A stretch of DNA of 64,000 nucleotides from a virus: positions 5,172-69,171 of the IMG/VR virus record IMGVR_UViG_3300036799_000109, one strand, 5' to 3'. Below the pieces are notes generated by a model that was given only the letters and a program-made list of their open reading frames with translations, was not told the origin of the DNA and searched no databases. This document shows, one piece after another, positions 1 through 64,000 of this stretch. Made by a program: the position numbers and the translations under genes. Each line of letters opens with the position of its first letter. Positions within the stretch are counted from its first letter, which is position 1.

Positions 1-147
1 TCCAGCGCCGCTGCCGGTCTCGCCGTCGACGTCGCCATTCCCGCGCCCGTCACCGAGGCCGACCCGACGCTCCTCTTCGACGACTGCGGGTTCCCCAGCT
101 ACTTCCAGCTCGACGAGAACGACGCGGTAGTGCGCCTCGCGTCCTGA
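1..147 (+). CDS. 3' end of hypothetical protein (truncated by window)
   Basis: Open frame with GC3-rich codons (SSAAAGLAVD...DAVVRLAS*) ending TGA at 147, followed by a terminator hairpin. Confidence 0.6.
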   Translation, partial: SSAAAGLAVDVAIPAPVTEADPTLLFDDCGFPSYFQLDENDAVVRLAS

Positions 148-157
148 CCCGCCACGT

Positions 158-195
158 GAAGAGGGCCTGCCGGTTGCACCCGGCAGGCCCTCTTC
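158..195. terminator. Bidirectional hairpin terminator
   Basis: Perfect 16-bp inverted repeat GAAGAGGGCCTGCCGG/CCGGCAGGCCCTCTTC with 6-nt loop between convergent genes. Confidence 0.8.
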
Positions 196-206
196 CATGA
201 GCGCGT

Positions 207-764
207 TCACACGTAGCTCGGCAACGCGGCGACAGGTGTGTTGTCGTCGAGACTGACCTCCAGCGGCAGGGTCTCCGCAGGCATCAGCTTCAACAGTTCG
301 TTCTCCAGCCCCTGGTACTTGGCTTCCGCGGCATCGACCTTGGCGTTCGCCGCGCGACGCAGCTCAGGGATGCGCCACACCGAGTACAGCGTCGCCGCCG
401 TGAGCAGCACCGCGGACACGGGCAGCACCCAGCTGAACACCCTGATCAGGCACACCAGGATCAGGACGCCGGCCAGTGCACCCGCGATCCCCGCGATCTG
501 AGGCCACGGATCGGCCGCGTGAGCCCTCGCGTTGTCCGCGTCCCGCATCACTCTCAGCTGCCGCTCCAGCGCACTGTCCAGCGCGCCGACCGTCTCCAGG
601 TTGCTCAGGATGCGCATCCGCTCGGCGCTCAGGGTGTCGATCCGTCGCTGACTCAGCGCGTGGTCCGCGCTGTCGGGAGCGGCGGCGTCACGCCAGAGCT
701 TCTCCTCGCGTACCGCGACCCCGAGCCGCTGGATACGGATCTCGCAATCACTGCGGTAGTTCAT
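207..764 (-). CDS. Membrane protein (2 TM, coiled coil) downstream of traB
   Basis: 185 aa, two hydrophobic segments flanked by helical regions, AGGGG RBS. Confidence 0.75.
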   Translation of the reverse strand: MNYRSDCEIRIQRLGVAVREEKLWRDAAAPDSADHALSQRRIDTLSAERMRILSNLETVGALDSALERQLRVMRDADNARAHAADPWPQIAGIAGALAGVLILVCLIRVFSWVLPVSAVLLTAATLYSVWRIPELRRAANAKVDAAEAKYQGLENELLKLMPAETLPLEVSLDDNTPVAALPSYV

Positions 765-784
765 CGTGTCCCCTCACTGGGAGT

Positions 785-877
785 AACCAAACAAACAAAC
801 ACACACCCGCGGCATGTGTGGGGGGCGACCAGCACGGACCCACCCCTCCGGCTATGTGTTTGTTTGTTTGTTTGGTT
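785..877. repeat. Inverted (AAAC)n / (GTTT)n repeat
   Basis: AACCAAACAAACAAACA (785-801) is the exact reverse complement of TGTTTGTTTGTTTGGTT (861-877); AT-rich in a GC-rich genome. Confidence 0.85.
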
Positions 878-910
878 GTTATATCCATTCCCGTGACGCT
901 CCGTGACGGA

Positions 911-3016
911 TCAGAGGGCCACATAGAGCCCTCGCTCCGCGTTGTCGGCCTGGTCGTCGTTCTTCAACCGGGCCAGGCCGTTGCGGACAAGCTGCGTGGT
1001 CACGGTGGTGTCCCCGGCCGCGCGCAACCCGGCTTCGATCTCGTCCACGCTCAGCGGCCTGTCCGCGGCGGCGAGGATCGCGTGGATACGAAGGTGCCGA
1101 GGCTTGTGTCCTTCGAGCGTCGCCACCGCCGTGCCCACAGGGGCAGCCGTGGCGCCCTCGCCCGCGACGATCCGGCGAACGTCCTCCAGCGCGCTGGCGA
1201 CTGCCGCCTGCACAGTGCCGCCCGCAGCCGATCTCGGCGCGCTGGCCGTAGCCGCTCCCCCGGCAGGCTCGGCGACGAGGAACTCATCCTCAGCGGCCAG
1301 GTAGGAGTAGAACCGGTCGCTCATGTGCGTGTGCCGCTGCTTGTAGCGCGACACCGACGCCAGGATCGCCTGCTCCTCGGCGTCCAGCTCGTGATGGAAC
1401 ATGCGCCGCGCCCAGGACACGTCGCTGACCAGCGGCCCGTCGTCGTACAGCACGTCGCGCTGCGGGTCGTCCTCCTGGATGTACGGGGCCTTCAACCGCA
1501 CCACTGGCCGGCCGTCACCGGGCTTGCACTGGTACTCACCCTTGTGCGTGGGCTGAGTGGCGCGGAAGTCGTGCATCGTGCGCCCGATCTCGTGCCAGTC
1601 CTGCGACATGAACGCGCACACCTCGGCGGCGTTCGCGATGATGTCCCCGCCTGCGGAACCCCAGTTCGGGATCGTCGAGCGCTGGTTGATCAACTTGATG
1701 AAGATCCGGGCGGAACCAGCGCCACGCCTGAGCATCGCGACCAGCTGCGACGCGGTATGAGGGTTGTTCCTGTAGTAGCCCACCCGGTTGTCCTGCAGGG
1801 CGAACGCGGCCTCGTCGATGTACAGGACGATGGTCTTGCGCTTGCGCCGTTCCGCCAGCGGCCGGGACTGCCGCCACCGCGCGAGCGTCATCAGCCCCAC
1901 AAGCATGTCGAGCAGGTCGTCCATGCCGTTGACGATCCAGCCGAAGCGGTGGGGAACGTCCTTGTCCTTGTAGGGCTCCAGCCAGCCAGACATGGTCTCG
2001 TAGACCTTCTCGACCCCGGCGACGAACACCACTGCGTCCCGGCAGCGCAGCAGGTGAGCCCAGTGGTTGTTGATCAGTGACGTCTTCCCGGACAGCGTCT
2101 GGCCGGTGTACTGGCCCATCTGATCGAGCCGGTTGTAGTACTCCTGCAGATCCTCTCCGAAACCGATCAGTGCCGGGGTCTCGACCGACGTCCAGGTCAG
2201 GTCGTCGACGAACGGGAAGACCCGCGCCATCATGTCCTGGAACGTGGCGGTGATCTGGTAAAGGCCGGCGTCCTGGAGCTTGGTGATGGTCACCCAGTTC
2301 GTCGCGATCCGAATGCCCAGGACCTCGCGCAGCGCGATCGCGATGGCCTCCACCGACGCGGGCCCGGTCAGCGACGTCCCAGCCTTCTTGCCGGTGCCCT
2401 TACTCGTCGCGGTGTCATCGGTGAGCGCCTTCCAGCTCGGCACCTGCACCATGACCCGCACCCCGAACGCGGCCGAGCGCTCAATCAGCTGCTCCACCGA
2501 GACGACCGTCAGCCAGGAGTAGTTCGAGCGTTCCAGCGCGAGCTTGACCTTGCGCTCGGCGTTGGCGTCCCCTGGCTGCGGCTCCTTGTCAGCGGTCAGT
2601 TCGCCAGCGGCTGCGACGATGCCCCTGCGGGCCTCGGCGGGGCGAAGCTGCGTGAGCAGGTACTCGTTCCACCTCGCCCCGCCGTACACCGCGAAGCCCA
2701 GCAGGACCAGGGTCAAGGTCAGTCCAGGCCACAGATCCGGTCGCAGCTGTGCCGCGACCGCCCACAGCGAGTACGCGCCCGCCGCGACACCGATCCAGCG
2801 CGTGATCTGCCGCCGCGCGTCGTCCCTGAGCTGCGCGAACATCTGCCCGAAGCGCACGACCTTCGCTGCCGCGACGACGAACGCCGCCGCGGCCGCGACT
2901 GTCACGGGGATGCTGACCAGCAGGGAGACCTGCAGGGCGGCGCTCAGCACAGCGGTAGCCGCCGACAGGAGCGACCCCATCGCCGACCAGAACACCTTGT
3001 AGCTGATCGCCGTCAC
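911..3016 (-). CDS. traB: TraB-like FtsK/SpoIIIE conjugative DNA translocase
   Basis: N-terminal TM helices, Walker A GQTLSGKT, Walker B LYIDEA, INQR motif, C-terminal winged helix (RIHAIL...LSVDEI...VRNGLARL...RGLY); this is the architecture of actinomycete TraB. Confidence 0.8.
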   Translation of the reverse strand: MTAISYKVFWSAMGSLLSAATAVLSAALQVSLLVSIPVTVAAAAAFVVAAAKVVRFGQMFAQLRDDARRQITRWIGVAAGAYSLWAVAAQLRPDLWPGLTLTLVLLGFAVYGGARWNEYLLTQLRPAEARRGIVAAAGELTADKEPQPGDANAERKVKLALERSNYSWLTVVSVEQLIERSAAFGVRVMVQVPSWKALTDDTATSKGTGKKAGTSLTGPASVEAIAIALREVLGIRIATNWVTITKLQDAGLYQITATFQDMMARVFPFVDDLTWTSVETPALIGFGEDLQEYYNRLDQMGQYTGQTLSGKTSLINNHWAHLLRCRDAVVFVAGVEKVYETMSGWLEPYKDKDVPHRFGWIVNGMDDLLDMLVGLMTLARWRQSRPLAERRKRKTIVLYIDEAAFALQDNRVGYYRNNPHTASQLVAMLRRGAGSARIFIKLINQRSTIPNWGSAGGDIIANAAEVCAFMSQDWHEIGRTMHDFRATQPTHKGEYQCKPGDGRPVVRLKAPYIQEDDPQRDVLYDDGPLVSDVSWARRMFHHELDAEEQAILASVSRYKQRHTHMSDRFYSYLAAEDEFLVAEPAGGAATASAPRSAAGGTVQAAVASALEDVRRIVAGEGATAAPVGTAVATLEGHKPRHLRIHAILAAADRPLSVDEIEAGLRAAGDTTVTTQLVRNGLARLKNDDQADNAERGLYVAL

Positions 3017-3061
3017 CGCGTCGTGCCTCCTCTCTCAGGGTGGGTTGTCGGACCGCAAGGG

Positions 3062-4774
3062 TTAATTGGCGAGGACTTCGACCGCCTCGGCGTAGACCTG
3101 GGACTGCGCGTCGTAGCCGTCTCCGTCGTTGAGCACGCGCTCGGCTTCGGCGAGCATCCCCTCACCCGACTCGTGGTCACTCGGGTCGTCGGATTCCAGG
3201 AGCTGCTGTCCTTCGGCCTGCAGACCGGCTGCGATCTCGTAGCGCTCGGCTGCGTTGGCCGCGGCGATGTCTCGCGACGCGCTCAGCGTCGCGATCTTCG
3301 ACGCCTTGGTGGACTCCTGCGGCTGACCTGCATAGCCGCTCTGCACATCGACTGGTGTGGACACTGCGGTACGTCCCTTCGTGCTGAGGTTTCCTCGGGG
3401 GGTTGGTGCTGGTCGTTGGCGCGGCGGCGGGCTGGCGGGCCAGTCATCGCTGTACCGCGGCGACGCGGGCGCGGACGCGGTGGTCGCGCGGCCGGTCATG
3501 GTCGTCGGCCAGCCGTGGTCGTCGACCTCGACAGGACCCGGCGCGGCGTCGGCGTCCTTGCCCTTGCGGCGGGACCAGTCGGGTCGTTTCAGCCGGCGCT
3601 TCTTGCCAGTCGCCGTTGGCGTGGCGCTGGGGAAACCGGCGTCGTCGACGTCGAGATCCGGCAGCTTCTTCTTGTTGTTCTTCTTCCGCCACCACGCCGT
3701 CTTGTCGAGCTTCTCCGCGGTGCCGTTCGGGTCCTTGGTGTCATCGCCTGCGGAGTTGCCGCTGTCGGCGTCCTTGCCGTTCTTGGGCTTCTTCCGCTTC
3801 TTGTCACCGGAGGCGGCGGGGTCACGCTCGCCGCGCTCGGTCCACCAGTCCCACCACTCGCCGATCTGCTTGCGCTTCTTGCCGCGGTTCTTCTGCCGCT
3901 TCTTGGGGCCGCCGCCGTTCGACGACGAGTTGTTGCCGCTACCCGGCCTTCCACTCGAGGGCGAGCTGGAAGAGTTGCGGTTCGGCTTCGACGTCGGGCC
4001 GCCGTTGCCGCGGTTCTTGCGGTTATTGCGCCAGGTCGACCACGCAGACCTGACCCGGCCTGGCTGCTTGCCCCCGGCTGGTGACTTCGCGGTCGACGGC
4101 TTGGTCTGACCGGCTTGCTTGCCACCGGGATTGCGGCCCAGCGCCGCGCGTGCCCGACCTCCCAGTGTCTGCTTGCCGGCCGCCTGCGCGGCCGCGCGAC
4201 GCTGCTGTCGCGTGCTGCCGTCGCGGCCGCCGCGCCTGAACGCATTCCGGAGCCCGCCCTGAGCGCCAGGCGCCCTACCGCGTCCAGCACCACCGCCAGG
4301 ACCGCGACCACGCGGACCGGCGCCACGCCCAGTCCCGCGACCTGCCGAGCCCCGGTTGCGCCAGCGAGACCAGACGCTCTCGCGGGCCTGGCCGTCGCGG
4401 GGGCGCTTACCGACCTTGCCGCTGGTCCGCTTCTTGCCGGCCTCGCCCTTCTTGCCGGCCTTCTCCTCGGCGGCTTTGGCGTCGCGCTTGTTCAGGACGC
4501 GAGCGACGACTCCCATGACCGCGAACGCGAGGCCGCCGAGGAGGACGAGGACCGCCCACGCCGGTCCCGCGACCATCCACACCAGGAGGAACACGAGGAA
4601 TGCGAGCAGACCCAGAATGACCAGGGCGAACCGCACCACGGGCATGCCCGTGGACGGCAGCCCGGTGTCCTTGTCGTCCTTCTTGGCCTTGGACTCGTCA
4701 CCGGGGGCAGGCGGGTCTGGCGCACCGAACGGGTCTGGTGCGCTCTCCTTGGTCTCCTCGGTCTTGGTGCTCAT
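3062..4774 (-). CDS. Membrane protein with long Gly/Arg/Lys-rich disordered region and acidic C-terminal domain (transfer/spread accessory)
   Basis: 570 aa, 2 TM near the N-terminus, co-oriented immediately upstream of traB. Confidence 0.7.
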   Translation of the reverse strand: MSTKTEETKESAPDPFGAPDPPAPGDESKAKKDDKDTGLPSTGMPVVRFALVILGLLAFLVFLLVWMVAGPAWAVLVLLGGLAFAVMGVVARVLNKRDAKAAEEKAGKKGEAGKKRTSGKVGKRPRDGQARESVWSRWRNRGSAGRGTGRGAGPRGRGPGGGAGRGRAPGAQGGLRNAFRRGGRDGSTRQQRRAAAQAAGKQTLGGRARAALGRNPGGKQAGQTKPSTAKSPAGGKQPGRVRSAWSTWRNNRKNRGNGGPTSKPNRNSSSSPSSGRPGSGNNSSSNGGGPKKRQKNRGKKRKQIGEWWDWWTERGERDPAASGDKKRKKPKNGKDADSGNSAGDDTKDPNGTAEKLDKTAWWRKKNNKKKLPDLDVDDAGFPSATPTATGKKRRLKRPDWSRRKGKDADAAPGPVEVDDHGWPTTMTGRATTASAPASPRYSDDWPASPPPRQRPAPTPRGNLSTKGRTAVSTPVDVQSGYAGQPQESTKASKIATLSASRDIAAANAAERYEIAAGLQAEGQQLLESDDPSDHESGEGMLAEAERVLNDGDGYDAQSQVYAEAVEVLAN

Positions 4775-5001
4775 TTCTTCTCCGGTCCCACCCAGTTAGC
4801 GGTGGTGGCCCCGGCGTGGCCGACGATTCCCAGCCCTGCCTTCGCGGCGATGCCGACACTCGTCCCGGCCAGCAGGATGCCGAAGACGATCAGGCAGACA
4901 CCCCACGTCCACCTGACGTGACGGAACAGCGCCCAACCGGAGAAGACCGCGAGTATGAAAGTGAACAGCCCGAACACGCTGACCGTGACAGTCCCGGCCA
5001 T
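4771..5001 (-). CDS. Small 2-TM Spd-like protein
   Basis: 76 aa hydrophobic, GGAGG RBS, ATGA overlap with the next gene. Confidence 0.7.
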   Translation of the reverse strand: MAGTVTVSVFGLFTFILAVFSGWALFRHVRWTWGVCLIVFGILLAGTSVGIAAKAGLGIVGHAGATTANWVGPEKK

Positions 5002-5003
5002 GA

Positions 5004-5564
5004 CTACCTCCTTCCGTGGAGCTCGTGGTCGTTATGGATCCGCTCCAGTGCCAGGAGCAACTCGGTGCCGTCCCACGCGGGGCCAGCGGAATCGGTGACG
5101 AGGACGTCGCGCAGCTCGGCGAGGCGCACAGCCACAGGCACAGGCGGTTCGGGCTCGCCGAGGTCCCCGCGAGGACTCGGCGCCCAGCCCCTGTAGGCGA
5201 GGTGCAGCATCCCCAGCGCCCTGCCGACCGGGCCACGGTGGCAGTCCAGTGAGCGAGGCCCGCGCCATTCGTCGTCGCCCGCGGCGTACGCGACCTCATG
5301 GGCGAGCACACCGGACAGCCGGTAGCCCTCGGCACGGTGCGTGGCGGTGTAGGCCTGCGCTTCCAGGAGGCCGCCGATCGCGTGTAAGACAGCCGCCAGC
5401 TCGCCCCGCTGCGCGCCGTCGAACACCGCACGCCTGTAGTCGTCGAGCCTTCGCCCGGCGATCCCCGTGAGGCTGTGATGGTCGCTGCTGACCCGCATCA
5501 GACGGCGGTACTCGCGCCACCGGGTGAGCAGCGCTAAAGCGGGTGCGGTCGCGGTCACGTGCAT
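5004..5564 (-). CDS. Hypothetical protein of transfer operon
   Basis: Start re-called at MHVTATAP (AGGGG RBS); 186 aa with typical codon bias. Confidence 0.65.
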   Translation of the reverse strand: MHVTATAPALALLTRWREYRRLMRVSSDHHSLTGIAGRRLDDYRRAVFDGAQRGELAAVLHAIGGLLEAQAYTATHRAEGYRLSGVLAHEVAYAAGDDEWRGPRSLDCHRGPVGRALGMLHLAYRGWAPSPRGDLGEPEPPVPVAVRLAELRDVLVTDSAGPAWDGTELLLALERIHNDHELHGRR

Positions 5565-6036
5565 GGCCGGATTTCCCCTCGGATCAGGTGGGCCTCTCCC
5601 GGCTCGAACCAGGGAGAGGAAGTCGTGTTCTCCCCGCCCACAGGTGCGCGGCTTCCCGCACTGGACTGCCGTTGCTCCCGGCAGCGGCAGGTCGCCGCTG
5701 CCGGGAGTCCCGGCTCCCTGTGGTGGGGGGATGGAACCGGGAAAGCGCAGGCCCGACGCGGGGCTGTGCGCCTTCCCGGGATCGGGATGCCGCTGTCGTC
5801 TCCCCGCCGCTGCGGGGGAAGCGGGAGGGAGACGACAGCGGGAAGACGGCAGGGAACCTGACCGGGAATCAGACGGGAGATCTGGCGGGAACCTCCCCCG
5901 CAGAGAGGAGGGAGGTTCCCGCCAGTTGCGACACCGCGGGCGGGAGCCAGTGACCGGGAGAACCCGGCCGTTCTGGGGGGACACTCCCGCCTCGACCGGG
6001 CAGCGAATCCCGGCCGGCGCGTCGCTGTGGTGGTGG

Positions 6037-6303
6037 TCATGAGGAGCCCGCCGTCTCCCCGCTGGAGGGCTCGGCGGCGGGGTTCTTGATCTGACCGGCC
6101 CGGTAGCGCAGTGCGCCGATAGGCAGCCCGGTAATCCGGCTCAGCGTGTTCCACGAGGCGTTGTCTTTCGCTGCCGCGATCCGCCTCGGCAGGGAGGCGT
6201 CGATCGCAGTCATCACCGCGACCTGGAACGCGAGCGTGCCGAGATCCGAGGTGTTCAGATCGCCGACGACTCGCTCCGGGGCGAGGTAATCAGGCACCGA
6301 CAC
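6037..6303 (-). CDS. Small HTH-like protein
   Basis: C-terminal IAAAKDNASWNTLSRITGLPIGALRYR resembles an HTH; start uncertain. Confidence 0.55.
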   Translation of the reverse strand: MSVPDYLAPERVVGDLNTSDLGTLAFQVAVMTAIDASLPRRIAAAKDNASWNTLSRITGLPIGALRYRAGQIKNPAAEPSSGETAGSS

Positions 6304-6457
6304 AACAGGCCTCCGGGCTACGGAAGAGGTGACCGCCGCCCGGTCCGGGATCACGCAGGGAGGGCGCTGCGGCGAAGAGATGGGGGTCCTCTTCGCCGCG
6401 ATGGACCGGGCGGCGGTGGGTGCTGTTCTCAGCAACCCTGTCGCAGACGGTAGCCGC

Positions 6458-6473
6458 ACCTAGGCGCCTAGGT
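6458..6473. promoter_or_regulatory. Palindromic operator candidate ACCTAGGCGCCTAGGT
   Basis: Perfect 16-bp palindrome between divergent genes; CCTAGG recurs at 7606 and 7622 in the next divergent intergenic region. Confidence 0.6.
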
Positions 6474-6515
6474 CAACAGGGACACAGGCGCCTACCCGGC
6501 GGTACCCTGGGGTGC

Positions 6516-7322
6516 ATGCCACTGGATCTGACGCACTGTCGCGTAAACCACTCCCTCGCCACGCCTCCGCACCAGCAGATCGCCACCTTCCTGCGGGACG
6601 CGATCAACACAGGGGCACTGAGACCAGGGGAGGCGCTCCCCTCGGAGAGTGATCTCATTGAAGCGACCGGTGTAGGACGGGCCGCGGTGCGCCGCGGCAC
6701 CGACCTGCTGGTCCATGAGGAGTTGATCGTCAAGCGCTCCGGTGTGCCCGCGCGAGTCAAGGCGGAGACACCCGTCCGCGACATCAGCGAGGCCAGATAC
6801 CGCGACGAGCTGGCGATCCTGCGCGGCGGCGGGCGGCATCCACTCGCCAGCGCGTTCACCAGTGACTTCGGCGCGGACTGGCAGAGCTACGAGATCGTCC
6901 CCGACTATCAGGAAGACACCGCGACCGCCGAGGAAGCCCAGCACCTGGGAGTCCCCGAGGACAGCCTCGTGCTGCGCCGCTACATGATCAAGCAAATCAG
7001 CGGCCACCCGAAGCAGCTGCAGACCTCGGTGATGGCACTGGACCTGGTGCGAGGCTCAGCGGTCGCCGACCCGACGAATCAGCCCTGGCCTGGCGGCACG
7101 CTGGCAGAGCTGTGGAGCCTCGGCATCGAGGAGTTCGACAAGGTCATCGAGTGGGTGTCCACCCGGACCCCGATCGTCGACGAACGCGTCGACCTGGAGC
7201 TGCCCACAGGAAAGGTCATCGTCATCGACCGGATCTTCGTCGCAGGCGGCAAGCCGGTGGAGTACTCCAAGGTCGTGCTGCCGGCAGACGGCGCGCGCCT
7301 GCGGTTCACGACCGCGCTCTAG
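6516..7322 (+). CDS. GntR/HutC-family repressor with UTRA domain (TraR/KorSA-like)
   Basis: PPHQQIATFLRDAINTGALRPGEALPSESDL...GVGRAAVRRG wHTH plus UTRA (EDTATAEEAQHLG, GKPVEYS); divergent from the tra operon; TACCCT -10 just before the ATG suggests leaderless mRNA. Confidence 0.9.
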   Translation: MPLDLTHCRVNHSLATPPHQQIATFLRDAINTGALRPGEALPSESDLIEATGVGRAAVRRGTDLLVHEELIVKRSGVPARVKAETPVRDISEARYRDELAILRGGGRHPLASAFTSDFGADWQSYEIVPDYQEDTATAEEAQHLGVPEDSLVLRRYMIKQISGHPKQLQTSVMALDLVRGSAVADPTNQPWPGGTLAELWSLGIEEFDKVIEWVSTRTPIVDERVDLELPTGKVIVIDRIFVAGGKPVEYSKVVLPADGARLRFTTAL

Positions 7323-7582
7323 GCGGGAATCGCGACCGGCTCCGCCGCCGCCTCGGCGGCGTCCAGCTCCGCGCGAAGCGACACCAGTCTTGTGCGCGTG
7401 GTGTACGCGATGCCCGCGGCGTTGCCGGCGAGCGTGATCGCGGCGCTGACCGCCCCCTGAAGGGACTCGGTCAGCTGTTGAGCCTGCTCCAGGCGAGCGC
7501 GCAGATTCGCCGCCGCCTGCTCCAGCGCCTTCGCCTGGTCGAGCGCGAGGGCGATCTCTCCTGCTGTGCACGTCGTCGCCAT
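7319..7582 (-). CDS. Small coiled-coil hypothetical protein
   Basis: 87 aa, Ala/Leu/Gln heptads. Confidence 0.6.
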   Translation of the reverse strand: MATTCTAGEIALALDQAKALEQAAANLRARLEQAQQLTESLQGAVSAAITLAGNAAGIAYTTRTRLVSLRAELDAAEAAAEPVAIPA

Positions 7583-7749
7583 ACGATCGAGGGTAAGCCT
7601 GTCCCCCTAGGCTCACAACCACCTAGGGCCATATCGTCCTACGGGTGATCTCTATGGCGTGTCAGCCCCCACCTGCCGCCCCAAGAACAATGGCGGCGTT
7701 ACCGTGCCGGGTCGACCAACCCCAGGACCGCCCCCAGGAGCCATCCCTC

Positions 7750-8100
7750 ATGTCCGATCAACCCGACCAGCCACTGCGCAGGAACCTGCTGCCCCCCGAG
7801 AACGAGCCCGACGAGGACGCGCAGCAGATCCTCACCCACATGCGTGCCTACGCTGCGAACCGCGGCCTCACTCCACTGCAGCGGGCCCTCGGCTTCCGTC
7901 ACTTCGAGCACTACGCCGACACCCAGCTGACCGATTTCGTGTACTACGCCCGCCACCCCGAGCGGGTTATGGACACAGGTGACGAGACGGCCCCCGTCAT
8001 CTGGGACACCATCGCGGACACGCTGACCATGACCTATGGCGGCGTCCGCTCCCGCAACCGGCGCGCGATCGCGCGGATCGAAGGCGGTGGTCGCACATGA
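7750..8100 (+). CDS. Small HTH-like protein
   Basis: AGGAG RBS; VYYAR...IWDTIADTLTMTYGGVRSR HTH-like; ATGA overlap with the spd-like gene. Confidence 0.65.
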   Translation: MSDQPDQPLRRNLLPPENEPDEDAQQILTHMRAYAANRGLTPLQRALGFRHFEHYADTQLTDFVYYARHPERVMDTGDETAPVIWDTIADTLTMTYGGVRSRNRRAIARIEGGGRT

Positions 8101-9434
8101 GTCACCACGTGACCACCACCAGGCCGCCTGGCGTGCTCGGCCGGATGCGCCAGGCCGTCGCCAGCGACGCTCCCGCGAAGGACACCGACGAGCGCACTGA
8201 GCGCACGCCGGCAGACGTCCTCGCCGAGATCACCTGGTACGAGAAGATCCGCATGTTCGCGCGCTACGGCGGCATCATCATCGGGGTACTCGCGCTGATC
8301 TCGACCACCGTGAACGTGCAGGTGTTCGCCAGCGCCGGCCACCAGCCGTCCATGCGTACCGACCTCGCCAGCATGCAGGACACCCTGATGTGGCTGGTGT
8401 CCTGGCTGCTCGACCCGATGGCCTCCCTCGGGCTGGTCATCGCGATCGTCCTGGAGTCCGCGCTCGCCCGCAAAGGCCGCCACGAACCCTCCCTGATCGC
8501 CGCGGAGATATTCGCCGGGGGCATGACCTGGGTCATGAACGTGTGGCCCGCTGTGGCGCACCCCGGCCCCAACGGCGCTGTCGCAGGAGTCTTCACGCAC
8601 TCCCTCGCGCCAGGTCTGGTGCTGCTCCTGGGCATCGCAGGCCCGCGGGCACTCCGGGGATTCTCCGCGATCATCGACGAGTTGAAGGTCGAACTGGCGG
8701 CGCTGAACCAGGAGATCAAGGACGCCGCGCAGGCCCTGGTCGACCAGGACCTCGACGAACGCAAGGCTGCGCTCGCGCAGGAGGCCGCTGACCGCCAGGC
8801 CGACCGTGATGCCGAGACGGAACGACTGAACGCCAAGGCCAGAGCCGCCGAGTCCGAGATCAAGCTGGTGCAGGTGCGCAACGCTCCCGCGGTCGCCAAG
8901 CTCGCGATGAGCCTGCGACTCGGCGTGCTCCTCGACAACCTCGTCCACAGCGTCAGCCGCCAGGCCGCTGCCGCCGAGCAGCGCGCCGAGGCTGAGCGCA
9001 AGGCCGCGGCCGCGGCCTCGCGCCGCGCCACCCGCGAGCAGACCCAGCCCGCCAGCAGTGGCGGCGCGCACCGCCCGCAGCGCGACCTCGGCACCGTGCC
9101 CACCGAGTCCAAGTCGCAGCGCACTCGCGCGATCCTCCTCGGACTGGTCGCACACGACATGATCGCCGAGGGGGAAGAGTGGCCGAACAGCTCCCGCCTC
9201 GGCGGCATGCTGGTGGGGGAGAACGCTTCCCCCGATGACCTGCGGGCAGCGGGGGAATCCGCGAAGAAGGTCCTGGGAGAACTCCGCAGGCCTGGGCACA
9301 TTCCCCCCGATGGTCACAGAGGCCCGTGGATTCCCGCCGACCGGACTGCCTTCCAGTCGCTCTACCAGCCACTTCAGCTCCTCGCGGCCCGTGAGCTGCA
9401 GCAGCAGCCCAGGGGGAACCGCATCGCCAGCTGA
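8097..9434 (+). CDS. SpdB-like multi-TM plasmid spread protein
   Basis: 4 TM segments (LLDPMASLGLV, TWVMNVW, HSLAPGLV) followed by a long coiled coil, as in actinomycete Spd/DUF2637-like proteins. Confidence 0.7.
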   Translation: MSHHVTTTRPPGVLGRMRQAVASDAPAKDTDERTERTPADVLAEITWYEKIRMFARYGGIIIGVLALISTTVNVQVFASAGHQPSMRTDLASMQDTLMWLVSWLLDPMASLGLVIAIVLESALARKGRHEPSLIAAEIFAGGMTWVMNVWPAVAHPGPNGAVAGVFTHSLAPGLVLLLGIAGPRALRGFSAIIDELKVELAALNQEIKDAAQALVDQDLDERKAALAQEAADRQADRDAETERLNAKARAAESEIKLVQVRNAPAVAKLAMSLRLGVLLDNLVHSVSRQAAAAEQRAEAERKAAAAASRRATREQTQPASSGGAHRPQRDLGTVPTESKSQRTRAILLGLVAHDMIAEGEEWPNSSRLGGMLVGENASPDDLRAAGESAKKVLGELRRPGHIPPDGHRGPWIPADRTAFQSLYQPLQLLAARELQQQPRGNRIAS

Positions 9435-9453
9435 CGTCCCCCGGACACACAAA

Positions 9454-9500
9454 AACGGCCCCCCGCTTCCCCTCACGAGGAGGGAAACCGGGGGGCCGTT
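9454..9500. terminator. Hairpin terminator
   Basis: AACGGCCCCCCG ... CGGGGGGCCGTT stem after the spd-like gene. Confidence 0.7.
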
Positions 9501-9619
9501 GTGTGCGACGGTCAGGGGGAGAGAACCAGGTCTCTCCCGGTAGTTGACGATCTCGGATAGGGCTATTCGGGTAGCGTGCGCGCGATCACCACCACCCAGG
9601 ACATCACCAGGAGACACCC

Positions 9620-9979
9620 GTGGCCGAGCCCACCGTCGCGCACGTCCGAGCCCTGCTATCCAGGCCCGGTCAGGACCTCTCCCTGCAGGACATTCCACGC
9701 GAGTGGCTGCAGTGCCGCGGCTACGGGCACAGCTGGGATTACGGGCCTGCTCCGACGCAGTTCGTCAGCGCGACGGTGTGGGCCACCCGGGGCCGATGCC
9801 GGTCGTGCACCTCGAAGTCGTACCGCGAGATGCAGGCCGACTCCTGCCGGCCGTTGAAGCCGCAGGCCGACTACACCTACGTCGACGGCTATCTCCTGGC
9901 GCTGCACCTGGTGACCAAGTGGGAGGCCCGTCGCGAGATCGCCCGCCGCGACATGCTCGCTGTCCGGGGTGTCGCCTGA
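9620..9979 (+). CDS. Hypothetical Cys/His (Zn-binding?) protein
   Basis: AGGAG RBS; CRGYGH and CRSC motifs. Confidence 0.65.
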   Translation: MAEPTVAHVRALLSRPGQDLSLQDIPREWLQCRGYGHSWDYGPAPTQFVSATVWATRGRCRSCTSKSYREMQADSCRPLKPQADYTYVDGYLLALHLVTKWEARREIARRDMLAVRGVA

Positions 9980-9980
9980 G

Positions 9981-10127
9981 TCACGAGGTGGCCCACAGCG
10001 CCCCGTACAGGCTGGTGATCACGAGCAGCACGCTCCCGACGACCGCGAGCCAGGCCAGCGCGTCGACGAGGAACCCGACGAGGATCAGCAGCAGCCACAG
10101 GACCATCAGCCACAGGGTCAGTCGCAC
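9981..10127 (-). CDS. Small 2-TM membrane protein (48 aa)
   Basis: MRLTLWLMVLWLLLILVGFLVDALAWLAVVGSVLLVITSLYGALWATS, GGAG RBS; below the ORF-track cutoff. Confidence 0.6.
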   Translation of the reverse strand: MRLTLWLMVLWLLLILVGFLVDALAWLAVVGSVLLVITSLYGALWATS

Positions 10128-10148
10128 GTCAACCGCTCCAAAAGTTGA

Positions 10149-10670
10149 TCATGGTGTGATCGCCTCAACGATCCGGTACAGGCCGTAGAACGGGGCCGTA
10201 ACGACCAGCGGCACCGTGACGATAGGTATGAGAGCGAGGCTCACGCCGAGCACAGCCGGCGCGTCTTTCCACCATCCGCGCCACCCGTTTCGTCTGGTGA
10301 GCAGCGACCCCCACCGTACCCCGGCCCACATCGCCCAGCGCTTGACCGTGGGCACACCCACCGTGCCGAGGGCCTGCCTGAGCAGCCCATCGGCCTCCCG
10401 GTACTCCATGAGCCCCGCGGGGATGGCGTAGCGCCAACACCAGTCGTGCAGCACCGCCGCGGGCGCCCCGGTGACGACGTCGACGAACCAGCGCACCAGC
10501 AGCGGCGCGCTGGCGAAGTCCGTCCGCGACCCCACCGGCACCCGAAGCGTCTGCCACGTGCCCTGGTACACCAGCTCTGCCGTGGTCTCCCACGTCGTGG
10601 CGTCCACCTGGGAGACGGCCAGCGGGGCGGACGACGCGAACCCCCGTCCGTCGTGCTCGACGAGCCTCAT
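10149..10670 (-). CDS. DUF1353-family protein
   Basis: VPVGSRTDFASAP, AAVLHDW, EADGLL, MWAGVRWG motifs. Confidence 0.85.
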   Translation of the reverse strand: MRLVEHDGRGFASSAPLAVSQVDATTWETTAELVYQGTWQTLRVPVGSRTDFASAPLLVRWFVDVVTGAPAAVLHDWCWRYAIPAGLMEYREADGLLRQALGTVGVPTVKRWAMWAGVRWGSLLTRRNGWRGWWKDAPAVLGVSLALIPIVTVPLVVTAPFYGLYRIVEAITP

Positions 10671-11650
10671 CCGAGTCCTTTGTCGTGCACCCAGGAACGC
10701 AGGCCCGTCGCCAGCACGTCGACGTCATGGGTGTGCGGGTGCCTCAGGAAGTGCTTCGCCACTGCCGCCAGGCGGACATCAGCCGCGTCCACCACAGGAT
10801 CGTCAGGGACCGGATCTGGTTCAGGATCCGGCGCGGGAGGCTCGGGCGCGGGGTTGACCAGGGGAAACGGGCGGCCGGTCAGAGCCGTGAACGCCGCTCC
10901 CAGGGCGGCGAGATCCACCCCCTGCAGGAAGGCCACCGACCCGAGATGCTCAGGCCAGATGACCACCCAGGCCTCCTGCACCTGCGACCGCCAGAACTCG
11001 TCCGTCAGGCCGATGCTCTCGCCCCAGGTGATCACCGACAGGTCGGCGTGATCAGGCTGCTCATCCGAGGTGTAGTACCCGGCGAGGACCGCGTGTCCGC
11101 CCCAGTCGTCTGAGCCGCGCTCGTAGTCCCAGGGCCCGCCCTGATCGGTCTGCGTCTGCTGCGCGACCTGCAGATCCACCCCGAGGTGCAGCGACCCGAA
11201 GATGGCGACCGCGGCGCGCACCTCGTCGAGGTTGGTCACGTCGACCTGCGCGTATGCGAGGCAGCGCGTGCCACCGAGCCCGTTGTGTTCGATCTCCGAG
11301 AGCATGTCCGCGAGGACGACCCCGTTGTCCTCGGTGGGGAAGCCTGGGTTGCCTGCGCGCCGGTACAGGTCGAGCACGGCGTCGAGATCCGGCTCGACCT
11401 CCTTGCCGCTGAGGTACCGGCCGATCAGTTCCCGGTCGTGCCAGGCCATCGCAGGCCCGCAGTCGCCGTACTGGTCGTTGGCGAGCATCCCCCAGGCGGT
11501 GACCTTCGAGAAATGGTCGACGCTCACCGGGTGCGCAGGGACTGCCCCGGTGAGGACGTCCGCGAGCTTCAGTGTGCGCCGCTGCGGATCGTGCGGCCGG
11601 CGCCCCAGCCTGCGACCAGGCACCACCTGGTGCTCGACGTGCGTGGACAT
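10667..11650 (-). CDS. Papain-fold cysteine peptidase (putative second lysin)
   Basis: WGMLANDQYGDC...GGHAV...VITWG Cys/His dyad; located in the lysis cassette. Confidence 0.7.
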   Translation of the reverse strand: MSTHVEHQVVPGRRLGRRPHDPQRRTLKLADVLTGAVPAHPVSVDHFSKVTAWGMLANDQYGDCGPAMAWHDRELIGRYLSGKEVEPDLDAVLDLYRRAGNPGFPTEDNGVVLADMLSEIEHNGLGGTRCLAYAQVDVTNLDEVRAAVAIFGSLHLGVDLQVAQQTQTDQGGPWDYERGSDDWGGHAVLAGYYTSDEQPDHADLSVITWGESIGLTDEFWRSQVQEAWVVIWPEHLGSVAFLQGVDLAALGAAFTALTGRPFPLVNPAPEPPAPDPEPDPVPDDPVVDAADVRLAAVAKHFLRHPHTHDVDVLATGLRSWVHDKGLG

Positions 11651-11689
11651 TCGACTCCTTTCCGAGTCGCTGAAGGGGGGTGGAGACGG

Positions 11690-12730
11690 TCAGGCGTGAC
11701 CGATGCCGTCGAGGTGCGCGGCGAATGAGAACCCAGGTGCCATGTCCTCGACGCCGACCTGCACCGCGACCGTGCCCTGCTGCAGCTCGAACATTCCGAA
11801 CTGGCCGTGTGCGACACGAAACGGCGGGTGCGCGTAGGAGGTGCCATCGGCGCGGATCTCGACGAGCCACCACACGTTCGCGGTGGCCTTGGTGTCACGG
11901 ACGCACGCCGCGGACCACTGGAGCCACGCCCTGGAGCCCGCGGGCATGACCAGTGATCTGCCCAGGGGGTCGATGGTCAGCTGGTCGGTCAGGTCGCCCC
12001 GGCCGGTCGCGGTGCGCGGGTGGGTCAGGTGGATCTCGCGCATCTTCCTGAGACCTCTCCTGGTGGCGGTCGGGGTGGGGGTGGGTGCGGGTGCAGCGGG
12101 GTTGATCAGGCCCGCGAGTTGCTCGTAGGTGCCGAGGTAGGCGTTGACGTCGACAGGGGAGTAGCCCGCGACGCGCCCGTGCTCGGAGAACTGCAGGACC
12201 GCCACGGGCAGCCCGCCGTAGGCGGTCCACCGGGACGGGGTGACGTTCTGGTACAGCTGCGCGGGCGACCCGGTGGTGCTCGACGGGTAGCTCGACGCCC
12301 ACAGCATCGGCAGCCCTCGCAGGTCAGGGCTGCCCATCGCCTGCCAGTACCACCGGGGCAGGTAGATCAACGGGATGCGCGCGCCGCGCGCGAGGCATCG
12401 CTGATGGAACGCCCGGATACCGGCGATGGTCAGCGTCGGGCGGCTCTGCGAGTCGATCGCCTCGGCGTCGATCACCCCTGGCACACCGGCCTGCGCGAGC
12501 TGGCCGGTGAACACCTGCGCCTGCTGGTCCTCAGAACCCGGTCGCAGGTAGTGGTAGCCCACGCTGATCAACCCGGCCTGCTTGCCGCGGCGCAGCCAGT
12601 TCTGCGAGTCGAATACCGTTGTGCCCTCGCTGACCTTGCAGGACAGGAAGTCGACCCCGGCCCCGCGTAGCGCCCCGATGTCCAGACCGGCCTGGTAGAC
12701 CGGGTGGACGTCGACACCCCAGATCGGCAT
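11690..12730 (-). CDS. Endolysin, GH25 muramidase with C-terminal domain
   Basis: WGVDV, KVSEG, GYHY, IDAE, LWASSY, LQFS, VDVN GH25 motifs; PTPTPT linker; start re-called at MPIWG. Confidence 0.9.
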   Translation of the reverse strand: MPIWGVDVHPVYQAGLDIGALRGAGVDFLSCKVSEGTTVFDSQNWLRRGKQAGLISVGYHYLRPGSEDQQAQVFTGQLAQAGVPGVIDAEAIDSQSRPTLTIAGIRAFHQRCLARGARIPLIYLPRWYWQAMGSPDLRGLPMLWASSYPSSTTGSPAQLYQNVTPSRWTAYGGLPVAVLQFSEHGRVAGYSPVDVNAYLGTYEQLAGLINPAAPAPTPTPTATRRGLRKMREIHLTHPRTATGRGDLTDQLTIDPLGRSLVMPAGSRAWLQWSAACVRDTKATANVWWLVEIRADGTSYAHPPFRVAHGQFGMFELQQGTVAVQVGVEDMAPGFSFAAHLDGIGHA

Positions 12731-13101
12731 CAGGTCTCCTTCGCGTCGCCCGTCCGGTAGGTGCCGTGCCCCGAGGCGACCAGCGCGTCCGACAGTTCGA
12801 CCCCGTCGACGGCGATGGACGCCAGCCAGCGCGCGAACGACCGGCCGTGCACCACGACCGTGATCTCCGTGGCGCCCAGCAGCTGCTCGGCCATCCACTC
12901 CGTCGCCTCCGGCCCGCCCGGTGCGGTGAGCTCCGGTGCGCCGGCCCCGGAGAGTCGCAGCCACGGCCAGATACCGGTGTCGCACCCCGCGTCGAGCAGC
13001 AGCTTCACCGTGTCGCCGTCGTGCACGTCGAGCACCACCGGCCTGCCGGTGTGATCGGTTTTGACGGGGTAGGACCAGGTTTTGCCGTCACTGCCGCTCA
13101 T
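12730..13101 (-). CDS. Thermonuclease (SNase-like)
   Basis: VHDGDTV, RLSGAGAPE, SFARWLA, LVASGHG. Confidence 0.8.
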   Translation of the reverse strand: MSGSDGKTWSYPVKTDHTGRPVVLDVHDGDTVKLLLDAGCDTGIWPWLRLSGAGAPELTAPGGPEATEWMAEQLLGATEITVVVHGRSFARWLASIAVDGVELSDALVASGHGTYRTGDAKET

Positions 13102-13547
13102 GCCGGTCTCCCACAGGTCGAGGGCAGGGGGTTGTCCACGCGCACCGCGCCCGCGGCCCGGGATGCCCGCAGGTAGGCCTGCGCACGCGAGAGGTAGGTG
13201 TTGAGCGCGGCGATCCCTTGCTGGCGGGTCTGCTGGGTCTGCTCACCGGGTTTCTTCGGGGTGATAGCGAGCAACGTCAGCCACATCTGGATCTCTGCCT
13301 GAACGCGCTCCTGGGTGCGGTCGCGTTCCTGATCGGCGCTCTGCCCGCGCCGCGCCAGTGACTCGGAGATGGCGAGGTTGTAGCTGGTCTGGCAGGCGAT
13401 CGCCTCGTCGAGGCGGCGGGTCTGCTGGTTGTAGCGCACCCCGGCCACGAGGTTGACGACGATGGACATCAGCGCCAGGACGAGCACGACGACGCCGAGG
13501 ACACGCATCCACCTGGGCGCCCGGGTTGACGGCTTCTCGGTGCTCAC
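13098..13547 (-). CDS. Membrane-anchored coiled-coil protein (lysis accessory)
   Basis: GTG start VSTEK overlapping the upstream stop; single TM then coiled coil. Confidence 0.7.
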   Translation of the reverse strand: MSTEKPSTRAPRWMRVLGVVVLVLALMSIVVNLVAGVRYNQQTRRLDEAIACQTSYNLAISESLARRGQSADQERDRTQERVQAEIQMWLTLLAITPKKPGEQTQQTRQQGIAALNTYLSRAQAYLRASRAAGAVRVDNPLPSTCGRPA

Positions 13548-13660
13548 TGGTCCCCCACTCGTTCGATGACCCACAAGGCGGCTCTGACCAGCACGAATCC
13601 CGCCGACCCGAAGGCCGCGGAGTAGGCGATGATCTGGGCGACGAAGCTGGCGACGATCAC
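13544..13660 (-). CDS. Small TM protein (38 aa), lysis cassette
   Basis: MIVASFVAQIIAYSAAFGSAGFVLVRAALWVIERVGDQ with GTGA overlaps at both ends. Confidence 0.6.
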   Translation of the reverse strand: MIVASFVAQIIAYSAAFGSAGFVLVRAALWVIERVGDQ

Positions 13661-13920
13661 GAGGAATCACCTCCGTCACCGTTGTTCCGCCGTTTCAGCG
13701 CCGCGGCGATCGACCCGCCTGCGATGGCCGCGAACGTCCCGTTGACCTGTAGGAACAGGCTGTTGGTGGCCGCGTCGGCGCGGACTACGAGCAGCACGAT
13801 GGACACGACGCAGGTGATCGCCCATACCGCTGTCACGGCGATCACGACAGCGGTCACCAGCTTGTTGCTGATCACCCCGGCTCCCTCGGTTCCTGATGCG
13901 GTGGTCGCCTCGGGGGTCAT
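13657..13920 (-). CDS. Holin-like 2-TM protein
   Basis: Two TM segments and charged C-terminus (LKRRNNGDGGDSS), upstream of the lysins. Confidence 0.6.
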   Translation of the reverse strand: MTPEATTASGTEGAGVISNKLVTAVVIAVTAVWAITCVVSIVLLVVRADAATNSLFLQVNGTFAAIAGGSIAAALKRRNNGDGGDSS

Positions 13921-15923
13921 GACGCGGCGCCGAACACGGCCTGTGTGCTGACGGTGATCGCGGTGAACGCCAGGGTCGACGGCAGCGAGGTCTGGCCGGC
14001 CGCGACCGTGCCCGCCCGCGCGAACTGGCCGCCCGTGTTGGCGTTCAACGCGGCGGCCGCGGGTGACGCGGCGAACGTGGGTTTCGTGGTGCCGTTCGCC
14101 AACCAGGCGATCCACAGCTCGCCCGCTGGCGCCCACACAGCCGAGACCAGGGGGGCGATCTTGTCGCCCGTGCTCGACCACGCCGTGTGCTGAGAGGCCG
14201 TGACGCCGAGGAGCGCGCCGTCGACCGTGTAGACGCCCATGAGGCACTGCCCGCTGGTGAGGGTGCCGCCAGCGGTGCTGATCCAGGTGTGCAGCTGCGA
14301 CAGGGTGCCACCCGGCCACTGGATGCGTGCCGCGTAGATCGTGCCGCCTGCGACGAGCAGCGCCCCTGACGCGGCCTCGGGTGACAGGGTCCACGCCGAG
14401 ACGTGGCTGCGTGCCTGCTCCGGTGGTGGGAACAGGTCTCTGCCGAGTGCGACCGTGCCCATCCACGGCCGCGCGCCGGCCGCGACGAGCGCGGCCCCCG
14501 CGGCGTTGGGGTGCGCCCCGTCGAGGGTGAGAGACCCAGGACGCCACTTCCAGCCGGTCACCGGGTCGGTGACGTTCGCCGCGACGTCGAGCACACCTGC
14601 CAGGGCGTGCCCGTTGTCCCCGGCGCGCTGAGTCGTCCCGTGGTAGATCAGCGGCGCCCCGTCGCGAAGCCATCTGTTGAGCTGCCACCAGATGCCGGCG
14701 CCACCCCACGCGCCGGCAGGCGACGCTGGAGCGGTCTGGTTCGCTGTCGTCGCCCAGTTGTCCGTCGAGCTGGTGAACGGCAGCACAGTGCAGTGCCAGA
14801 CCCGCCTGCCTGTGTTCGCCAGTTGCGTCCACAGCGCCGCGAGGTCCCCCTGCACCGTGGCGAGGCTCTTACCGGCGTTGATCTCGTTGATGCCGAAGTT
14901 GCTGACAACCCAGTCGGCGCCGTCGAGCAGCGTGGCCCGGTAGGCGTTGGAGTTCGTGTACTGGGATGCCTGCGCGCCGCCTTTCGCCGCTTTGCGCCAC
15001 GGCCAGGCCTCTGTCGCGCGAGCACCCCACCCGAGTTGCTCGATGGCCCTGCTGTCGCCGTAGCCCTGCAGGATCGAGTCGCCCAGCAGCAGACCGGGGG
15101 AGTGGCCCTGGTCGCCGAGGACGACCACGGGCAGCGGCACGTTCGCTCCGGCTGCGAGGGAGGTTTGCGTGCTGAAACCCGAGTCCACCGGGTCCGAGGT
15201 GCCACCGGGCGTGGGGATGCTGCCCGTGTGGTTGACCACGAAGTCCAGGACCCCGCTGCCGTCACCAGGACACCAGTAGCCCGTCGACGAGCCGGTCTCG
15301 ACGGTCGTCGTGATCCCGCAGTACGGGGAGTAGCCGCTGTGGATGCGGTTGTTGTCGCCGAGGTCGATCAGGTCCGAGGTGACCACGGCGCCCGGTGACA
15401 CCACGATCCGGCGCTTGACGTCCTGCCCCGGCCAGGACACGAGGTAGCGGAAGCACTCGATCCACTGCGAACCCAGTGCTGATGTCGGCGGGGTGCCTGG
15501 GGTGGTGTTGTTCATGTTGCCCATGAACACCCGGCCCGCGTACACGACCATCTGCCCGGACCCGTACGCGGTCGTCGACGACCAGGCCGTCGACCCGCCC
15601 ACCTGCTGCCAGGCACCCGAGGGGTAGAGCAGGCTCATCCGGATCGTCACGGGATTGGGCCCGTTGACCTCGCCGACGTTGTTACCGGCGATCGCCTGCA
15701 CGTACCCGTTCCAGTACTGCAGCTGCAGATACCTGGAGCCTTCAGCCGAGGGCAGTGTGCTGACCAGCGCGAACCCAGTCGATCCGAGGCCCTGCTGCAG
15801 ACCGGCGTTGCCCGAACCGGGGTTCGGGTTCACGGTGGAGCGGGACAACGCGGGCACCAGCGCTGGTGCCGCCGCGGGACCACCAGGAGGCCCCATCAGG
15901 TTACCGACCAGTGCCCACGTCAC
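13917..15923 (-). CDS. Tail-associated SGNH/GDSL hydrolase
   Basis: LLGDSI, FGINE, DGAHP catalytic blocks; N-terminal carbohydrate-binding-like WSSTTAYGSGQMVVY segment. Confidence 0.8.
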   Translation of the reverse strand: MTWALVGNLMGPPGGPAAAPALVPALSRSTVNPNPGSGNAGLQQGLGSTGFALVSTLPSAEGSRYLQLQYWNGYVQAIAGNNVGEVNGPNPVTIRMSLLYPSGAWQQVGGSTAWSSTTAYGSGQMVVYAGRVFMGNMNNTTPGTPPTSALGSQWIECFRYLVSWPGQDVKRRIVVSPGAVVTSDLIDLGDNNRIHSGYSPYCGITTTVETGSSTGYWCPGDGSGVLDFVVNHTGSIPTPGGTSDPVDSGFSTQTSLAAGANVPLPVVVLGDQGHSPGLLLGDSILQGYGDSRAIEQLGWGARATEAWPWRKAAKGGAQASQYTNSNAYRATLLDGADWVVSNFGINEINAGKSLATVQGDLAALWTQLANTGRRVWHCTVLPFTSSTDNWATTANQTAPASPAGAWGGAGIWWQLNRWLRDGAPLIYHGTTQRAGDNGHALAGVLDVAANVTDPVTGWKWRPGSLTLDGAHPNAAGAALVAAGARPWMGTVALGRDLFPPPEQARSHVSAWTLSPEAASGALLVAGGTIYAARIQWPGGTLSQLHTWISTAGGTLTSGQCLMGVYTVDGALLGVTASQHTAWSSTGDKIAPLVSAVWAPAGELWIAWLANGTTKPTFAASPAAAALNANTGGQFARAGTVAAGQTSLPSTLAFTAITVSTQAVFGAAS

Positions 15924-15925
15924 GA

Positions 15926-16324
15926 TCAGTCCGGTTGACTGGTGTACACGTCGCCGGTGGTGACGTCGAGGTAGAGGTCTCCGATCTGCGAACCGGACAC
16001 GGTCGTCGGTGCGCCTGAGCCCCAGAACCAGCCCGCGCCGCGCGCACCAGCAGGTCCCCGGAACTCGGTGCCGGCGCCATTAGCGGGGAACGCGGTGCCC
16101 GACCACACGTACAGCAGTCCGTCTGCTTCGACGAGGTAGCCGTTGCCCGCGTCGGTCAACGTCAGGTCGTCAGGCAGATCCAGGTAGGTCGCGACGTGCC
16201 CCGCGATCTCGACCCCAGCACCAGCCTCACCAGGCACACCCTGCACACCTTGAATGCCTTGAATGCCCTGCACACCCTGTGGCCCTGGAGGGCCAACCAG
16301 GCTCCCTACGGTCGTCCACGACAT
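15926..16324 (-). CDS. Collagen-repeat minor tail protein
   Basis: GPPGPQGVQGIQGIQG repeats; GDLYLDVTTGDVY motif. Confidence 0.8.
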   Translation of the reverse strand: MSWTTVGSLVGPPGPQGVQGIQGIQGVQGVPGEAGAGVEIAGHVATYLDLPDDLTLTDAGNGYLVEADGLLYVWSGTAFPANGAGTEFRGPAGARGAGWFWGSGAPTTVSGSQIGDLYLDVTTGDVYTSQPD

Positions 16325-16358
16325 CGTTCTGTCTCCTCATCGTGCGATCGTTTGTGAC

Positions 16359-16619
16359 ATGACTGCTGGAGAGCCCCGCGACCGGCTGCAGGGCCTCGCG
16401 AACCTGCCGCTCGCGGACCGGCCGCTCGCCGAGCTGGTGGAGTGCTTCGGAACCTGGTCGCTGATGCGACGCGAGCCCTGCCCGCGCTGCGACACCGACC
16501 TCGTCGAGGTCGTGCGCCGCGGCGGCGCCACGGAGCGCATGGAGGTCGTGCACGACGGCGGGAACTTCCTGATGAGCACGCTCGCCACGCACCCGCAGGA
16601 GTGCGCTCAGCTGCGCTGA
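16359..16619 (+). CDS. Hypothetical protein, antisense within tail operon
   Basis: 86 aa with CPRC...HPQEC, good codon bias, fills the gap between two tail genes. Confidence 0.5.
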   Translation: MTAGEPRDRLQGLANLPLADRPLAELVECFGTWSLMRREPCPRCDTDLVEVVRRGGATERMEVVHDGGNFLMSTLATHPQECAQLR

Positions 16620-17620
16620 AAGTGCCCCCAGAACACGACGCCGTCACCGAATCCGACGCTCGGCGAGGTGTTGCGGTTCGCCCCGGTGTTCTGCAGCAGA
16701 CGCAGGTCCAGCGTGTCTCCAGCCGCGAGCCGCGCCTCGCAGGTCCGCCCGACGTACAGCTGCGTGGTGCCGGCGAGCGACGACGACTGGTCACCAGTGC
16801 CGGGGATGCCCGTACCGTTCTTCGTGATCATGCTCAGCAGTCCGCTTGAGCCCGTCACCAGGTTGTTCGGCGTGACCAACGGCGCCGAGTAGCCCAGCAC
16901 CCACACACCCGGTGTCGCCACCGTGTACGTCGTGGAGCTCGCGGCGAAGCCGTTGTCCTGATCCTCCGACGCCGCGATGTTGAACGTGATCACGGTGTAG
17001 GTGGTGCTGCTGTTCGTGATCGCCTGCGCGGTCGTGGCCTCACGACGGAACGTCGGATTGTTCGCCCCGACCTGCTGCCAGGTCCCCGGCGAGCCCCCAG
17101 CGGTGCAGATCCACACGCGACCGTTCTGCGCGATCACGAAATCCCCGGTGACGAACGTGCCCGACGACGGCGGGCCCGCCGTCGTGCCACCGACCCACCT
17201 GGTCGCCGACGCCGCGCCCGTGAGCGCCAGCGGCAAGCCGAGCATCGACTGCCACTGCACACCGTTGGTCGCCGCGGCGAGCGACACCAGGGCCTGCCCG
17301 TCCGTGCCGACACCGATCCTGCTCAGCGCGCCGGCACCCGAACCGACGAGCAGGTCACCTTTCGCGGTGATCCCCGAGGCGGCGTTCAGATTCAGCTGGA
17401 TCCAGGCCGTGCCGGTGTCCCAGTACACGTTGAGGGTGTCCGTCGCGCAGTACACCCGCCCCGCCTTCGCCGCTGCAGGTCGCGACGCGAAGGTGCCTTG
17501 GAGGAAGATCGACGCGATCGGGTCGATCGCCTGAGCCAGCGACTGCATCTGGCCGGGGTAGTTGTTCGGGTCCGTCCCCTGGGGATACGGCAAGACCATG
17601 CGGGTCGTCGTGGCGGTCAC
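16607..17620 (-). CDS. Tail fibre / receptor-binding protein
   Basis: TAKGDLLVG...GVGTDGQAL fibre motif; C-terminal C1q-like beta domain. Confidence 0.75.
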   Translation of the reverse strand: MTATTTRMVLPYPQGTDPNNYPGQMQSLAQAIDPIASIFLQGTFASRPAAAKAGRVYCATDTLNVYWDTGTAWIQLNLNAASGITAKGDLLVGSGAGALSRIGVGTDGQALVSLAAATNGVQWQSMLGLPLALTGAASATRWVGGTTAGPPSSGTFVTGDFVIAQNGRVWICTAGGSPGTWQQVGANNPTFRREATTAQAITNSSTTYTVITFNIAASEDQDNGFAASSTTYTVATPGVWVLGYSAPLVTPNNLVTGSSGLLSMITKNGTGIPGTGDQSSSLAGTTQLYVGRTCEARLAAGDTLDLRLLQNTGANRNTSPSVGFGDGVVFWGHFQRS

Positions 17621-17635
17621 TCGGCGCTCCTGCTG

Positions 17636-18907
17636 TCAGCTCGGCGGTATCCAGGCAGCCACGTCAGCCCAGGTCGCGAACGCGGCCTGGAACGCGGCCT
17701 GGGTCGGGTAGAAGGTCTGCACGTCGTCATAGGTGGCGTGCGCGTCGGTGTTCACGGTCACGAGCAGCCCCGCGGGCGTCGCAGCCTCGACGGCCGACGC
17801 CAGCTCCCCTCCGCTCGAGGGCAGCGAGTCGTAGGTCGGGTACGCGGCCTCGAACGCGGCGATCGACGGATAGGCGGTCTGCAGGGCGTTGTAGGTCTCG
17901 CCGATCAGGCCCTGGGAGAACACGTTGACGGTGAGCCGGTAAGGGTCGCCGTCTCGTTCGATCAGGCGCACCGTCGCCGAGGGGTCGAGGTAGGCGCGGG
18001 CCACGGCGAGGATCGTCGCCGGGGTGCCGCGGGCCTCGGCCTGCTGGTCGCGGATCTGGTCTCGCTGCGCCTCGTCCGTCAGCGACCGGTCGACGTCGAC
18101 GCCGACGAACTGCCCCAGCCACGGCAGCACACCAGTCGGGCAGCGGTCGACGTCGAGGACCTGTGACCAGCCCGGCCCGTCGCTGGTGTCGCGCACCAGG
18201 TCGTCGACCGGCTGCAGCATGCGCGCCCAGGCGTCGCACAGGCGCAGCAGCGTCCACCCCGTGTCCTCGTCGCCCAGCGTCCACGGCCCCAGCGACTGGT
18301 ACAGCTCGTAGGCATCGGGCACCGGGGTGAACGACGACGGCGGCGCGGGCGCGGGCAGCGTCGACGTCGACGTGCCGCCCAGCCCGTCCCATCTCGCCCC
18401 GGCCGCGACGTCGTCGCCGTCGAAATACGGCAGGTCCTCGCTGGTGGTCTCGGCGAGCGCCATCGTCGCGTCGAGCACCGCGGTGGACGACGAGATCGTC
18501 GATATCTGTGCCCCGGCCGCGACCGCCGTGCCGCCCGGCGTGCCGGTGATGTACACCGTCGCGACCTCACCGGCCACGGTCGTGATCGGGTTACCGGGGT
18601 AGTCCGTGGCGCCGACGACAGTGCCGTTGATGTCGTAGAAGATCACATACGCGGTGACCTGCGTGACCACGTCCGTCCGGTAGGACACGGCCACGGTCAC
18701 CGGCTGCCCGACCGGTGTGACACCAGGCGCCGGCAGAATGTAGTGCTCGCCGCCACTGCCGGGGCTGACGAGCCGCACCGCGTACGGCCTCGCGAACCCC
18801 GTGACCTGAACCCAGGTCAGCGAGCGGTTCGAGATCCACCGGGTTCCGGGCAGCGGCACCGGTTCAGGTGCCAGGTTCCGCCGCGGCCCGACCAGCTCGC
18901 CGCTCAC
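17636..18907 (-). CDS. Baseplate wedge protein (P2 gpI-like) with N-terminal CBM-like domain
   Basis: LDVDRCPTGVLPWLGQFVGV, RGTPATI, PAGL motifs; follows baseplate J. Confidence 0.7.
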   Translation of the reverse strand: MSGELVGPRRNLAPEPVPLPGTRWISNRSLTWVQVTGFARPYAVRLVSPGSGGEHYILPAPGVTPVGQPVTVAVSYRTDVVTQVTAYVIFYDINGTVVGATDYPGNPITTVAGEVATVYITGTPGGTAVAAGAQISTISSSTAVLDATMALAETTSEDLPYFDGDDVAAGARWDGLGGTSTSTLPAPAPPSSFTPVPDAYELYQSLGPWTLGDEDTGWTLLRLCDAWARMLQPVDDLVRDTSDGPGWSQVLDVDRCPTGVLPWLGQFVGVDVDRSLTDEAQRDQIRDQQAEARGTPATILAVARAYLDPSATVRLIERDGDPYRLTVNVFSQGLIGETYNALQTAYPSIAAFEAAYPTYDSLPSSGGELASAVEAATPAGLLVTVNTDAHATYDDVQTFYPTQAAFQAAFATWADVAAWIPPS

Positions 18908-18911
18908 CCGC

Positions 18912-20126
18912 TCACCCGCCGATCATGGTGATAGCGATGCTGCCTGGAGTCGGCAACGGCGCCGCCCCCGGCAGCTGCCCGTCCTGCGGCACCTGCGCGC
19001 CCGCGTCGATGCCGATGGCGAGGCTCGCCACCCAGGCCACACCCGGCACGTCCTTGATGACCGCCGCGACATCCAGGTATCTGACCGTGGGCGTGTTGGT
19101 CCAGGTGTCCGTCCAGGCCCCGTTGTCGTCGAGGGTGTCTCCCCAGTGCACAGGGGACAGGAAGGCCTGCACCGCGGCGAGCACATCGGCCTGCACCGTG
19201 TTGAGCACCACGCCCGCCCTGCCGACGACCTGCGCGGACACGGTGACCGGTGTCGTCGTCGGCGAGATCACGTTCACCACGAAGTTGACCTCGCGCATCG
19301 CGTCCAGCACCGCCGCGAGCGCGTCGCGCGCCGCGAGGCCCAGCGCGTTGCCCGCCGCGTCGACCGCCGCCACCGTGACCATGCGCGCGTTGCCCGATGT
19401 GCCGTCCGCGGGGTTGTAGCCGTTGAGCGCCGTGGCCCGCTGCACCCCAGGCTGGTCGGCTGCGATCGCCGCGAAATCACCCGGCAGGATCGGCCGGGGG
19501 CTGAGCAGCTTCAGGCGTGCGCGCAGCCGATCCAGGTAGGCGTCGGTGGTCTCCGGATCGGACCCGCCTGAGGTGGCCGCCGTCGAGACGACGCTCGACA
19601 CCCACGCCAGGTTGCTGAACAGCTGCAGCGTGCCCGCCTCCAGCCCGTTCGCCGACGAGCCCGCCTCCAGCGCGAGCAGCGTGACCGCCCCGGCCGACGT
19701 GGCGCTCGATCCCGGTGGGATCACGACGTCGTCCGTGACCTCGAACAGGACTGAGGTCGTCAGCGACGTGGAGATGCCCACGATGGTGCCCGCGGGGATG
19801 GTGTGCCCCGCTGTGTCGTAGACCGTCCAGGTGCTCTGCACCGTTGCCATTGACCCGGCCAGCGGTGCGACGTCGAGCACCGACTGCCCGAAGTACTGGT
19901 AGATGGCCTGGCTGGCTTGGCCCGCGACCTGCGCCGAGGTCGCCGCCATGCGCGCCAGCGCGTAGGTGAGCCACACTTCGAGGTTGCCGTCGCGGGGCAC
20001 CCAGCCCGGCAGGTTCGCCCCGATCTGGGCGAGCGCCTGCGTGGCGAGGTCGGTGGAGTCGGCGGTGACCGGGATCGCGATGTAGCCGGTCGGGGTGACC
20101 GTCACCGTGGGCAGCGGGTCGGTCAT
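18912..20126 (-). CDS. Baseplate J-like protein
   Basis: IPAGT, GGSDPETTDAYLDR, PGVQRA, DVPGV motifs. Confidence 0.9.
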   Translation of the reverse strand: MTDPLPTVTVTPTGYIAIPVTADSTDLATQALAQIGANLPGWVPRDGNLEVWLTYALARMAATSAQVAGQASQAIYQYFGQSVLDVAPLAGSMATVQSTWTVYDTAGHTIPAGTIVGISTSLTTSVLFEVTDDVVIPPGSSATSAGAVTLLALEAGSSANGLEAGTLQLFSNLAWVSSVVSTAATSGGSDPETTDAYLDRLRARLKLLSPRPILPGDFAAIAADQPGVQRATALNGYNPADGTSGNARMVTVAAVDAAGNALGLAARDALAAVLDAMREVNFVVNVISPTTTPVTVSAQVVGRAGVVLNTVQADVLAAVQAFLSPVHWGDTLDDNGAWTDTWTNTPTVRYLDVAAVIKDVPGVAWVASLAIGIDAGAQVPQDGQLPGAAPLPTPGSIAITMIGG

Positions 20127-20419
20127 GGCAGCTCCGCTCGCAACTGGGCTGTGCCGTCGCCCGCGATGTCCAGGTGCACCCGCGTGCCCGTCGCGCGAGG
20201 CTCCCAGGTCGTGATGGCCTGCTGAACCAGCGCCAGCTGCTCGCCGCGGGTGAACGTCAGGTCAGGCACCCCGTAGGAGGGCAGCTCGACCCGCGTCCGG
20301 GTGGTCGTGGCCAGCAGCACGGCGACGCACTGCGAGACCTCGGCACGCGAGTCCTGGTCGAGCACGCCGAGGGCACCATCGGAGCCGACCTGCACGGGGT
20401 AGGAGAAGTGCGGGAGCAC
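20123..20419 (-). CDS. gp25/GpW-like baseplate wedge subunit
   Basis: AAGGAGG RBS; LLATTTRTRVELPSYG...WEPR motif. Confidence 0.8.
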   Translation of the reverse strand: MLPHFSYPVQVGSDGALGVLDQDSRAEVSQCVAVLLATTTRTRVELPSYGVPDLTFTRGEQLALVQQAITTWEPRATGTRVHLDIAGDGTAQLRAELP

Positions 20420-20439
20420 CAGGTCACCCCTCCTTGTTG

Positions 20440-20721
20440 CTAGCCGTTCCAGCCGACGAACATCACGACATACGGGCGGGACAGGTCCGTGCCGACGAAC
20501 ATCACGAGGCAGCGCGTCCCCGCAGGTGGCAGCACCCCGCCAGGCACCGGCTGATACGGGGCCGGCCCGAACTGGTAGTCGGGGCTGAACACGGGGATGA
20601 CGACCTGCACGCTCGCCGCGCTCGCCGCGACGACGACCGCCTCCTGGGGGCCTTCCATCGCCGGGGACGCCGTCTGGTGGCGGGTGATCGCGTAGGTGAG
20701 CTGGCGCATCACCAGATCCAT
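20440..20721 (-). CDS. Baseplate spike (gpV-like OB fold)
   Basis: VQVVIP...LPPAGTRCLVMFVGTDLSRPYV. Confidence 0.7.
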   Translation of the reverse strand: MDLVMRQLTYAITRHQTASPAMEGPQEAVVVAASAASVQVVIPVFSPDYQFGPAPYQPVPGGVLPPAGTRCLVMFVGTDLSRPYVVMFVGWNG

Positions 20722-20736
20722 GACGGGCGCTCCAGG

Positions 20737-21036
20737 TCACTCGGTGGGCAGTCGCACCCACTCGGTCAGCAGTTCTCGCGCGTCCGTCCAGGCGGGTTCC
20801 CTGTCCGCGAGGTAGGTCTCGTCGCGCGGCCCGTCGTGCAGGCGCACCAGCTGGGCCAGGGCCTGGCGGGTGCGCACCACCAGGTCCGCGAGCTCCGCGG
20901 TGTCCATCACCCCGATCATCGGATGCCAGAGCGAGTCCTGACCGGGCACCTCGACGTACAGGGTGCGGTGCGCGCCTTTGCCCCGGTAGTTCTTCGAGCC
21001 CTGCCGCCAGGGCCACGCGGGGTCGATGTCGAGCAC
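20737..21036 (-). CDS. Hypothetical protein
   Basis: GAGGAGGAG RBS, GTG start, 99 aa. Confidence 0.6.
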   Translation of the reverse strand: MLDIDPAWPWRQGSKNYRGKGAHRTLYVEVPGQDSLWHPMIGVMDTAELADLVVRTRQALAQLVRLHDGPRDETYLADREPAWTDARELLTEWVRLPTE

Positions 21037-21047
21037 CGCGCTCCTCC

Positions 21048-21893
21048 TCAGGTGGTGTTGACGGGCTCGGGCAGCGTCGGCTGCGGGCGGATCATCGTGA
21101 TCGTCGCCGGGGTGTGATACAGGTCCCGGTCGATCTTCGAGACCATCCAGTAGTTCGTGCCCGGCCCCATGCCTTCGACGGCGATGATCGCCCCTAGGTC
21201 GCCGTGCCACTGCGGGGCGTAGGTGTACACGGTGCACTCGGCCAGCGGCTTGCCCACGTCCCAGTCGGTGAGGTCGATGAAGTCGATGCCGTTGGTGTAC
21301 TCCTGGATGTGCATCACCGGGTTCTTGTAGGCCTGGAACAGCCAGTCATCCGGCCCGAAGATCACCGACGTTCCATCGGAGAAGCACCGGTAGCCGACCT
21401 CCTGCGCGATCCGCACCAGGCACGTCCAGGAGTCTTCCTGCGCGTCGCTGGAGGTGCCTCGCGACAGCGGCTCCTTCGCTCTCGGGGTGTTCGGCGCCCC
21501 GATGAACCTGATGCCGGCCTGCCGCACCAGCTGGTAGGCGAAGTCGACGCGGGTGCACACGTTGGGCGCCGCGGCGAGCGGGCCTTTCATCGTGCGCAGC
21601 TTCGCGACCACGCTGTCCTCGAACACCAGCCTGGTCTGGTTCTGCCGTTTGCCGACCTTCACCAGCACGAAGCTGATGCCGCTGATGGCGATGCGCGACG
21701 CCTGGTTCGCCACCGGGGAGTTGAGCACCGTGCGGTACTGGTCCTCGACGGTGATGTCCAGCGTCGACGCCTGGTTGATGTCGCGGCTGATCGTGACCGC
21801 TGTCGCCAGGTCGTCGAGCGGCAGTTTGCTCGCCAGCGACAGGTTCGACGCGAAGTAGCCCGACAGGGCGGCGAAGTAGGAGTCGAACGCCAC
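21048..21893 (-). CDS. Baseplate hub (gp27/gpD-like)
   Basis: EDSWTCLVRIAQEVGY motif; position between LysM and spike genes. Confidence 0.75.
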   Translation of the reverse strand: MAFDSYFAALSGYFASNLSLASKLPLDDLATAVTISRDINQASTLDITVEDQYRTVLNSPVANQASRIAISGISFVLVKVGKRQNQTRLVFEDSVVAKLRTMKGPLAAAPNVCTRVDFAYQLVRQAGIRFIGAPNTPRAKEPLSRGTSSDAQEDSWTCLVRIAQEVGYRCFSDGTSVIFGPDDWLFQAYKNPVMHIQEYTNGIDFIDLTDWDVGKPLAECTVYTYAPQWHGDLGAIIAVEGMGPGTNYWMVSKIDRDLYHTPATITMIRPQPTLPEPVNTT

Positions 21894-21903
21894 CGCCGTC
21901 TCC

Positions 21904-22638
21904 TCACCAGGGCAGTCGCAGCCAGGAGCCTGGCTTGACGGTGTTCGGGTCCTTGATGCCGTTGAGCTGTCCGATGACCGTCCACCAGCGCGCGTCGCCG
22001 AGTTGCCGTGCCGCGATCTGCTCCAGCGTCTCGCCGAGCTTCACCGCGTAGTCCCGCCATGCCCCCGCGGGAATGGCCGCGAGCTGGGCGAGCAGGTCGG
22101 CCGGCAGCGCGGACACCCCTGGCGTGGCGCTGATGACAGCTGAGGAACTGGCCTGGATCTGGGTCTGTGCGATCTGCGCGGGGCTGCCGAAGGTGCGGGT
22201 GATGAAGCTGGCCTCCAGCGTGGTCAGCTTCACCTCCTGCTGGATGCGGGCGTGGTCGGCGCGTCGCTGTGCTGCCCCCCACTCGATGTTGATCACGACC
22301 CACTCGCTGATACCCGCGGTGTCCACCGGCCCGGTGATGCGCAACGGCGTCGGCTCCCGCCGACCGTTCACCGGGTAGCGCCAGCCGTGCACCAGGTCGC
22401 ACTCAGCCTCGACGCTGTCCCCGATGTCGGCCCGGTCGAGCACCAGGGGCAGCACCAGCTGCGTGAGCTGCGTCGAGTTGAACTCCACGAACGGCTTGCG
22501 CGTGGGCCGGTCCAGTGCGACCCACGGGTAGCCACCTGAGCTGTACACCGAGTTGACCGCGTCGCCGAGGAGGCCGAATTCGATCGACGGCGCGGTCGCC
22601 GGGTAGACGGGGGTGATCATCACATCCGGCGCGGGCAT
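21904..22638 (-). CDS. LysM-domain tail tube initiator
   Basis: C-terminal YAVKLGETLEQIAARQLGDARWWTVIGQLNGIKDPNTVKPGSWLRLP. Confidence 0.85.
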   Translation of the reverse strand: MPAPDVMITPVYPATAPSIEFGLLGDAVNSVYSSGGYPWVALDRPTRKPFVEFNSTQLTQLVLPLVLDRADIGDSVEAECDLVHGWRYPVNGRREPTPLRITGPVDTAGISEWVVINIEWGAAQRRADHARIQQEVKLTTLEASFITRTFGSPAQIAQTQIQASSSAVISATPGVSALPADLLAQLAAIPAGAWRDYAVKLGETLEQIAARQLGDARWWTVIGQLNGIKDPNTVKPGSWLRLPW

Positions 22639-22656
22639 GTGATGATCACCCCTCGT

Positions 22657-25600
22657 CTACATGCGCGCTGCCGCGTCGGACAGCGCCCGCCGAACCTCGT
22701 CGTAGGTCTTGCGCGAGTCCCCGGACTCGGTGATGTACACCGGCCCGAGGGTGATGCTCCCGCCGATGCGCGTGTTGCTGCTCTGCCCCGCCGAGGACCG
22801 ATCCGCATCGCCACCCCCGATGTTGGGGACGACGACCCCCGGCGAGGCAGGCACCACGATCTCGGGGCCTTTCTCGCCCACGAGATACGCCTGACCGGCT
22901 GCGACCGCGCCGCCGATTTCCCTGGTCGGGATTCCGAGGCGGGCGGCGAGCGAGGCCGCGGGCATGACGCCACCGGCCTCGTAGCCGATGTACTGCCCGT
23001 TGGCGCCCCGGCGCCCACCGGCCATGAGCATCCCTGACCCGTACTGGGCGAGGGCATAACGGACACCAGCCGTGATATTCGCAATTGGGTCAGTTATGGG
23101 CCTATTGGACAAACTGGGCAGAACGTAGGCGCGGAACGTCGACGGGATGGTCTGCATCAGCCCCTGCGACGGATGCCCCGCACGTGCGTTGCTGTCCCAG
23201 TTGTTGATCGCGGAAGGGTTGCCCCCGCTCTCGTGCATGATCAGCGTGCTGATCCCCGGCGCGAACGCGTGCGACATGCCCATCAGGTCGAGCGCCTGCA
23301 TGATCCAGGCCATGACCTGCGCCGGGGCGGCCGCGCTGCCCTGACCCGCCGCGGGCGGCACGTACTGGGTGTCGAACCAGTCCAGCGCCTTCGCCCGGAC
23401 CTTGTTCACCATCCCCGGCACGAACGCCGCGAAGCTGTCTGCCGGCACGTCGAGCACCGGCCACGTCGACTCGATGACAGCGTGAATGCCCTTCGACGCG
23501 ATGTCCCCAGCCCACTCCGCTGCCGACTTCAGCGCCCCGCCGACCGCCTTCACACCACTCGTGATGCCATCCCAGGCGCCGCCGATGACCCCGCCCACGT
23601 CGTACCCCGGCGCGCTGTCCGACCCCAGCAGGTAGGCCGCGAGATCCTGGAACAACCCCAGTGCCCTGCCCCTGTGCCGCGGGTCGGTCGGAATCACATA
23701 CTCCGGATGCGCCGGGTCGCCTTCGCCGACGATCGCCCGCGGCCCACGGGTCATGAACCCCGCGCCGACCTCGCTGAAGAAGTCCAGCGGCCCACCCTCG
23801 GCCAGGTACCGCACCGGGATCACACCACCAGCCTGGAGCTCCGGCACGTGCGGGATCTCCAGATGGATCGAGAACCCGATCGCCCCCGCGATGTTGTTGA
23901 CCACCTTCAGGAAGCCGTTGACCACGTCGATCACGACGTTGGCCCCGGAGACGAAGATGTGTTTCATCTCGTCCCACAGGCCGTGGAAGATGCCGCGCAT
24001 CGAGTTCCACAGGTCCGTGAAGCTGTTCCCGATCCAGTCGGCCAGGTCACCGAGGACGCCCACGATCATCCCGAAGATGTCGTTCAGCAGGTTCCCGACC
24101 AGCTTCTTGATGTCCTCCCAGGCCCGCGACCAGTGCCCGGTGACGATGTCCAGGAAGATCGAGATGATCCCGATGATCAGATCACGGGCGAACTTCAGGA
24201 TCCCGATGATGATGTCCCACGCGATCTTGATCACGCCGATGATCGCGTCCCAGGCGAGTTTGATGACCAGCCAGATCAGCTGAAAACCGATCCGCACCAC
24301 CGGCAGGATGATCGCCAGGGCGAACGTGATGATGCTGCTGATCAACCCCCAGGCCCACTTGATGAACCCGACCAGCGGCGCCGTCTCCTCCTTGATCTTC
24401 CCCCAGGCGAACCGAACCACGGTGACGATCTCGTCCCAGTGGGAGTTGATGAAATCGGTGATCGGCGCGAAGTACTGCTTGATGTCGTCGAGCACCTTGC
24501 GGATGAAGGAGGACAGCTCCCCGAATCGGGTTTTCGCGAAACCGACGATGTCGGCCCAGATCCACACAACGGTGTCGCGCAGCTTGCTCAGCGGCACGCG
24601 GACCCCGTCGACCAGCGGCCGGAACAGGGCGACGATGACCGCGACAGCACCCTTGATGATCATCGTGAGGAAGTTCCACACGGCCACCGCAGGGCCCTTG
24701 ATCGTGTTCCAGACCCACTCCGCCGCAGCGACGATGCCGTGCAGCGCAGCGGTCGCGACCTCCCGAAACTGCTTCCAGTGATTCCAGGCGTAGATCAGAG
24801 CGGCGACCATCGCGATGATCGCGATCACGATCAGGCCGATGACGTTGGCCGCCATCGCCGCGTCCATCTCCCACAGCGCCGTGTTGAGGATCGCCTGCAC
24901 CGTGACCCACAGCGTCTGCACCGCGACCACGATTTTCGTGACCGCCGCCCACGTCACGTAGAGGCCGACGAGGATGCCGACGACCTCGATCAGCGTCTTC
25001 GCCGCACCGATGTGCCTCGACATGCCGCCCGCGACACTGCTGAATACGCCGACCAGGTCCTTCATCACCGGCAGGAAAGCGGTACCCAGCTCGATACCGG
25101 CCGACTTGAATTTCGCCTCGGTCTGCGCGAGTTGCTGGTTGAAAGTCTTCTGGACCTCCGCGAAACCGGAGACCTGACCTTTCGAATCGGCGTGCGCCGC
25201 GCCGATTCTTTTGACCGCATCCGCCGTGTAGTCCGCGTTCCGCCCGCCAATCAGCAGGGCCACGTTCATGCCGGTCTGGTCACCCATCGCGCCCTTCATC
25301 GCGGACGCATAGGTCTGCCACACCTCGGTGCCGGTTTTCGTCTCCGACCCGATCCCGTGTGTCGACTTCGCCAGCGAGGCGAACGACATCGCCTGCCCCT
25401 GCGCGATCGGATCCAGCTCACGCGCAGCGTGGTAGTACTCGTTCCAGGTCATGGTCCCATCGGCCACGTGCGACGCCAGCTCCTGCGCGGCAGGCACCAA
25501 CTTAGACATGGCGTCGCGCATGTTCAGGATCACGCGCGTCGAATCCGGCCCCATGTGCTTCTGAATGGCCTGGTCGATTTCCGCGATAGTCCCGGTGAGA

Positions 25601-26823
25601 CCCTTTTTCCCGAGGTCCTCCTGCAACTGCTGATAGGAGATCCCCAGCAACGCCAGTTCGTTTCGCTGCGGACCCGTGGTCGCCTGCAAGTGACCAATGG
25701 CGTGCGCCAGGTTCTGCGTCGCCTGCTGAGCTGTGAACCCGTGCACCGTCATTGACGACAGCGCGCCGAGAACGTCTTCCAGAGGAATCCGCGCCGACGA
25801 CGCCGCGGGCAGCACCGAGTGCAGAGAACTCGCCAGGTCCTGGAAGGACATTTTGCCGACGCTCGTCGCGGCGACGAGTTTCGACATGACCTCGGTCGAG
25901 GCGTCGGTCACCTCACCGACCGACTTCGCGGCCGGGTAGTAGTCGCGCATCGCGCTGGTCAGCGCGGACACGACTTCCTTCGCGTCGGCGCCCTCAGCCT
26001 TGGCGCCTTCCTCGCCGGCCTTCAGCACCGCGAGGCCCTGCGCACCCCGATAGGACGCCGACTCCACGACGTACATCGCGCCCGACAGGTCCAGCGCCGA
26101 CACCCCGACCTGGCCGGCCATGTCGAGCATTCCCTGACGCACCAGGTCCAGGCCCTTCGGCCCGACGATCTCACCAGCGGAGGTGACCAGCCGCGTCGTC
26201 GACTGCTCGAAGTCGCCGGCCATCTTCACCGAGGCGTAGGTCGCGACCCCCGTCGCCGCAGCGACCCCGAGGAACGCCGTCTTCGCCGCGGCGCCCGTCG
26301 CGTGCATCGCCGCGCGCTGCTTGGCCTGCGCAGCCTCGGTGCGATCCGCGGCGAGCCGCTGCGCGGCCACGTTCCGCTCGGACGCGGCCACCTCGTCGTC
26401 GGCGGCGATCTTCGCCGCGGACGCCGTCGACCTGTACGACTGCGCCTCACGTAGCCGCGCCTGCGCTGCAGCGTCAGCGTCCTTCGCAGCCTGCACCTGG
26501 GCAGCCGAGGTGGCCCTGAGGGACGCCTCACGGGCCGCCTGAGACGTCTTCGCTGCCTCGACCTCAGCTTTCGCCTCGGCCTTCACAGCGGCCTCGTACT
26601 CGACCGTCCGCGCCTTCGCGACGTTGGTCGCCTCGCCGAGCTCCAGCCGCGCCCGAGCCAGCGCCGACGCCGGGGCGGCCGCGGCGCGCTCCACATCAGA
26701 CGCCGCCGACTGCGCCCGCTGAAACTTCTCCACCGCCGACGAGGCCTCGCCGAGACCGGCGATGTACGCGGCCTTGCCGGTGAGCACGAGACGCGCGCCG
26801 ACCTCCGTGAGCCCGCCGATCAT
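22657..26823 (-). CDS. Tape measure protein with lytic transglycosylase (SLT) domain
   Basis: 1388 aa, Ala-rich with Trp/Phe-periodic repeats; HESGGNPSAINNWDSNA...SQGLMQ SLT motif; LVGEKGPE tail motif. Confidence 0.95.
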   Translation of the reverse strand: MIGGLTEVGARLVLTGKAAYIAGLGEASSAVEKFQRAQSAASDVERAAAAPASALARARLELGEATNVAKARTVEYEAAVKAEAKAEVEAAKTSQAAREASLRATSAAQVQAAKDADAAAQARLREAQSYRSTASAAKIAADDEVAASERNVAAQRLAADRTEAAQAKQRAAMHATGAAAKTAFLGVAAATGVATYASVKMAGDFEQSTTRLVTSAGEIVGPKGLDLVRQGMLDMAGQVGVSALDLSGAMYVVESASYRGAQGLAVLKAGEEGAKAEGADAKEVVSALTSAMRDYYPAAKSVGEVTDASTEVMSKLVAATSVGKMSFQDLASSLHSVLPAASSARIPLEDVLGALSSMTVHGFTAQQATQNLAHAIGHLQATTGPQRNELALLGISYQQLQEDLGKKGLTGTIAEIDQAIQKHMGPDSTRVILNMRDAMSKLVPAAQELASHVADGTMTWNEYYHAARELDPIAQGQAMSFASLAKSTHGIGSETKTGTEVWQTYASAMKGAMGDQTGMNVALLIGGRNADYTADAVKRIGAAHADSKGQVSGFAEVQKTFNQQLAQTEAKFKSAGIELGTAFLPVMKDLVGVFSSVAGGMSRHIGAAKTLIEVVGILVGLYVTWAAVTKIVVAVQTLWVTVQAILNTALWEMDAAMAANVIGLIVIAIIAMVAALIYAWNHWKQFREVATAALHGIVAAAEWVWNTIKGPAVAVWNFLTMIIKGAVAVIVALFRPLVDGVRVPLSKLRDTVVWIWADIVGFAKTRFGELSSFIRKVLDDIKQYFAPITDFINSHWDEIVTVVRFAWGKIKEETAPLVGFIKWAWGLISSIITFALAIILPVVRIGFQLIWLVIKLAWDAIIGVIKIAWDIIIGILKFARDLIIGIISIFLDIVTGHWSRAWEDIKKLVGNLLNDIFGMIVGVLGDLADWIGNSFTDLWNSMRGIFHGLWDEMKHIFVSGANVVIDVVNGFLKVVNNIAGAIGFSIHLEIPHVPELQAGGVIPVRYLAEGGPLDFFSEVGAGFMTRGPRAIVGEGDPAHPEYVIPTDPRHRGRALGLFQDLAAYLLGSDSAPGYDVGGVIGGAWDGITSGVKAVGGALKSAAEWAGDIASKGIHAVIESTWPVLDVPADSFAAFVPGMVNKVRAKALDWFDTQYVPPAAGQGSAAAPAQVMAWIMQALDLMGMSHAFAPGISTLIMHESGGNPSAINNWDSNARAGHPSQGLMQTIPSTFRAYVLPSLSNRPITDPIANITAGVRYALAQYGSGMLMAGGRRGANGQYIGYEAGGVMPAASLAARLGIPTREIGGAVAAGQAYLVGEKGPEIVVPASPGVVVPNIGGGDADRSSAGQSSNTRIGGSITLGPVYITESGDSRKTYDEVRRALSDAAARM

Positions 26824-26835
26824 CCGAGCCCCCGT

Positions 26836-27075
26836 TCAGCCGCCGAGCGACCGTGCGACCGCGTTGCCGATGCGCACGCTCAGCGCCTCGATCACCTGCT
26901 CCAGCAGTTCCGCTTCCAGCACGACGGCGCGCTGCACCACGGCGCTGGTGAGGATGTAGTCGTCGCCCTCGAGAGCGAGCACCTGCAGCGGGTTGAGCCC
27001 GAACCGCAGACCGAGCGCCGCCGTCATCAGGTGCGGGGCGTACTCGTCATCCGGATCTGTCAGTCCCCGAAAAAA
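26836..27075 (-). CDS. Tail assembly chaperone, -1 frameshift extension (GT)
   Basis: -1 frame is open from slippery T TTT TTC (27069-27075): FRGLTDPDDEYAPHLMTAALG... Confidence 0.75.
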   Translation of the reverse strand, partial: FFRGLTDPDDEYAPHLMTAALGLRFGLNPLQVLALEGDDYILTSAVVQRAVVLEAELLEQVIEALSVRIGNAVARSLGG

Positions 27076-27695
27076 TTCTCGGTGTCCCGAGGCGCCTGAA
27101 TGCCCGACCAGCGCACCAGCTCGTTCATCGCGTTGACGATCTGCGCCTCGGTCGGGAACAGCGCGAGCACGACGTCGACCGCCCCGAAACGGCCCTCCAA
27201 CCCGAGGGCGTACCCGAGGTCCTGGTCGAACTTCGTCCAGTCCCCGGTCTCGTCGCCGTCGCGCAGGCTGAGCTTCGGGCGCTCGTCGGTCGCGGGGTCC
27301 TCAGCGGGTTTGCCCTCGATCGCATACACGCCCATGCAGGCCTCGACCAGGGCGTCGGCGTGGGCCAGCTCGGCGAAGTTGCGGACCTTCTTGCCCTGTC
27401 GCTTGCGGTGCTCCATCGCACGGCCCATGTCGCTCGGCCTGGCAGGGCGGCAGCGCACGTAGATGCTGATCGGGGTGGGGTCGTCAGGGTCCTCATGCCA
27501 TCCAGGGACCAGCAGGTCCAGGTACAGCGTCTGCTGCTGGCGCTGACGGCGGGCGCGCAATGACCCGAGAGGCGAGTCGTTCGTCGGCGCCACGGCACTG
27601 AACTCGGCCTCGGACGTGTGGCCGTTGCCGGTGGAGCCCAGGGCGTACACGCCGCTGTCCGCCGTGCTGTCGAGATCCCTGTCGAGGCTGGTCAT
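27060..27695 (-). CDS. Tail assembly chaperone (G)
   Basis: Between tube and tape measure; ends ENFFGD at the slippery site. Confidence 0.8.
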   Translation of the reverse strand: MTSLDRDLDSTADSGVYALGSTGNGHTSEAEFSAVAPTNDSPLGSLRARRQRQQQTLYLDLLVPGWHEDPDDPTPISIYVRCRPARPSDMGRAMEHRKRQGKKVRNFAELAHADALVEACMGVYAIEGKPAEDPATDERPKLSLRDGDETGDWTKFDQDLGYALGLEGRFGAVDVVLALFPTEAQIVNAMNELVRWSGIQAPRDTENFFGD

Positions 27696-28111
27696 GAACG
27701 GGTCTCCACGGAGATGGTCAGCTCGAACATGCGCACCGCGCTGGATGTCGAGTCGTAGTCACCGGGCTTCACCGTCAGCACCCGGCCTCTCCAGGTCGTC
27801 GGCGAGCCCCAGGCATGGAAGTCGTCGTCCAGTGGCTGCTCGACGACGGTCGCCATCCACCGGCCGGAGTGGTTCGCGAGGGTGCGGATCAGCTCGTGAT
27901 CACGGTCGCGTTCGTAGACGCGGTTGCACACGACGTCGGTGTAGGTCGGCAGGGTGGCGTACGACTTCTCGGTGAAGCTCCCACCGGGGCGGTGCTTCGC
28001 CGCGGTGGCCTGCGTGTCACCACCGCTTCTCTTGTCGAAGACTCCGAGGCTCTGGCTGCCACCGGGGTAGTCGACGGTGACTGTGAGCAGGGACTGCATG
28101 GCTGTCGACAC
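27692..28111 (-). CDS. Tail tube protein
   Basis: 139 aa after the sheath; DYDSTSSAVRMFELTI gp19-like motif. Confidence 0.8.
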   Translation of the reverse strand: MSTAMQSLLTVTVDYPGGSQSLGVFDKRSGGDTQATAAKHRPGGSFTEKSYATLPTYTDVVCNRVYERDRDHELIRTLANHSGRWMATVVEQPLDDDFHAWGSPTTWRGRVLTVKPGDYDSTSSAVRMFELTISVETRS

Positions 28112-28138
28112 GACGCCACCTCCAGGTTGTGGACATGC

Positions 28139-28176
28139 CAGCGCCCCTCAGCCACGGGGAGAGCTGAGGGGCGCTG
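28139..28176. terminator. Hairpin between sheath and tube genes
   Basis: CAGCGCCCCTCAGC/GCTGAGGGGCGCTG 14-bp stem. Confidence 0.6.
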
Positions 28177-28189
28177 AACGAACGGTGGA

Positions 28190-29665
28190 TCAGGCGGCGC
28201 TGATGGCCTGAGACAAGGGCACGGACTGCAGCACAATGGCGATGAACTCGGCGACACCAGCGGGCTTGATCTGCAACACCGCGTTCGCGTACCCCGCCGC
28301 CATCGTGTCGACGGTGTTCACCTGCGGGCCGGTGTTCACGCTGAACGCGTCGCTCGCCGAGGCCCCGTACAAGGCCCCGAGCTGCCAGTAGTCCGTCAGG
28401 ATGCCGCGCAACGCGCCGTTCCAGGCCGACAGCAGCCTGCCCGCGTTGTCGAGCTGCCCGAACTGGATCGCCGCGCCGGCCTGCACCGCCCGGTCCTGAA
28501 TCGCCATGCGCAGACGTGCCCGCCCGAGCTGCATCCACTGCGGATCGGGCGAGAGCGACCTGAAGCCGTAGAGCTGCACGACCCCGGCGATGCTGCGGAT
28601 CAGGCTCACACCCGCGAGGTTCAGGCTCGCCCTGTCCGAGTCGATGTAGGTCTGCGTCACGCCGACCGCGTAGAACGAGTGCCCGTTCGGCCCGGCCGCC
28701 GCGAGCGCGGGATTGCCGTCCTGATCGACAGAGCAGCAGCGCGCGGCGACGAGCGCACTCGGCGGCACGGTGCGCGTCGGCGGCGGAATCGCGCCACCGG
28801 TCGAGATCCCCGGCAGGATCACCCACGGCGCGCACAGCGTCGCCCGCGTCGGATCGGCCCCGCCCGTGGCGATCGCCCCGGCCGCGGTGATCAGCGTCGC
28901 CGCGGTCGCGGTGTCCACCGGGTCGAGCAGAGCGACCCGGTTGTTCGCCGTGGCGTGGTTGGTCAGCGCGACGTGCGCAGGGTCAGTGGTGCGACCCGGT
29001 GCCGAGATCTGCCCAGGCCCCAGGTCGGCGGTGAACGTGGTCAGCGCGTTCGTCCACTGTGTCTCCGTGATGCCGGCGTTGTCGTCAGCGCCAGCAGTCA
29101 GGGCCGTCGCGGCGAGCACCGCAGGGTTGTTCAGCGGTGTCGCGGTCGCGCTGTTCTCGTTGGTGATCGTCACGTAGTTCGACTGCGTCGACCAGGACAC
29201 CGCGTCAGCCGGGGTGCTCAGCACAGGCGAGGTCTCCACGACACCGGCCGCGGTCGTCGAGAAGATCAGCTGATAGGTAGACGCGGTGGGGTGCGTGACC
29301 TGCACAGACAGCGCGTTGCCCCACACGCCCGCACCCAGTGCTGTCACCGTGAGCGTGGCCAGCGGGCTTCCCGCGCCGTCCATCAGGGTCTTCGTCGCGG
29401 TCGCCGCGGCGGGTCCGACGACCCTGCTGACGTAGGCCTGCACGCCACCATCGCGGAAGTACTGATCCAGCGCGTCGTAGAGCGTGCCCGCAGGCACTCT
29501 GCCACCGAACTTCGTCGCGTAGTCCGACATGCTCTGCAGCAGCACCGGGCGGCCGACCGGCCCGCGTTCGGTGAGGCCCGTGACGAACCAGAGGCCTGTG
29601 CGCGGCGCTGTCGTCGACGGCGGCGGCGCGCTGATGGAGGAGAACGAGATACCTGGGGCCGTCAT
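28190..29665 (-). CDS. Contractile tail sheath protein
   Basis: GLTERGP, YFRDGG..AYVSRV, GVWGN, VPPS, YGFRSL, WQLGALYG, AEFI motifs. Confidence 0.95.
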   Translation of the reverse strand: MTAPGISFSSISAPPPSTTAPRTGLWFVTGLTERGPVGRPVLLQSMSDYATKFGGRVPAGTLYDALDQYFRDGGVQAYVSRVVGPAAATATKTLMDGAGSPLATLTVTALGAGVWGNALSVQVTHPTASTYQLIFSTTAAGVVETSPVLSTPADAVSWSTQSNYVTITNENSATATPLNNPAVLAATALTAGADDNAGITETQWTNALTTFTADLGPGQISAPGRTTDPAHVALTNHATANNRVALLDPVDTATAATLITAAGAIATGGADPTRATLCAPWVILPGISTGGAIPPPTRTVPPSALVAARCCSVDQDGNPALAAAGPNGHSFYAVGVTQTYIDSDRASLNLAGVSLIRSIAGVVQLYGFRSLSPDPQWMQLGRARLRMAIQDRAVQAGAAIQFGQLDNAGRLLSAWNGALRGILTDYWQLGALYGASASDAFSVNTGPQVNTVDTMAAGYANAVLQIKPAGVAEFIAIVLQSVPLSQAISAA

Positions 29666-29910
29666 GACTGGCCTCCCTTGCTGCTGCGAGTGGATCGGGC
29701 GGGCTCGGGCTCGGCCTCGACGGGCTTGTCCGAGGGCGCAGGCGGGGCAGGCGGCGACGGCTCGGTGACCTCACGCAGCAGCCCGTCGCTGATCGCCTCG
29801 CGCACGCGCTCGGTGTCGTCGACGTCGGCCACGTCACCGGGCGCGAGGATTCCCCCGGTGTCGGTGTCCCACGGGTGGTTGCACATGACCATCACTCGCA
29901 TAGCTGGCAC
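29662..29910 (-). CDS. Small virion-associated hypothetical protein
   Basis: 82 aa, overlaps the sheath start. Confidence 0.6.
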   Translation of the reverse strand: MPAMRVMVMCNHPWDTDTGGILAPGDVADVDDTERVREAISDGLLREVTEPSPPAPPAPSDKPVEAEPEPARSTRSSKGGQS

Positions 29911-29981
29911 TCCCAGGTTGAGACGATGTTTCGAGTAGGCCTGACCTGCGAGGACGGCCCTGCAGACGGTTGAGAGCTGGT

Positions 29982-30620
29982 TTAGAGCTGCTCGACGCTG
30001 GTCGCGGTGTGCTCGACGGTCGGCGGCACAGGGGGCTCGACGGTCGGGTCAGGCGTGGGCACTGTCGCGGGACCGGCGTAGGCGTCGAGAATGTTCTCGA
30101 CGAACGCGCCGAGCAGCAACGTCCCTCTGCCCCAGGTGTGGAAGGCGTTCTGATCGACTGGCCGGTAGCTCACGCCACGCCAGTACAGGGACTGCGCGAA
30201 CCCGCCCAGGCTTGGGTGCTGCAGCAGGGCCTGCATCAGCGCCGTCATGTACCAGCCGAGCCGGTCCTCTGTGTCCTGCCAGCTGGTGCCCCACAACCAG
30301 AGGTTGACCTGCACGTCCCACAGGCAGGCGTAGGTGCCGTCACCGTCGCGACGTGGCACGTCGAGCGTGCCGGGGCAGTACACCGTCCACCGCGGGGCCT
30401 GATCACCGCCCACGGGGGAGATGTCTGCGTCGTTCTCCCACTCGTTGAAACCGACCAGCGGCGGGTCGATCACGCCGACCCGGCGCGCGGCCTCAGCGAC
30501 GTACGTCGGCGCCCACTTCTCCAGCGTCGCCTGCACCGCCTGCCGCACCTGCGCAGGCCCGATCCACGGCCCGAACACCCCACCGCCTGGCGGTCCGGAC
30601 AGGCCAGGTGGCCCGGTCAC
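29982..30620 (-). CDS. Tail terminator/completion protein
   Basis: Position in the operon; LLQHPSLGG motif. Confidence 0.65.
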   Translation of the reverse strand: MTGPPGLSGPPGGGVFGPWIGPAQVRQAVQATLEKWAPTYVAEAARRVGVIDPPLVGFNEWENDADISPVGGDQAPRWTVYCPGTLDVPRRDGDGTYACLWDVQVNLWLWGTSWQDTEDRLGWYMTALMQALLQHPSLGGFAQSLYWRGVSYRPVDQNAFHTWGRGTLLLGAFVENILDAYAGPATVPTPDPTVEPPVPPTVEHTATSVEQL

Positions 30621-31105
30621 CCGACGATCCCTTCATCAGACAGCGGGCCGGTGATCACGACCGTGGGGATCAGGGCGCGCTGCAGGATCCGCCCCCAGCG
30701 CAGCGCCTCGTCCTCGCCGATGTCGACGAGCTTGCGCGCCGGCAGGTGCTCAGTGCCTCGCTGGTGGTAGTCGGCGTACGGCAGGCTCGTGCCGAGTTCC
30801 AGCGCGTCAGGCATCATCCGCACGATCGCCCCGTCCGCGTTCTCATCGGTCAGGGAGTCGCGCAGTGCCCCGCTGCGCACCATGAGCTTGCCCGCGCCGG
30901 CCTTGCGGCGCACGGTCTGCTCCGTCAACGGCTCCCAGCGCGCGCCTCTCGGGCCGCCGCTGTCGAACTGCTGGCGCTGCATGCGGTGGAAGTCGGCGAC
31001 GATCGCAGGGAACGCGGTCGCCTCGATGATCGCGGCCCGATCGCGCATCAGCGTGAACTCGTTCTTCGCGCCAGGCACCCCGAAGCCTTCGATGATCGTG
31101 CGCAC
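30617..31105 (-). CDS. Virion morphogenesis (Mu gpG / P2 gpS-like) protein
   Basis: WEPL, SGALRDSL, GTSLPYADYHQRG, LPAR. Confidence 0.85.
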   Translation of the reverse strand: MRTIIEGFGVPGAKNEFTLMRDRAAIIEATAFPAIVADFHRMQRQQFDSGGPRGARWEPLTEQTVRRKAGAGKLMVRSGALRDSLTDENADGAIVRMMPDALELGTSLPYADYHQRGTEHLPARKLVDIGEDEALRWGRILQRALIPTVVITGPLSDEGIVG

Positions 31106-31157
31106 CAGCTATCCCCTGATCGAGAGCGCGGAAATATGCCAGCAGGTATGCCACAGG

Positions 31158-31313
31158 TCAGAAGAAGTGCCTGCGCCCACCCACGGGGTGCCCGACGCCG
31201 CCGAGGAGCACCAGGATGGCGCCGATGGCGAGCAGGACGATGCCCAGCGTGGTCAGCAGGGAGATCCCCAGGACCAGGCCGAGGACCAGCAGGATGGCAC
31301 CGAGGATGATCAT
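31158..31313 (-). CDS. DUF6131-like small membrane protein (51 aa)
   Basis: MIILGAILLVLG...GHPVGGRRHFF, GGAGGG RBS; below the ORF-track cutoff. Confidence 0.7.
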   Translation of the reverse strand: MIILGAILLVLGLVLGISLLTTLGIVLLAIGAILVLLGGVGHPVGGRRHFF

Positions 31314-31337
31314 GTGGTTTTCCCTCCAGGGGGCCGG

Positions 31338-32000
31338 TCAGTTCGCGTACGCGGCGAGCAGCGAGGTGATCTCGCCGTCGAGATCGTCGGTGTCCATCCC
31401 CGGACGGTTCTGCGGCTCCATGCGCAGGATCAACATCTTCGTCGCCTGCAACAGGGTGGCGTCACGCAACTCGTCAGGGACCGCGACCGTGTACCCGCCC
31501 GAGTAGAGGCTCCTGATGATCGTGCCCACCGGGCAGAACACGCCCGCTGGGAGCCGCAGGTGCCCAGTGTCGGCGTGCGGGCCCTCGAGCATCTCCTGGG
31601 TGAGGATCTGCTGGTCGCCCCAGGCCCGGACGAGGGTGACCGACACGTCGCTGTAGGTCCACAGCTCAGGCCAGCACGGCGCGAACTGGTCGAGCCACAG
31701 GTCACGCACCGAGGTGCCCGACCCGAAGGCCATCGCCTGATCACGGGACAGCGCCCCGGCCAGCGGCAACGGCCCCTCATAGCCGTACAGGGTGCGATCC
31801 ACGCCTTCCGCTGTCTCCGTCTGCACCATGCCGGTGAACGGGGTCAGCCTGCGCCGGCAGCGCTGCTCGATGGCGCGGGAGGCACGGATCATCACCTGCA
31901 TCTGCTGCGCAGGATCAGGCGTGCCCCGCCACAGCACCCGAAGCGCCGTGCCCTCCAGGTCGGCGGGCACGGCCATCGGCGTGTAGGCGGGTGAGGTCAT
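31338..32000 (-). CDS. Head-to-tail adaptor
   Basis: ASRAIEQRC, YSGGY..VPDELRDA motifs. Confidence 0.8.
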   Translation of the reverse strand: MTSPAYTPMAVPADLEGTALRVLWRGTPDPAQQMQVMIRASRAIEQRCRRRLTPFTGMVQTETAEGVDRTLYGYEGPLPLAGALSRDQAMAFGSGTSVRDLWLDQFAPCWPELWTYSDVSVTLVRAWGDQQILTQEMLEGPHADTGHLRLPAGVFCPVGTIIRSLYSGGYTVAVPDELRDATLLQATKMLILRMEPQNRPGMDTDDLDGEITSLLAAYAN

Positions 32001-32015
32001 CGCCCCTCCCGCCGT

Positions 32016-32291
32016 TTACGTGCGTTGCTCGGTGATCGCCTTGCCGCGGCCGCGCCTGCCGCTGGCCGCTGTCTTCTCGCCCTCGTCGTCCGCCGTGGCG
32101 TCGGGGTCGGGCTCGGTCACCGGCTCGGCAGGAGGCGGGGAGGCCTCGCTGTAGCCGTCGATCGCCAGCACGCTGTGCGCCAGATCGACGTCGCGGATCG
32201 CGATGACCGCGCCGTCGTGCGGCCAGCACAGCCCCTGCGGTCCGTTGCTGGCTCGCTCGGCGCGCACGTACACCACAGGTGTGTTCGCCAT
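32016..32291 (-). CDS. Hypothetical head-associated protein
   Basis: 91 aa, coupled to the capsid stop. Confidence 0.65.
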   Translation of the reverse strand: MANTPVVYVRAERASNGPQGLCWPHDGAVIAIRDVDLAHSVLAIDGYSEASPPPAEPVTEPDPDATADDEGEKTAASGRRGRGKAITEQRT

Positions 32292-33661
32292 CAGAGAGTT
32301 GCCACCGTGTTCCTGAGACGGCCCGCGAACTTCGGTCCCCTGAGCGCGAGCGTGGTGTCGCTGACCAGGGCGAACGGCAGCGAGTCCGGGCTCGCGGTCG
32401 TCGGGTAAACGTCGACGGGCCGAATGTCACGCACATACGGGCGCACGAGGATGTCCGGGTCCCGTGGGAGGAGGTAGACGTCCTCGCCACCTGCGATGCG
32501 CGGCTTCTGCGAGGAACCGCCAACGTAGGTCGAGGCCGGGACGCCGACGTTCGCGCCCTGCACCGGGGTCAAGTTCGTCCCGTTGTCGATGATGCTGGTG
32601 GCGTAGTTCGGGGTGATGCCGTCGCCCTGCAGGCTCGCCACGGCGTCGACGACACCGAGCAGCGTCGCCGTGCCCGTCGCCGTGCCCCGGTACACCCGGT
32701 ACGACATCGGGGCCGCACCATCGGGGCCCGGTGGCAGCGCGAACGACAGGGTCACGGTGCTGGTGGCCCCCGTGGTGACCTGCGAGATCTCCGTCGACGG
32801 GGTCAGAGCGCCGTAGCGCGCCACGATCGGCTCGATCTGGTAGTAGTACGTCGCCGCGGCCAGGGAACCGCCTGTGGTCGACGTCGCCGCGGTGACGGTG
32901 CCCATGCTGCTGGCCCGGTTCGACAGGAACGACGACTTGATCATCGGAATGTCGCGGTAGGCGGTGACCAGCAGACCCGCGGTGACCTCGATCTGCGTCA
33001 GGAACCGCTGCAGCGGCGTCTCCAGCTGACTGATCTTCGACGCCGCGGTCGGGGACATGACCAGCATCCACTCACTGGAGAACACCGGCATCGCCGCGTT
33101 GGTCTCCACGCAGTCGATCAGCTGGTCGAGCTGGCTGAACGACAGCGCTGCACCAGCGCCGTTGATCGAGTTCTGTGGGTTCGTCGCCGTGCCCGTGAAC
33201 TGGTTGATGAGCTGGTCCAAGCCGCTGAACTGCGGCCACGGGCGAGGGGGAGCGGTCGCAGGGTCGCAGCCCCACAGCATCGCCGTCTCAATGTCCCACA
33301 GCAGGCCCTGCACGCAGGATGCGATCTCCTGCGCGCGCAGGTCGCCGATCAGGGAGCGGGTGACCTCCTGCGCGTAGCCGGTGACCGCACCCACGCTCTG
33401 CAGGAGCTTGATGTCGAACCCGAACTGCTCGTACGTGCTGTTGCCCAGCGGCCGCGCGCCGCCGTCCTGCACGAACCCGCCAGGAGCCCGGAAGGTCCTC
33501 CTGTTGAAGTTGTACCGGGTGCTGTTCCAGGCTTTCGTCGGCGTGGCCCTGACCAGCGGGGAGTATCGGCGCTGGTATTCCAGTAGCAACGGGTCGATGA
33601 CCGTCTGGATCAGGGCGGTGACCCCAGCAGCGGTCAGGGCCTCATTCAGATCAGTAGACAT
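32291..33661 (-). CDS. Major capsid protein (HK97 fold) with inserted Ig/FN3-like domain
   Basis: GAVTGYAQ, DIETAMLWG, QFSGL motifs; Thr-rich beta insert (TYYYQI...YRVYRG); AAGGAG RBS. Confidence 0.85.
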   Translation of the reverse strand: MSTDLNEALTAAGVTALIQTVIDPLLLEYQRRYSPLVRATPTKAWNSTRYNFNRRTFRAPGGFVQDGGARPLGNSTYEQFGFDIKLLQSVGAVTGYAQEVTRSLIGDLRAQEIASCVQGLLWDIETAMLWGCDPATAPPRPWPQFSGLDQLINQFTGTATNPQNSINGAGAALSFSQLDQLIDCVETNAAMPVFSSEWMLVMSPTAASKISQLETPLQRFLTQIEVTAGLLVTAYRDIPMIKSSFLSNRASSMGTVTAATSTTGGSLAAATYYYQIEPIVARYGALTPSTEISQVTTGATSTVTLSFALPPGPDGAAPMSYRVYRGTATGTATLLGVVDAVASLQGDGITPNYATSIIDNGTNLTPVQGANVGVPASTYVGGSSQKPRIAGGEDVYLLPRDPDILVRPYVRDIRPVDVYPTTASPDSLPFALVSDTTLALRGPKFAGRLRNTVATL

Positions 33662-33683
33662 TCTGGGGTCTCCTTCGGGCATG

Positions 33684-33719
33684 AAAAAACCCCAGGCGAT
33701 TCGGGGGCGCCAGGGGTTC
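33684..33719 (-). terminator. Terminator-like hairpin with U-tract upstream of capsid gene
   Basis: Minus strand AACCCCTGGCG...CGCCTGGGGTTTTTT. Confidence 0.5.
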
Positions 33720-33742
33720 GGTGGTGCGGGTTACGGAAGCGA

Positions 33743-35413
33743 TCAGGTGGGGTTAATCGGGCCGAGCACCGAGTCCCAGGCCTGCGACGCCACCTTCAGC
33801 AGATCGGTCGAGGACAGCTTCGACAGGTCCCTGCCGTCACCGGCCGCCGCCTTCTGCGCGTCCGCTGCCTCACGCAGCAGACCCTTGCGCGACGGCCCCA
33901 GGTCCTCCACGAGCTGCTTACGCAGACCGTTGACGCCCTCTGCGACGGCCGCGGCGACGGCCTTCGACAGGTCCTCAGCGGTCAGCTGAGGCGGGACCTC
34001 AGGCTTCGCCTCGGCGCTTGCCTCGGTGGTCGTCGTCGCGGGCGTGGTGGTCTCGGCGGGGGCGGACGGCTGCCCCACCTTCGACTGGATCTGGTCGGCG
34101 ATCTTCGCGGCGATGGCGTCGATCTGCTCCTGCGACAGGTCTGTGCTCGTGGTGCCGGTCGGGGCGTCGGCGGGCTTCTCGCCGCCGTCGCTACCAGCAG
34201 CATCAGTGCCGGTGGTGCTGGTGTCGGCAGGAGCCTCAGTGGACTCCTTCGACGTGCCGGCGCCTTCCGTGGTGCCAGGCTTCGGCGCGTCCTTGCCGGT
34301 GTCGGTGTTGGTGTCGGCCACGGTGGGCTCCTTCGTCGTCGTTTCGGACTCGCCAGCTACTACTGGCCCGCCGCATGAGGGACAGAAAATCGAACCCTGG
34401 GGAACGGGCTCGTCGCAGGACTTGCAGCGCGCCCCGCTATCACCAGGCAGGTCCAGGTCGCCGTCTCCATCCGGATCGAGCACCGTCAGCGCCGCTGTCG
34501 CAGCGGCCCCGATCTGCGTCGCGGCGGCGGCGATGTCGTGGTTCGCGACCCCGAAGGCGCGCACGTCGACGTCGGTCTGGTCCTGATAGGCGGAGACGCT
34601 GATGTAGGCCTCGGCGGCGCTACGGAGACCGTCGAGGGCCTCCTGCAGGGTGTGCGCGTCAGTCAGCGTGAGCTGGTGCTTCTCGGCGGCGGTCTTGATG
34701 CGCCCTCTGATCAGCTGCACCTGCCGCGGCGTGTACCGCTCCTGCACCACGCTCTGGTTGATGCTGCACCAGGCGTCACGGACCTGTTCGACGGAGTCGA
34801 TCGGGAGGCGTTCGAGTCCATCGGACTGGTGTCCAGCGTCGGCGAACGAGGGCTTCGGCGGCGGGGCCTGGCTGGTCTCGACGTGCGTCTCAGGCGCGGA
34901 CTCGGTGATCGGGGTGCGCTGGCCGGCGCGCTCGGCGAGCTTGGTCGTCGTCGCGATCCGCGCCGCGGTCACGCCAGGGGAGCGCGTGAAGTCGATGCCG
35001 TCGATCTCCAGGTCGTCGGCGGTCTCCACCTGCTGCCCGTCGACGCTGGTGGTGAGCACCTGCCCGAGCCACCAGCCCCGGATGCTGACCGTCTCCAGTG
35101 CGCGCCGGCCGGTGGAGTCGGGCTCGGTGAGCGCGGCGATCTCCCGCCCTGCCTTGGTGTCGGGGAGTGCCCCTTCCCACGTGGCTGACCCGTCGTCCTG
35201 CTGGGCCACGGCGGTGACCCGTGCGCTGATCCGCGTGGAGTCGTCGCCTGCGCCGTGATGGGTGAGCATCACGATCGGCAGCCCGGCGGGGTCCGCGATG
35301 CGCTCGGTCATGCGCTTCACGGCCTTGCCGATGGCGTCTTTGGTGTACAGGCGGTTGTTCAGGCTGACGCCGGGGACGAGGAATGTGCCGCCGATGGTGC
35401 CGATTGCGCCCAC
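33743..35413 (-). CDS. Prohead protease / scaffold fusion with zinc ribbon
   Basis: PGVSLNNRLYT, THH, VSIRG, IDFTRSPGV protease motifs; CKSC..CPSC; acidic low-complexity scaffold tail. Confidence 0.8.
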   Translation of the reverse strand: MGAIGTIGGTFLVPGVSLNNRLYTKDAIGKAVKRMTERIADPAGLPIVMLTHHGAGDDSTRISARVTAVAQQDDGSATWEGALPDTKAGREIAALTEPDSTGRRALETVSIRGWWLGQVLTTSVDGQQVETADDLEIDGIDFTRSPGVTAARIATTTKLAERAGQRTPITESAPETHVETSQAPPPKPSFADAGHQSDGLERLPIDSVEQVRDAWCSINQSVVQERYTPRQVQLIRGRIKTAAEKHQLTLTDAHTLQEALDGLRSAAEAYISVSAYQDQTDVDVRAFGVANHDIAAAATQIGAAATAALTVLDPDGDGDLDLPGDSGARCKSCDEPVPQGSIFCPSCGGPVVAGESETTTKEPTVADTNTDTGKDAPKPGTTEGAGTSKESTEAPADTSTTGTDAAGSDGGEKPADAPTGTTSTDLSQEQIDAIAAKIADQIQSKVGQPSAPAETTTPATTTTEASAEAKPEVPPQLTAEDLSKAVAAAVAEGVNGLRKQLVEDLGPSRKGLLREAADAQKAAAGDGRDLSKLSSTDLLKVASQAWDSVLGPINPT

Positions 35414-35444
35414 GCCAGTTGCCTCCTCTTTAGACTGCGCGGCT

Positions 35445-35681
35445 ATGTCTGCTGAGCCTGTGCGTGACCCTGGCGGCGTAGCGCTCGCCGTGATGCTGCT
35501 GATCGCCGCCGCTGGGCTCGCCTGGGTGGCGATCGACGCGCACGCCTTCATCTGGAAGGTGCTCGACTTCGGCCTGGTCGGCGCGCTCGGCGCGCTGGGC
35601 GTCTTCGGCCTGGTGGAGTCCCTCACCAGGGCGCATCGCGACCATCGAGGCCGCCGCGTTTCCCCCGACCTGGGGGCCTAG
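35445..35681 (+). CDS. Small 2-TM protein, antisense within head operon
   Basis: 78 aa hydrophobic ORF filling the gap between MuF and protease. Confidence 0.55.
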   Translation: MSAEPVRDPGGVALAVMLLIAAAGLAWVAIDAHAFIWKVLDFGLVGALGALGVFGLVESLTRAHRDHRGRRVSPDLGA

Positions 35682-35685
35682 GCGG

Positions 35686-37032
35686 TCAGGGCCACGGGGC
35701 GAGGACGCAGCGGCACAGCCCGTGATCCACCGGGGGCGCCATCTCCCGCGCATACGGCGAGCCGCTTTCCTTCGCCATGCAGCCCGCGCAGGCGTCCGCG
35801 CCCGCTGTCTGCCAGGTCACCAGCAGCGTGCCCGCCGCCCCGTACAGCTGCAGCGCCCCGTCCGCCCAGGTCCGCGCGAGTTCCAGGTCGAGCGCGTACA
35901 GCACGCCCGCCCCGTCGACGAGCACTCTCGCCAGTCCGCTGTCGTCCTGCTCGGCGCTGAGGGCGTCGACGACGTCGCCGCCGAGGCTGCCGAGTTGCTG
36001 CGCGATCCAGAAGTCCGGGTTCATCGGGTCGGGCAGGTCAGAGGGTGCGGGTCGCAGCTCTGTCGCACCGCCGCTGAGGAGGTAGGCCCCGGCCGCGGCG
36101 CCCGCGGTGATGGCGTTCGTGTGCGCTGCGACGAGCGCACCCCGCCAGTCGTCGACGACTTCCGAGGTGACCCAGGCGCGTAGCAGCTGATCGCCTGCCT
36201 GCGATCGCCTCAGGTCGCGTGTCGCGCCCGCCTGTATCGCCGTCTGCAGCCCTGATAGGTCGATCTGCTCAGCGAACTGCCTGATCAGCGGCAACATCGC
36301 TGCACGGCTCTCGTCGTGCACGCTCTGGTGCTGCGCTGCGGCGGCTGCGACGAGGGCGGTGCGTCTGCCGTCGACCTCGGCCTCGGCCTCGCTGATCTCG
36401 CCGCGGCGCGCGGCCTGGTAGACGGCGGTCGCGCGCAGGCGGGAGTGCTCGGTCACGGGCTGATGTGTGCTGCTGTAGCCGCGTGCGTAGGCGCCGAGCG
36501 CGTACTCGGCGGGCGACGGCGCGGTCAGCGGCAGCTCCTCGCGGTCGTCGGCGAGGAACAGGCCGACCCGGTCGAACACGATGTCGCCGACGAGCTCCAG
36601 GTCCCCTGCGACCGCGTCGTAGGCCGCGGTCATGTGCGGCAGGTACGGCTCGTGCTGCGTCTCGTGCTGCTCGCCGAGGAGCGCACTGGCGACGGTGTTC
36701 ACCAGGTCGTGCAACGGCGTCAACCGGTCCGAGTCGCCGATGAGGTACACGGCGCACGGGTCACGGTCACCGTCCGGGCCGTGATCCGGGTTGAAGGTGC
36801 CGTGCGCGAACACCCGCGCTGTGAGCGGCGAGCCGAGGTGCGACACGGCGGCCTCGGCGATGTTGCGCGCGAGCTTGCGGCGATCGTCGTCCCACCCGGT
36901 GACGTCGTCCCCGAGGTACTGCAACGTCAGGTGCAGCTCGTCCACCGGTTCGGCGTTCGCACTGGTCAGGGCGTAGTGCTGGGCGTCCTCGGCACGCGGC
37001 AGGAGTGCGATCATGCCCCCGGTGTGCGCCAC
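35686..37032 (-). CDS. 2H phosphoesterase (Acb1/2'-5' RNA ligase-like) fused to MuF-like minor head protein
   Basis: LHLTLQYLG and YLPHMTAAY HxT motifs at the N-terminus; WQT..DACAGC..HGLCRC MuF motif at the C-terminus. Confidence 0.8.
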   Translation of the reverse strand: MAHTGGMIALLPRAEDAQHYALTSANAEPVDELHLTLQYLGDDVTGWDDDRRKLARNIAEAAVSHLGSPLTARVFAHGTFNPDHGPDGDRDPCAVYLIGDSDRLTPLHDLVNTVASALLGEQHETQHEPYLPHMTAAYDAVAGDLELVGDIVFDRVGLFLADDREELPLTAPSPAEYALGAYARGYSSTHQPVTEHSRLRATAVYQAARRGEISEAEAEVDGRRTALVAAAAAQHQSVHDESRAAMLPLIRQFAEQIDLSGLQTAIQAGATRDLRRSQAGDQLLRAWVTSEVVDDWRGALVAAHTNAITAGAAAGAYLLSGGATELRPAPSDLPDPMNPDFWIAQQLGSLGGDVVDALSAEQDDSGLARVLVDGAGVLYALDLELARTWADGALQLYGAAGTLLVTWQTAGADACAGCMAKESGSPYAREMAPPVDHGLCRCVLAPWP

Positions 37033-37301
37033 TACTCGGGCTCGTGGCCGGCGTCGCGCAGGGCCTGGTCGACGACCTGCGCGTCAGCGGCCTGTCGGCG
37101 GATGACGTTGAGACTCGCCTGGTCACCTGCGGGCAGCACCACGGTGGGGATACCCGGCAAGGCGGAGGCGAGCGCGGCGCGTACTTCCGAGAACGCCACG
37201 GTGCTCAGGCTCTCGTTGACCAGGAGCACCACTGTGTCGCCCTCCTGCACGTTGAGCACGTGCAGCACGCCGAGGCTCACGAGCTTGGACATCTCGGCCA
37301 T
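37032..37301 (-). CDS. Hypothetical protein
   Basis: 89 aa, coupled to the next gene. Confidence 0.6.
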   Translation of the reverse strand: MAEMSKLVSLGVLHVLNVQEGDTVVLLVNESLSTVAFSEVRAALASALPGIPTVVLPAGDQASLNVIRRQAADAQVVDQALRDAGHEPE

Positions 37302-37312
37302 CGAGGATCTCC

Positions 37313-38050
37313 TCAGCTGTGTTTGTAGGTGCTGATGCGGTACCGGCGCTTGTGGGTGTGACGGTGCAGCGCACGGTGGTAGGTGTAGTGCGACTTCGGG
37401 GTGTAGCGGTGACGGTGCAGCGTGTAGTGGTAGCGCGGGTAGCGGCGACGCTGACCGCGGGCGGCGTGGATGCGCAGGTACTCGTGGCTCGCGAGCGTCG
37501 CTCGCAGCACGGCGCGATGCTGCACAGTCGCCCTGCTCATCCGTCCACTTGCTCCCGTGATGCTGCTGCCTGCCCTGTGACCTGCGATGCGCAGGGCGCG
37601 TGCCTTCGCGAGCGCCCTGCGCGACGCGGCGATCTGCTTCGCGGTACGCGGATGGGTGCGTGCCTTGGCGCGGGCCTTGACGAGCGCGGCACGGTGCGCG
37701 GCGAGCTGTTTCGCGGTCTGGTGGCCCTTGCCGTGTCGGGCCCTGGCGACGAGACGGGCACGGGCGAGGTTCGCGCGGCTGGCGGCGAGCTGCCTCGCGG
37801 TGCGATGGCCCTTCGGGTGCCTGCGTTTCGCGGCGAGCCTGGCCTTCGCGAGGTTCGCGCGAGCAGCCGCCAGGCGCCGACCGGTGAGCTTGTCACCCCT
37901 GTGGACCCGGCCTTTGTCGAGGTTCCGGCGCGCTGCCGCGAGCTGACGCGCGGTACGCGGGCGACGGCGTTGCGCTGCGCGCGCCTTCGCGAGGTTCGCG
38001 CGTGCGGCGGCGAGCGCCCGCCCGCTGAGGTGCCGGGGACGCCGGGCCAC
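37313..38050 (-). CDS. Extremely basic repeat protein (protamine/histone-like)
   Basis: About 6 repeats of (T)AxQLAAxRxNLxKAR; His/Tyr/Arg-rich tail; almost no acidic residues. Confidence 0.7.
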   Translation of the reverse strand: MARRPRHLSGRALAAARANLAKARAAQRRRPRTARQLAAARRNLDKGRVHRGDKLTGRRLAAARANLAKARLAAKRRHPKGHRTARQLAASRANLARARLVARARHGKGHQTAKQLAAHRAALVKARAKARTHPRTAKQIAASRRALAKARALRIAGHRAGSSITGASGRMSRATVQHRAVLRATLASHEYLRIHAARGQRRRYPRYHYTLHRHRYTPKSHYTYHRALHRHTHKRRYRISTYKHS

Positions 38051-38121
38051 GGCTCACCCCCTGGAGATCCTTGTCCGAATCAGAGGGCGAACCGTGTCCG
38101 CAGTGATCGTCCCGGCGACGC

Positions 38122-38532
38122 CTACTTGCGGCGGCTGCTGCGCGACGCGGGCTCGTCGTCGTTTCCCTCGGCGCTCGCTGCCTCGGCGCGCGACTGCTGC
38201 GCTGAGGCGGTCCCACCGGGGTGCTCCTGGGAGTCCTGGATCGGGGACGCGGGCAGCGGCGACGGGTGCTGCACGTAGGTCTGCCCGACCACCGGGGACC
38301 CCTGCTGCGCTTCGAGATGGTTACGCGCGTCCTGGATCTGCTGCTGCAGGAAGTTCAGCGCATGGTCAGCGGCGATCCTTGCCTGGCCCTCGAGTTCTGT
38401 CACATGGGTGGAGAGACCGGCGAGCGCGCTCTCGACGTTGTTGACCAGGTTGCCGAGCACGGTCGTCGAGGCGTGCGCGGGCTCGGTCGTGGCGTGCTGG
38501 TCGGCGACAGGTCCAACTTGCGGGCTGGTCAC
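38122..38532 (-). CDS. Hypothetical coiled-coil protein
   Basis: AGGAGG RBS, GTG start MTSPQVG. Confidence 0.65.
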   Translation of the reverse strand: MTSPQVGPVADQHATTEPAHASTTVLGNLVNNVESALAGLSTHVTELEGQARIAADHALNFLQQQIQDARNHLEAQQGSPVVGQTYVQHPSPLPASPIQDSQEHPGGTASAQQSRAEAASAEGNDDEPASRSSRRK

Positions 38533-38551
38533 GGTTGTCCTCCTGGGATGG

Positions 38552-40030
38552 TCAGGCCGCACGGTTGTGCAGCAGACGGTGGTAGCGGTCGGTGATGGCG
38601 CGACGGAAACGGGACTCGGCAGGCGACTCGGGCTTCCCCGGTTTCGAGGGCTGGTCGTCAGCAGGCTCGTCGGGTTCGTCGTCGTCAGCGGGTTTGCCCG
38701 CGGCCGGGGCAGGGGCTTGCTTCGCGGTGAGCGCAGCCTTGCTGGCCTCGACGACATCGGCCCACCGGATGATCGTGGACTTGTCGATGATCACGTGCTC
38801 CTCGCCACCGGATTCCTTGCCCACCGGGGGCTCGCCGATGTCGACGAGGTAGTCATCCAGCGTCCAGACACCGTTGCGCAGGCGTTGATCGCGAATGTCC
38901 TCCACGACCTTGTCGTCGCGCCAGTCGTAGTCGTGCAGGATCAGTGACCAGCCGCTGATCCCGAAGGCCTGCCGGGTCAGGGCGTAGTTGAGCTTCTCCA
39001 GCACCAGTTCCGCCACAGGCCCGCAGGTGTTGACGCGGAACGTCTTGTCCTGCGACGGGCCTGTGCCGCCGCCGAGGTTGCCGGCTTCGATGACGCCGAC
39101 CTTCGCGGGCGGCACACCTGCCTCGCTCAGGATCGTGTCGCGCGTCTGATCCATGATCGACAGGTAGTCGCCGAGTTTCCCCGGCTGCAGCTCAGTGAGG
39201 TTCGCCCCGCCGCGCGTGGTCACCGGGTTGCCGATGTTGTCCGGGCCGAGGTTGCGGGTGCGGTACTGCGCGCGCCATTCGCGCACCTCGGAGATGGACA
39301 CTTCCAGCGGCCAGTCGATAGCGAGATGCGGCGGGTTGCCGCGCGCCATCGTGCTCTTGAGGACACCAGCCGCGTAGAGCCAGATCTTCACCGGCAGCAG
39401 CGCTTTCTGCGCCACCCCGACCCCGTAGAGCGAGCCGTACGGGCTGTCCATGCTGATGTGCACGACCTCGCGCGGCTTGAAGGTCACCTCACGCCGGTCG
39501 AGGGCCTGCAGATAGCCGCTGACCTGGCCGTGTTCGTCGGCGAGCACGGTCATCGTCGCCGGGTCGAGCAGGTACAGCGCCACCGGCAGGCCGAGGAGCC
39601 AGACGACCTCCACGAAGGCGTCACCGTAGATCTGCAGGTCCGTGACCACGCCACGCAGCAGCTGACGGATGTCCATCTGCGGGTTGCAGTAGTCGAGCAG
39701 GTCCTGCAGGGCCTGCACGTCAGGCGGGCGAGTCGGCTGGCCGGCCTCGGCGTCCTCGTTCTCGTCGTCAGGGCGGATCTGCAGCCCGCCCGCGGTCACG
39801 GTGCGGGCCACGGTGTCGATCGGCGCCGACAGCCACGGGCAGCCGATGTAGGCCTCGCGCAGCTGCGACATGAACTCGCCGCGGGACACCGGGTAGGCGC
39901 CACCGGGCTGGACCTGAGTGCTGCCGCCGAGCGGCACGTCGACGTCGAACCCTGCGCGCTTCGGCGTGCGCTGCTCAGGGATCTTCGGGGCGGCCTCCAG
40001 CACCGAGAGCGCCCCGGTTGCCGCCAGCAT
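38552..40030 (-). CDS. Portal protein
   Basis: DLQIYGDAFVEV, LYLLDP, EVVHI, LYGVG, GVPPAKVG motifs. Confidence 0.9.
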   Translation of the reverse strand: MLAATGALSVLEAAPKIPEQRTPKRAGFDVDVPLGGSTQVQPGGAYPVSRGEFMSQLREAYIGCPWLSAPIDTVARTVTAGGLQIRPDDENEDAEAGQPTRPPDVQALQDLLDYCNPQMDIRQLLRGVVTDLQIYGDAFVEVVWLLGLPVALYLLDPATMTVLADEHGQVSGYLQALDRREVTFKPREVVHISMDSPYGSLYGVGVAQKALLPVKIWLYAAGVLKSTMARGNPPHLAIDWPLEVSISEVREWRAQYRTRNLGPDNIGNPVTTRGGANLTELQPGKLGDYLSIMDQTRDTILSEAGVPPAKVGVIEAGNLGGGTGPSQDKTFRVNTCGPVAELVLEKLNYALTRQAFGISGWSLILHDYDWRDDKVVEDIRDQRLRNGVWTLDDYLVDIGEPPVGKESGGEEHVIIDKSTIIRWADVVEASKAALTAKQAPAPAAGKPADDDEPDEPADDQPSKPGKPESPAESRFRRAITDRYHRLLHNRAA

Positions 40031-40275
40031 CAGGTCACCTGTTCAGCGGCGACTCGCTGGGTGTACTTCACGCGGTCGCGTTCGACGTAGGTCTCGCCAG
40101 GTGCGGCGGGCTCGCTGCCCTGCCCTGCGCGCAGGTGCACGTCACCGAACTTCAAGGTCCGCTTGTCCGCGTCGAGCAGCAGGCCGTCGAAGACACCACC
40201 GTCGATCAGGAACACCAGCAGGCGTGTGCGCACGTGCGCCAGGCCGCGCATGATCCTGTCTTCGCGCCACGCCAC
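40030..40275 (-). CDS. Small Sm-like hypothetical protein before portal
   Basis: FDGLLLDAD...TYVERDRVKYTQ. Confidence 0.65.
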   Translation of the reverse strand: MAWREDRIMRGLAHVRTRLLVFLIDGGVFDGLLLDADKRTLKFGDVHLRAGQGSEPAAPGETYVERDRVKYTQRVAAEQVT

Positions 40276-40407
40276 GGTGATCCTCCGCTAGTCATCGACG
40301 AGCCAGCCGCCACGCTGCGCGCACCGCCAGGGCGAGCATGATCAGCCCGCCCAGTTGCAGCACGCACCCGTCGTCACGGTGATCCCGGTGGTGTCCGTAC
40401 AGGCGGC

Positions 40408-40776
40408 TCACGCGGGGTAGTGCCAGGTGCCGCCTGGGTAGTTGCGGCCGGTGCACGACCACGCTGCCCAATTGCCGCCTTCGTCATGCGGGACTCCACC
40501 GAGGGCCAGGGGGTGGAAGAAGGTCCCGGTCGGATTGGAGACCTCCAGGCCGACGAGGGTCCCGTCCCACCGCTGCGTGACCAGGCGACGTCGCACCCCG
40601 TCTTCGACGACCAGGTCCTGCACGTCCTCAGTGGTCCAGCCACCGCCGATTTCGGTGATCTTCGCGGCGCGGCACTGCTGCGTGTAGGCCTGCGTGCCGT
40701 CGTCGCGGATCGGGGTGCCGTGGCTGACGTAGTGCACGTCCTCGCCGACCGCGGCGAGCTGATGTTCGTCAGACAT
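40408..40776 (-). CDS. Hypothetical phage protein
   Basis: VGEDVHYVSHGTP...RAAKITE...GGTWHYP. Confidence 0.7.
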   Translation of the reverse strand: MSDEHQLAAVGEDVHYVSHGTPIRDDGTQAYTQQCRAAKITEIGGGWTTEDVQDLVVEDGVRRRLVTQRWDGTLVGLEVSNPTGTFFHPLALGGVPHDEGGNWAAWSCTGRNYPGGTWHYPA

Positions 40777-41062
40777 TCCAGTGCCAGGTTCCCGGCTCGT
40801 CGCCGTTGCGACGTGACGTCGCCCAGTAGTTGTCCGGGCCGTCGAGGAACACCTGCCCGTTGACCAGGTCCTCGGTGAACACCTGTGTGACGATCATCGG
40901 GAAGGCGGCGCCCTCACTGATCGAGTTGGCGCTGATCGAGAGGTTCTCGCGGCGGGCGTTGATGTTCTCGACGTCGGTGTCGGTGAGGACGTAGGAGACG
41001 ATCCGTCCGACTGTCACCTGGGGATGCGCCGGCACAGCGGGCGCCGCGGTGTCGCCGTCCAT
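40769..41062 (-). CDS. Hypothetical phage protein
   Basis: TVGRIVSY...VNGQVFLDG...PGTWHW. Confidence 0.7.
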   Translation of the reverse strand: MDGDTAAPAVPAHPQVTVGRIVSYVLTDTDVENINARRENLSISANSISEGAAFPMIVTQVFTEDLVNGQVFLDGPDNYWATSRRNGDEPGTWHWNV

Positions 41063-41310
41063 CAGCGGTGGTCGAGGTCGTTGGCGATCGGCACGTTCAC
41101 GTCGTGCACGTCGACGGGCACGGTGATCGGCGCGTTGACGGCGGCGTGCACTGGGATGCAGGTGTGCGCGTCCTCGCAGGCGATGCGCTGGCTGTTGTCC
41201 GCGTCGGCAGCGGCGACACCGCTCATGCCGACGACGGCCAGTGCTGCGGTAGCGGCGCTGGCGGTGAGGACGCGGACGGTTCTGAACGTGGTCGAGCGGT
41301 GACGCGACAC
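41062..41310 (-). CDS. Small secreted chaplin-like protein
   Basis: Signal peptide ending VAAA-D; mature part CIPVHAAVNAPITVPVDVHDVNVPI. Confidence 0.55.
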   Translation of the reverse strand: MSRHRSTTFRTVRVLTASAATAALAVVGMSGVAAADADNSQRIACEDAHTCIPVHAAVNAPITVPVDVHDVNVPIANDLDHR

Positions 41311-41561
41311 AGGGAAGGTCCCTTCAACGCGGGGCTGATCGCGCCCCGGCGCCCTGGATTGATCAAGTTCCGTGGTGGGCGTCCGGGGCTGCGATCAGCC
41401 ACTGGGGGTGGGGGTTCGGGCCTCAAATACGAGCACCCCGTGGCCTTTGGGGGCCGCGGGGTGCTGGTAGGACCATCGTGCGCATACGCACACGTCTGGC
41501 AGGCGCAGACTGTTGCACGTCACAAGAATGATTCGCAACCATGACGCGCGGTATGTGAACT

Positions 41562-43187
41562 TCACACCTGCGCCCAGGTGCCGTCTTCCTGCTGAGTCAG
41601 CTCCCGTATCCCGTGCCTGTGCAGGTCAGACGCTTTCCATCCGTAGCCTCCTATGTCTGTGAGCGTCTTGTCCGAATCGGCCGGTTCGTCGTCGAACACC
41701 TGCTGTGGGGCGGTCCCTACCGCCATAAGCAGGTATCGCAACGCGTCGTACCAGTGATCAGGGGCATCGGTGTTGACGTCCTCAATTCGATTCGGGTCAC
41801 GCGGCAGCTCGCCGACCGTGTTGAGCAGGTCCCGGCAGCCGTCGAACACGTGCAGCATCGGGCACAGCGCCCAGCCCAGGGACCGGTGATACACGCACGC
41901 CGGCCCTTCGGAGAGGTAACTGTGCACGCGGGCCTTCCCGGTGATCCGGTCGTTATCCGCTTTGCGAAGCGCCAGGCCTTCAAGCGCAATCTGAGTAGCG
42001 GGCGGCAACGCTTCGCCGTGCTTCCCCCACATCGCCGGGTCGGCTGCCACCGGGCGCGGCACCTGCCCGTCCTCCGCGCACACACCGAGGATCCGTTTCG
42101 CCTGCAACTTCTCCGGGGTCTGCACCATGCTCAGCTCCCGGTACACCCACATGCGCCCGTCGTTGTCCTTGGCCGCGGCGAGGAACACACTCGGCGCGGC
42201 CCACCCGTAGTCCAGGCCGCCGTAGCGCATCCAGGACTGCGGCACCGGGAACCTCGGCACCCTGATCCGTTCCAGCCGCCAGTCCGGGAACGCCTGATCA
42301 GGCATCACCGACCAGTCACCATCGGCGATCATCCGGCGCAGCTCCGGGTCCTCGATCCCGGCCAGGGTCGCCCCGTAGTCCCCGATGAACGGGTTGTCCG
42401 ACACCTTCGCCGGTATGAAGATCACCCGGCGGCCGGCGCCGTCGACCAGCTCCTTCTCCCCGTAGTCCGTGGGCACCACGTACCGGCGCTTCACATTCCC
42501 GTGGCCGATGTTGCCGGGGTTGCTCGCCGACCGGATCCCGAGGCACGGCACACCGGGCACACCGGAGCGAACACGCGTGTACAGCAGGTCCACCACGTCC
42601 GGGCTCATCGTCGTTCGCTCGTCCAGCAGCAGCAGATTGATCTCCGCAGACAGCAGGGCCGAGGCCTCCTGCACGTTCTTCGCATGCCCGAAGGTGATGA
42701 TCGACCCCCCGGGGAAATGCAACTCGTGCTTCCCGCCGTGCCAGTGCGTGCCGAACACCTCGGCGTACCGGTACCGGGCCAGCATCCTGATCACCGACTG
42801 GTTCAGCTCAGGGAACGACCGGCGAAACCAGAACGTCTGCAAGCCGGGGAACCTCACCGAGGCTTGAATCGCGAACATCAACAGCGAGTGCGACTTCCCG
42901 CCGCCGCCTGCCCCGCCGTAGAAGATGTCCATGTTCTCCCAGGGCAGATCCAGGAACCTCTCCTGCGGACACTGCCCGCACCGCGGCGGGATCTCCTCAC
43001 CGGCTTCCGCGGCCGCGTGCTGCACCCGGCAGTTCGGCTCGAACCCGAGCTTCCCGAACACGTCCACGCGCCGGTTCGCCTCAGCCTGCCGGCGCTCCTT
43101 CTCCTCCTGCAGCCGGCGCAACTCATGCAACTTCCGGAGCCGCTCATCGCGCAGAGTCCTGGACGGCCCTGTACCGGGCGAAACCAC
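41562..43187 (-). CDS. terL: Terminase large subunit
   Basis: Walker A YGGAGGGGKS, LLLDE, ASNPG, nuclease GLDYG, ADPA, DHWYDALRY. Confidence 0.95.
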   Translation of the reverse strand: MVSPGTGPSRTLRDERLRKLHELRRLQEEKERRQAEANRRVDVFGKLGFEPNCRVQHAAAEAGEEIPPRCGQCPQERFLDLPWENMDIFYGGAGGGGKSHSLLMFAIQASVRFPGLQTFWFRRSFPELNQSVIRMLARYRYAEVFGTHWHGGKHELHFPGGSIITFGHAKNVQEASALLSAEINLLLLDERTTMSPDVVDLLYTRVRSGVPGVPCLGIRSASNPGNIGHGNVKRRYVVPTDYGEKELVDGAGRRVIFIPAKVSDNPFIGDYGATLAGIEDPELRRMIADGDWSVMPDQAFPDWRLERIRVPRFPVPQSWMRYGGLDYGWAAPSVFLAAAKDNDGRMWVYRELSMVQTPEKLQAKRILGVCAEDGQVPRPVAADPAMWGKHGEALPPATQIALEGLALRKADNDRITGKARVHSYLSEGPACVYHRSLGWALCPMLHVFDGCRDLLNTVGELPRDPNRIEDVNTDAPDHWYDALRYLLMAVGTAPQQVFDDEPADSDKTLTDIGGYGWKASDLHRHGIRELTQQEDGTWAQV

Positions 43188-43326
43188 GGGCTGTACCTCC
43201 GGGTGGGGGAGATGTTCTCCGGAAGATAACCCGGAGCCCCGAAAACCCTTCGGACAACTCTCACGGCAGTGGCCGCTGTGCGCGGTCGTTTGTGCTTTTT
43301 GGATCGTCGGTGACTGTGTGTCAGAG

Positions 43327-43358
43327 AGGCTGAGCGCTCAGTGTTGAGCGCTCAGCCT
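43327..43358. terminator. Hairpin terminator of the CC-void gene
   Basis: AGGCTGAGCGCTCA gtgt TGAGCGCTCAGCCT. Confidence 0.7.
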
Positions 43359-43370
43359 GTCTGTGTGCTG

Positions 43371-43832
43371 CTAGGACGCTGCTAGGACGCTCTCGTCTGC
43401 GACGTCGATCTCGACGCTCGCTGCGTCGATCTCAGCCTGTGCGCGTGCCTCTTGCTCTGCGTTGAGTGCTGCGATCGCGTTGCGCATGTCTGCCTGATAG
43501 GCGAGTGACTCGATCGAGTTGCCTTTCGCAGCTGTGAGGCGTGCAGTTGCGCGAGGTAGGAGCGCGCTCAGGTGCGTGTCGTCAAGCACTGTGACGTTGT
43601 CGCCTGTGAGGCAGATCGTGCTGTAGGACATGCGTGCCTTGCTATCGACACGCGTGTGCAGGATCGACACGAACGCTGCGTAGGTGTCTGTGTCGACGTC
43701 GATCTCTCCTCGCGCGAGGTCAGGCAGCTCAGCCTTGCTGAGGTTGCGAGTGTTGATTGTGTGCGTGTCGATCGCTGCAGGCGTGTCGATCACTGCAGTG
43801 TCGTTGACCTGCGTGCTCTTGCGTGCGCTCAT
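43371..43832 (-). CDS. Hypothetical protein encoded entirely within the CC[ACG]-free island
   Basis: 153 aa, GAGGAG RBS, own terminator; no Trp, all Pro codons CCT. Confidence 0.75.
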   Translation of the reverse strand: MSARKSTQVNDTAVIDTPAAIDTHTINTRNLSKAELPDLARGEIDVDTDTYAAFVSILHTRVDSKARMSYSTICLTGDNVTVLDDTHLSALLPRATARLTAAKGNSIESLAYQADMRNAIAALNAEQEARAQAEIDAASVEIDVADESVLAAS

Positions 43833-43871
43833 GTCCTGCTCCTCAGCTAGGTGAGTCAGCGTTTTGTGACT

Positions 43872-43991
43872 CTCACTGAGTATGTCGCTATCGACACTCG
43901 TTGTGTTACCTGATCTCGTGTGATCGCGCTCACACTATCGACACGCGTTGTGCGTAACACTACGCGTGTCGATAGCGACATACTCAGTGAG
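43872..43991. promoter_or_regulatory. 26-bp perfect inverted repeat with nested repeat in divergent promoter region
   Basis: CTCACTGAGTATGTCGCTATCGACAC ... GTGTCGATAGCGACATACTCAGTGAG; internal CTATCGACACGCGT/ACGCGTGTCGATAG. Confidence 0.75.
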
Positions 43992-44028
43992 CGTCGCAGC
44001 GCGCGACGCAAGAGGCTGAGGAGCAACG

Positions 44029-44352
44029 ATGGACCTACGCGAGACAGCAGCGGTCGCAGTGATCGCAGGCGGAATCTTCTTCACGGGAGCGGCGACAGCG
44101 AACGCGGTACACGGCGAGCCGGCGCAGCCTCAATCGGTGACGGTGCAGGCGCCTGCACCCCAGGTCGTGTCGGTGCAGGCGCCCGCGCCTCGCGTCGTGT
44201 CGGTGCCTGAGGTGCCTGCCGGCGACGTGACCTGGCCTTGGGTGGTCACGCACAACGAGCTGGGCACCTTCAGCTGGCAGGTCAACGCGATGGGCGACAA
44301 GGTGCTGGTGTTCTGCCCCGCGGGCTGGGGAGACGTTGCCTGTGGCGCGTAG
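44029..44352 (+). CDS. Small secreted protein with VQAPAP repeats
   Basis: GAGGAG RBS, signal peptide (ATANA), terminator hairpin at 44367-44404. Confidence 0.7.
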   Translation: MDLRETAAVAVIAGGIFFTGAATANAVHGEPAQPQSVTVQAPAPQVVSVQAPAPRVVSVPEVPAGDVTWPWVVTHNELGTFSWQVNAMGDKVLVFCPAGWGDVACGA

Positions 44353-44479
44353 CTAGTCGCCCGGAGAGCGTGTCGATCGCTATTCGTATAGCGGTCGACA
44401 CGCTTTCGCGTGCCGGCGAGCGGCGCGAGCTCCACCCGCCCGTCCGTCCGCGAGCGGCGGCCGGCGCGGCGGCAGCGGT

Positions 44480-44720
44480 GGCACGGCTGGCCCGGCCACG
44501 CGGTTGGCCCGGCCGTGGTTGGCCGTGGTTGGCCGGTGTTGGCCGGTCGGTGGCCGGGTGGCTGTGGCTCCAGGGACTCCAGGGTCCGTGGTCCGTGGTT
44601 GGCCGGCTCCGTGGTCCGGGTGGTTCCAGGGAGCTCCACGGTCCCCGGCCACTCCAGGGACGCCGAGCACAAAACCGTCCACCCGGCCACGCTCCAGGGC
44701 GGGACCGGGTGGACGGGTGG
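44480..44720. repeat. Non-coding array of TGGCC/CCGG and CTCCAGGG repeats
   Basis: Several TTGGCC units; CTCCAGGG at 44568, 44577, 44652, 44692. Confidence 0.75.
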
Positions 44721-44731
44721 AGCTCGAGGGA

Positions 44732-44914
44732 CTACTGGACGATCTCGGCCCCGGTGTAGACGTGCACGGCGTCCTGCGCGGCCTGCGTGTGCCGCCACGC
44801 CACGACGGTGACCTGGTGCAGGTCGGTGATGCGGGCGCACGCGGTCTCGGGGTCGGCGGCGTCGATCCGGTGCACGGTGCCGGCGCTGTCGCGGATCTCG
44901 AACATCATGGTCAC
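44732..44914 (-). CDS. Hypothetical protein
   Basis: 60 aa, GTGA-coupled. Confidence 0.6.
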   Translation of the reverse strand: MTMMFEIRDSAGTVHRIDAADPETACARITDLHQVTVVAWRHTQAAQDAVHVYTGAEIVQ

Positions 44915-45036
44915 TGGCCGTCTTCCGGGGTGCGGTGGTTGAGGATGGACGTCATCGCGCAGATCGCCACCACGAGCGCGGCGGTGCCGATGCTGATCGG
45001 CGGGCTGATCGTCACGAACACCCAGGCGCTGGTCAT
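44911..45036 (-). CDS. Small TM protein
   Basis: MTSAWVFVTISPPISIGTAALVVAICAM..., ATGA overlap. Confidence 0.45.
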   Translation of the reverse strand: MTSAWVFVTISPPISIGTAALVVAICAMTSILNHRTPEDGQ

Positions 45037-45182
45037 GACGTGGGCGAACACGGGTCCTCCTTCGGGCCGTCCGGGTCGGGGGCCTGGTCGTAGATGACGG
45101 CCGCGGTGCCGACGAGGGTGACCAGGAGCAGTGCGTAGATGGCGTAGGCGGCGGCGTTGTTGAGCACCTCGTGGATGGTCAT
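45033..45182 (-). CDS. Small TM protein
   Basis: MTIHEVLNNAAAYAIYALLLVTLVG..., ATGA overlap. Confidence 0.5.
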   Translation of the reverse strand: MTIHEVLNNAAAYAIYALLLVTLVGTAAVIYDQAPDPDGPKEDPCSPTS

Positions 45183-45577
45183 GACCGTCCACTCCAGTTC
45201 GGGTTGAACGGGCACTCGCCGAGGTTGAGGTGGACGCCGGGGTTGATGAGGGTGAAGTGCGCGGCGAAGTCGGCCTCGGTGACGAGCAGCTGCTCGCAGC
45301 CGGTGCAGCGGCACTCGCAGGGGGTGTTCTGGAGGGCGCGGCGGTCGTCCTGGTTCAGGTAGTCCCACTTGGTGTAGCGGGCCTGGTGCACGGAGCCGGG
45401 GTGCGTGGGGTCGGTCAGCCAGGCCTGGAGGACGTTGATGCTGGGCAGTACTTCCACGTCGGACTCGGTTTCGAGGTATTCGAGGTGGTCGTCGAGCGTC
45501 CACTCGGGGTGGCACTGGGCGGACTGCCAGGCGACGCGGAAGGCCGGCATGTCGCGCTTCTCGGTCAGAGTGGTCAT
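45179..45577 (-). CDS. Hypothetical Cys-rich protein
   Basis: AAGGAGATCACC RBS; CECRCTGC...H...C. Confidence 0.7.
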   Translation of the reverse strand: MTTLTEKRDMPAFRVAWQSAQCHPEWTLDDHLEYLETESDVEVLPSINVLQAWLTDPTHPGSVHQARYTKWDYLNQDDRRALQNTPCECRCTGCEQLLVTEADFAAHFTLINPGVHLNLGECPFNPNWSGRS

Positions 45578-45627
45578 GGTGATCTCCTTGCGGGTGGGGG
45601 AGTGGCCTGGGCGCGCAGCTCCTGTGA

Positions 45628-45670
45628 GACGGCCAGGTCCTCGGCTGAGGAGGACGGGGACCTGGCCGTC
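45628..45670. terminator. Hairpin terminator
   Basis: GACGGCCAGGTCC/GGACCTGGCCGTC. Confidence 0.6.
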
Positions 45671-45686
45671 AGGCAGGTGGTGCTGA

Positions 45687-46382
45687 TCAGGCGGCGGCGG
45701 TGACCTCGGCGGGTGCCTCAGTGGTCTCGGTCGCGGTCTCGGTCGTGGCCTCGGGGGCGGGAGCCTCGGGGACGACGACGGTCGGGGTGCTCGTCGGCGC
45801 TGCGGCCTTGGGTGCGGTGTAGGTCGGCTGGCCGGTGAACTTGCTGACGTCGAGCTGGGTGGTGTCGTACTCGGACGGGGTGAACTCGGTGCCTCGGGCG
45901 GTGAGGATCGCGGTCGCCTTCGCGATCGCGATGCGGCGGGCGTTGCGGTACTTCATCGACTCGGGGCTGTCGCCTCGGCCTTGACGTTCGCGGCGCAGGA
46001 TCGCGTCGCGGATCTTCAGCACGGAGTCGTCGTCGGGCTGGACCTCGTCCTCGGGGCGGTACAGGTGGGGGAAGAGGCGGTAGGCCTCGCCGGCTGACGG
46101 GTTCTTCATGTTCACGTCGGTGAAGTCGACGGCCTCGAACTTCGGGGTCTCGGTGTCTTCCTCGGCCGGGGCCTCGGCAGGACCTTCGGTCGGGGCTTCG
46201 GGCTCCTCGACCTGCGGGGCCTCAGCTGGGGTCTCGACGTCCGCCTGCGGGGCCTCAGGTGCCTCAGCCTGCGGGACCTCAGTCGCCTCGACCTGCGGGG
46301 CTGCAGCCTGCTCCACGACGTCTTCCTTGCGTGAGCGAGGCGAGGAGTTGCGGCGGGTGCGGGAGGTGGTGTTCGCGGTCAT
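45687..46382 (-). CDS. Acidic Glu/Ala/Pro-rich hypothetical protein
   Basis: AAGGAG RBS, start MTANTT; EAP repeats flank a small folded core. Confidence 0.7.
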   Translation of the reverse strand: MTANTTSRTRRNSSPRSRKEDVVEQAAAPQVEATEVPQAEAPEAPQADVETPAEAPQVEEPEAPTEGPAEAPAEEDTETPKFEAVDFTDVNMKNPSAGEAYRLFPHLYRPEDEVQPDDDSVLKIRDAILRRERQGRGDSPESMKYRNARRIAIAKATAILTARGTEFTPSEYDTTQLDVSKFTGQPTYTAPKAAAPTSTPTVVVPEAPAPEATTETATETTEAPAEVTAAA

Positions 46383-46416
46383 TGTGGGGCTCCTTCTTGT
46401 CGGTGTTTCGCGCTTG

Positions 46417-46534
46417 TCTTGCAAGAACAACATTAGTCGTGGAAAGCGCCGCAAACGACACTCGTAGGTCACGAGAAGGTCACAATAACGAGTGTTGACT
46501 GCGAACGCGCCGAGAGTAGGTTTGACCTGCAAGA
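46417..46534. promoter_or_regulatory. Divergent promoters with ACGAGTG and (T/C)(C/T)TGCAAGA motifs
   Basis: Plus strand ACGAGTG-TTGACT-N16-TAGGTT..CCTGCAAGA; minus strand ACGAGTG...TAATGT..TCTTGCAAGA. Confidence 0.65.
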
Positions 46535-46567
46535 ACACGAACAAACGGCACGACGAGAGGACCCGAC

Positions 46568-46942
46568 ATGGTCAACCTGAGCATCGCGGAAGACTCCTGC
46601 GACTACGTGGACTACGAAATCAGCCGCGACCCGACGCGGCAGGAACGCATCAACCAGGTGCTACGCACACACGCCTGGTTCGCAGACCGCGCAACCACCG
46701 CGGCACACACGCACACCGCCGCTGCGGAGAAAGCCATCGCGGACAACAGGCAGTACAGCCACCTGGTCGTCGACTGCGGCTGGACGAACGCGCAAGCCTT
46801 CGCGGCAATCTCAGGCCCGATGGACCTCGCCGCTGCGGAGCTGTTCGCGCAGACACCTGCGGCGATCTACGAAGACGCGGGCGATCGCGTGTTCCAGATG
46901 GTGCGCACGTTCACGCTGGAACTGCGCCGCCGCGCGGAGTAG
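46568..46942 (+). CDS. Hypothetical protein
   Basis: GAGAGGA RBS; hairpin terminator at 46961-47001. Confidence 0.7.
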   Translation: MVNLSIAEDSCDYVDYEISRDPTRQERINQVLRTHAWFADRATTAAHTHTAAAEKAIADNRQYSHLVVDCGWTNAQAFAAISGPMDLAAAELFAQTPAAIYEDAGDRVFQMVRTFTLELRRRAE

Positions 46943-47009
46943 CACCCCCGGCCCCGGCCGGAGAGGGAACCTCGCCCAACGAGAGGGCCAGGTTCCCTCT
47001 CGCGCGTCC

Positions 47010-47265
47010 CGACCACCTGGCCGGTCCAACCGTCCCGGCTGGATCACGGCGGCCCGGCCGGTCCAGCCACGGTCTGGTCAGACCAGGGCCGGCATGGTCC
47101 ACGGTCCGGATGGTCCAGCCAGCCCAGGGCCCCAGGGAGCTCCAGGGACTCCAGGGCCAAACGGCTCCGTGGCTGGTCCAACCGCTCCAGGGACTCCAGG
47201 GCTCCAGGGACTCCAGGGTCAACCCGAGCCCAGCTCCAGGGACCCCGACGACTCCAGGGAACCAA
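47010..47265. repeat. Array of co-oriented CTCCAGGG(A) repeats
   Basis: CTCCAGGG at 47140, 47149, 47185, 47194, 47202, 47211, 47234, 47252 plus CCCAGGG variants. Confidence 0.85.
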
Positions 47266-47728
47266 CCCGACCACCCGCCGACTCCAGCTCCCCATCCTCC
47301 GTGGGCATCGACGCCAGCACCCGGTCAATCTCACCCTGCGTCCGGGCAATCTCCGCCTCAATCGCATCCATCGACAACGTCAACGACTTCGTCGGCGCAT
47401 ACCCGCCCGTGATCTTCGCCCGCTCCGCGACAAACCCACGCACCGCGGTCCAGGCATTAATCCGCACCTGAGCCTCAACCGTCAGATCCATGCCGATGCC
47501 GATCAACTGCCGCGTCCCCAGCTCAATCGTCCCGAGCATCTCCCGCCGATGCTCATCCAGCGCCAGGGCCGGGATCTCAACCAGCGCCTCCTGATACACC
47601 TGACACGCCCGCGCACCGGAGATCTGCCACTGCCGGCCAATCTCATCGAACGAGACGTTCGCCGTCCGCGCCCGGATGATCGCCGCAGCCCGCTCAGCCT
47701 TGTACTCCGGATCGAGCGTCTTCCCCAC
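47219..47728 (-). CDS. Putative terminase small subunit (HTH)
   Basis: N-terminal HTH (VSFDEIGRQWQISGARACQVY), ERAKITGGYAP, helical C-terminus; GGGAGG RBS; co-oriented upstream of terL. Confidence 0.65.
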   Translation of the reverse strand: MGKTLDPEYKAERAAAIIRARTANVSFDEIGRQWQISGARACQVYQEALVEIPALALDEHRREMLGTIELGTRQLIGIGMDLTVEAQVRINAWTAVRGFVAERAKITGGYAPTKSLTLSMDAIEAEIARTQGEIDRVLASMPTEDGELESAGGRVGSLESSGSLELGSG

Positions 47729-47800
47729 GGTTTGAGCCTCCCTATGGCGTTAAGTTAAGCGGGCCGTTGATCGGCTAGTTTCCCACCCAGGGAGTTGATC

Positions 47801-48160
47801 ATGAGTGTTCTCGCCGAAGAAGATCTTGGGCCGGTGGTGAAGATGTACTCGCGGGCTGAGGTGGAGGCGTTCGAGTCGCAGTGTGCGGAGCTGAAGGAGT
47901 GGGGGTTTCGGCATGTGAGTCTGATCGCGGACAGGCGGTGGTCGGAGCGTGATGGGCGGTTGCTGATGCGGCGTGACGCTCCGCGTGACGGGGCGGTCGA
48001 GCTGATCGCGGTGTTTCATCCTGGGCACGCTGAGGCGTGGCGGGTGCGCGCGGCGGCGAGTTCGTTCGCGTGTGCTGGTGAGCCGTTGCGGGGCACGCTG
48101 GAGTGGGTGATGGGTCAGGTTGCGCGTAGGCGGTGGCCTGAGCTGGACGGCGCCGGGTGA
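47801..48160 (+). CDS. Hypothetical protein
   Basis: GGGAG RBS, divergent from terS-like gene. Confidence 0.65.
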   Translation: MSVLAEEDLGPVVKMYSRAEVEAFESQCAELKEWGFRHVSLIADRRWSERDGRLLMRRDAPRDGAVELIAVFHPGHAEAWRVRAAASSFACAGEPLRGTLEWVMGQVARRRWPELDGAG

Positions 48161-48477
48161 GTGAGCAGGAGCGCGCGGCGCGTTTCATCTACTCGTCGGT
48201 GACGGTAGACGGGGTCCACCACGCGTTGAGAACCGCTCGCATCGCCCCGCCGTCCGAGTGGAGCGTCACTGTGCCGACCTGGCCTGGATGCGCCGGTCTC
48301 GTCGGCAAGCGGGTCGCGGTGCACATGCCGACACCGGAGGGTGTGCGCAGCGGCGAGGCGATCGTGATCAGCGCTGACCCTGAGGAGGTCGTTCTGAGCG
48401 GTGACGGGCCGTTCCCGCTGCCAGGCGAAGACGCTGGCGTGTGGGATCCGTATCGGCCGATTTCTGGTCCGCGGTGA
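48157..48477 (+). CDS. Hypothetical protein
   Basis: GTGA coupling. Confidence 0.6.
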   Translation: MSEQERAARFIYSSVTVDGVHHALRTARIAPPSEWSVTVPTWPGCAGLVGKRVAVHMPTPEGVRSGEAIVISADPEEVVLSGDGPFPLPGEDAGVWDPYRPISGPR

Positions 48478-48662
48478 GCGGACAGGAGCCGCTCGACTAC
48501 CGATGCCCGGAGTGTGGCCGGGAGGCGCGGCTGGTGATCGGGCCGACGCAGGCGGTCTGCGGCACGGACGGGTGCGAGGTGCTGACGTTCAACCCGAGCC
48601 TTCCCGATGGTGGGCGCAGTGACGCCGGCTACGTCGACTGGTCCGACGAGGAGAGGGAGTAG
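48474..48662 (+). CDS. Small Zn-ribbon protein
   Basis: CPEC...CGTDGC, GTGA coupling. Confidence 0.6.
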   Translation: MSGQEPLDYRCPECGREARLVIGPTQAVCGTDGCEVLTFNPSLPDGGRSDAGYVDWSDEERE

Positions 48663-48665
48663 TCG

Positions 48666-48890
48666 ATGCGGGTCATCATCAAGCGCCCTGAGTTGCGTGG
48701 CGACTTCATGGACCCGATCGAGATGGACGCCGTGCCTCGGGTCGGCGACACGATCTCGGTGACGGACCTGGGCTGGGATGAGGACGCGCCGCCGTGGCGG
48801 GTGACCAGGGTGGAGTGGTGCCCTCTCGGGAACGGACCCGAGGACCGCACGCCGTGCGTGTACGTGCACGTCATCACCAGGCCAGGCTGA
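48666..48890 (+). CDS. Hypothetical protein
   Basis: VPRVGDTI...WRVTRVEW. Confidence 0.65.
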   Translation: MRVIIKRPELRGDFMDPIEMDAVPRVGDTISVTDLGWDEDAPPWRVTRVEWCPLGNGPEDRTPCVYVHVITRPG

Positions 48891-48925
48891 ACCGATTCCC
48901 CGGTGGCTGAGCCCGCCGACGAGTT

Positions 48926-48959
48926 GCTAGTTACGGGTTACGAGTATCCCGTAACTAGC
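48926..48959. terminator. 34-bp near-perfect palindrome at convergent junction (terminator or recombination site)
   Basis: GCTAGTTACGGG TTACGAGTAT CCCGTAACTAGC. Confidence 0.55.
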
Positions 48960-49200
48960 CGAGGGCTGCGAGGAGGAGCAGGCCGGTCACTGCGAGGGCG
49001 AGGACTGGGGCGCCGTCGAGCATCACGACGAGACGCCAGGTCGACCGGACCGCCTGGGCGTGGGTCTTCCCGTCGTGCCGTGCGCACTCGTAGAGGAAGC
49101 CGCGGAGCTGGATGCGGTGCTGCGAGTACACCTCTGGTGCGAAGGACCAGGCGCCGAGCAGCACGGTCAGCACGGCCCATGTCGCGAGATACTCGGGCAC
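48955..49200 (-). CDS. Small membrane protein
   Basis: 81 aa, two hydrophobic segments. Confidence 0.55.
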   Translation of the reverse strand: MPEYLATWAVLTVLLGAWSFAPEVYSQHRIQLRGFLYECARHDGKTHAQAVRSTWRLVVMLDGAPVLALAVTGLLLLAALG

Positions 49201-49467
49201 GGGGTCGTCAGTCCGGTGGTGGTGTGGGGAGGTCGGCGAGTAGGCCGGCGACGTGGTTCAGGGTCGCGGGGTCCTGCACCGTGGGAGGCAGGTGCTGGGC
49301 TTCGCGGCTGACGGTGACGTGACGGCGTACCTCGTCGTCTGGCACGCCGCGTCCGTGGCCGTGGCCGGCGAGGTCACGTACCCACTGCAGGCGTACGCAG
49401 CGCTCCGCGTGCTGGCCGCGTGCGCAGCCACAGTCACATGGTGGGCCAACGGGCATGTGGGCGCACG

Positions 49468-49677
49468 CTACAGGGCGATGCCGCGGATGTGGTCGGCGTA
49501 GTCGGCGACCAGGGCGTCACGGTGCTCGACGGTGAAGCGGGCGGGTGGGATCTCTGAGCGCCAGTCGCAGGAGCACTCCGCGGTCGTGAGGCCGGTGCAC
49601 AGGTTGTGCACGTAGATCGGGTTGTGCTCGACGAGGCGACGGCGGCGCTGGGTGGGGAGCGCGAGGGTGGAAGTCAC
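49468..49677 (-). CDS. Hypothetical protein
   Basis: GAGGA RBS; AECSCDW...H motif. Confidence 0.55.
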   Translation of the reverse strand: MTSTLALPTQRRRRLVEHNPIYVHNLCTGLTTAECSCDWRSEIPPARFTVEHRDALVADYADHIRGIAL

Positions 49678-49928
49678 GGCGGTGGGGGTTCCTCGAGGGC
49701 GGGATAGGGACGGGCCCTGGCCGATTGAAACTGGAGAGAAACGATCGGCCAGGGCCCGTTTGCTGCCCCCGGTCAGGTCCTTGGGGAAGTGCGCCAAGGG
49801 GCAGTTGGGTCAAGTCTGCGGGAACGGCGGTCGGGGGTTCACCGTTCCCGTGGGCTCGGCCCGTTGTTCTGTTGGCTCAGCGGCAGGCAGGGGCGGACCC
49901 AGGGGAATGGGCTGTTGCCTGTCGCCGG

Positions 49929-50162
49929 TCAGGAACCTACGCCTGCTGGCTGCGCGAGCGGGCGAGCCTGGTCGGCGTGTCCCCGGGGGACGATGGTGGG
50001 GGTGCCGATGGCGATGCGCTGGCAGGCGTTGCACAGCAGGCGACGCTGGCCGGGTCTCAGGTCGATCCAGGGGTGGCCGTCGCACAGGGCGCGGCCAGGT
50101 CTGGTGACGTCGTCGAGGTGGGCGACGACGAGCGGGGTACGGGTGGGGGACTGCAGGATCAT
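49929..50162 (-). CDS. Small Zn-binding protein
   Basis: AH...ALCDG...CNAC. Confidence 0.55.
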   Translation of the reverse strand: MILQSPTRTPLVVAHLDDVTRPGRALCDGHPWIDLRPGQRRLLCNACQRIAIGTPTIVPRGHADQARPLAQPAGVGS

Positions 50163-50239
50163 GGCAGTTCTCGATCACGTGCGAAGGGGGTGGGGGAGGC
50201 GGCCAATGCGCTCGGCCGCCTCCCAGGATACGCCGTGGA

Positions 50240-50734
50240 TCAGAGGTGCTGCTCACGGACGAGACGGTCGGCGTGACGGTCGATCTCGTCCGCCATCCAG
50301 GCCGCGGCGTCCTTCGCGTTCGGGCTCGAAATCGAGTGCCGGGCGAGAGTGCGGACCTGCTCAGCCCATCTGCGGAACATGGTGACGTCGTCGGAGGAGT
50401 GCGCGGCGGTGCGCGCGACCACGGCGGCGTTGCCGGCGTGTGAGGCGTAGGCGGCGCGGCCCTTCTCGGTGAGACGGACCACGCGCGTCGGCGGCCGGTC
50501 CTTCGATGACGTCTGCATCCGGTCGTAGAACGCGCTGGTTTCGACCAGCGTGAGGCCGCTGACCCCGATCAGGCCGTCGCGTTCCATCGCCGAGGCGGTC
50601 GAGTAGTGCAGCACGCCCTCACCCAGGTCGGTTTTCTTGCCGATGCGCAGGTACTGCTCATCGGGCTGCCAGGCGCGCTCGCGCTCGATGAGCAGGGCCA
50701 AGACCTCGGCGTGGCGCTGGTCGAGGAGCGTCAC
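50240..50734 (-). CDS. Hypothetical protein (possible winged helix)
   Basis: TASAMERDGLI...VRLTEKGR; followed by hairpin at 50194-50224. Confidence 0.65.
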   Translation of the reverse strand: MTLLDQRHAEVLALLIERERAWQPDEQYLRIGKKTDLGEGVLHYSTASAMERDGLIGVSGLTLVETSAFYDRMQTSSKDRPPTRVVRLTEKGRAAYASHAGNAAVVARTAAHSSDDVTMFRRWAEQVRTLARHSISSPNAKDAAAWMADEIDRHADRLVREQHL

Positions 50735-51216
50735 GGCGTGTGCTCCGGGTCGAGCAGGTGCTCGCGCGGGATCCAGTAGTTCACCGGGTCGCCTGGTTCG
50801 CCGTCTGTGCGTTCCGCCTTCACCATGCGTTCCTCGTCCTGCACGATCACGCCCCGGTGAGGCCTACCGGACGTGGAGGGGTGCGCCCAGTGCACGACGT
50901 TGTTCACCGTGGCGTGCGCCTGCCAGTCCGTGAACACAGGAGGCTCGTCGTGGAGTCTGCCGGCGAGCGGGCCGGCGATCGCGCGGAGACGAGCCGGTCC
51001 GCCTGTGTAGTAGTGATACCGGTACAGGCAGACCGCGGCGACGTAGCCGGGGTAGCCGAGTTCGAGCTTGCGGAGGTGCCCAGGGTCGGCGTGCGACATG
51101 GCCTGCAGCAGATCAGTGATGTAGCCGCCAGCTTTGTAGCCGCCCTGCCCGTAGAAGGCGAGGACGTGCACCGCCTCCTCCTGGGTGCACACGGGTGGGG
51201 ACTCCTCGTCAGTCAT
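50731..51216 (-). CDS. Hypothetical protein
   Basis: 161 aa, coupled. Confidence 0.65.
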   Translation of the reverse strand: MTDEESPPVCTQEEAVHVLAFYGQGGYKAGGYITDLLQAMSHADPGHLRKLELGYPGYVAAVCLYRYHYYTGGPARLRAIAGPLAGRLHDEPPVFTDWQAHATVNNVVHWAHPSTSGRPHRGVIVQDEERMVKAERTDGEPGDPVNYWIPREHLLDPEHTP

Positions 51217-51448
51217 GATGGTGATCGTCCTCTCGTAGGGCGTTGCGTACGCGGCGGTACGGGCCTGAGCGGAGCAGCACGATCAGGCCGATGAGGATCA
51301 GGACGAGCGGGACGAACCGCACCCAGTAGGGGTGCCCGGTGTAGTCCAGGGACAGATCCCCGGCGATCGCGAGGAGCAGCACGCTCGTGGCGGCGATGAC
51401 GATGCCCAGGTCGTCGCCGGTCGCCGGTTCTGGTGGTGTGCGAGTCAT
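51209..51448 (-). CDS. Small 2-TM protein
   Basis: 79 aa. Confidence 0.6.
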   Translation of the reverse strand: MTRTPPEPATGDDLGIVIAATSVLLLAIAGDLSLDYTGHPYWVRFVPLVLILIGLIVLLRSGPYRRVRNALREDDHHHD

Positions 51449-51654
51449 GCGCCGGCCGTCTCCAGCGGCTCAGGTGTGTGCTCGTCGGCGAGGCGGACAC
51501 GGACGTCGACCTTGACTCCGAGTGGCGTGGTCAGCTGCACCTCGTAGGGGTCGCCGATTGCGGTGATCCGCACCTCGCCGAGGTTCTCGGTGCTGCTGTG
51601 CACCGCGGTGATGACTTCGGCGAGGGCGTCCTCGTAGGGGTTCAGGTCAGTCAT
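51445..51654 (-). CDS. Hypothetical protein
   Basis: GAGGAG RBS. Confidence 0.6.
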   Translation of the reverse strand: MTDLNPYEDALAEVITAVHSSTENLGEVRITAIGDPYEVQLTTPLGVKVDVRVRLADEHTPEPLETAGA

Positions 51655-51660
51655 GGCTGG

Positions 51661-51972
51661 TTATCTCCTCTTCCGGGTAGCACGAACCAGTCCTTCTACG
51701 AACTCTGCGTCCCGGCCGCTGGCGACAGCCTGGTTGAATTGGGCGGCCTGCCCGTGTGTCATCGATGCCCAGCCCTTGCCCTCTGTGACACCGAGGTCGA
51801 TCAGGCCGGTGCGCCAGCACTGGATCATGTCGACGGCGGTGTCGCTGCCGACGTCGTGACGGAGGCGGATCTCGGCGTCCTCGGGTACGTCGACGCCCTC
51901 TCGTGCGAGTCGCTTCTGGACGATGGCGTAGTTGTTGCCGTTCGCGACGCCCCAGTCCTTCACCTCAGGCAT
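51661..51972 (-). CDS. Hypothetical protein
   Basis: 103 aa, coupled. Confidence 0.6.
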   Translation of the reverse strand: MPEVKDWGVANGNNYAIVQKRLAREGVDVPEDAEIRLRHDVGSDTAVDMIQCWRTGLIDLGVTEGKGWASMTHGQAAQFNQAVASGRDAEFVEGLVRATRKRR

Positions 51973-52228
51973 GGCTGGTCACCTTCGTCGTCTGGTGCTT
52001 CGGGCGGATCGGTTCCTTCGACAGCTGGTACTCGGCGTGGGCCGCGGCGTCGCGCGTCGGGAACGTCGGTGCCGTCTCGAACGGACGTGGATCGCCCACG
52101 ATTCGCCACTTCTTGTCAGGGAAGTTGCGGCTCACGCAGCCGCAGGCGCCAGTGGAGTAGCGGATATTGGTGACGTACCAGCCGCCGTGTCGCCACGGCG
52201 CGTACTCGGGGGCGAAGACGTCAGGCAT
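51965..52228 (-). CDS. Hypothetical phage protein
   Basis: WRHGGWYV..RY.TGACGCVSRNFPDKKWRIV motif. Confidence 0.65.
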   Translation of the reverse strand: MPDVFAPEYAPWRHGGWYVTNIRYSTGACGCVSRNFPDKKWRIVGDPRPFETAPTFPTRDAAAHAEYQLSKEPIRPKHQTTKVTSHA

Positions 52229-52586
52229 GGCTGATCGGCTCCCTCATGTGCAGGAGGATCGCCCCGTTGTCGCGGCCGATGCGCTCCGCGTTCCAGGTGC
52301 CGGCTGCCTGGCACTCGGCGCGGGTCTGGCTGCCGCCGCTCCACTTCTCCAGTGCCGCGGCAGCATGGTCGGCGTACTCGGTCACGGTGACCACGGTCAG
52401 ATTGGCTGCGCCCGCGTGTTCGGCCTCGGGCACGAGATCCGGGGCGAGGTCGTAGACGATGCCGCCTGTGGTGACATGGCCGACGATGCGGCCGGCGCGG
52501 AGCGGTTTGACCGCGACGAACAGCTGGTGCTCGTGGGCGAGGACGTCGGTGTCCAGGACATACAGGTCAGGTAAGACGGTTCGCAC
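52221..52586 (-). CDS. Hypothetical protein (paralog of next gene)
   Basis: GGAGATC RBS; aligns with 52620-52970. Confidence 0.7.
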   Translation of the reverse strand: MRTVLPDLYVLDTDVLAHEHQLFVAVKPLRAGRIVGHVTTGGIVYDLAPDLVPEAEHAGAANLTVVTVTEYADHAAAALEKWSGGSQTRAECQAAGTWNAERIGRDNGAILLHMREPISHA

Positions 52587-52619
52587 GATGATCTCCCTGC
52601 GGGTGGGTTGTTTGGTGGG

Positions 52620-52970
52620 TCAGGTCTGCTGGTTCATGCGGACAAGAGCGAGACCGCGGTTTCGGCCCAGTTCCTCCGGGTTCCACATGCCGACCTCTTC
52701 GTAGTCGGCGCGGGAGTACACGCCGTCGCTGCGGACAAAGATGGCTATATCCACCAGGTCGTCGAACTCGGCCCGGGTGACAACGGTGATCAGCTGGCCG
52801 TCGTCACGCTTTGCCAGCTCGACGTAGTCGGGCTTGACGTCGTGGACCATGCCGCCGTGGATCAGGTTGCCGAGGAACTCGCCGGGCAGCGGCCGGGTAG
52901 TGACGTACAGGTGATGGGAGTGTTCGGGCTGGTCTGTGTCCAGCATGAACAGCCTGGTCGACGCGGTCAC
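52620..52970 (-). CDS. Hypothetical protein (paralog of previous gene)
   Basis: GGAGATCACC RBS. Confidence 0.7.
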   Translation of the reverse strand: MTASTRLFMLDTDQPEHSHHLYVTTRPLPGEFLGNLIHGGMVHDVKPDYVELAKRDDGQLITVVTRAEFDDLVDIAIFVRSDGVYSRADYEEVGMWNPEELGRNRGLALVRMNQQT

Positions 52971-52980
52971 GGTGATCTCC

Positions 52981-53592
52981 TCAGACGGTGAGTGTTCGGC
53001 GGGATTCCTCGAGGGCGCCGCGGAGCCAGTCCCTCATGACGTTCTCGGCGGGCAGCTCGGTGCGGGGGTAGTCGCGGTGCACCAGGCTCAGCAGGTACGT
53101 CACGCGCGCCTCGACCGTGCCCATCGCGCGCAGCAGCTGGGGGTAGGCGAAACGGCCGGCTGCGATGCAGTAGCCGCGGATCTCGCCGGCCGTGTCCTGA
53201 TCGGTGCCGGTGGTGGGCGTGGAGCGTTTCAGTGGTCGGCAGATCGCCGCGGCGTCCTGCGAGGTGCCCGACTCCGGGGGGTCCAGTACCTGGAGCTCGT
53301 CGGGTGCGAGCAGACGTAGCAGCACTGGCTGGCAGGTGACGTCGAGCACGACCAGTGCGCTGTCTGTGGCGACGGTGATCGCTTCCTGGGTGGTCACGAC
53401 GACGACGGGCAGGTCGTCGACGACGGCGCGCACCTCGGCGGGTAGCCGGTCGAACAGGGTGTTGCAGCCGAGGCACATGAGCGTCTCGCCTGTGCAGCCG
53501 TCGTGGTCGGGGCCGTCGTGTTGCCAGCGTGCGCCGTGCGATTCGCAGTCAGGGAGGTGTGTGATGACAGCTGGCAGGGTGGGCAGGGGCAC
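52981..53592 (-). CDS. Hypothetical protein
   Basis: GAGGAGATCACC RBS, GTG start. Confidence 0.65.
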   Translation of the reverse strand: MPLPTLPAVITHLPDCESHGARWQHDGPDHDGCTGETLMCLGCNTLFDRLPAEVRAVVDDLPVVVVTTQEAITVATDSALVVLDVTCQPVLLRLLAPDELQVLDPPESGTSQDAAAICRPLKRSTPTTGTDQDTAGEIRGYCIAAGRFAYPQLLRAMGTVEARVTYLLSLVHRDYPRTELPAENVMRDWLRGALEESRRTLTV

Positions 53593-53610
53593 GGTGATCT
53601 CCTCGGGTGG

Positions 53611-53649
53611 GCTGTGCCTGGGCGGTGGGTGAGGCCGCCCAGGCACAGC
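53611..53649. terminator. Hairpin
   Basis: GCTGTGCCTGGGCGG/CCGCCCAGGCACAGC 15-bp stem. Confidence 0.6.
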
Positions 53650-53673
53650 GGTGGTCGTCAGTCGGTGCTCGCC

Positions 53674-53904
53674 TCAGCGAGGGGCGGCCTGGTTATCGGT
53701 GAGGTGCTCGCGGAGCAGCCCGCGGATCTGATCGTCAGACGGGCTCTCGTCGAAGCACCAGTCCTCGGTGAGGTCTTCCTCGGTGTCCACGCGGTGCACC
53801 TCGAAGGATCGGCCGTCGTCGGGCCAGATCAGTTCGGTGATGCGGACTTGGACGTCGTCGACGGTGCGGGTCTCTCGCTCGTGGGAGGTAGGCGCGCTCG
53901 ACAT
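53674..53904 (-). CDS. Small acidic hypothetical protein
   Basis: AGGAGATC RBS; Asp/Glu-rich, 76 aa. Confidence 0.6.
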   Translation of the reverse strand: MSSAPTSHERETRTVDDVQVRITELIWPDDGRSFEVHRVDTEEDLTEDWCFDESPSDDQIRGLLREHLTDNQAAPR

Positions 53905-53941
53905 GGGATCTCCTGTGGGCGGTGTCGGGCCTGGGGGTGGG

Positions 53942-54343
53942 TCAGGCGGGGGAAACGGCGCGGTACTCGTCGAGCAGATCCGGGTCGATCCAGTCGACCC
54001 GGTGGTACTGGGCGAACCAGCAGCCTTCGCGGTCGACCTCATCGAGATCGATCATGTCCTCGGGAAGGTCGCACGGGCCTGCTGCCGCGCAGACCTGCGG
54101 CAACGTCCATCCGAGGTCGAGGAGCGCCTGCACCTGCCGGTGTTTCTTGATGGCCCGCTGTGCGGCCTTGCGGTGCTCGTTGCCCTGCAGGTCGGCGTAC
54201 ATCGCGGCGGCCTGGAGGGTTTCGTTGAGGCGGCGGGTGCGGTGGATGGAGTGGTTGATGGTTTCCTGGACGGGGTCGACGTGACCTGGCAGTTCGCTGA
54301 GGAGTTCCTCGCGGTTACCTGCCGGGTACGTGATACGGGACAT
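53942..54343 (-). CDS. Hypothetical protein
   Basis: AAGGAGATCACC RBS, directly downstream of the conserved promoter. Confidence 0.7.
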   Translation of the reverse strand: MSRITYPAGNREELLSELPGHVDPVQETINHSIHRTRRLNETLQAAAMYADLQGNEHRKAAQRAIKKHRQVQALLDLGWTLPQVCAAAGPCDLPEDMIDLDEVDREGCWFAQYHRVDWIDPDLLDEYRAVSPA

Positions 54344-54386
54344 CGGTGATCTCCTTGCGGGCTGTGCGAGGACAGAGCTGTCCTGT

Positions 54387-54431
54387 TCTTGCAAGAATAC
54401 AGGAGGCGGGTCCGCACAGTCAACACTCGTG
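54387..54431 (-). promoter_or_regulatory. SigA-type promoter with TCTTGCAAGA palindromic operator
   Basis: CACGAGTG-TTGACT-N18-TATTCT-TGCAAGA. Confidence 0.8.
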
Positions 54432-54445
54432 ACACCCGTGGGGAG

Positions 54446-55510
54446 CTACAAAACACCAGTCCAGGCGTTGTGCTCCATGTCGTCCACTGCCCTGTTGTAC
54501 ACATTCAGCCGGTTCGACCTCGGCGACAACCGGCCCATGCGGAGCAGCACCGAGTGAGGCACCTTGTTCCGGCAGCCGATCGTGAACGCGGCCGCGCGAG
54601 CCGTGTGCCCCGACACCTGATCCGCATGCTCCAGGCCTGCCTGCTGCGCCCGGTACCGGAACACCCTGCCCACCCATTCACCGGAGAGCCGTTCACCGGG
54701 CCGGTCGTACGGCACCGCCCTGATCAGCGGCCCGCCGATCACGCCGTGCAAAGCGAGCATCGCCTTCCAGGCCCGCAGCAGCGCCGGCAGATCCGTCTCG
54801 TCGAACGAATCCGACCTGATGCGCACCTCCTCGCCGCGCGCCGCCTGGTCGGTCTTCGAGGACCCGACGTACACCATGATCCCGCCGTCGATGATCTCCA
54901 CGTCGTCCCAGTTCAGCGCCACGACCTCGGACTCGCGCCCGAACATCGCCAGGGCCAGGACCATGAGCAGCCAGTCCCGCAGCCCGAGCAGCGTCGTCGG
55001 ATCGCAGGTGGCGATCATCAGGTGGAGTTCTTCGATGGTGATCGGCGCGGCGGCCTTCTGCCGGCCTTTGCCGCGTTTCGCCCGGTCCCGGCTGTGCTCC
55101 TTCAGCAGTGCGAGCGCCAGCTCTGTGTCCGGTTGTCGTTTGTGCCCCGACCAGCGGTGCACCGTGCGGATGGCGTAGATCGTCTGCTGGATCGTGGACA
55201 CCGCGAAGTCCTCGTCGGCGAGATGGGCGACGTACTCGGCGAGGGTGTACTCGGTCGCGGGCAGCGCCACCCGCTTCTCCTCCAGGCACCAGCCGACGAA
55301 ACCGCCCGGTGGGTCCGGGGTGATCCACTGGTCGACGTCGGCGTCTTTGCTGCCCGTTCTGGTGCCGTCCCAGGCGCGGCGGTAGGCGCGCAGTGTGTTA
55401 CGCGACGTCGAGGCCCGTAGACGGCGCACGGTGTCCTCGGACAGTGCGAAGTCCGCCGCGGTGTACTCAGGTGCGACCTCGGCGGCCTGGATCCAGGGCT
55501 GAATGCTCAC
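54446..55510 (-). CDS. Cre-like tyrosine recombinase
   Basis: NTLRAY SAM-like domain, GLRDW..GRESEV (R), SKTDQ (K), SGHTAR (HxxR), MGR, VYNR (Y); no arm-binding N-terminal domain. Confidence 0.9.
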   Translation of the reverse strand: MSIQPWIQAAEVAPEYTAADFALSEDTVRRLRASTSRNTLRAYRRAWDGTRTGSKDADVDQWITPDPPGGFVGWCLEEKRVALPATEYTLAEYVAHLADEDFAVSTIQQTIYAIRTVHRWSGHKRQPDTELALALLKEHSRDRAKRGKGRQKAAAPITIEELHLMIATCDPTTLLGLRDWLLMVLALAMFGRESEVVALNWDDVEIIDGGIMVYVGSSKTDQAARGEEVRIRSDSFDETDLPALLRAWKAMLALHGVIGGPLIRAVPYDRPGERLSGEWVGRVFRYRAQQAGLEHADQVSGHTARAAAFTIGCRNKVPHSVLLRMGRLSPRSNRLNVYNRAVDDMEHNAWTGVL

Positions 55511-55574
55511 CGGCCGCCGCCGTGGCGCTCGACCAGGGCATCCAGGTCCGCTGGTGTCACCTGCTCTGTCCGGG

Positions 55575-56012
55575 TCACCTGCGTCCTTTCTTGATCCGTG
55601 GCGGGTAGGTGCGGCGACGACGTGGACCGCTTTCGCCTGCGTCGTCGCCCGCTGACACCAGTTCAGGCATCATGTCGACCTCGGCGCTGGTCAGCGGCAC
55701 GCGAAGGTGCCCGATGCCGGTTTGCGCGTTGTAGAACCACCACTCGTGGCGTCCGCCGACGCGGTCCAGGGCGCGGACGGCGATGCGCTCGGTCTCGTTG
55801 TGGTCCTTGCGCGGCTGGCCGTTGGCGGTGCGCAGGCTGACGCTCGCATGCCAGACCGGCATGCCGTTGTTCAGACGCTTTCAACAGTCCACCGCCACGG
55901 TGAGCCGAGCGAGCTGGGCACCGGGGAGGCGGAGCTCGCGGGTCAACTCGCGGGGCGTGATGTTGGCCGCGGTGAGCGGGTGGGCGAGGGCGTAGGCCTG
56001 CTGACGGTTCAC
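55575..56012 (-). pseudogene. Phage protein interrupted by in-frame UGA at codon 44 (nonsense, readthrough or Sec)
   Basis: AAGGAG RBS and GTGA-coupled start; frame continues ...VAVDC*KRLNNGMPVWHASVS... Confidence 0.6.
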
Positions 56013-56302
56013 CTGGTCTCCTTCTTCGGCGGCGGGACGGCCCACTCTGGGGTGGTCGCGATGCGCACCAGGCCGCAGGTCGCAGGACCGTCCGTGCCTG
56101 AGAGCCAGCGCTGTGCTCGCACGAAGCCGACTGAGCGCAGCGCGTCGTCCAGGTCCGCCACGGTCGGCTCGCCAGGGTCGTTCCAGGTCAGCCAGGCCAG
56201 GCGTTCGTCGTGCCTGCCGGCGACCAGTAGGTACCGCTTGCCGCCGTAGCGCACGATGGCGGCGTGGATGCCGACTAGTTCCTCGGCCTGCTCCCGGTTC
56301 AC
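56009..56302 (-). CDS. Hypothetical protein
   Basis: AAGGGAG RBS, GTG start VNREQ. Confidence 0.6.
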   Translation of the reverse strand: MNREQAEELVGIHAAIVRYGGKRYLLVAGRHDERLAWLTWNDPGEPTVADLDDALRSVGFVRAQRWLSGTDGPATCGLVRIATTPEWAVPPPKKETR

Positions 56303-56541
56303 TCGGCTCCCTTGTCTCGGAGGCTGATCGGGATGACGGGACATGGCTGGTCGGCGCGAGCGGTGCGACCTTTGGCGTCGCTGGACAGCAGGTAGCAGCA
56401 CTGCCTGCAGTACACGAGACCGGTCGAGTCGCCGATCGTCACCGGTTCAGCCGGCGCATGGGTCTCGCGCCATTCCCCAGCGCGCTCCTGACGAAATCGT
56501 GACCACTCGTCAACCTGCCTCTGCGGGTCGTCCTCGCTCAT
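56299..56541 (-). CDS. Small Cys-containing protein
   Basis: MSEDDPQ..., YCRQCC, coupled. Confidence 0.6.
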   Translation of the reverse strand: MSEDDPQRQVDEWSRFRQERAGEWRETHAPAEPVTIGDSTGLVYCRQCCYLLSSDAKGRTARADQPCPVIPISLRDKGAE

Positions 56542-57062
56542 CGACCACCTGCCACCTTCGCGGGGTGCGCGGCCGCGATCCGGCGCGCCTCGTCGAGCAC
56601 GTCCAGCTTGCGCAACTGCCGAGGCTTGATCGACGCGCCGAACTCGGCCAGCGCGATCGCGCCGTCGACCAGCGGATCGTGCTGGGCACGCACCTCGGCG
56701 CTGGTCATGCGGTTCTCGTCGCGGACCCTGTCGGCGAAGCCGAGCAGCGCCCGGCCATGCCCGTAGTGCGGGATCTCGACCTGCTCGCCGCGGCACCACT
56801 GGTCGATCAGGTGGACCGCGGCTGTGCTGTTCGACAGCAGGATGACACCAGGTGTCCGCTGGTCGGCGAGGTCCATCGCGTACAGCTCGGCGTGCAACTG
56901 CCGGCCCTTGACCACGACGCCAGGGGTGGAGCGGCGCAGCACGATGCCCCAGCCGCCGACGTTGTTCAGGAAAGCGCCGATCACCCAGGGCCCGCTGGTC
57001 GTGCCGCTGGTAGCAGCCTCGCGGGCGCGGTCGACGAGTCCTCCGGTGTAGACGGTGCTCAT
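56538..57062 (-). CDS. Degenerate RNase H-like protein
   Basis: GGWGIV, AELYAM, LLSNSTAAV, HDPLVDGAIALA follow RNase HI motif order, but acidic residues are substituted. Confidence 0.55.
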   Translation of the reverse strand: MSTVYTGGLVDRAREAATSGTTSGPWVIGAFLNNVGGWGIVLRRSTPGVVVKGRQLHAELYAMDLADQRTPGVILLSNSTAAVHLIDQWCRGEQVEIPHYGHGRALLGFADRVRDENRMTSAEVRAQHDPLVDGAIALAEFGASIKPRQLRKLDVLDEARRIAAAHPAKVAGGR

Positions 57063-57583
57063 CGCGTGTACTCCACTCCGAGGGCTGCGGCGATGGGCTC
57101 GGCGAGGCCTGCGTCGCCGCAGACCTGGACGTTCTTGTGCTGGTCACGAGCAACGTCCAGGCAGTGCGGGCATGCGGTCTGGTCGCGCTCGGATGGCAGC
57201 TCAGGCTGCCCGATGACCGCTACAGGGCCTTTTCTGTCGTGCCGTGGGAGGCCGCAGAGCAGGTCGCCGCGGTGCTCAGCGAAGCCGTTGGTGCGGATCA
57301 GGTGGATCAGGCCGTCGACGGGCTCCTCGCCGAACATGCCGCCGATAACCAGCTGCACCGTGGTGAGCGCGACCGTGCCGCCGTCGAGTTGCATCCAGGC
57401 GATCGCGTCGCTGACCGCGGCAGAGTGCGCAACCGAGTCAATGCCGTAGGACTTCCAGATCGCGCGCCGCATGTCCTCGGGCAGGGCGAACCAGTGCGGT
57501 TTGCAGGAGAGCCGGTCCTGGTCCACCTGGATGTTGCACCGGGGATACGGGCAGGTGTGCATAGGTGCTTTGCCGCGCGTCAC
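57059..57583 (-). CDS. Zn-finger hypothetical protein
   Basis: HTCPYPRC..CKPHWFALP; LCG..CPHC. Confidence 0.65.
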   Translation of the reverse strand: MTRGKAPMHTCPYPRCNIQVDQDRLSCKPHWFALPEDMRRAIWKSYGIDSVAHSAAVSDAIAWMQLDGGTVALTTVQLVIGGMFGEEPVDGLIHLIRTNGFAEHRGDLLCGLPRHDRKGPVAVIGQPELPSERDQTACPHCLDVARDQHKNVQVCGDAGLAEPIAAALGVEYTR

Positions 57584-58071
57584 CGTGGCACCTCCTGGTT
57601 ACTGGTGGCCCGCAGTGCCTGGATCGGGAACTCGATGTAGCGCTGCACTCGCTGGAGCAGCAGTCGGGGGACGGTGGCGATCACAGGGCTGTCCTGCAGC
57701 GCGGTGACCAGCTCGGTGAGCAGGGTGCGGACCTGGTCTACCTCGGCCTCGGCGGCGCGGATCCTCACCTCGTCCTCGGTGCGGGCTATCCGGCACACCG
57801 GGTCTTCGCAGCCGCAGGCTGGTGGGGGAGCGAAGTACGCGGCGCCCTTTGGGGTGAGCGCTGGGACTGCGGCGTTCATGTCGACCGGCCGCATTTCGAT
57901 CATGCCGAGGGTGTGGAGCTCGCCGAGGACACGGACCTCGGCGACGCTCAGGTGCGTGTCCTGGACGGCCTGACGCCATTGGCCGTTGTGGAGGATGACC
58001 TGGTTGAGGGACACGGCAGTCAGCATGTCCAGGAGCCGCTGCCGGTGCTCGCTGATGTTGGTGACGGTCAT
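57580..58071 (-). CDS. Hypothetical protein
   Basis: Start MTVTNIS, ATGA overlap. Confidence 0.6.
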   Translation of the reverse strand: MTVTNISEHRQRLLDMLTAVSLNQVILHNGQWRQAVQDTHLSVAEVRVLGELHTLGMIEMRPVDMNAAVPALTPKGAAYFAPPPACGCEDPVCRIARTEDEVRIRAAEAEVDQVRTLLTELVTALQDSPVIATVPRLLLQRVQRYIEFPIQALRATSNQEVPR

Positions 58072-58181
58072 CGCTTCTGTCCCTTCCTGCGCGCCGACAG
58101 GGCGTGCAGTCCGAGGGTCCCGGCGCTGACCAGTGCGATCAGGGCGGCGCCGGCGCCGATGCTGACGACGATGGCGGTCAC
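58068..58181 (-). CDS. Small TM protein (37 aa)
   Basis: MTAIVVSIGAGAALIALVSAGTLGLHALSARRKGQKR, coupled at both ends. Confidence 0.5.
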   Translation of the reverse strand: MTAIVVSIGAGAALIALVSAGTLGLHALSARRKGQKR

Positions 58182-58244
58182 CGGTTTGTGCCGATCTGTG
58201 CGCGCATGGTGATCTCCTTAGCGGGTGGGGGTGGCGTTCCCTGG

Positions 58245-58532
58245 TCAGAACGGCAACTCGTCGACGGGGACGGCGACGACGGGCTCCTGGCATCCCCCGG
58301 CGCACACCCGGTCGGCCTCGCACAGTTCTCGGTAGTCCAGGCAGTTCTCGGTGTGCGGGCCGGTGTAGCGGCGGATCGCCTCACGCTCGGCGTGGTCGGA
58401 TTCCTGGGAAGCGATGCGAGTGGCGATCTCCCGTGGGGTGAGAGGCGGGTCGTCGTACAGCCAGCCGGGGAACGGGTCGTCGGCGGCGGCCTGACCGATG
58501 GCCGCGAGCCTGTCGTAGTCGTCTGGTGTCAC
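58245..58532 (-). CDS. Hypothetical protein
   Basis: GTG start, Cys-rich end, terminal DELPF. Confidence 0.6.
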   Translation of the reverse strand: MTPDDYDRLAAIGQAAADDPFPGWLYDDPPLTPREIATRIASQESDHAEREAIRRYTGPHTENCLDYRELCEADRVCAGGCQEPVVAVPVDELPF

Positions 58533-58987
58533 GTCAGTTCTCCGTCCTGAGGGGCGTCGACGATGAGCAGCACCGGTCCGCCGCGTTCGGCGATCTCGGC
58601 GAGCAGGCCATCGGCCGCGGCCCGGAGCAGCTCGAGGGACGCATTCGGGTCGCGCGGGTCGACGGCATGCAGTGCTCGGCCGATGCGTGTGCGCTGCGCG
58701 CCAGCGCGCAGCAGGTCGTGCATCACGTCGTCGCGGACGGCGGGTGGCGCGTACTCGTGGGCGACCCCTTGTCCGATGAGGTCGCCTGTCTGATCTGACA
58801 GGGAGGTGAGCAGCTTGTCGGCGTCCAGGATCAGGTGCTGCAGGGCCGACCAGAGGTGTAGCCAGCTGCCTGCCTCTACTGCGATCGCGCAGGTGGTCAT
58901 CAGGGAGCACAGCTGGTTGTAGCGGTACGAGAGCACACGCTCTGTCGCGGTCACCTCGACCTTCGGTGCGGTCGTTTCCGTGCCCAT
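58529..58987 (-). CDS. Hypothetical protein
   Basis: Start MGTETT, coupled. Confidence 0.6.
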   Translation of the reverse strand: MGTETTAPKVEVTATERVLSYRYNQLCSLMTTCAIAVEAGSWLHLWSALQHLILDADKLLTSLSDQTGDLIGQGVAHEYAPPAVRDDVMHDLLRAGAQRTRIGRALHAVDPRDPNASLELLRAAADGLLAEIAERGGPVLLIVDAPQDGELT

Positions 58988-59394
58988 CAGACGGTCATCC
59001 CTTCGACGTTGCCGCCGCACGCGGGCTGGTGGCCTGCGACCATGTGAGACAGGCCTTGGAGGAGACGGAGCAGGGCGTCCTCGGGGTCGGCCCCCATCGC
59101 GAAGGCCGTTCGGTCGCGACGGCCAGCTGGCTTGACCTGGATCGCCGCGGTCCACGGTCTCGTCGGCTGGTGTGCGGGGTAGTAGGTCAGCTTCGGTGTC
59201 TGCCCGTAGAGGGTCGTGGTTTCGCAGAGTCGCAGCGACAGCCTGGTCAGAGTTTCGGCGATGTGGTTGCAGTCGCCGCCGCCGCGCAGGTGGTGGATGA
59301 CCCGGTCGATGCCTTCGGTGCCTCGGGTCTGCTCGCGGATCTTGGTCATCAGTTCGACGTGCTGCTCGGGTGTCAGCTTGGTGCCGAGGGGCAT
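58987..59394 (-). CDS. Hypothetical protein
   Basis: GGAGATCACC RBS. Confidence 0.65.
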   Translation of the reverse strand: MPLGTKLTPEQHVELMTKIREQTRGTEGIDRVIHHLRGGGDCNHIAETLTRLSLRLCETTTLYGQTPKLTYYPAHQPTRPWTAAIQVKPAGRRDRTAFAMGADPEDALLRLLQGLSHMVAGHQPACGGNVEGMTV

Positions 59395-59434
59395 GGTGGT
59401 GATCTCCGGTTCGGGTGGGCGGGTGTTGGGTGGG

Positions 59435-59716
59435 TCAGGTGGGTGGGTGCTGCACGGTGCCGTCGCGGGCTACGTCGCACACCGGCTCCTCGTTGATCAC
59501 GGAGTCGACGGCGTGGCGCTGGGTGAACGCGACGGCGTTGGGGCGGTAGGCGAAGACCATGAGGTGGTCGAAGCCGGGGTAGCGCACGACGTGCACAGCG
59601 CTCGGCACGACGTCGACGGGCACGACCTGATAGGCGCTGGCAGCGAGGGCGTCGAGCGCCTGCTGCGCGGCCTCCTCAGACAGCACAGCGGCGAGCACGG
59701 TCTTCGGATCAGTCAT
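59435..59716 (-). CDS. Hypothetical protein
   Basis: 93 aa, coupled. Confidence 0.6.
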   Translation of the reverse strand: MTDPKTVLAAVLSEEAAQQALDALAASAYQVVPVDVVPSAVHVVRYPGFDHLMVFAYRPNAVAFTQRHAVDSVINEEPVCDVARDGTVQHPPT

Positions 59717-60249
59717 GCGCGCGCCTCTGGCTCTGGGTTATAGATGATCGCGGGAGTCTGATCCCTCGCGGCAGGCGGCGGAATCATCAGGTAGTTCCCC
59801 GATGGGTGGGGTTTCAGTTCGTCCGTGGCGGCGGTGAGCAGCGCCTCGCGGTCGAGGTCGTGGACCTCGACGGTGAAGAACATGCTGCCGTCCGGGTGGC
59901 GGATCGTGAGGTACCGGACTTGCTCGGTGAAAGCGTCCAGGTCGTCGACGGTCAGCGGCCCGACTGACGGCATGCGTCTCTGCAGTCCGTCGACGCCGCC
60001 CCACAGCTCTCTGATCAACATTCCGCCGAGGGGCACGTCGGTGGCTGTGACGTGCACGGACTCGCTGTAGGTCCTCGTCTGCAGGTCTCCGGTGACGTTT
60101 AGCGAGCGGTACCACACGACTAGTGCTACTGGTCGGTTGGAGGTGGGGATCTGCAGAGACCGTTCCGGGCGGATCCAGGGATGTTCCAGGTCGGGGTGGG
60201 TGCGTAGGTGCTGGGCGACGGCTTCGAGGAATGCGGGGTAGTCGGTCAT
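59713..60249 (-). CDS. Hypothetical protein
   Basis: GAGGAGATCACC RBS, first gene after the conserved promoter. Confidence 0.7.
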   Translation of the reverse strand: MTDYPAFLEAVAQHLRTHPDLEHPWIRPERSLQIPTSNRPVALVVWYRSLNVTGDLQTRTYSESVHVTATDVPLGGMLIRELWGGVDGLQRRMPSVGPLTVDDLDAFTEQVRYLTIRHPDGSMFFTVEVHDLDREALLTAATDELKPHPSGNYLMIPPPAARDQTPAIIYNPEPEARA

Positions 60250-60289
60250 GGCTGGTGATCTCCTCGGGCGGTGCGAGCGCTAGCTCTTG

Positions 60290-60334
60290 TCTTGCAAGAA
60301 TACTGTCGATGGTGCCGCACAGTCAACACTCGTG
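60290..60334 (-). promoter_or_regulatory. SigA-type promoter with TCTTGCAAGA palindromic operator
   Basis: CACGAGTG-TTGACT-N18-TATTCT-TGCAAGA, near-identical to 54387-54431. Confidence 0.8.
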
Positions 60335-60351
60335 ACGCGCGTGCGGCGCTA

Positions 60352-60687
60352 CTAGTCGTCCTGTCTGGGCAGCCGGGTGATGAGGAGGAGCGCGCCGCCT
60401 GCCGGCGCGTGCTCAGTGCACGCGAGGGAGGCGAAGTTCGCGGCGTACTGCACGCTGCAGTCCTGGCACTGCAGCATCGGGCGCATCGTGTTGCTGGAGT
60501 CAGCGACGAGCACCACGGCCGGGGTGGGCTCGCCGTGCGGACTGCCGCAGAGGAACCGCGGCAGAGACCGACTGGCGTCTGCTTCGTGGGCCTGGTCGCG
60601 GGCCTCGGCGAGGACGATGGCGAGGTCCTCGCGCCGCAGCCTGGGAACGTCGAACCCGATTACGGGCTGCTCTGGATCAGTAGGCAC
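60352..60687 (-). CDS. Hypothetical Cys-containing protein
   Basis: AGGAGGAAGG RBS; CGSPH...CQDC. Confidence 0.55.
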   Translation of the reverse strand: MPTDPEQPVIGFDVPRLRREDLAIVLAEARDQAHEADASRSLPRFLCGSPHGEPTPAVVLVADSSNTMRPMLQCQDCSVQYAANFASLACTEHAPAGGALLLITRLPRQDD

Positions 60688-60780
60688 TGGTTCTGGCCTT
60701 CCTCCTGCGCCAGGCGTACCCGGCGCCGAGAGCGAGAGCGGTGAGCAGGTCACCGCCGAGGACGATCCACAGGATGCTCA

Positions 60781-61146
60781 TCAGGCGTCCTCGGCAGGTG
60801 CAGGAGATGGTGCTGTGTCGGGGACGACGACCTCGCCGTCCTTCAACTCGGCACCGGGGACGAACACGCCGTCGATCCACTTGCCGAGTCGGCGCAGCTG
60901 GTCCCAGTAGTAGTGATGGCCCTGATGGGTGTAGAGCTCCGGATCGACGTCCTTCAGCCAGCGCCGGATGATCTCGCGGCCGATGCGCTCGGCGAGGTCG
61001 CCGGCATCGGAGGTCTCGAACTGTGGGGCGGGGTTCACCTGGGCGACGTGCCAGAGCGCGGCGAGGTAGCTGTCGCTGTAGCTGCCCAGGCTGTAGCGGT
61101 CGATCTCGATCACGACCTGGGTCGGTTTGTAGGGGTCGGTAGGCAT
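60781..61146 (-). CDS. Hypothetical phage protein
   Basis: YLAALWHVAQVNPAP...AERIGREIIRRWL..PELYTHQG. Confidence 0.7.
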   Translation of the reverse strand: MPTDPYKPTQVVIEIDRYSLGSYSDSYLAALWHVAQVNPAPQFETSDAGDLAERIGREIIRRWLKDVDPELYTHQGHHYYWDQLRRLGKWIDGVFVPGAELKDGEVVVPDTAPSPAPAEDA

Positions 61147-61221
61147 CGTTTCGGGCCCTTCCAAGATCATCAATTATGGTCGTGATAAGAGAACATTATC
61201 TCGACCATCGGACAGTTTGGA

Positions 61222-61713
61222 TCACGACGCGCCGTCCTCGGAGACGACTGCTTTCCACCCGACGCAGCGGCACAGGTCGCAGCGCGCTTCCTCCGGAAGG
61301 ACACTGCCGGTGTGCAGGCCCCGCGGGTGACCACACACGCAGTCCGCGTAGTGGACGCGGTCGTGCCGGTCGCACATCTCCTCGACGGTGAGGTGCCGGC
61401 CGAATACACCGCGGTGACCCTCGGCGGCGTGCCGGTCCCGATCGGCGGGGCATCCGCACCAACCGAGGGCATGGTTGACCATCAGCGACCCGACCGCGTC
61501 TAGTTGCCCGCAGCGCCCGCACCGCTGCTGCGGGAACGAGTGCCCCTCTCCGCGATCGTTGTCCTGCACCCAGCCCAGATCCGGGATAGCGCCAGTGCAA
61601 CAGTCCAGACGAAGCGTGGCGAGGCGCGCTCGGATGCGCTCGGCGCGGGCCTCCTTGGCGTCGAACTCGCCGAACAGGTCTGGCTGGTCGTATTCGGGCG
61701 CGCGTTTCGTCAC
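61222..61713 (-). CDS. Cys/His-rich hypothetical protein
   Basis: QPDLF motif, CGRC, CVCGH..H..CDLCRC. Confidence 0.65.
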   Translation of the reverse strand: MTKRAPEYDQPDLFGEFDAKEARAERIRARLATLRLDCCTGAIPDLGWVQDNDRGEGHSFPQQRCGRCGQLDAVGSLMVNHALGWCGCPADRDRHAAEGHRGVFGRHLTVEEMCDRHDRVHYADCVCGHPRGLHTGSVLPEEARCDLCRCVGWKAVVSEDGAS

Positions 61714-62153
61714 GGCGTCTCCTCGGAGGTGACTGCGTTCCACCACGAGCGGAACACCGCGCCGCCGTCCATATGCGGGTCAGTGATCGTCACACCAGGA
61801 TCAACGAGGAACGCCCTGGACCTGTGGAACGAGCCGCCAACGAGAAGCACCGGAGCCGGGTGCCGTCGTGCGAGGTGCACGAAGTCTCCGTCTCCTGTCG
61901 CCAGCAGCAACGGCTCAGCATCGAGCACGTAGGCGTCGGCCAGGACGTGATCAGCGCGCTGCCAGCCCTCGCCGAGCAATTGCCGCGCCGCAGCCGGCCA
62001 GTCCACGTCGACGAGGGACGACACTCCTCCGGCTATGACGATGCGTTCGCCTCCAGCGTTCGGTGTCGCGTTCAGGAGCGCGGCCAGCATGTGCCGGCGT
62101 GGTGCGGCGAGGTTGTCTGCGTCGATCAGTACCTGGACGGTGCGCGTCGTCAT
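61710..62153 (-). CDS. NYN/PIN-domain ribonuclease-like protein
   Basis: VLIDADNL, QRADHVL, LATGDGDF. Confidence 0.75.
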   Translation of the reverse strand: MTTRTVQVLIDADNLAAPRRHMLAALLNATPNAGGERIVIAGGVSSLVDVDWPAAARQLLGEGWQRADHVLADAYVLDAEPLLLATGDGDFVHLARRHPAPVLLVGGSFHRSRAFLVDPGVTITDPHMDGGAVFRSWWNAVTSEETP

Positions 62154-62560
62154 GGCTGCTCCGACTGGTGCTCGCAGCTCGGCTCGTCGGGGCGGCAGTG
62201 CTCGAACGCCGTCGCCTCGTCCTCGCCGAGCGTGCGATGGCAGGACGCGCAGAGCCGGTCGTCTGCGAAGCAGTCGGCGATGCCGTTGTCGGACCACGGC
62301 GCCGTGAAGAGGAGTTGGCCGCACATCGTGAGCTTCGGCATGAGAGCGAGCAGCTCGGCCGGTGTCCACGGACCGAACAGCTCATCGTGCCGACGAGTCG
62401 CACGAAGCCATCGACGAACGAACTCGACCTCGACGGGATCCTCCTCGGTGCAGCCCTCAGGGCCGTGAGGAACGAGCGCGTGCACCGTGCCTGTCTTGCC
62501 GTGCTCGACGAACTCCAGCTCGCCACGCTGGCTCTGGGCGACCATCCACTGCAGCGTCAT
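62150..62560 (-). CDS. Hypothetical Zn-binding protein
   Basis: VH..MCG..LCASC. Confidence 0.6.
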   Translation of the reverse strand: MTLQWMVAQSQRGELEFVEHGKTGTVHALVPHGPEGCTEEDPVEVEFVRRWLRATRRHDELFGPWTPAELLALMPKLTMCGQLLFTAPWSDNGIADCFADDRLCASCHRTLGEDEATAFEHCRPDEPSCEHQSEQP

Positions 62561-62573
62561 GGCTGCTCCTCAG

Positions 62574-62819
62574 TCATGCGGTTCGCCTCAACCAGTGAGC
62601 ACACTCGGCGCACAGGTCAAGCCACCGGTTGCCCCAGTCGGTGTGCGCGACGAACGCGAACCGGGCGCGCTGGCCACACCGCAGGCACTGATGGACCTCA
62701 TCATTCACACGACGAGCGATCTGTTTTTCTGGTTCCTGCGCTGGCGCCTCGGGCATCAGACTGGGATTGACCTTCAGAAGATGCAGCATCCCGTCGACGC
62801 TGGACTCAGGGGCGGGCAT
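62574..62819 (-). CDS. Small Zn-finger protein
   Basis: CLRCG...RWLDLCAEC. Confidence 0.6.
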   Translation of the reverse strand: MPAPESSVDGMLHLLKVNPSLMPEAPAQEPEKQIARRVNDEVHQCLRCGQRARFAFVAHTDWGNRWLDLCAECAHWLRRTA

Positions 62820-63060
62820 CTGACCACCGCTCCCCGACAAGCTTGTCGTAGTCCGGCGCGACCACCACGAACGGGCCGGTCCCCTGAGCGAACTCCGGCC
62901 ATGACCACTTCTTTGAGCTGTATCGGAGGATCCGAAGCTCGGAGTTGATCGGTGTGCGCCACATCAGCATGGTGCCGACCGGTGGCTCAGGATCGCCCGC
63001 ACGGAGCACGGTGCCGACCGGCAGAACGCGCTGGCCGGGCTCAGGCACCACGACCCACAA
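62806..63060 (-). CDS. Hypothetical protein
   Basis: GDPEPPVGT..WSWPE; start uncertain. Confidence 0.45.
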   Translation of the reverse strand: MWVVVPEPGQRVLPVGTVLRAGDPEPPVGTMLMWRTPINSELRILRYSSKKWSWPEFAQGTGPFVVVAPDYDKLVGERWSDARP

Positions 63061-63265
63061 CCTGACGTCGGACCCAGAGCGCAGCGTCGTACGGCCAGGC
63101 GACTACCGCGAGGATGAACCCCAGCACTATGACGGCTGCCAGGGCAGGCTTGGGCGCGTTCCTGAAAGCGGGTTCCTGCTCGCCCTTGCGGTACCAGAAG
63201 ACGGCATTCGCCACGCCGCAGGCCAGATAGGTGGCGCTGAGAACGTTGAGCAGTGTGGGCGTCAC
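63041..63265 (-). CDS. Small 2-TM protein
   Basis: AAGGAG RBS. Confidence 0.6.
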   Translation of the reverse strand: MTPTLLNVLSATYLACGVANAVFWYRKGEQEPAFRNAPKPALAAVIVLGFILAVVAWPYDAALWVRRQVVGRGA

Positions 63266-63546
63266 GGTGTCTCCTTAGCCAGCTCAGAGAGGCGCCGCTC
63301 CTGGTCGGTGGCGGCGTCGTCGATCAGTCGCTCCAGCGCGCCGCGCACCACGGCAGCGATCGCAGGGAGTGAGCTGCCCTCGTCGGCCATGTGGTCGACC
63401 ACGGCGAAGAGAGCGTTCTCGGTGACCTTGATTGCCTGAAGCATGATGGGATCAGACCTGACCAGCTCGGCGGTGCGAGGCTGCTCACGGAGTCGGCGAC
63501 TCACCAGGTCGAGCACCAGGAGCACGCTGCTCTCTGAGGGACTCAT
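63262..63546 (-). CDS. Hypothetical protein
   Basis: GAGGAG RBS, start MSPSESS. Confidence 0.6.
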   Translation of the reverse strand: MSPSESSVLLVLDLVSRRLREQPRTAELVRSDPIMLQAIKVTENALFAVVDHMADEGSSLPAIAAVVRGALERLIDDAATDQERRLSELAKETP

Positions 63547-63818
63547 GGGGACTCCTCGATCAGCTCGGCGCAGGCCTCGCGGCCTTTGGTGGTGAGGGTG
63601 TAGTAGCGGCGGGGCGTGTAGTGGTCGGTCAGGGCAGCGGGGTCTTCTCGTCGGTCGGTCAGCCATTCCGCGTCGAGCAGACGGCTGAGCATCGGGTAGA
63701 GCACGCCGGGTGTGATGCCGGTGCGGCGGATGAGGTCGTACCCCCAGTGCTCCTCGTCTTGGTGTTCGAGGAGCACCGCGGCTACCGCTCGCAGGTTCTG
63801 TGTCCGTCGCTCGATCAT
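63543..63818 (-). CDS. PadR-family transcriptional regulator
   Basis: WGYDL..TGITPGVLYPMLSRL...RRYYTLTTKG. Confidence 0.85.
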   Translation of the reverse strand: MIERRTQNLRAVAAVLLEHQDEEHWGYDLIRRTGITPGVLYPMLSRLLDAEWLTDRREDPAALTDHYTPRRYYTLTTKGREACAELIEESP

Positions 63819-64000
63819 TGGGGCTCGCGTTCGTGCACGCGCCTATCCTATACGTATCGGGTAGAGAGTGGGCTGCTCCTCGCCTCATACTGAGCCGCGT
63901 GTCTGCGAGACCTGTGTTCCTGGCCTGACTGATGCACGCTCGCTACGCTCACGGCCGCCGATCCCAGCTCGGGTAGTAGCTTGCTGGGCTTGGCGCGCGG

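Follow-up and report, generated by a model that had tools for sequence, protein, structure and literature searches.

A TraB-like, putative DNA-transfer module in what is probably a temperate myovirus-type element from an uncultured soil actinomycete

INTRODUCTION

Phage-plasmids are usually treated as elements that move in virions only. The Streptomyces plasmid-phage pZL12, with its phage ZL12, was reportedly described by Zhong et al. (2010, J Bacteriol 192:3747) and is said to carry repA, and Chen et al. (2012, Plasmid 68:170) reportedly described the plasmid-phage pFP4. As far as the available text of the sources goes, both are conjugating episomes that also make infective particles (PMC3583192, PMC4170104). 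A lifestyle of dual spread is thus not new, and the original prediction, which knew of no such description for actinophages, was in this respect anticipated in print. For the transfer genes of actinomycete plasmids, the available part of a further source describes a divergent GntR gene as the kil-kor layout, and clt as a set of 8-bp direct repeats (PMC4447253).

Here we analyze a stretch of 64,000 nucleotides, referred to as the window, which makes up 92% of an IMG/VR record of 69,171 bp. It resembles pZL12 (GQ919031) in that a tailed-phage structural operon abuts a divergent GntR gene, membrane proteins, and an FtsK-like protein invisible to Pfam, and in that a tyrosine recombinase is present, with sequence identity between the two in the profile range only. 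We consider it rather probable that the window represents most of a temperate myovirus-type element which carries, as an integral part, a conjugation-type DNA-transfer module of actinomycetes, and whose host is an uncultured soil actinomycete. The closest relatives of its genes are found in Amycolatopsis and Micromonospora, and the host is probably not Streptomyces.

RESULTS

A full-looking myophage operon on a partial record. Between about 10.1 and 43.1 kb, Pfam and PHROGs matches outline a minus-strand operon for myophage morphogenesis and lysis, which encodes TerL, portal, major capsid protein (MCP), sheath, tube, tape measure, baseplate proteins of the gp25, J, and I types, fibre, and a GH25 lysin (Table 1). 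The structural and lysis operon expected of a "complete myophage" looks full, but "complete" is too strong a word for a metagenome contig without end repeats that is classed as linear, has a CheckV completeness of about 70%, and yielded no TerS with PHROGs at 0.01. The rest of the contig gave no sign of circularity, and family scans recognized no Rep or ParAB on the 69 kb of this record. The TerL, portal, and MCP of the window share 41-56% identity with their homologues in the plasmid pAmyja1. When used as a protein query, the window TerL had no match in 22 related records, and these relatives thus share the tra module rather than the packaging genes.

Table 1. Positions of the genes and repeats discussed in the text (numbering of the window)
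Feature	Position	Strand	Remarks
AT-rich inverted repeat	785..878	-	(CAAA)n/(TTTG)n arms, GC-rich spacer of ~49 nt; in the 146-nt gap after the traB stop
185-aa membrane protein	207..764	-	Downstream of traB; from hydropathy
Two direct copies of CGTCACGG	891..908	-	10 nt apart, between traB stop and inverted repeat
TraB-like dsDNA translocase, 701 aa	911..3016	-	Predicted: four helices at the N-terminus, then an FtsK alpha/beta motor and a C-terminal winged helix
570-aa gene	3062..4774	-	Directly upstream of traB; GC3 frame analysis; 2 membrane helices, long K/R/G-rich region, acidic C-terminus
Two small ORFs, 186 aa and 88 aa	5004..6303	-	GC3 gene calls; head of traB-side operon
GntR/UTRA (HutC-type) regulator	6420..7322	+	Pfam GntR 4e-12, UTRA 3e-8; divergent from traB operon
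445-aa protein	8097..9434	+	3-4 membrane helices by hydropathy, coiled-coil tail; within GntR operon
Lysis end	9981..13875	-	Small membrane proteins, DUF1353, 327-aa protein, nuclease-like protein, holin-like membrane proteins
GH25 endolysin	11690-12730	-	In lysis end of operon
Contractile tail	13917..31105	-	GDSL esterase/fibre, fibre, P2-I-like, J-like, gp25-like baseplate, LysM hub, tail completion
Tape measure	22657-26823	-	
Tube	27692-28111	-	
Sheath	28190-29665	-	
Head and packaging	31338..43130	-	Adaptor, 556-aa protein, 2H-phosphoesterase/protease-like protein
Major capsid protein	32291-33661	-	
Portal	38552-40030	-	
Large terminase	41562-43130	-	
Cre-like tyrosine recombinase, 354 aa	54446..55510	-	No separate arm-binding domain recognized

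The translocase and its family. The 701-aa protein contains a Walker A motif (GQTLSGKT) and a Walker B motif (VLYIDEA) and, with these and its FtsK motor fold, is an ATPase of the FtsK/SpoIIIE-HerA superfamily. In its AF2 model (pLDDT 88.6), helices at residues 6-123 precede a motor at about 150-560 and an H-H-H-E-E succession at 640-700, which corresponds to the predicted domain order of TraB, namely, N-terminal membrane helices, translocase, and C-terminal winged helix. A Foldseek search placed FtsK motors at the top (E 1.8e-13; TM 0.62-0.65 by target; ~455 columns), followed by the conjugation coupling protein TcpA. The protein alone matched no Pfam, PHROGs, or NCBIfam model, and neither phmmer against the PDB nor a word-indexed homologue search returned anything besides the protein itself.

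The family built around this protein has 164 representatives, 87 of them at E<=1e-30. Residues G310, K311, and E402 are invariant in all 58 aligned family sequences; Pfam models match 11 of 58 members, and some members match AbiEi_4, PadR, or HTH_20. Searched against the PDB, the family profile found EssC/FtsK at 8e-19 and 8e-14, as well as a weak winged-helix match to RPA32 at 3e-3. Comparison by hhalign connected the family to pZL12.71c (99.0%, E 2.5e-18, 495 columns including the winged helix), which we infer to be the "major tra gene" of pZL12 because it is the only FtsK-like gene annotated in that record. Further matches were to Tra of pSQ10 (99.4% over 333 columns, which take in the pre-ATPase domain), presumably the product of the experimentally tested tra gene; to Tra of pIJ101 (96.7%, 204 columns, ATPase only); and to a 797-aa protein (99.9%) of a 99-kb S. 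atratus plasmid with phage genes that we read as pZL12-like. The family profile resembles pIJ101 Tra no more strongly than it does FtsK or EssC. All three parts of the predicted TraB-like FtsK protein (transmembrane segments, ATPase, and winged helix) were thus found, with the link to TraB running only through the family profile.

The tra-type module is part of the phage element. In a second soil sample, which comes from a different study (X2), one contig of 2,288 nt matches positions 9644-11931 with 1 difference and reaches from the final gene on the tra side (9620-9979) into the lysis genes. In sample X1, a 10,029-nt contig covers positions 1-7726. Positions 9576-9643 (X2) and 9481-12257 (X1) are left uncovered by the Logan pieces listed; short-sided Logan joints were given no weight, their sides being at most 27 nt long and, in metagenomes, often derived from other organisms or repeats. 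Members of the TraB-like family are also encoded by three virus genomes (G012, G019, and G022) whose ends repeat exactly over 91 or 127 nt and which are taken as circular. The circular plasmids pAmyja1 and pGBA129-24a have the family as well, next to genes for tail and lysis, so that, together with pZL12, other genomes carrying traB next to phage genes do exist. Since the family recurs inside end-repeat virus genomes, circular plasmids, and pZL12, and since the X2 contig bridges the joint, the evidence supports the view that the tra-type module and the phage form one element rather than a phage with an adjacent AICE.

The original prediction saw no tRNA, att repeat, or integrase at the junction. 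Consistently, a scan found no tRNA genes in the window, and the tra module is not flanked by att-like direct repeats, the longest word common to its two sides (16 nt) lying inside two coding regions. Rfam matches were zero. A separate AICE was rejected on the basis of this joint, which has no integrase, tRNA, or att repeat. That tra genes of a neighboring AICE or plasmid were misjoined to a prophage during assembly or boundary calling might be suspected from a metagenome contig without end repeats and from the two coverage gaps, but the X2 contig spans just this joint, the X1 contig covers positions 1-7726, the same juxtaposition is present in circular records, and the joint shows no integrase, tRNA, or att repeat; we regard such an artefact as very improbable. 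L006, a Micromonospora contig in which no phage genes were seen, has the same TraB subfamily, accompanied by Prim-Pol, ParA, GntR, and a DUF2637-like protein.

The only tyrosine recombinase of the window scored 25.8 bits with the Pfam model Phage_integrase, just below the cut-off. Its N-terminus is of the XerD type, with the XerD model matching from residue 81, and a sequence search of the PDB gave 17 matches at E<=1, every one to Cre or to Tre, a derivative of Cre, with the Cre match extending over residues 71-228. Candidate R, K, HxxR, and Y residues were read by eye in the translation. The protein thus appears from its sequence to be a simple tyrosine recombinase of the Cre/Xer type, as had been proposed, and it is not conserved in the relatives.

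A divergent GntR gene accompanies traB. The GntR/UTRA protein shares 28% identity over 223 aa with the GntR protein of the 99-kb S. atratus plasmid, and such a gene adjoins TraB-like genes in G019, G022, L006, pAmyja1, pZL12, and the window. It was correctly anticipated as a gene; its presumed role as a repressor is suggested by analogy, with TraR and KorA as candidate counterparts. The pairing of the regulator with tra appears, judging from the gene order, to be a kil-kor arrangement.

An FtsK-like pump could alternatively serve inheritance of the prophage, moving extrachromosomal DNA across closing septa during hyphal compartmentalization and sporulation in the manner of FtsK/SpoIIIE and thereby replacing or supplementing ParAB. 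The FtsK motor fold with its gamma-like winged helix would suit this function; no ParA, ParB, or integrase was found (1e-4) among the 82 (G019) and 53 (G022) ORFs of at least 110 aa, nor ParA or ParB in the window, and G022 has a separate FtsK_gamma protein in addition. Nevertheless, the closest characterized profile relatives are plasmid Tra proteins, the plasmid-like L006 combines the same subfamily with a ParA of its own, pZL12 has both ParAB and the FtsK-like gene, and the divergent GntR gene conforms to the layout of transfer genes. We therefore consider a function in inheritance unlikely.

Other neighbors of traB. The 570-aa protein corresponds in position to the large proteins that relatives encode upstream of TraB. 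Its sequence is contained letter for letter in the ESM Atlas, where its matches stayed below the bar, and Pfam, BLAST, and homologue searches assigned it to no family. A plus-strand ORF at 3357/3480-4109 was rejected as the mirror frame of this real minus-strand gene. No family matches were obtained for the 186-aa and 88-aa ORFs. The gene following that for the 185-aa protein lies outside the window (G000 4128-5045) and encodes a YdjM-family membrane protein; BLAST clustering places YdjM close to TraB-like genes at 7 related loci, with 3 members confirmed by Pfam (L001, L009, and L015), and the YdjM match of G019 is the L022 member of that cluster.

The 445-aa protein matched no Pfam family, reached 0.3% in hhalign against the DUF2637 neighbors of relatives, and gave an empty BLAST result against SpdB of pIJ101. 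Homologue searches likewise assigned it to no family. Of note for the Pfam result, pIJ101 SpdB itself matched 0 Pfam families, and the Pfam copy used appears to be without SpdB models. The ESM Atlas provided a lead to SpdB and DUF2637 clusters (0.84-0.85, under the tool's own bar), and DUF2637 is over the cut-off in the relatives L012, L017, and S. atratus. Sequence comparison did not place the 445-aa protein in SpdB2/DUF2637, of which it is a possible analogue. The expected "Spd-like membrane genes" thus found no sequence support, and it is the architecture and a weak language-model lead that point in this direction.

A conserved repeat hairpin directly follows traB. The inverted repeat behind traB folds as DNA with a z of -3.2 (0 of 200 shuffles fold as well), and its site is one of two AT-rich spots in 69 kb. 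In relatives, too, this position is occupied by inverted repeats whose arms consist of tandem repeats: the best inverted repeat (arm of at least 8 nt) starts at most 33 nt past the traB stop, with a spacer of 39-73 nt, in 11 of the 23 loci scored, and its score exceeds the 95th percentile of 208 control windows in 6 of the 23. This element immediately 3' of traB, a conserved inverted repeat built from short tandem repeats, is new here. It is a candidate clt site or terminator, and a terminator-pattern scan also matches positions 819-799 within it. Its form, inverted with arms of 4-nt tandem repeats, differs from the 8-bp direct repeats of clt. We place little weight on the pair of CGTCACGG copies because the window shows no enrichment of this word (12 copies against 9.7 expected).

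These observations lead us to a tentative proposal, whose chances we put at somewhat below even: actinomycete phage-plasmids of both tail types may be widespread and mostly unrecognized, with a TraB subfamily invisible to Pfam that docks at the hairpin behind traB and pumps the double-stranded genome between hyphae, providing two horizontal routes, and the arms of the hairpin would co-vary by lineage as (CAAA)n, (CA)n, and (CTCA)n. The module might instead be the remnant of a fusion with a plasmid or AICE, inactive or co-opted, for instance, for superinfection exclusion or DNA entry or exit, in an otherwise ordinary temperate phage that possibly integrates. Two relatives are indeed classed as proviruses, the 570-aa, 445-aa, and 185-aa proteins are without detectable relatives among known Spd proteins, and the neighbors of TraB differ widely among relatives. 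Decay is at odds with an intact ORF, with Walker A and B residues that are invariant across the 58 aligned members, and with the number of family representatives at E<=1e-30 (87). Moreover, elements of the sipho and the myo type alike keep the position, the orientation, the GntR partner, and the repeat behind the gene, and this conservation speaks for selection on a functioning module. We accordingly doubt that it is a remnant.

DISCUSSION

The proposed transfer function can be outlined as follows. A GntR/UTRA regulator faces a divergent operon in which small proteins, the 570-aa protein, the TraB-like translocase, the repeat hairpin, the 185-aa membrane protein, and YdjM follow each other. 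In the prophage state, the GntR protein would hold this operon down, by analogy with TraB of pSVH1 and pIJ101 and with the tra locus of pZL12. That state is probably a plasmid. The phage morphogenesis set is present and the isolate relatives are circular plasmids, with Rep and ParAB not found on a record that is about 70% complete. Once expressed, TraB would form membrane-anchored hexamers, whose C-terminal winged helix may recognize a cis site, for which the hairpin behind traB is the candidate. The hexamers would then pump the double-stranded element into neighboring hyphae and across septa, and the element could spread both by virions and as naked DNA.

The TraB-type module is no peculiarity of Streptomyces, as a divergent subfamily recurs in soil viruses of both tail types and in plasmids of Pseudonocardiaceae. 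Standard domain models miss this subfamily, and a module of the TraB type explains why surveys based on relaxases and T4SS miss such elements. The conserved cis element offers a possible recognition site for TraB, and dual transmission in mycelial bacteria becomes testable in cultured strains, such as Amycolatopsis japonica with its plasmid pAmyja1.

Among the known systems, pZL12 differs from the window in having annotated ParAB, which was not found on the 69-kb record. The tail of the window is of the myo type, with sheath and baseplate. The circular 92.5-kb plasmid pAmyja1 of Amycolatopsis japonica (NZ_CP008954) and pGBA129-24a of Actinoalloteichus (NZ_CP016078) are the only plasmid records that tblastn matched with the 701-aa protein, and no paper mentioning pAmyja1 was present in the literature searched. 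pAmyja1 has the same order as the window, with GntR, a 417-aa DUF2637-like protein (sub-threshold), a TraB-like protein, GH25 lysin, tail, head, TerL, and tyrosine recombinase. Unlike the window, it has an annotated tail tube with no sheath seen, as well as ParB-domain genes, and its TraB is about 28% identical to that of the window over a third of the protein.

Like the TraB/Tra (KilA) systems of pSVH1, pIJ101, and AICEs, the window combines an FtsK-type motor, predicted to sit in the membrane and to end in a winged helix, with a divergent GntR gene, with membrane proteins encoded in the same operon, and with a repeat beside the translocase gene that is a candidate cis element. The systems differ in that the window has no demonstrable homologues of SpdA, SpdB, or KilB, and in that the TraB-like protein is carried by a phage here, whereas TraB is carried by a small plasmid in the Streptomyces systems. 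Phage P1 resembles the window in its Cre-like recombinase and in the possible plasmid state of the prophage; in the window, neither a lox site nor Rep or Par was identified, and P1, in contrast, has no conjugation-type pump.

A contractile-tail gene operon runs into a TraB-like module

The IMG/VR virus record is 69,171 bp long and classed as linear, with a CheckV completeness of ∼70%; the window corresponds to its bases 5172-69171. It contains no N and no terminal direct repeat, and a DNA-level comparison returned no matching phage record. Because of the G+C content (∼69% in the window), genes were called by third-position G+C, from which the gene coordinates derive unless stated otherwise. 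Pfam and PHROGs delineate a single contiguous minus-strand operon for morphogenesis and lysis, in which the contractile-tailed phage gene set appears whole; no small terminase was recognized in the window. The word "complete" in the original prediction of a myophage cannot, however, be claimed because of the completeness rating. The 448-aa head-region protein has a 2H phosphoesterase or "2'-5' RNA ligase"-like domain at its N terminus, and PHROGs labels its family as RNA ligase as well as head maturation protease. A homologous domain is also present in G019, a related 128-kb virus genome with end repeats, and in a Streptomyces atratus plasmid.

Features of the window (positions in the window; empty cells, not given)
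Feature	Position	Strand	Basis or remark
Inverted repeat	785-878		In the 146-nt gap directly after the traB stop
TraB-like protein P0001, 701 aa	911-3016	-	Hydrophobic N-terminal helices, GQTLSGKT, VLYIDEA
570-aa ORF directly upstream of traB	3062-4774	-	Frame analysis
GntR/UTRA regulator	6420-7322	+	Pfam; divergent from traB-side operon
445-aa membrane protein	8097-9434		
GH25 endolysin	11690-12730	-	Pfam/PHROGs
Tape measure with SLT domain	22657-26823	-	Pfam/PHROGs
Tube	27692-28111	-	Pfam/PHROGs
Sheath	28190-29665	-	Pfam/PHROGs
Major capsid protein	32291-33661	-	Pfam/PHROGs
2H-phosphoesterase/protease-like head-region protein, 448 aa	35686-37032	-	Pfam/PHROGs
Portal	38552-40030	-	Pfam/PHROGs
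Large terminase	41562-43130	-	Pfam/PHROGs
Adaptor and tail-completion proteins		-	Pfam/PHROGs
LysM hub protein		-	Pfam/PHROGs
Baseplate proteins (gp25-, J- and P2-I-like)		-	Pfam/PHROGs
Fibre and GDSL esterase		-	Pfam/PHROGs
Holin-like membrane proteins		-	Pfam/PHROGs
DUF1353		-	Pfam/PHROGs
CTCCAGGGACTCCAGG, exact copies	44568-44583, 47140-47155, 47185-47200, 47202-47217		
Cre-like tyrosine recombinase, 354 aa	54446-55510		Pfam Phage_integrase score just under cut-off

As originally described, no att repeat, integrase or tRNA was found at the joint between the tra and lysis genes, and no tRNA was detected in the window as a whole. DNA of the window is present in two soil-metagenome runs. In the run that stems from a different sample and study, one contig of 2,288 nt spans 9644-11931 with one difference and therefore reaches from the last tra-side gene into the lysis genes. 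The other, possibly the source run, yielded a 10,029-nt contig over 1-7726 and a second contig over 7713-9480. The short stretches left uncovered among the metagenome pieces listed prove nothing either way. A chimeric assembly had been named as something that would refute the interpretation, and the metagenome contigs give no sign of one.

Relatives combine the module with phage genes

Related loci were found in isolate or MAG genomes (nine loci, from Amycolatopsis, Micromonospora, Glycomyces, Salinispora and one MAG) and in IMG/VR (14 loci). Three of the virus records carry exact repeats at their ends (91, 127 and 127 nt), and two relatives are classified as proviruses. Annotation covered two of the three end-repeat genomes, G019 and the 58-kb G022. 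The module of G019 comprises YdjM, an 801-aa TraB-like protein, a 446-aa protein and GntR/UTRA, and its phage genes include portal, an intein-bearing terminase, capsid, sheath, baseplate J and a GH25-LysM lysin. G022 encodes a TraB-like protein, GntR/UTRA, terminase, an SPP1-type portal, tape measure and GH25. No integrase or ParA was detected at 1e-4 among the 82 and 53 ORFs of at least 110 aa in G019 and G022, respectively. Since the sheath model matches 2 of the 14 virus records, the TraB module travels with both tail types.

Two further features of the circular G019 were observed. Its large terminase (L034:12892-15261, 789 aa) gives a hit to an intein splicing domain (E = 2e-7, below the Pfam cut-off), and a DpdA homologue (L032:1052-1954, E = 8e-77) suggests that its DNA carries 7-deazaguanine modification.

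Only two plasmid records were matched by tblastn with P0001, pAmyja1 of Amycolatopsis japonica and pGBA129-24a of Actinoalloteichus. Both are circular, and in both the tail and lysis genes adjoin the P0001 homologue. The overall gene order of the window is repeated in pAmyja1, with 40-56% identity between the head genes and tape measure and their counterparts; no mention of pAmyja1 was found in the literature searched.

P0001 is a TraB-like translocase that escapes standard domain models

On its own, P0001 gave zero matches in Pfam, PHROGs and NCBIfam and no PDB match by sequence, and a word-indexed search returned only P0001 itself. Searching 1.84 billion representatives with phmmer identified 164 relatives at E ≤ 1e-3, including 87 at E ≤ 1e-30, and G310, K311 and E402 are invariant in a 58-sequence alignment of the family. 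Against the PDB, the family profile matched EssC/FtsK-SpoIIIE (8e-19), FtsK (8e-14) and the conjugation coupling protein TcpA (1e-6), with a weak winged-helix match at the C terminus; scanned singly, 11 of the 58 members matched FtsK_SpoIIIE. In the AlphaFold model from this alignment (pLDDT 88.6), four long helices at the N terminus precede an alpha/beta motor, and an H-H-H-E-E winged helix lies at the C terminus; Foldseek ranked FtsK motor domains first (E = 1.8e-13, ∼455 columns), followed by TcpA and then EssC/EccC. The profile and the model therefore bear out the initial reading of transmembrane, ATPase and winged-helix domains.

We compared the family profile with proteins taken from annotated records. 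The match to pIJ101 Tra/KilA (96.7%, E = 3.5e-10, 204 columns) covers the ATPase core only, while that to an FtsK/SpoIIIE-domain protein of pSQ10 (99.4%, E = 2.7e-21, 333 columns) includes the pre-ATPase domain. The winged helix is included for a 797-aa protein of the 99-kb S. atratus plasmid (99.9%, E = 1.9e-34, 498 columns) and for pZL12.71c (99.0%, E = 2.5e-18, 495 columns), the one gene that the record of pZL12/phage ZL12 (GQ919031) annotates as FtsK-like and that is likewise unseen by the Pfam FtsK model. The S. atratus plasmid, a circular molecule read here as pZL12-like, has its TraB-like gene before the terminase and, in addition to ParA and phage genes, carries a type-III-PKS-like gene. 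A member of the same subfamily as P0001 (∼29% identity, E ∼1e-76) is also encoded on a 25-kb Micromonospora contig (L006), which further carries ParA, a Prim-Pol gene, GntR/UTRA and a DUF2637-like protein. The setting is plasmid- or AICE-like, as the 21 kb examined showed no phage genes. Judged by its architecture and by this chain of profile matches, the predicted membership of P0001 in the actinomycete Tra/TraB group is well supported, its link to experimentally tested tra genes being partly inferential.

On two Micromonospora plasmid-like contigs, the TraB-like gene is followed, after a few genes, by one for a Pycsar effector (PycTM) domain protein (L005:14589-15320 and L006:13646-14191), and GGDEF proteins occur nearby in L003, L004 and L005.

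A repeat hairpin after traB is a candidate recognition site

The inverted repeat that follows traB, which the initial reading did not mention, has (CAAA)n and (TTTG)n arms around a GC-rich spacer of ∼49 nt. Its DNA fold was better than 200 of 200 shuffles (z = -3.2). It falls below 40% G+C (40-nt windows), as does just one other stretch of the 69 kb, 61157-61209, which occupies the gap separating a small minus-strand gene at 60781-61173 from another at 61222-61713. Just before the inverted repeat, CGTCACGG occurs twice, the copies being 10 nt apart; across the window this word shows no enrichment.

In relatives, this position likewise carries an inverted repeat, whose arms consist of different short tandem repeats: (CAAAC)n in L014, L021, L023 and L018 (the L018 copy being displaced past the following gene, ∼1 kb downstream), (CA)n in L009, (CTCA)n in L022 (the G019 locus) and L013, 29-nt (CTCAC)n-type arms in L024, palindromes in L015 and L019, and CTCATAAC/GTTATGAG in the Micromonospora group. 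An ungapped scan of 23 loci (arms of at least 8 nt, 208 control windows) placed the start of the best repeat at most 33 nt after the stop, with a 39- to 73-nt spacer, in 11 loci. Of the 23, 6 exceeded the 95th percentile of the control windows; nothing clear was found after traB in the other loci, including pAmyja1 and S. atratus. The clt sites bound by TraB proteins are described as holding direct 8-bp repeats (PMC4447253), and the pIJ101 clt as including an inverted repeat plus short direct repeats (PMC3583192). By analogy with this repeat content, we propose 785-878 as a candidate clt. A terminator scan matched a small GC hairpin followed by a TTTG run within the same stretch, and a terminator or attenuator is therefore a live alternative.

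Neighbouring genes of the module

The protein encoded directly upstream of traB has two membrane helices and an acidic helical C terminus, separated by ∼350 residues of K/R/G/S/N-rich low-complexity sequence. A role in binding DNA at the membrane is possible; searches for relatives of this protein returned none. A plus-strand ORF at 3357/3480-4109 was rejected by frame analysis as the mirror frame of this gene. Downstream of traB follow a 185-aa membrane protein and then, outside the window (4128-5045 of the whole record), a YdjM-family inner-membrane protein. In a BLAST cluster, YdjM lies within a few genes of the TraB-like gene in seven related loci (L001, L009, L014, L015, L019, L022 and L023); Pfam confirms it in L001, L009 and L015, and the G019 match is the L022 member. 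YdjM is a conserved, unexplained partner of the TraB-like module. In pGBA129-24a, the family is annotated as metal-dependent hydrolase.

The 445-aa protein has three to four membrane helices and a coiled-coil tail. In its neighbourhood, relatives frequently encode DUF2637, which scores over the cut-off in L012, L017 and S. atratus and below it in L009, L023 and pAmyja1. The module had been said to contain Spd-like membrane genes, but the 445-aa protein showed no homology to the relatives' DUF2637 proteins (hhalign, 0.3%) or to pIJ101 SpdB. The sole support is a feature-level lead from the ESM Atlas (0.84-0.85, under the tool's own bar) that points to clusters of SpdB and DUF2637, which leaves "Spd-like" an analogy. 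Some actinophages are reported to carry SpdB2 homologues (PMC4447253).

A Cre-like recombinase and an operator-like cluster

The XerD model alignment of the tyrosine recombinase starts at residue 81, and all 17 of its PDB matches by sequence are Cre or the Cre-derived Tre (best, 2.4e-8), in agreement with the Cre likeness first noted. It had no tblastn match in any relative, which places it, on sequence grounds, outside the shared backbone. It may serve in dimer resolution or in integration.

CTCCAGGGACTCCAGG has four exact copies, with nine matches at up to three mismatches against 1.35 expected, and several GGTCCA words lie in the 276-nt gap between divergent genes (46943-47218). Together they look like an operator or iteron cluster, which could mark an immunity region or an origin.

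Place among known plasmid-phages

Most of the original observations proved right, and the interpretation that one element may spread both as virions and by conjugation is reasonable but not new, since the class is already known. Streptomyces pZL12 has been reported to be syntenic with pSLE1 (PMC4487206), and PhiNon1 of Nonomuraea has been called "reminiscent of pZL12" (PMC5431353). Three points are added here: the TraB-like family extends broadly through soil viruses and Pseudonocardiaceae plasmids, it escapes standard domain models, and the repeat hairpin conserved after traB is a candidate recognition site that can be tested. Judged from its genes, it is a divergent, myo-type addition to the known actinomycete plasmid-phages, with a putative TraB-type transfer module and a plasmid state that is only putative.

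What the first reader, a model, noticed from the sequence alone, without database searches (positions are those of the whole stretch)
43311..44029. ~720-bp island (gene, divergent promoter and terminator) with no CCA/CCC/CCG on either strand
Seen: from 43311 to 44029 every CC is followed by T and every GG is preceded by A. By hand I count about 32 CC/GG dinucleotides, all CCT/AGG. CCA, CCC, CCG, TGG, GGG and CGG are absent, although they occur several times per 60-nt line elsewhere. The 153-aa gene obeys the rule (no Trp, Pro only CCT, every Gly preceded by an A-ending codon). The void covers the terminator, CDS and promoter and ends at the ATGG of the divergent gene. It lies between terL and the terS-like gene, where a packaging or entry end could be. 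Inference: strong selection keeps one transcription unit free of a CC[ACG] signal. Option (a) is escape from a host system reading that motif; Ssp phosphorothioation is, as I recall, reported at CCA and at CCS in a Streptomyces, which needs checking, and restriction sites such as GGCC, CCGG and CCWGG are also removed. The gene would then be a first-expressed anti-defence factor. Option (b) is that the element's own DNA is modified at CC[ACG] in a way that blocks host RNA polymerase, so the pioneer gene must be modification-free.
Basis: partly seen in the sequence, partly recalled or inferred. Interest (0 to 1): 0.92.

Follow-up and report, generated by a model that had tools for sequence, protein, structure and literature searches.

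The report
CC[A/C/G]-free gene cassette in soil phage
A 722-base stretch of a soil phage, holding one small unknown gene with its control region and terminator, completely lacks the three-letter DNA words CCA, CCC and CCG on both strands although about 100 are expected, which implies that something still unidentified reads these words on DNA and that this one gene unit must escape it.

Summary
From 43308 to 44030 no CC[ACG] or [CGT]GG occurs on either strand. About 109 are expected, and the next-longest gap in the 69-kb record is 61 nt. CCT/AGG occurs 32 times, which is the normal rate. No null model reaches zero, including one that keeps the island's own dinucleotide counts. The DNA is real: identical contigs occur in three soil metagenomes.

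The void covers:
- an orphan 153-aa gene whose composition is bent by the rule (no Trp, 3 Pro, 3 Gly, Ala mostly GCA);
- its terminator hairpin;
- a ~190-bp palindromic divergent control region.

Its right edge, at the neighbour's ATG, is the edge of that palindrome.

There is no deamination signature, and the head-module relatives have no comparable void. The two densest CC[ACG] patches of the genome lie next to the void.

Best reading: selection against a duplex-DNA word read by an unidentified cutting or marking factor. No evidence supports Ssp, an anti-defence role or early entry. No homologue exists, so conservation cannot be tested.

This scan earlier noted fully GG/CC-free islands in at least eight other phage or phage-plasmid genomes. 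This island is a variant that tolerates CCT/AGG.

The parts
43308..44030 (.). Void: no CC[ACG] or [CGT]GG on either strand between the CGG at 43308 and the TGG at 44030. It holds 13 CCT and 19 AGG. GC is 59% against 68% for the window.
43322..43363 (-). Terminator-type hairpin 8 nt past the stop codon: a perfect 14-bp core stem extended to about 18 pairs. No U-run follows it. The void ends 11 nt beyond its base.
   Evidence: I2; -34.6 kcal/mol, z -6.5, 0 of 200 shuffles fold as well.
43367..43388 (-). Tandem 11-nt duplication (2 copies). It supplies the last codons and the TAG stop of the gene.
   Evidence: (D1), sequence read
43371..43832 (-). Orphan 153-aa ORF, directly upstream of terL on the same strand. 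GAGGAG lies 6 nt before the ATG. GC at codon positions 1/2/3 is 0.63/0.47/0.73. Composition: W 0, P 3 (all CCT), G 3, Ala GCA 16 of 28. pI 4.56.
   Evidence: An ORF this long arose in 3.4% of order-2 Markov simulations of the island. No relative found.
43837..44025 (.). An imperfect palindrome of about 190 bp centred near 43931. The outer 11-nt blocks are identical and carry the ribosome-binding sites of both divergent genes (43837-43847 and 44015-44025). Inside are 45-nt arms, 91% complementary (43865-43909 and 43954-43998), and a nested 18-nt pair (43935-43952 and 43958-43975).
   Evidence: (I1, I4, I19); -86 and -90 kcal/mol on the two strands, z -9.7 and -10.9.
43644..43973 (.). Eight GTGTCGA sites (7 as GTGTCGAT; 0.05 expected for the 8-mer). 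Starts at 43644(-), 43663(-), 43690(+), 43765(+) and 43783(+) lie inside the 5' half of the gene. Starts at 43890(-), 43937(-) and 43966(+) lie in the intergenic palindrome. Candidate operators or structural repeats.
44029..44352 (+). Divergent orphan 107-aa gene with a signal-peptide-like N-terminus. CC[ACG] density is normal overall, but there is a weak bias: on its sense strand CCT 10 against CCV 10 (second highest of 89 genes), and Pro is CCT in 6 of 10 codons.
44362..44407 (+). Hairpin of about 20 bp after the 107-aa gene. Its arms carry the same GTGTCGA word (sites at 44370 and 44395).
   Evidence: -40.2 kcal/mol, z -6.7.
44458..44707 (+). Non-coding repeat patch with the highest CC[ACG]/[CGT]GG density of the whole record: 78 per 250 nt, against mean 38 and sd 8.5. 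It includes 4 CTCCAGGG copies. The second-highest patch (72) is at 46944-47193, overlapping the second array (8 copies, 47140-47259).
41562..43187 (-). Large terminase gene (GTG start, GGAGG 8 nt upstream). The 123 nt between it and the void have normal word content.
   Evidence: phrog_2, E 3e-23.

Best explanation
The island is a self-contained, moron-like expression cassette. It has a palindromic divergent control region, an orphan 153-aa gene and a hairpin terminator. It has been purged by selection of the duplex-DNA word CC[A/C/G] (= [C/G/T]GG), while CCT/AGG is left at its normal frequency.

Shown:
- the purge, its sharp borders at the ends of the unit, and its cost in codon and amino-acid usage;
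- that it is not chance, not base composition, not a repeat artefact, not an assembly error and not a simple deamination footprint.

Inferred:
- A sequence-reading factor acts at every CC not followed by T, on either strand.
- A single hit in this unit is harmful.
- The rest of the genome, with about 10,000 sites, is either hit without lasting harm, protected in another way, or exposed only after this unit has acted.

Favoured form, all inference: a frequent-site nicking, cutting or marking activity of the host or of the phage. This one unit is exempt because it must still be transcribed by unaided host polymerase. The two sub-forms are escape from a host enzyme until the product acts, and exemption from the phage's own DNA mark. 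I cannot separate them here. The function of the 153-aa product is not known.
For: - 0 against about 109 expected CCV/BGG over 722 nt, with CCT/AGG at 32 against 27 expected. Every null model fails.
- Each of CCG, CCC and CCA is separately extreme.
- The borders follow function. On the left the void ends 11 nt past the terminator hairpin. On the right it ends at the ATG of the next gene, which is also the outer edge of the palindrome whose two halves carry the same ribosome-binding block.
- Both strands are equally clean, as expected for a reader of duplex DNA.
- Coding has been bent to fit. W 0, P 3 and G 3 against 3.2, 9.9 and 13.3 expected. GCA is 57% of Ala codons against 9% genome-wide.
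- No transition excess. The lost sites are replaced about equally by CTV (+38), CAV (+37), ACA (+28), GCA (+15) and TCA (+15). This argues for selection rather than C-to-U editing.
- The sequence is mostly non-repetitive, with 599 distinct 8-mers in 719 nt. Copying of a clean seed therefore cannot explain it.
- Identical DNA occurs in three soil metagenomes.
- Published principle: phages that lack a restriction motif only in the first-injected region escape restriction although the motif is present elsewhere (PMC12455610, abstract read). The T5/BF23 first-step-transfer region is discussed in the same terms (PMC10644984, passages read).
Against: - No homologue of the gene or of the island exists anywhere searched. 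Conservation of the void, the strongest test of selection, is therefore missing. All three metagenome copies are identical, so ongoing purifying selection is not shown either.
- No known enzyme, PAM or modification system reads exactly CC[A/C/G].
- No DNA-marking gene was found in the 69 kb held.
- Four head-module relatives show no void for any 2- to 4-letter word.
- Nothing shows that the unit is expressed first or enters first. If the repeat patch at 44458-44707 were a lambda-like cos site, this terL-side end would be packaged first and injected last (textbook knowledge, not tested here).
- No promoter was identified.
- The ORF itself is only moderately supported (p about 0.03 for its length).
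Confidence: 0.45

Rival explanations
1. RNA-level selection. The mRNA of the 153-aa gene, from its start site to its terminator, must survive a sequence-specific endoribonuclease of the host (a toxin) or of the phage (host shut-off). It would resemble transcripts that lack a MazF or MqsR site.
For: The void matches one plausible transcript: the 5' region with the long hairpin, the coding sequence and the terminator. The neighbouring 107-aa gene shows a weak bias on its sense strand only: CCV 10 against CCT 10, with BGG normal at 30 against AGG 7.
Against: The same RNA would have to avoid both CCV and its reverse complement BGG. A single-strand reader does not predict this. The palindrome's far arm and the presumed promoter are also clean. 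The plus-strand message that starts in the void runs straight into normal CCV-rich coding sequence. No RNase with this specificity is known to me (recalled, not searched).
Confidence: 0.1
2. Mutational footprint. A context-specific cytosine deaminase (target C in CC[ACG]) has repeatedly edited this exposed locus (transcribed, or extruded as a cruciform) until no target was left, without selection on the word.
For: GC falls from 68% to 59%. CTA/TAG is enriched 2.9-fold and CTC/GAG 1.7-fold. Stronger APOBEC3 pressure on early genes of animal viruses is in print (PMC8115780, start of the abstract in the listing).
Against: Transition products take up at most about 45% of the roughly 110 lost sites (CTV +38, TCV +10). 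Transversion products rise as much (CAV +37, ACA +28, GCA +15). The ORF is intact although TGG would turn into stop codons. The amino acids enriched (Ala, Thr, Ile) are not deamination products of Gly, Pro or Trp codons. The left edge is sharp to within about 10 nt.
Confidence: 0.06
3. PAM-free cassette. CC[ACG] is the protospacer-adjacent motif of a host CRISPR-Cas system. The cassette, for example an anti-CRISPR-like locus with a palindromic operator, cannot then be acquired as a spacer or targeted.
For: PAMs are 2-3-nt words read on duplex DNA on either strand. Type I-B PAMs discriminate at the third position (YYD in Thermotoga, PMC13199841, abstract). Depletion of the CC PAM in Pseudomonas phages is reported (PMC12174588, abstract). 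The cassette looks like an anti-CRISPR locus in outline: a small orphan acidic protein, inverted repeats at its control region, and a site among structural genes (that outline is recalled).
Against: One PAM matters only if a matching spacer exists. Selection per site is therefore weak and gives partial, genome-wide depletion, not 0 of about 109 in one 722-nt unit. Targets elsewhere in the genome would still kill the phage. No HTH or Aca-like gene is present, and there was no hit in PADLOC. The host and its CRISPR type are unknown.
Confidence: 0.05
4. Insulated cassette. A DNA-binding protein of the element recognises GG/CC-rich repeats (the CTCCAGGG arrays and neighbouring repeats) and spreads or scans along weak sites, for instance a packaging, partition or transfer protein. 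The cassette next door is kept free of any such site so that it stays open for expression.
For: The two highest CCV/BGG densities of the whole record (78 and 72 per 250 nt; mean 38, sd 8.5) lie 430 nt and 2.9 kb from the void, in non-coding repeat arrays.
Against: Binding to degenerate weak sites should tolerate some occurrences, not enforce zero. It does not explain why CCT/AGG is fully tolerated. No candidate protein was identified. The proposed TraB/FtsK-type translocase is not supported (no PF01580 match; no Pfam family for the 701-aa protein).
Confidence: 0.06
5. Foreign or chance composition. The cassette is simply a horizontally acquired moron from a lower-GC source.
For: GC is 59% against 68%. 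The cassette has its own terminator and is absent from relatives.
Against: Shuffles that keep the island's own base or dinucleotide composition never fall below 73 and 16 sites. No genome can lack these words as a whole, since Trp and most Pro and Gly codons would be lost.
Confidence: 0.01

Closest known systems
Motif-free leading (first-injected) regions: T5/BF23 first-step-transfer DNA, and the leading region of Murciavirus (Autographiviridae) against a Type I R-M system
   Same: A recognition word is absent from one privileged stretch although it is present elsewhere in the genome, and that local absence decides survival (PMC12455610, abstract; PMC10644984, passages).
   Different: In those cases the word is a 4- to 13-nt restriction site with a few expected copies, and the region is known to enter first. 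Here the word has 3 nt, about 109 copies were removed, and protein composition was reshaped. Entry order is unknown, and no enzyme with this specificity is known.
GG/CC-free islands noted earlier by this scan in other phages and phage-plasmids (e1-3543736, e1-5969878, e1-6051799, e1-5962213, e1-5352931, e1-6008787, e1-6137634, e1-6051808; unchecked AI notes)
   Same: A small autonomous operon of about 0.7-1.6 kb is cleared of the CC/GG step on both strands, with proteins poor in Gly, Pro and Trp.
   Different: Those islands are described as having no CC/GG at all, as conserved across relatives, and as lying in phages of about 110 kb from Proteobacteria. Here CCT/AGG is fully tolerated (32 copies). 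The element is a high-GC soil phage whose distant terL relative was binned with a Streptosporangiaceae MAG. No relative carries the island.
Morons of temperate phages (autonomous promoter-gene-terminator units of deviant composition between conserved phage genes; recalled definition)
   Same: The gene has its own terminator hairpin, a GC content 9 points below its surroundings, a site between terL and the variable region, and is absent from head-module relatives.
   Different: Morons are not known to lack any short word. The promoter is not identified here.
Nt.CviPII/M.CviPII of chlorella virus NYs-1 (site CCD; recalled, no call)
   Same: An enzyme pair that reads a 3-nt CC-word with discrimination at the third base. 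This shows that such short specificities exist.
   Different: The specificity is CCD (not C), whereas here it is CCV (not T). It comes from a eukaryotic algal virus. No homologue was sought or found here.
Ssp phosphorothioation (SspABCD-SspE/FGH)
   Same: It reads CCA. It occurs in Streptomyces among other hosts (papers in the listing).
   Different: It covers only one of the three missing words. The mark is placed on host DNA and sensed there, so loss of the word from phage DNA is not a known escape.

Membership tests
Leading-region / first-step-transfer type restriction-site avoidance | The motif-free stretch is the first DNA to enter the cell | not testable with these tools
   Only contigs were available. 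The record is linear, without end repeats, and about 70% complete.
Leading-region / first-step-transfer type restriction-site avoidance | The motif is the recognition site of an identified host restriction system | not testable with these tools
   The host is unknown. No system reading CC[ACG] turned up in the paper searches.
Leading-region / first-step-transfer type restriction-site avoidance | The motif is present at normal density elsewhere in the genome | tested here: met
   9,729 sites in the window, mean gap 6.6, next-longest gap 61.
Leading-region / first-step-transfer type restriction-site avoidance | The region encodes pre-early or anti-defence functions | tested here: inconclusive
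   The protein is an orphan. There was no hit in Pfam, PHROGs or PADLOC. No anti-defence library was on hand.
GG/CC-free phage islands of this scan | No GG or CC dinucleotide at all | tested here: not met
   13 CC and 19 GG are present, all as CCT/AGG.
GG/CC-free phage islands of this scan | The trait is kept by relatives | tested here: not met
   The island has no relatives. Four terL relatives have no void.
GG/CC-free phage islands of this scan | Proteins lack Gly, Pro and Trp | tested here: inconclusive
   W 0, but P 3 and G 3, against 3.2, 9.9 and 13.3 expected. They are depleted, not absent.
Moron | Own terminator and own promoter | tested here: inconclusive
   The terminator hairpin is strong. 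No sigma-70-like promoter was found.
Moron | Composition unlike the flanks, and absence from related phages | tested here: met
   GC 0.59 against 0.68. Only the head module is shared with relatives.
Ssp/Dnd phosphorothioate target avoidance | The missing word equals the PT site (CCA for Ssp; GGCC-, GAAC- or GATC-type for Dnd) | tested here: not met
   CCC and CCG are as absent as CCA. The Ssp site is CpsCA by the abstract of PMC9646914. The Dnd sites are recalled.
Cytosine-deaminase (APOBEC-like) footprint | Lost sites are replaced mainly by transition products | tested here: not met
   CTV +38 and TCV +10, against CAV +37, ACA +28 and GCA +15.
CRISPR PAM depletion | The word equals the PAM of the host's system | not testable with these tools
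   The host is not identified.
Small terminase (by position upstream of terL) | Sequence or fold similarity to terS families | tested here: not met
   No Pfam or PHROG hit at E <= 0.1. The AlphaFold2 model is unusable (mean pLDDT 46.7). In relatives the ORFs upstream of terL have 260-293 aa and are unrelated.

The most novel reading that the evidence does not exclude
Soil actinomycetes or their phages possess an undescribed activity that reads the three-letter word CC[A/C/G] on duplex DNA, with CCT invisible to it, and with single-site consequences. This phage keeps one autonomous cassette invisible to that activity. Together with the fully GG/CC-free islands that this scan noted in proteobacterial phages and phage-plasmids, this would point to a widespread class of very-short-word DNA readers (nickases, modifiers or sensors) that shapes phage gene cassettes. 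The T-exception here gives the first handle on the specificity of such a reader.
Probability: 0.25. Interest if true: 0.88.

Novelty: new variant of a known kind. Interest (0 to 1): 0.72.

Why it matters
Local avoidance of a recognition site in a privileged part of a phage genome is known for ordinary restriction sites. A complete purge of a 3-nt word is not known. It costs the encoded protein its Trp and most of its Gly and Pro, and it forces rare codons. Such a purge implies a reader that acts at roughly every seventh base of normal DNA, and nothing of that kind is described for bacteria of this type.

The sharp contrast of 0 of about 109 CC[A/C/G] against 32 of about 27 CCT gives a precise, testable specificity. 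With it one can search for the enzyme, look for DNA marks in native long-read data, or recode a reporter.

Tried and rejected
- Relatives of the 153-aa protein. None was found in Pfam or PHROGs, by tblastn against 50,697 phage records, in 5.8 billion proteins (only itself), by HMMER against 1.84 billion representatives (only itself), in the ESM Atlas (no usable hit) or in PADLOC. The 107-aa neighbour is likewise an orphan.
- Fold. The AlphaFold2 single-sequence model has mean pLDDT 46.7. No fold search was run on it, because it would be meaningless.
- Relatives of the island DNA. Megablast against phage records found no match. A metagenome scan with the protein gave 598 pattern hits, none a relative. 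A palindrome pattern found 0 in viral contigs. In metagenome contigs it found 2 hits that proved unrelated. The looser pattern gave 119 chance loci, which I used only as a control set.
- Conservation of the void. This could not be tested. The terL relatives (63-66% identity) share only terL, portal, the MuF-like protein, capsid-region genes and a few tail or lysis matches.
- Deamination origin. Rejected on the trinucleotide balance.
- Origin by copying of a clean repeat. Rejected. Complexity is only slightly low, with 599 distinct 8-mers against 658 +/- 10 in order-2 simulations.
- The phage's own marking enzyme. PF01555, PF00145, PF01702, PF02086 and PF01507 gave no match in six frames. The PF05063 search was uninformative, because its control rang nowhere. 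About 30% of the genome is not held, so this is no proof of absence.
- RNA families and tRNAs. There was one chance-level Rfam hit (E 0.26) and no tRNA.
- Expression. No RNA holder was listed among the sequencing runs.
- The strong AGG-over-BGG bias of the 285-aa gene at 45687-46544 looked like a strand-specific version of the rule. It is explained by its Glu/Ala/Pro-rich low-complexity sequence.
- Literature. Full-text searches found no paper that describes an island free of a trinucleotide, or a reader of CC[ACG]. These four searches are my only basis for saying it is not in print.
Full report
**What is there**

The window is part of a 69,171-nt IMG/VR virus record. The record is linear, without end repeats, and CheckV rates it about 70% complete. 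It is a high-GC (68%) tailed phage with these recognisable genes:
- a large terminase (41562-43187, minus strand; phrog_2, E 3e-23);
- a portal, a MuF-like protein, capsid-region genes and a 1388-aa tape-measure-sized gene;
- a GH25 lysin and a GntR/UTRA regulator;
- a weak tyrosine-recombinase match, 25.8 bits against a cut-off of 27.1.

Most other genes have no family.

**The observation**

I read 43100-44300 and counted words. Between the CGG at 43308 and the TGG at 44030 there is no CCA, CCC, CCG, TGG, GGG or CGG. About 109 are expected at the window's frequencies. CCT occurs 13 times and AGG 19 times, against 12.8 and 14.2 expected.

The gap is 722 nt. The next-longest of 9,729 gaps is 61 nt and the mean is 6.6. 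The same is true of the whole record.

None of the null models comes near zero:
- 5000 mononucleotide shuffles gave a mean of 101.7 and a minimum of 73.
- 5000 shuffles that keep the island's own dinucleotide counts gave 23.8 +/- 2.3 and a minimum of 16.
- The chance that all 32 CC/GG steps sit in CCT/AGG is about 6e-20.
- Redrawing the 153 codons synonymously gave a mean of 51.8 and a minimum of 33 with genome usage (3000 draws). With uniform usage it gave a mean of 31.8 and a minimum of 13 (20000 draws).

CCG, CCC and CCA are each extreme alone. Their longest gaps should hold 54, 36 and 26 copies.

Other DNA shows nothing similar. In four relatives read whole (336 kb), no word of 2-4 letters has a gap statistic above 21. 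In 119 unrelated viral loci (995,088 nt) the largest normalised CCV gap is 18.9, against about 110 here.

**It is real DNA**

Logan contigs of three soil metagenomes, filed under three studies in 2020, match without a difference:
- X1: 2512 nt spanning 42125-44636, which covers both edges of the void;
- X2: 663 nt spanning 43197-43859, which covers the left edge;
- X3: 151 nt at 43822-43972.

X1 may be the source sample, and the three studies may be one campaign. Because the copies are identical, they give no population variation to test selection with.

**Anatomy**

On the minus strand the void holds, in order:

(i) A palindromic control region. It is an imperfect palindrome of about 190 bp centred near 43931.
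- Its outermost 11-nt blocks (43837-43847 and 44015-44025) are exact inverted copies. They carry the GAGGAG ribosome-binding sites of the two divergent genes.
- Inside are 45-nt arms, 91% complementary, and a nested 18-nt pair.
- As a single strand it folds at -86 to -90 kcal/mol, z about -10.

(ii) A 153-aa ORF at 43832-43371.
- GC at codon positions 1/2/3 is 0.63/0.47/0.73.
- An ORF this long arose in 3.4% of order-2 simulations of the island.

(iii) An 11-nt tandem duplication that provides the stop codon.

(iv) A terminator-type hairpin at 43322-43363 with a perfect 14-bp core stem (-34.6 kcal/mol, z -6.5).

The void ends 11 nt beyond the hairpin on the left. On the right it ends at the ATG of the divergent 107-aa gene. 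The right edge is thus the outer edge of the palindrome. The right half mirrors the left half, and this explains why the void stops exactly at that start codon.

Eight GTGTCGA sites lie in the 5' half of the gene and in the palindrome; seven of them are GTGTCGAT, where 0.05 are expected for the 8-mer. Two more form the arms of the hairpin after the 107-aa gene.

No sigma-70-like promoter was found, so 'promoter' remains an inference.

**The cost of the rule**

The protein has no Trp, 3 Pro (all CCT) and 3 Gly, against 3.2, 9.9 and 13.3 expected from the phage's proteome. Ala is GCA in 16 of 28 codons, against 9% genome-wide. The protein is acidic (pI 4.56, net charge -10), but it is only 17th of 90 predicted proteins by charge density.

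**What it is not**

- Composition alone. Ruled out by the shuffles above.
- A deamination footprint. Transition products CTV and TCV rise by +38 and +10. Transversion products rise as much: CAV +37, ACA +28, GCA +15. The ORF is intact. The enriched amino acids (Ala, Thr, Ile) are not deamination products of Gly, Pro or Trp codons.
- Copying of a clean repeat. There are 599 distinct 8-mers in 719 nt. This is lower than the 658 +/- 10 of order-2 simulations, but the sequence is mostly unique.
- An assembly artefact. Ruled out.

**Relatives**

The 153-aa and 107-aa proteins have no relative in any search.

terL has relatives of 63-66% identity in nine IMG/VR loci and in one contig binned with a Streptosporangiaceae MAG. 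Four of these records were read whole: 128.8 kb and 95.4 kb (both rated complete), 80.8 kb and 31.2 kb. They share only the head module and a few other genes with this phage. They have no void. Upstream of terL they carry unrelated 260-293-aa ORFs.

The island is a singleton.

**Surroundings**

The 123 nt between terL and the void have normal word content. To the right, the 107-aa gene has normal overall density but a weak sense-strand bias. It has CCT 10 against CCV 10, the second highest of 89 genes, and Pro is CCT in 6 of 10 codons. BGG is normal. One other gene (40030-40275) reaches a similar value, so this is only suggestive.

The two highest CCV/BGG densities of the whole record lie in non-coding repeat arrays 430 nt and 2.9 kb from the void. 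They are 78 and 72 per 250 nt, against a mean of 38 and an sd of 8.5. The arrays hold 4 and 8 co-oriented CTCCAGGG copies. So the genome's minimum and its two maxima for this word sit within 4 kb, between terL and the gene at 47219-47728.

**Mechanism**

The reverse-complement symmetry, the inclusion of untranslated DNA and the zero count argue for a reader of duplex DNA for which one site in this unit is already harmful. The rest of the genome carries about 10,000 sites. So the unit must be special in one of two ways.

The first form has a published principle. Phages that lack a Type I motif only in the first-injected region escape restriction (PMC12455610, abstract). The T5/BF23 first-step-transfer DNA is discussed in the same way (PMC10644984, passages). 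I cannot show that this island enters or is expressed first. With a lambda-like cos site in the neighbouring array, this end would be injected last (textbook knowledge).

For the second form I found no marking gene in the 69 kb held, but about 30% of the genome is missing.

Ssp does not fit. By the abstracts, its site is CpsCA only and the mark sits on host DNA.

A PAM reading is conceivable. Third-position discrimination exists in type I-B systems (PMC13199841, abstract), and CC depletion is reported in Pseudomonas phages (PMC12174588, abstract). However, it predicts weak genome-wide depletion, not a local purge.

An RNA-level reading would need the same transcript to avoid a word and its reverse complement.

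**Comparison and novelty**

By anatomy the cassette is moron-like. By principle it is closest to motif-free leading regions.

This scan has earlier noted fully GG/CC-free islands of 0.7-1.6 kb in at least eight other phage or phage-plasmid genomes, and one CA/TG-free island. These are unchecked AI notes. The present case differs in three ways. It tolerates CCT/AGG completely, it lies in a high-GC soil phage, and it has no relatives. It fails the defining features of that group as those notes describe it: it has CC/GG steps, and the trait is not kept by relatives.

My four literature searches found no description of a trinucleotide-free island or of a CC[ACG] reader.

**Verdict**

- Confidence in the general reading: 0.45.
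- Most novel reading not excluded (an undescribed class of very-short-word DNA readers): probability about 0.25.
- Interest: 0.72.

Noticed in passing
window 44458-44707 and 46944-47259: Non-coding repeat arrays, with 4 and 8 co-oriented CTCCAGGG copies plus GTGGTTGGCCG-like repeats, hold the two highest CC[ACG]/[CGT]GG densities of the whole record. They lie right beside the void.
   Followed up: partly
Pfam gave no family at E <= 0.01. A six-frame search of the whole record with PF01580 found nothing at E <= 1. The 'conjugative phage-plasmid' label therefore lacks this support.
   Followed up: partly
It has no Pfam family.
   Followed up: partly
window 45687-46544: This ORF encodes a Glu/Ala/Pro/Thr-rich low-complexity acidic protein, whose real start is probably an internal ATG. 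On its sense strand there are 30 AGG but only 7 other NGG. Its composition explains this; the void's rule does not apply.
   Followed up: yes
window 43367-43388: A perfect tandem duplication of an 11-nt unit creates the last codons and the in-frame TAG of the 153-aa gene. This suggests that its C-terminus was set by a recent slippage event.
   Followed up: no
window 40030-40275: An 81-aa gene upstream of the portal has the lowest CC[ACG]/[CGT]GG density of all 89 predicted genes (0.086 per nt against a mean of 0.149) and the highest CCT share (9 of 16 CCN). This may be a weak echo of the same bias, or chance.
   Followed up: no
window 54446-55510: The only recombinase-like gene matches Phage_integrase below the Pfam cut-off (25.8 against 27.1 bits). 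The temperate lifestyle is therefore likely but not established.
   Followed up: no
L011 (contig CAYPQM010000002.1) compared with G002/L005: A 95.2-kb contig binned with a Streptosporangiaceae MAG matches terL over the same residues and at the same identity as the 95.4-kb IMG/VR record that has terminal repeats. It is probably the same phage genome binned with the MAG, so it is only weak evidence for the host.
   Followed up: no
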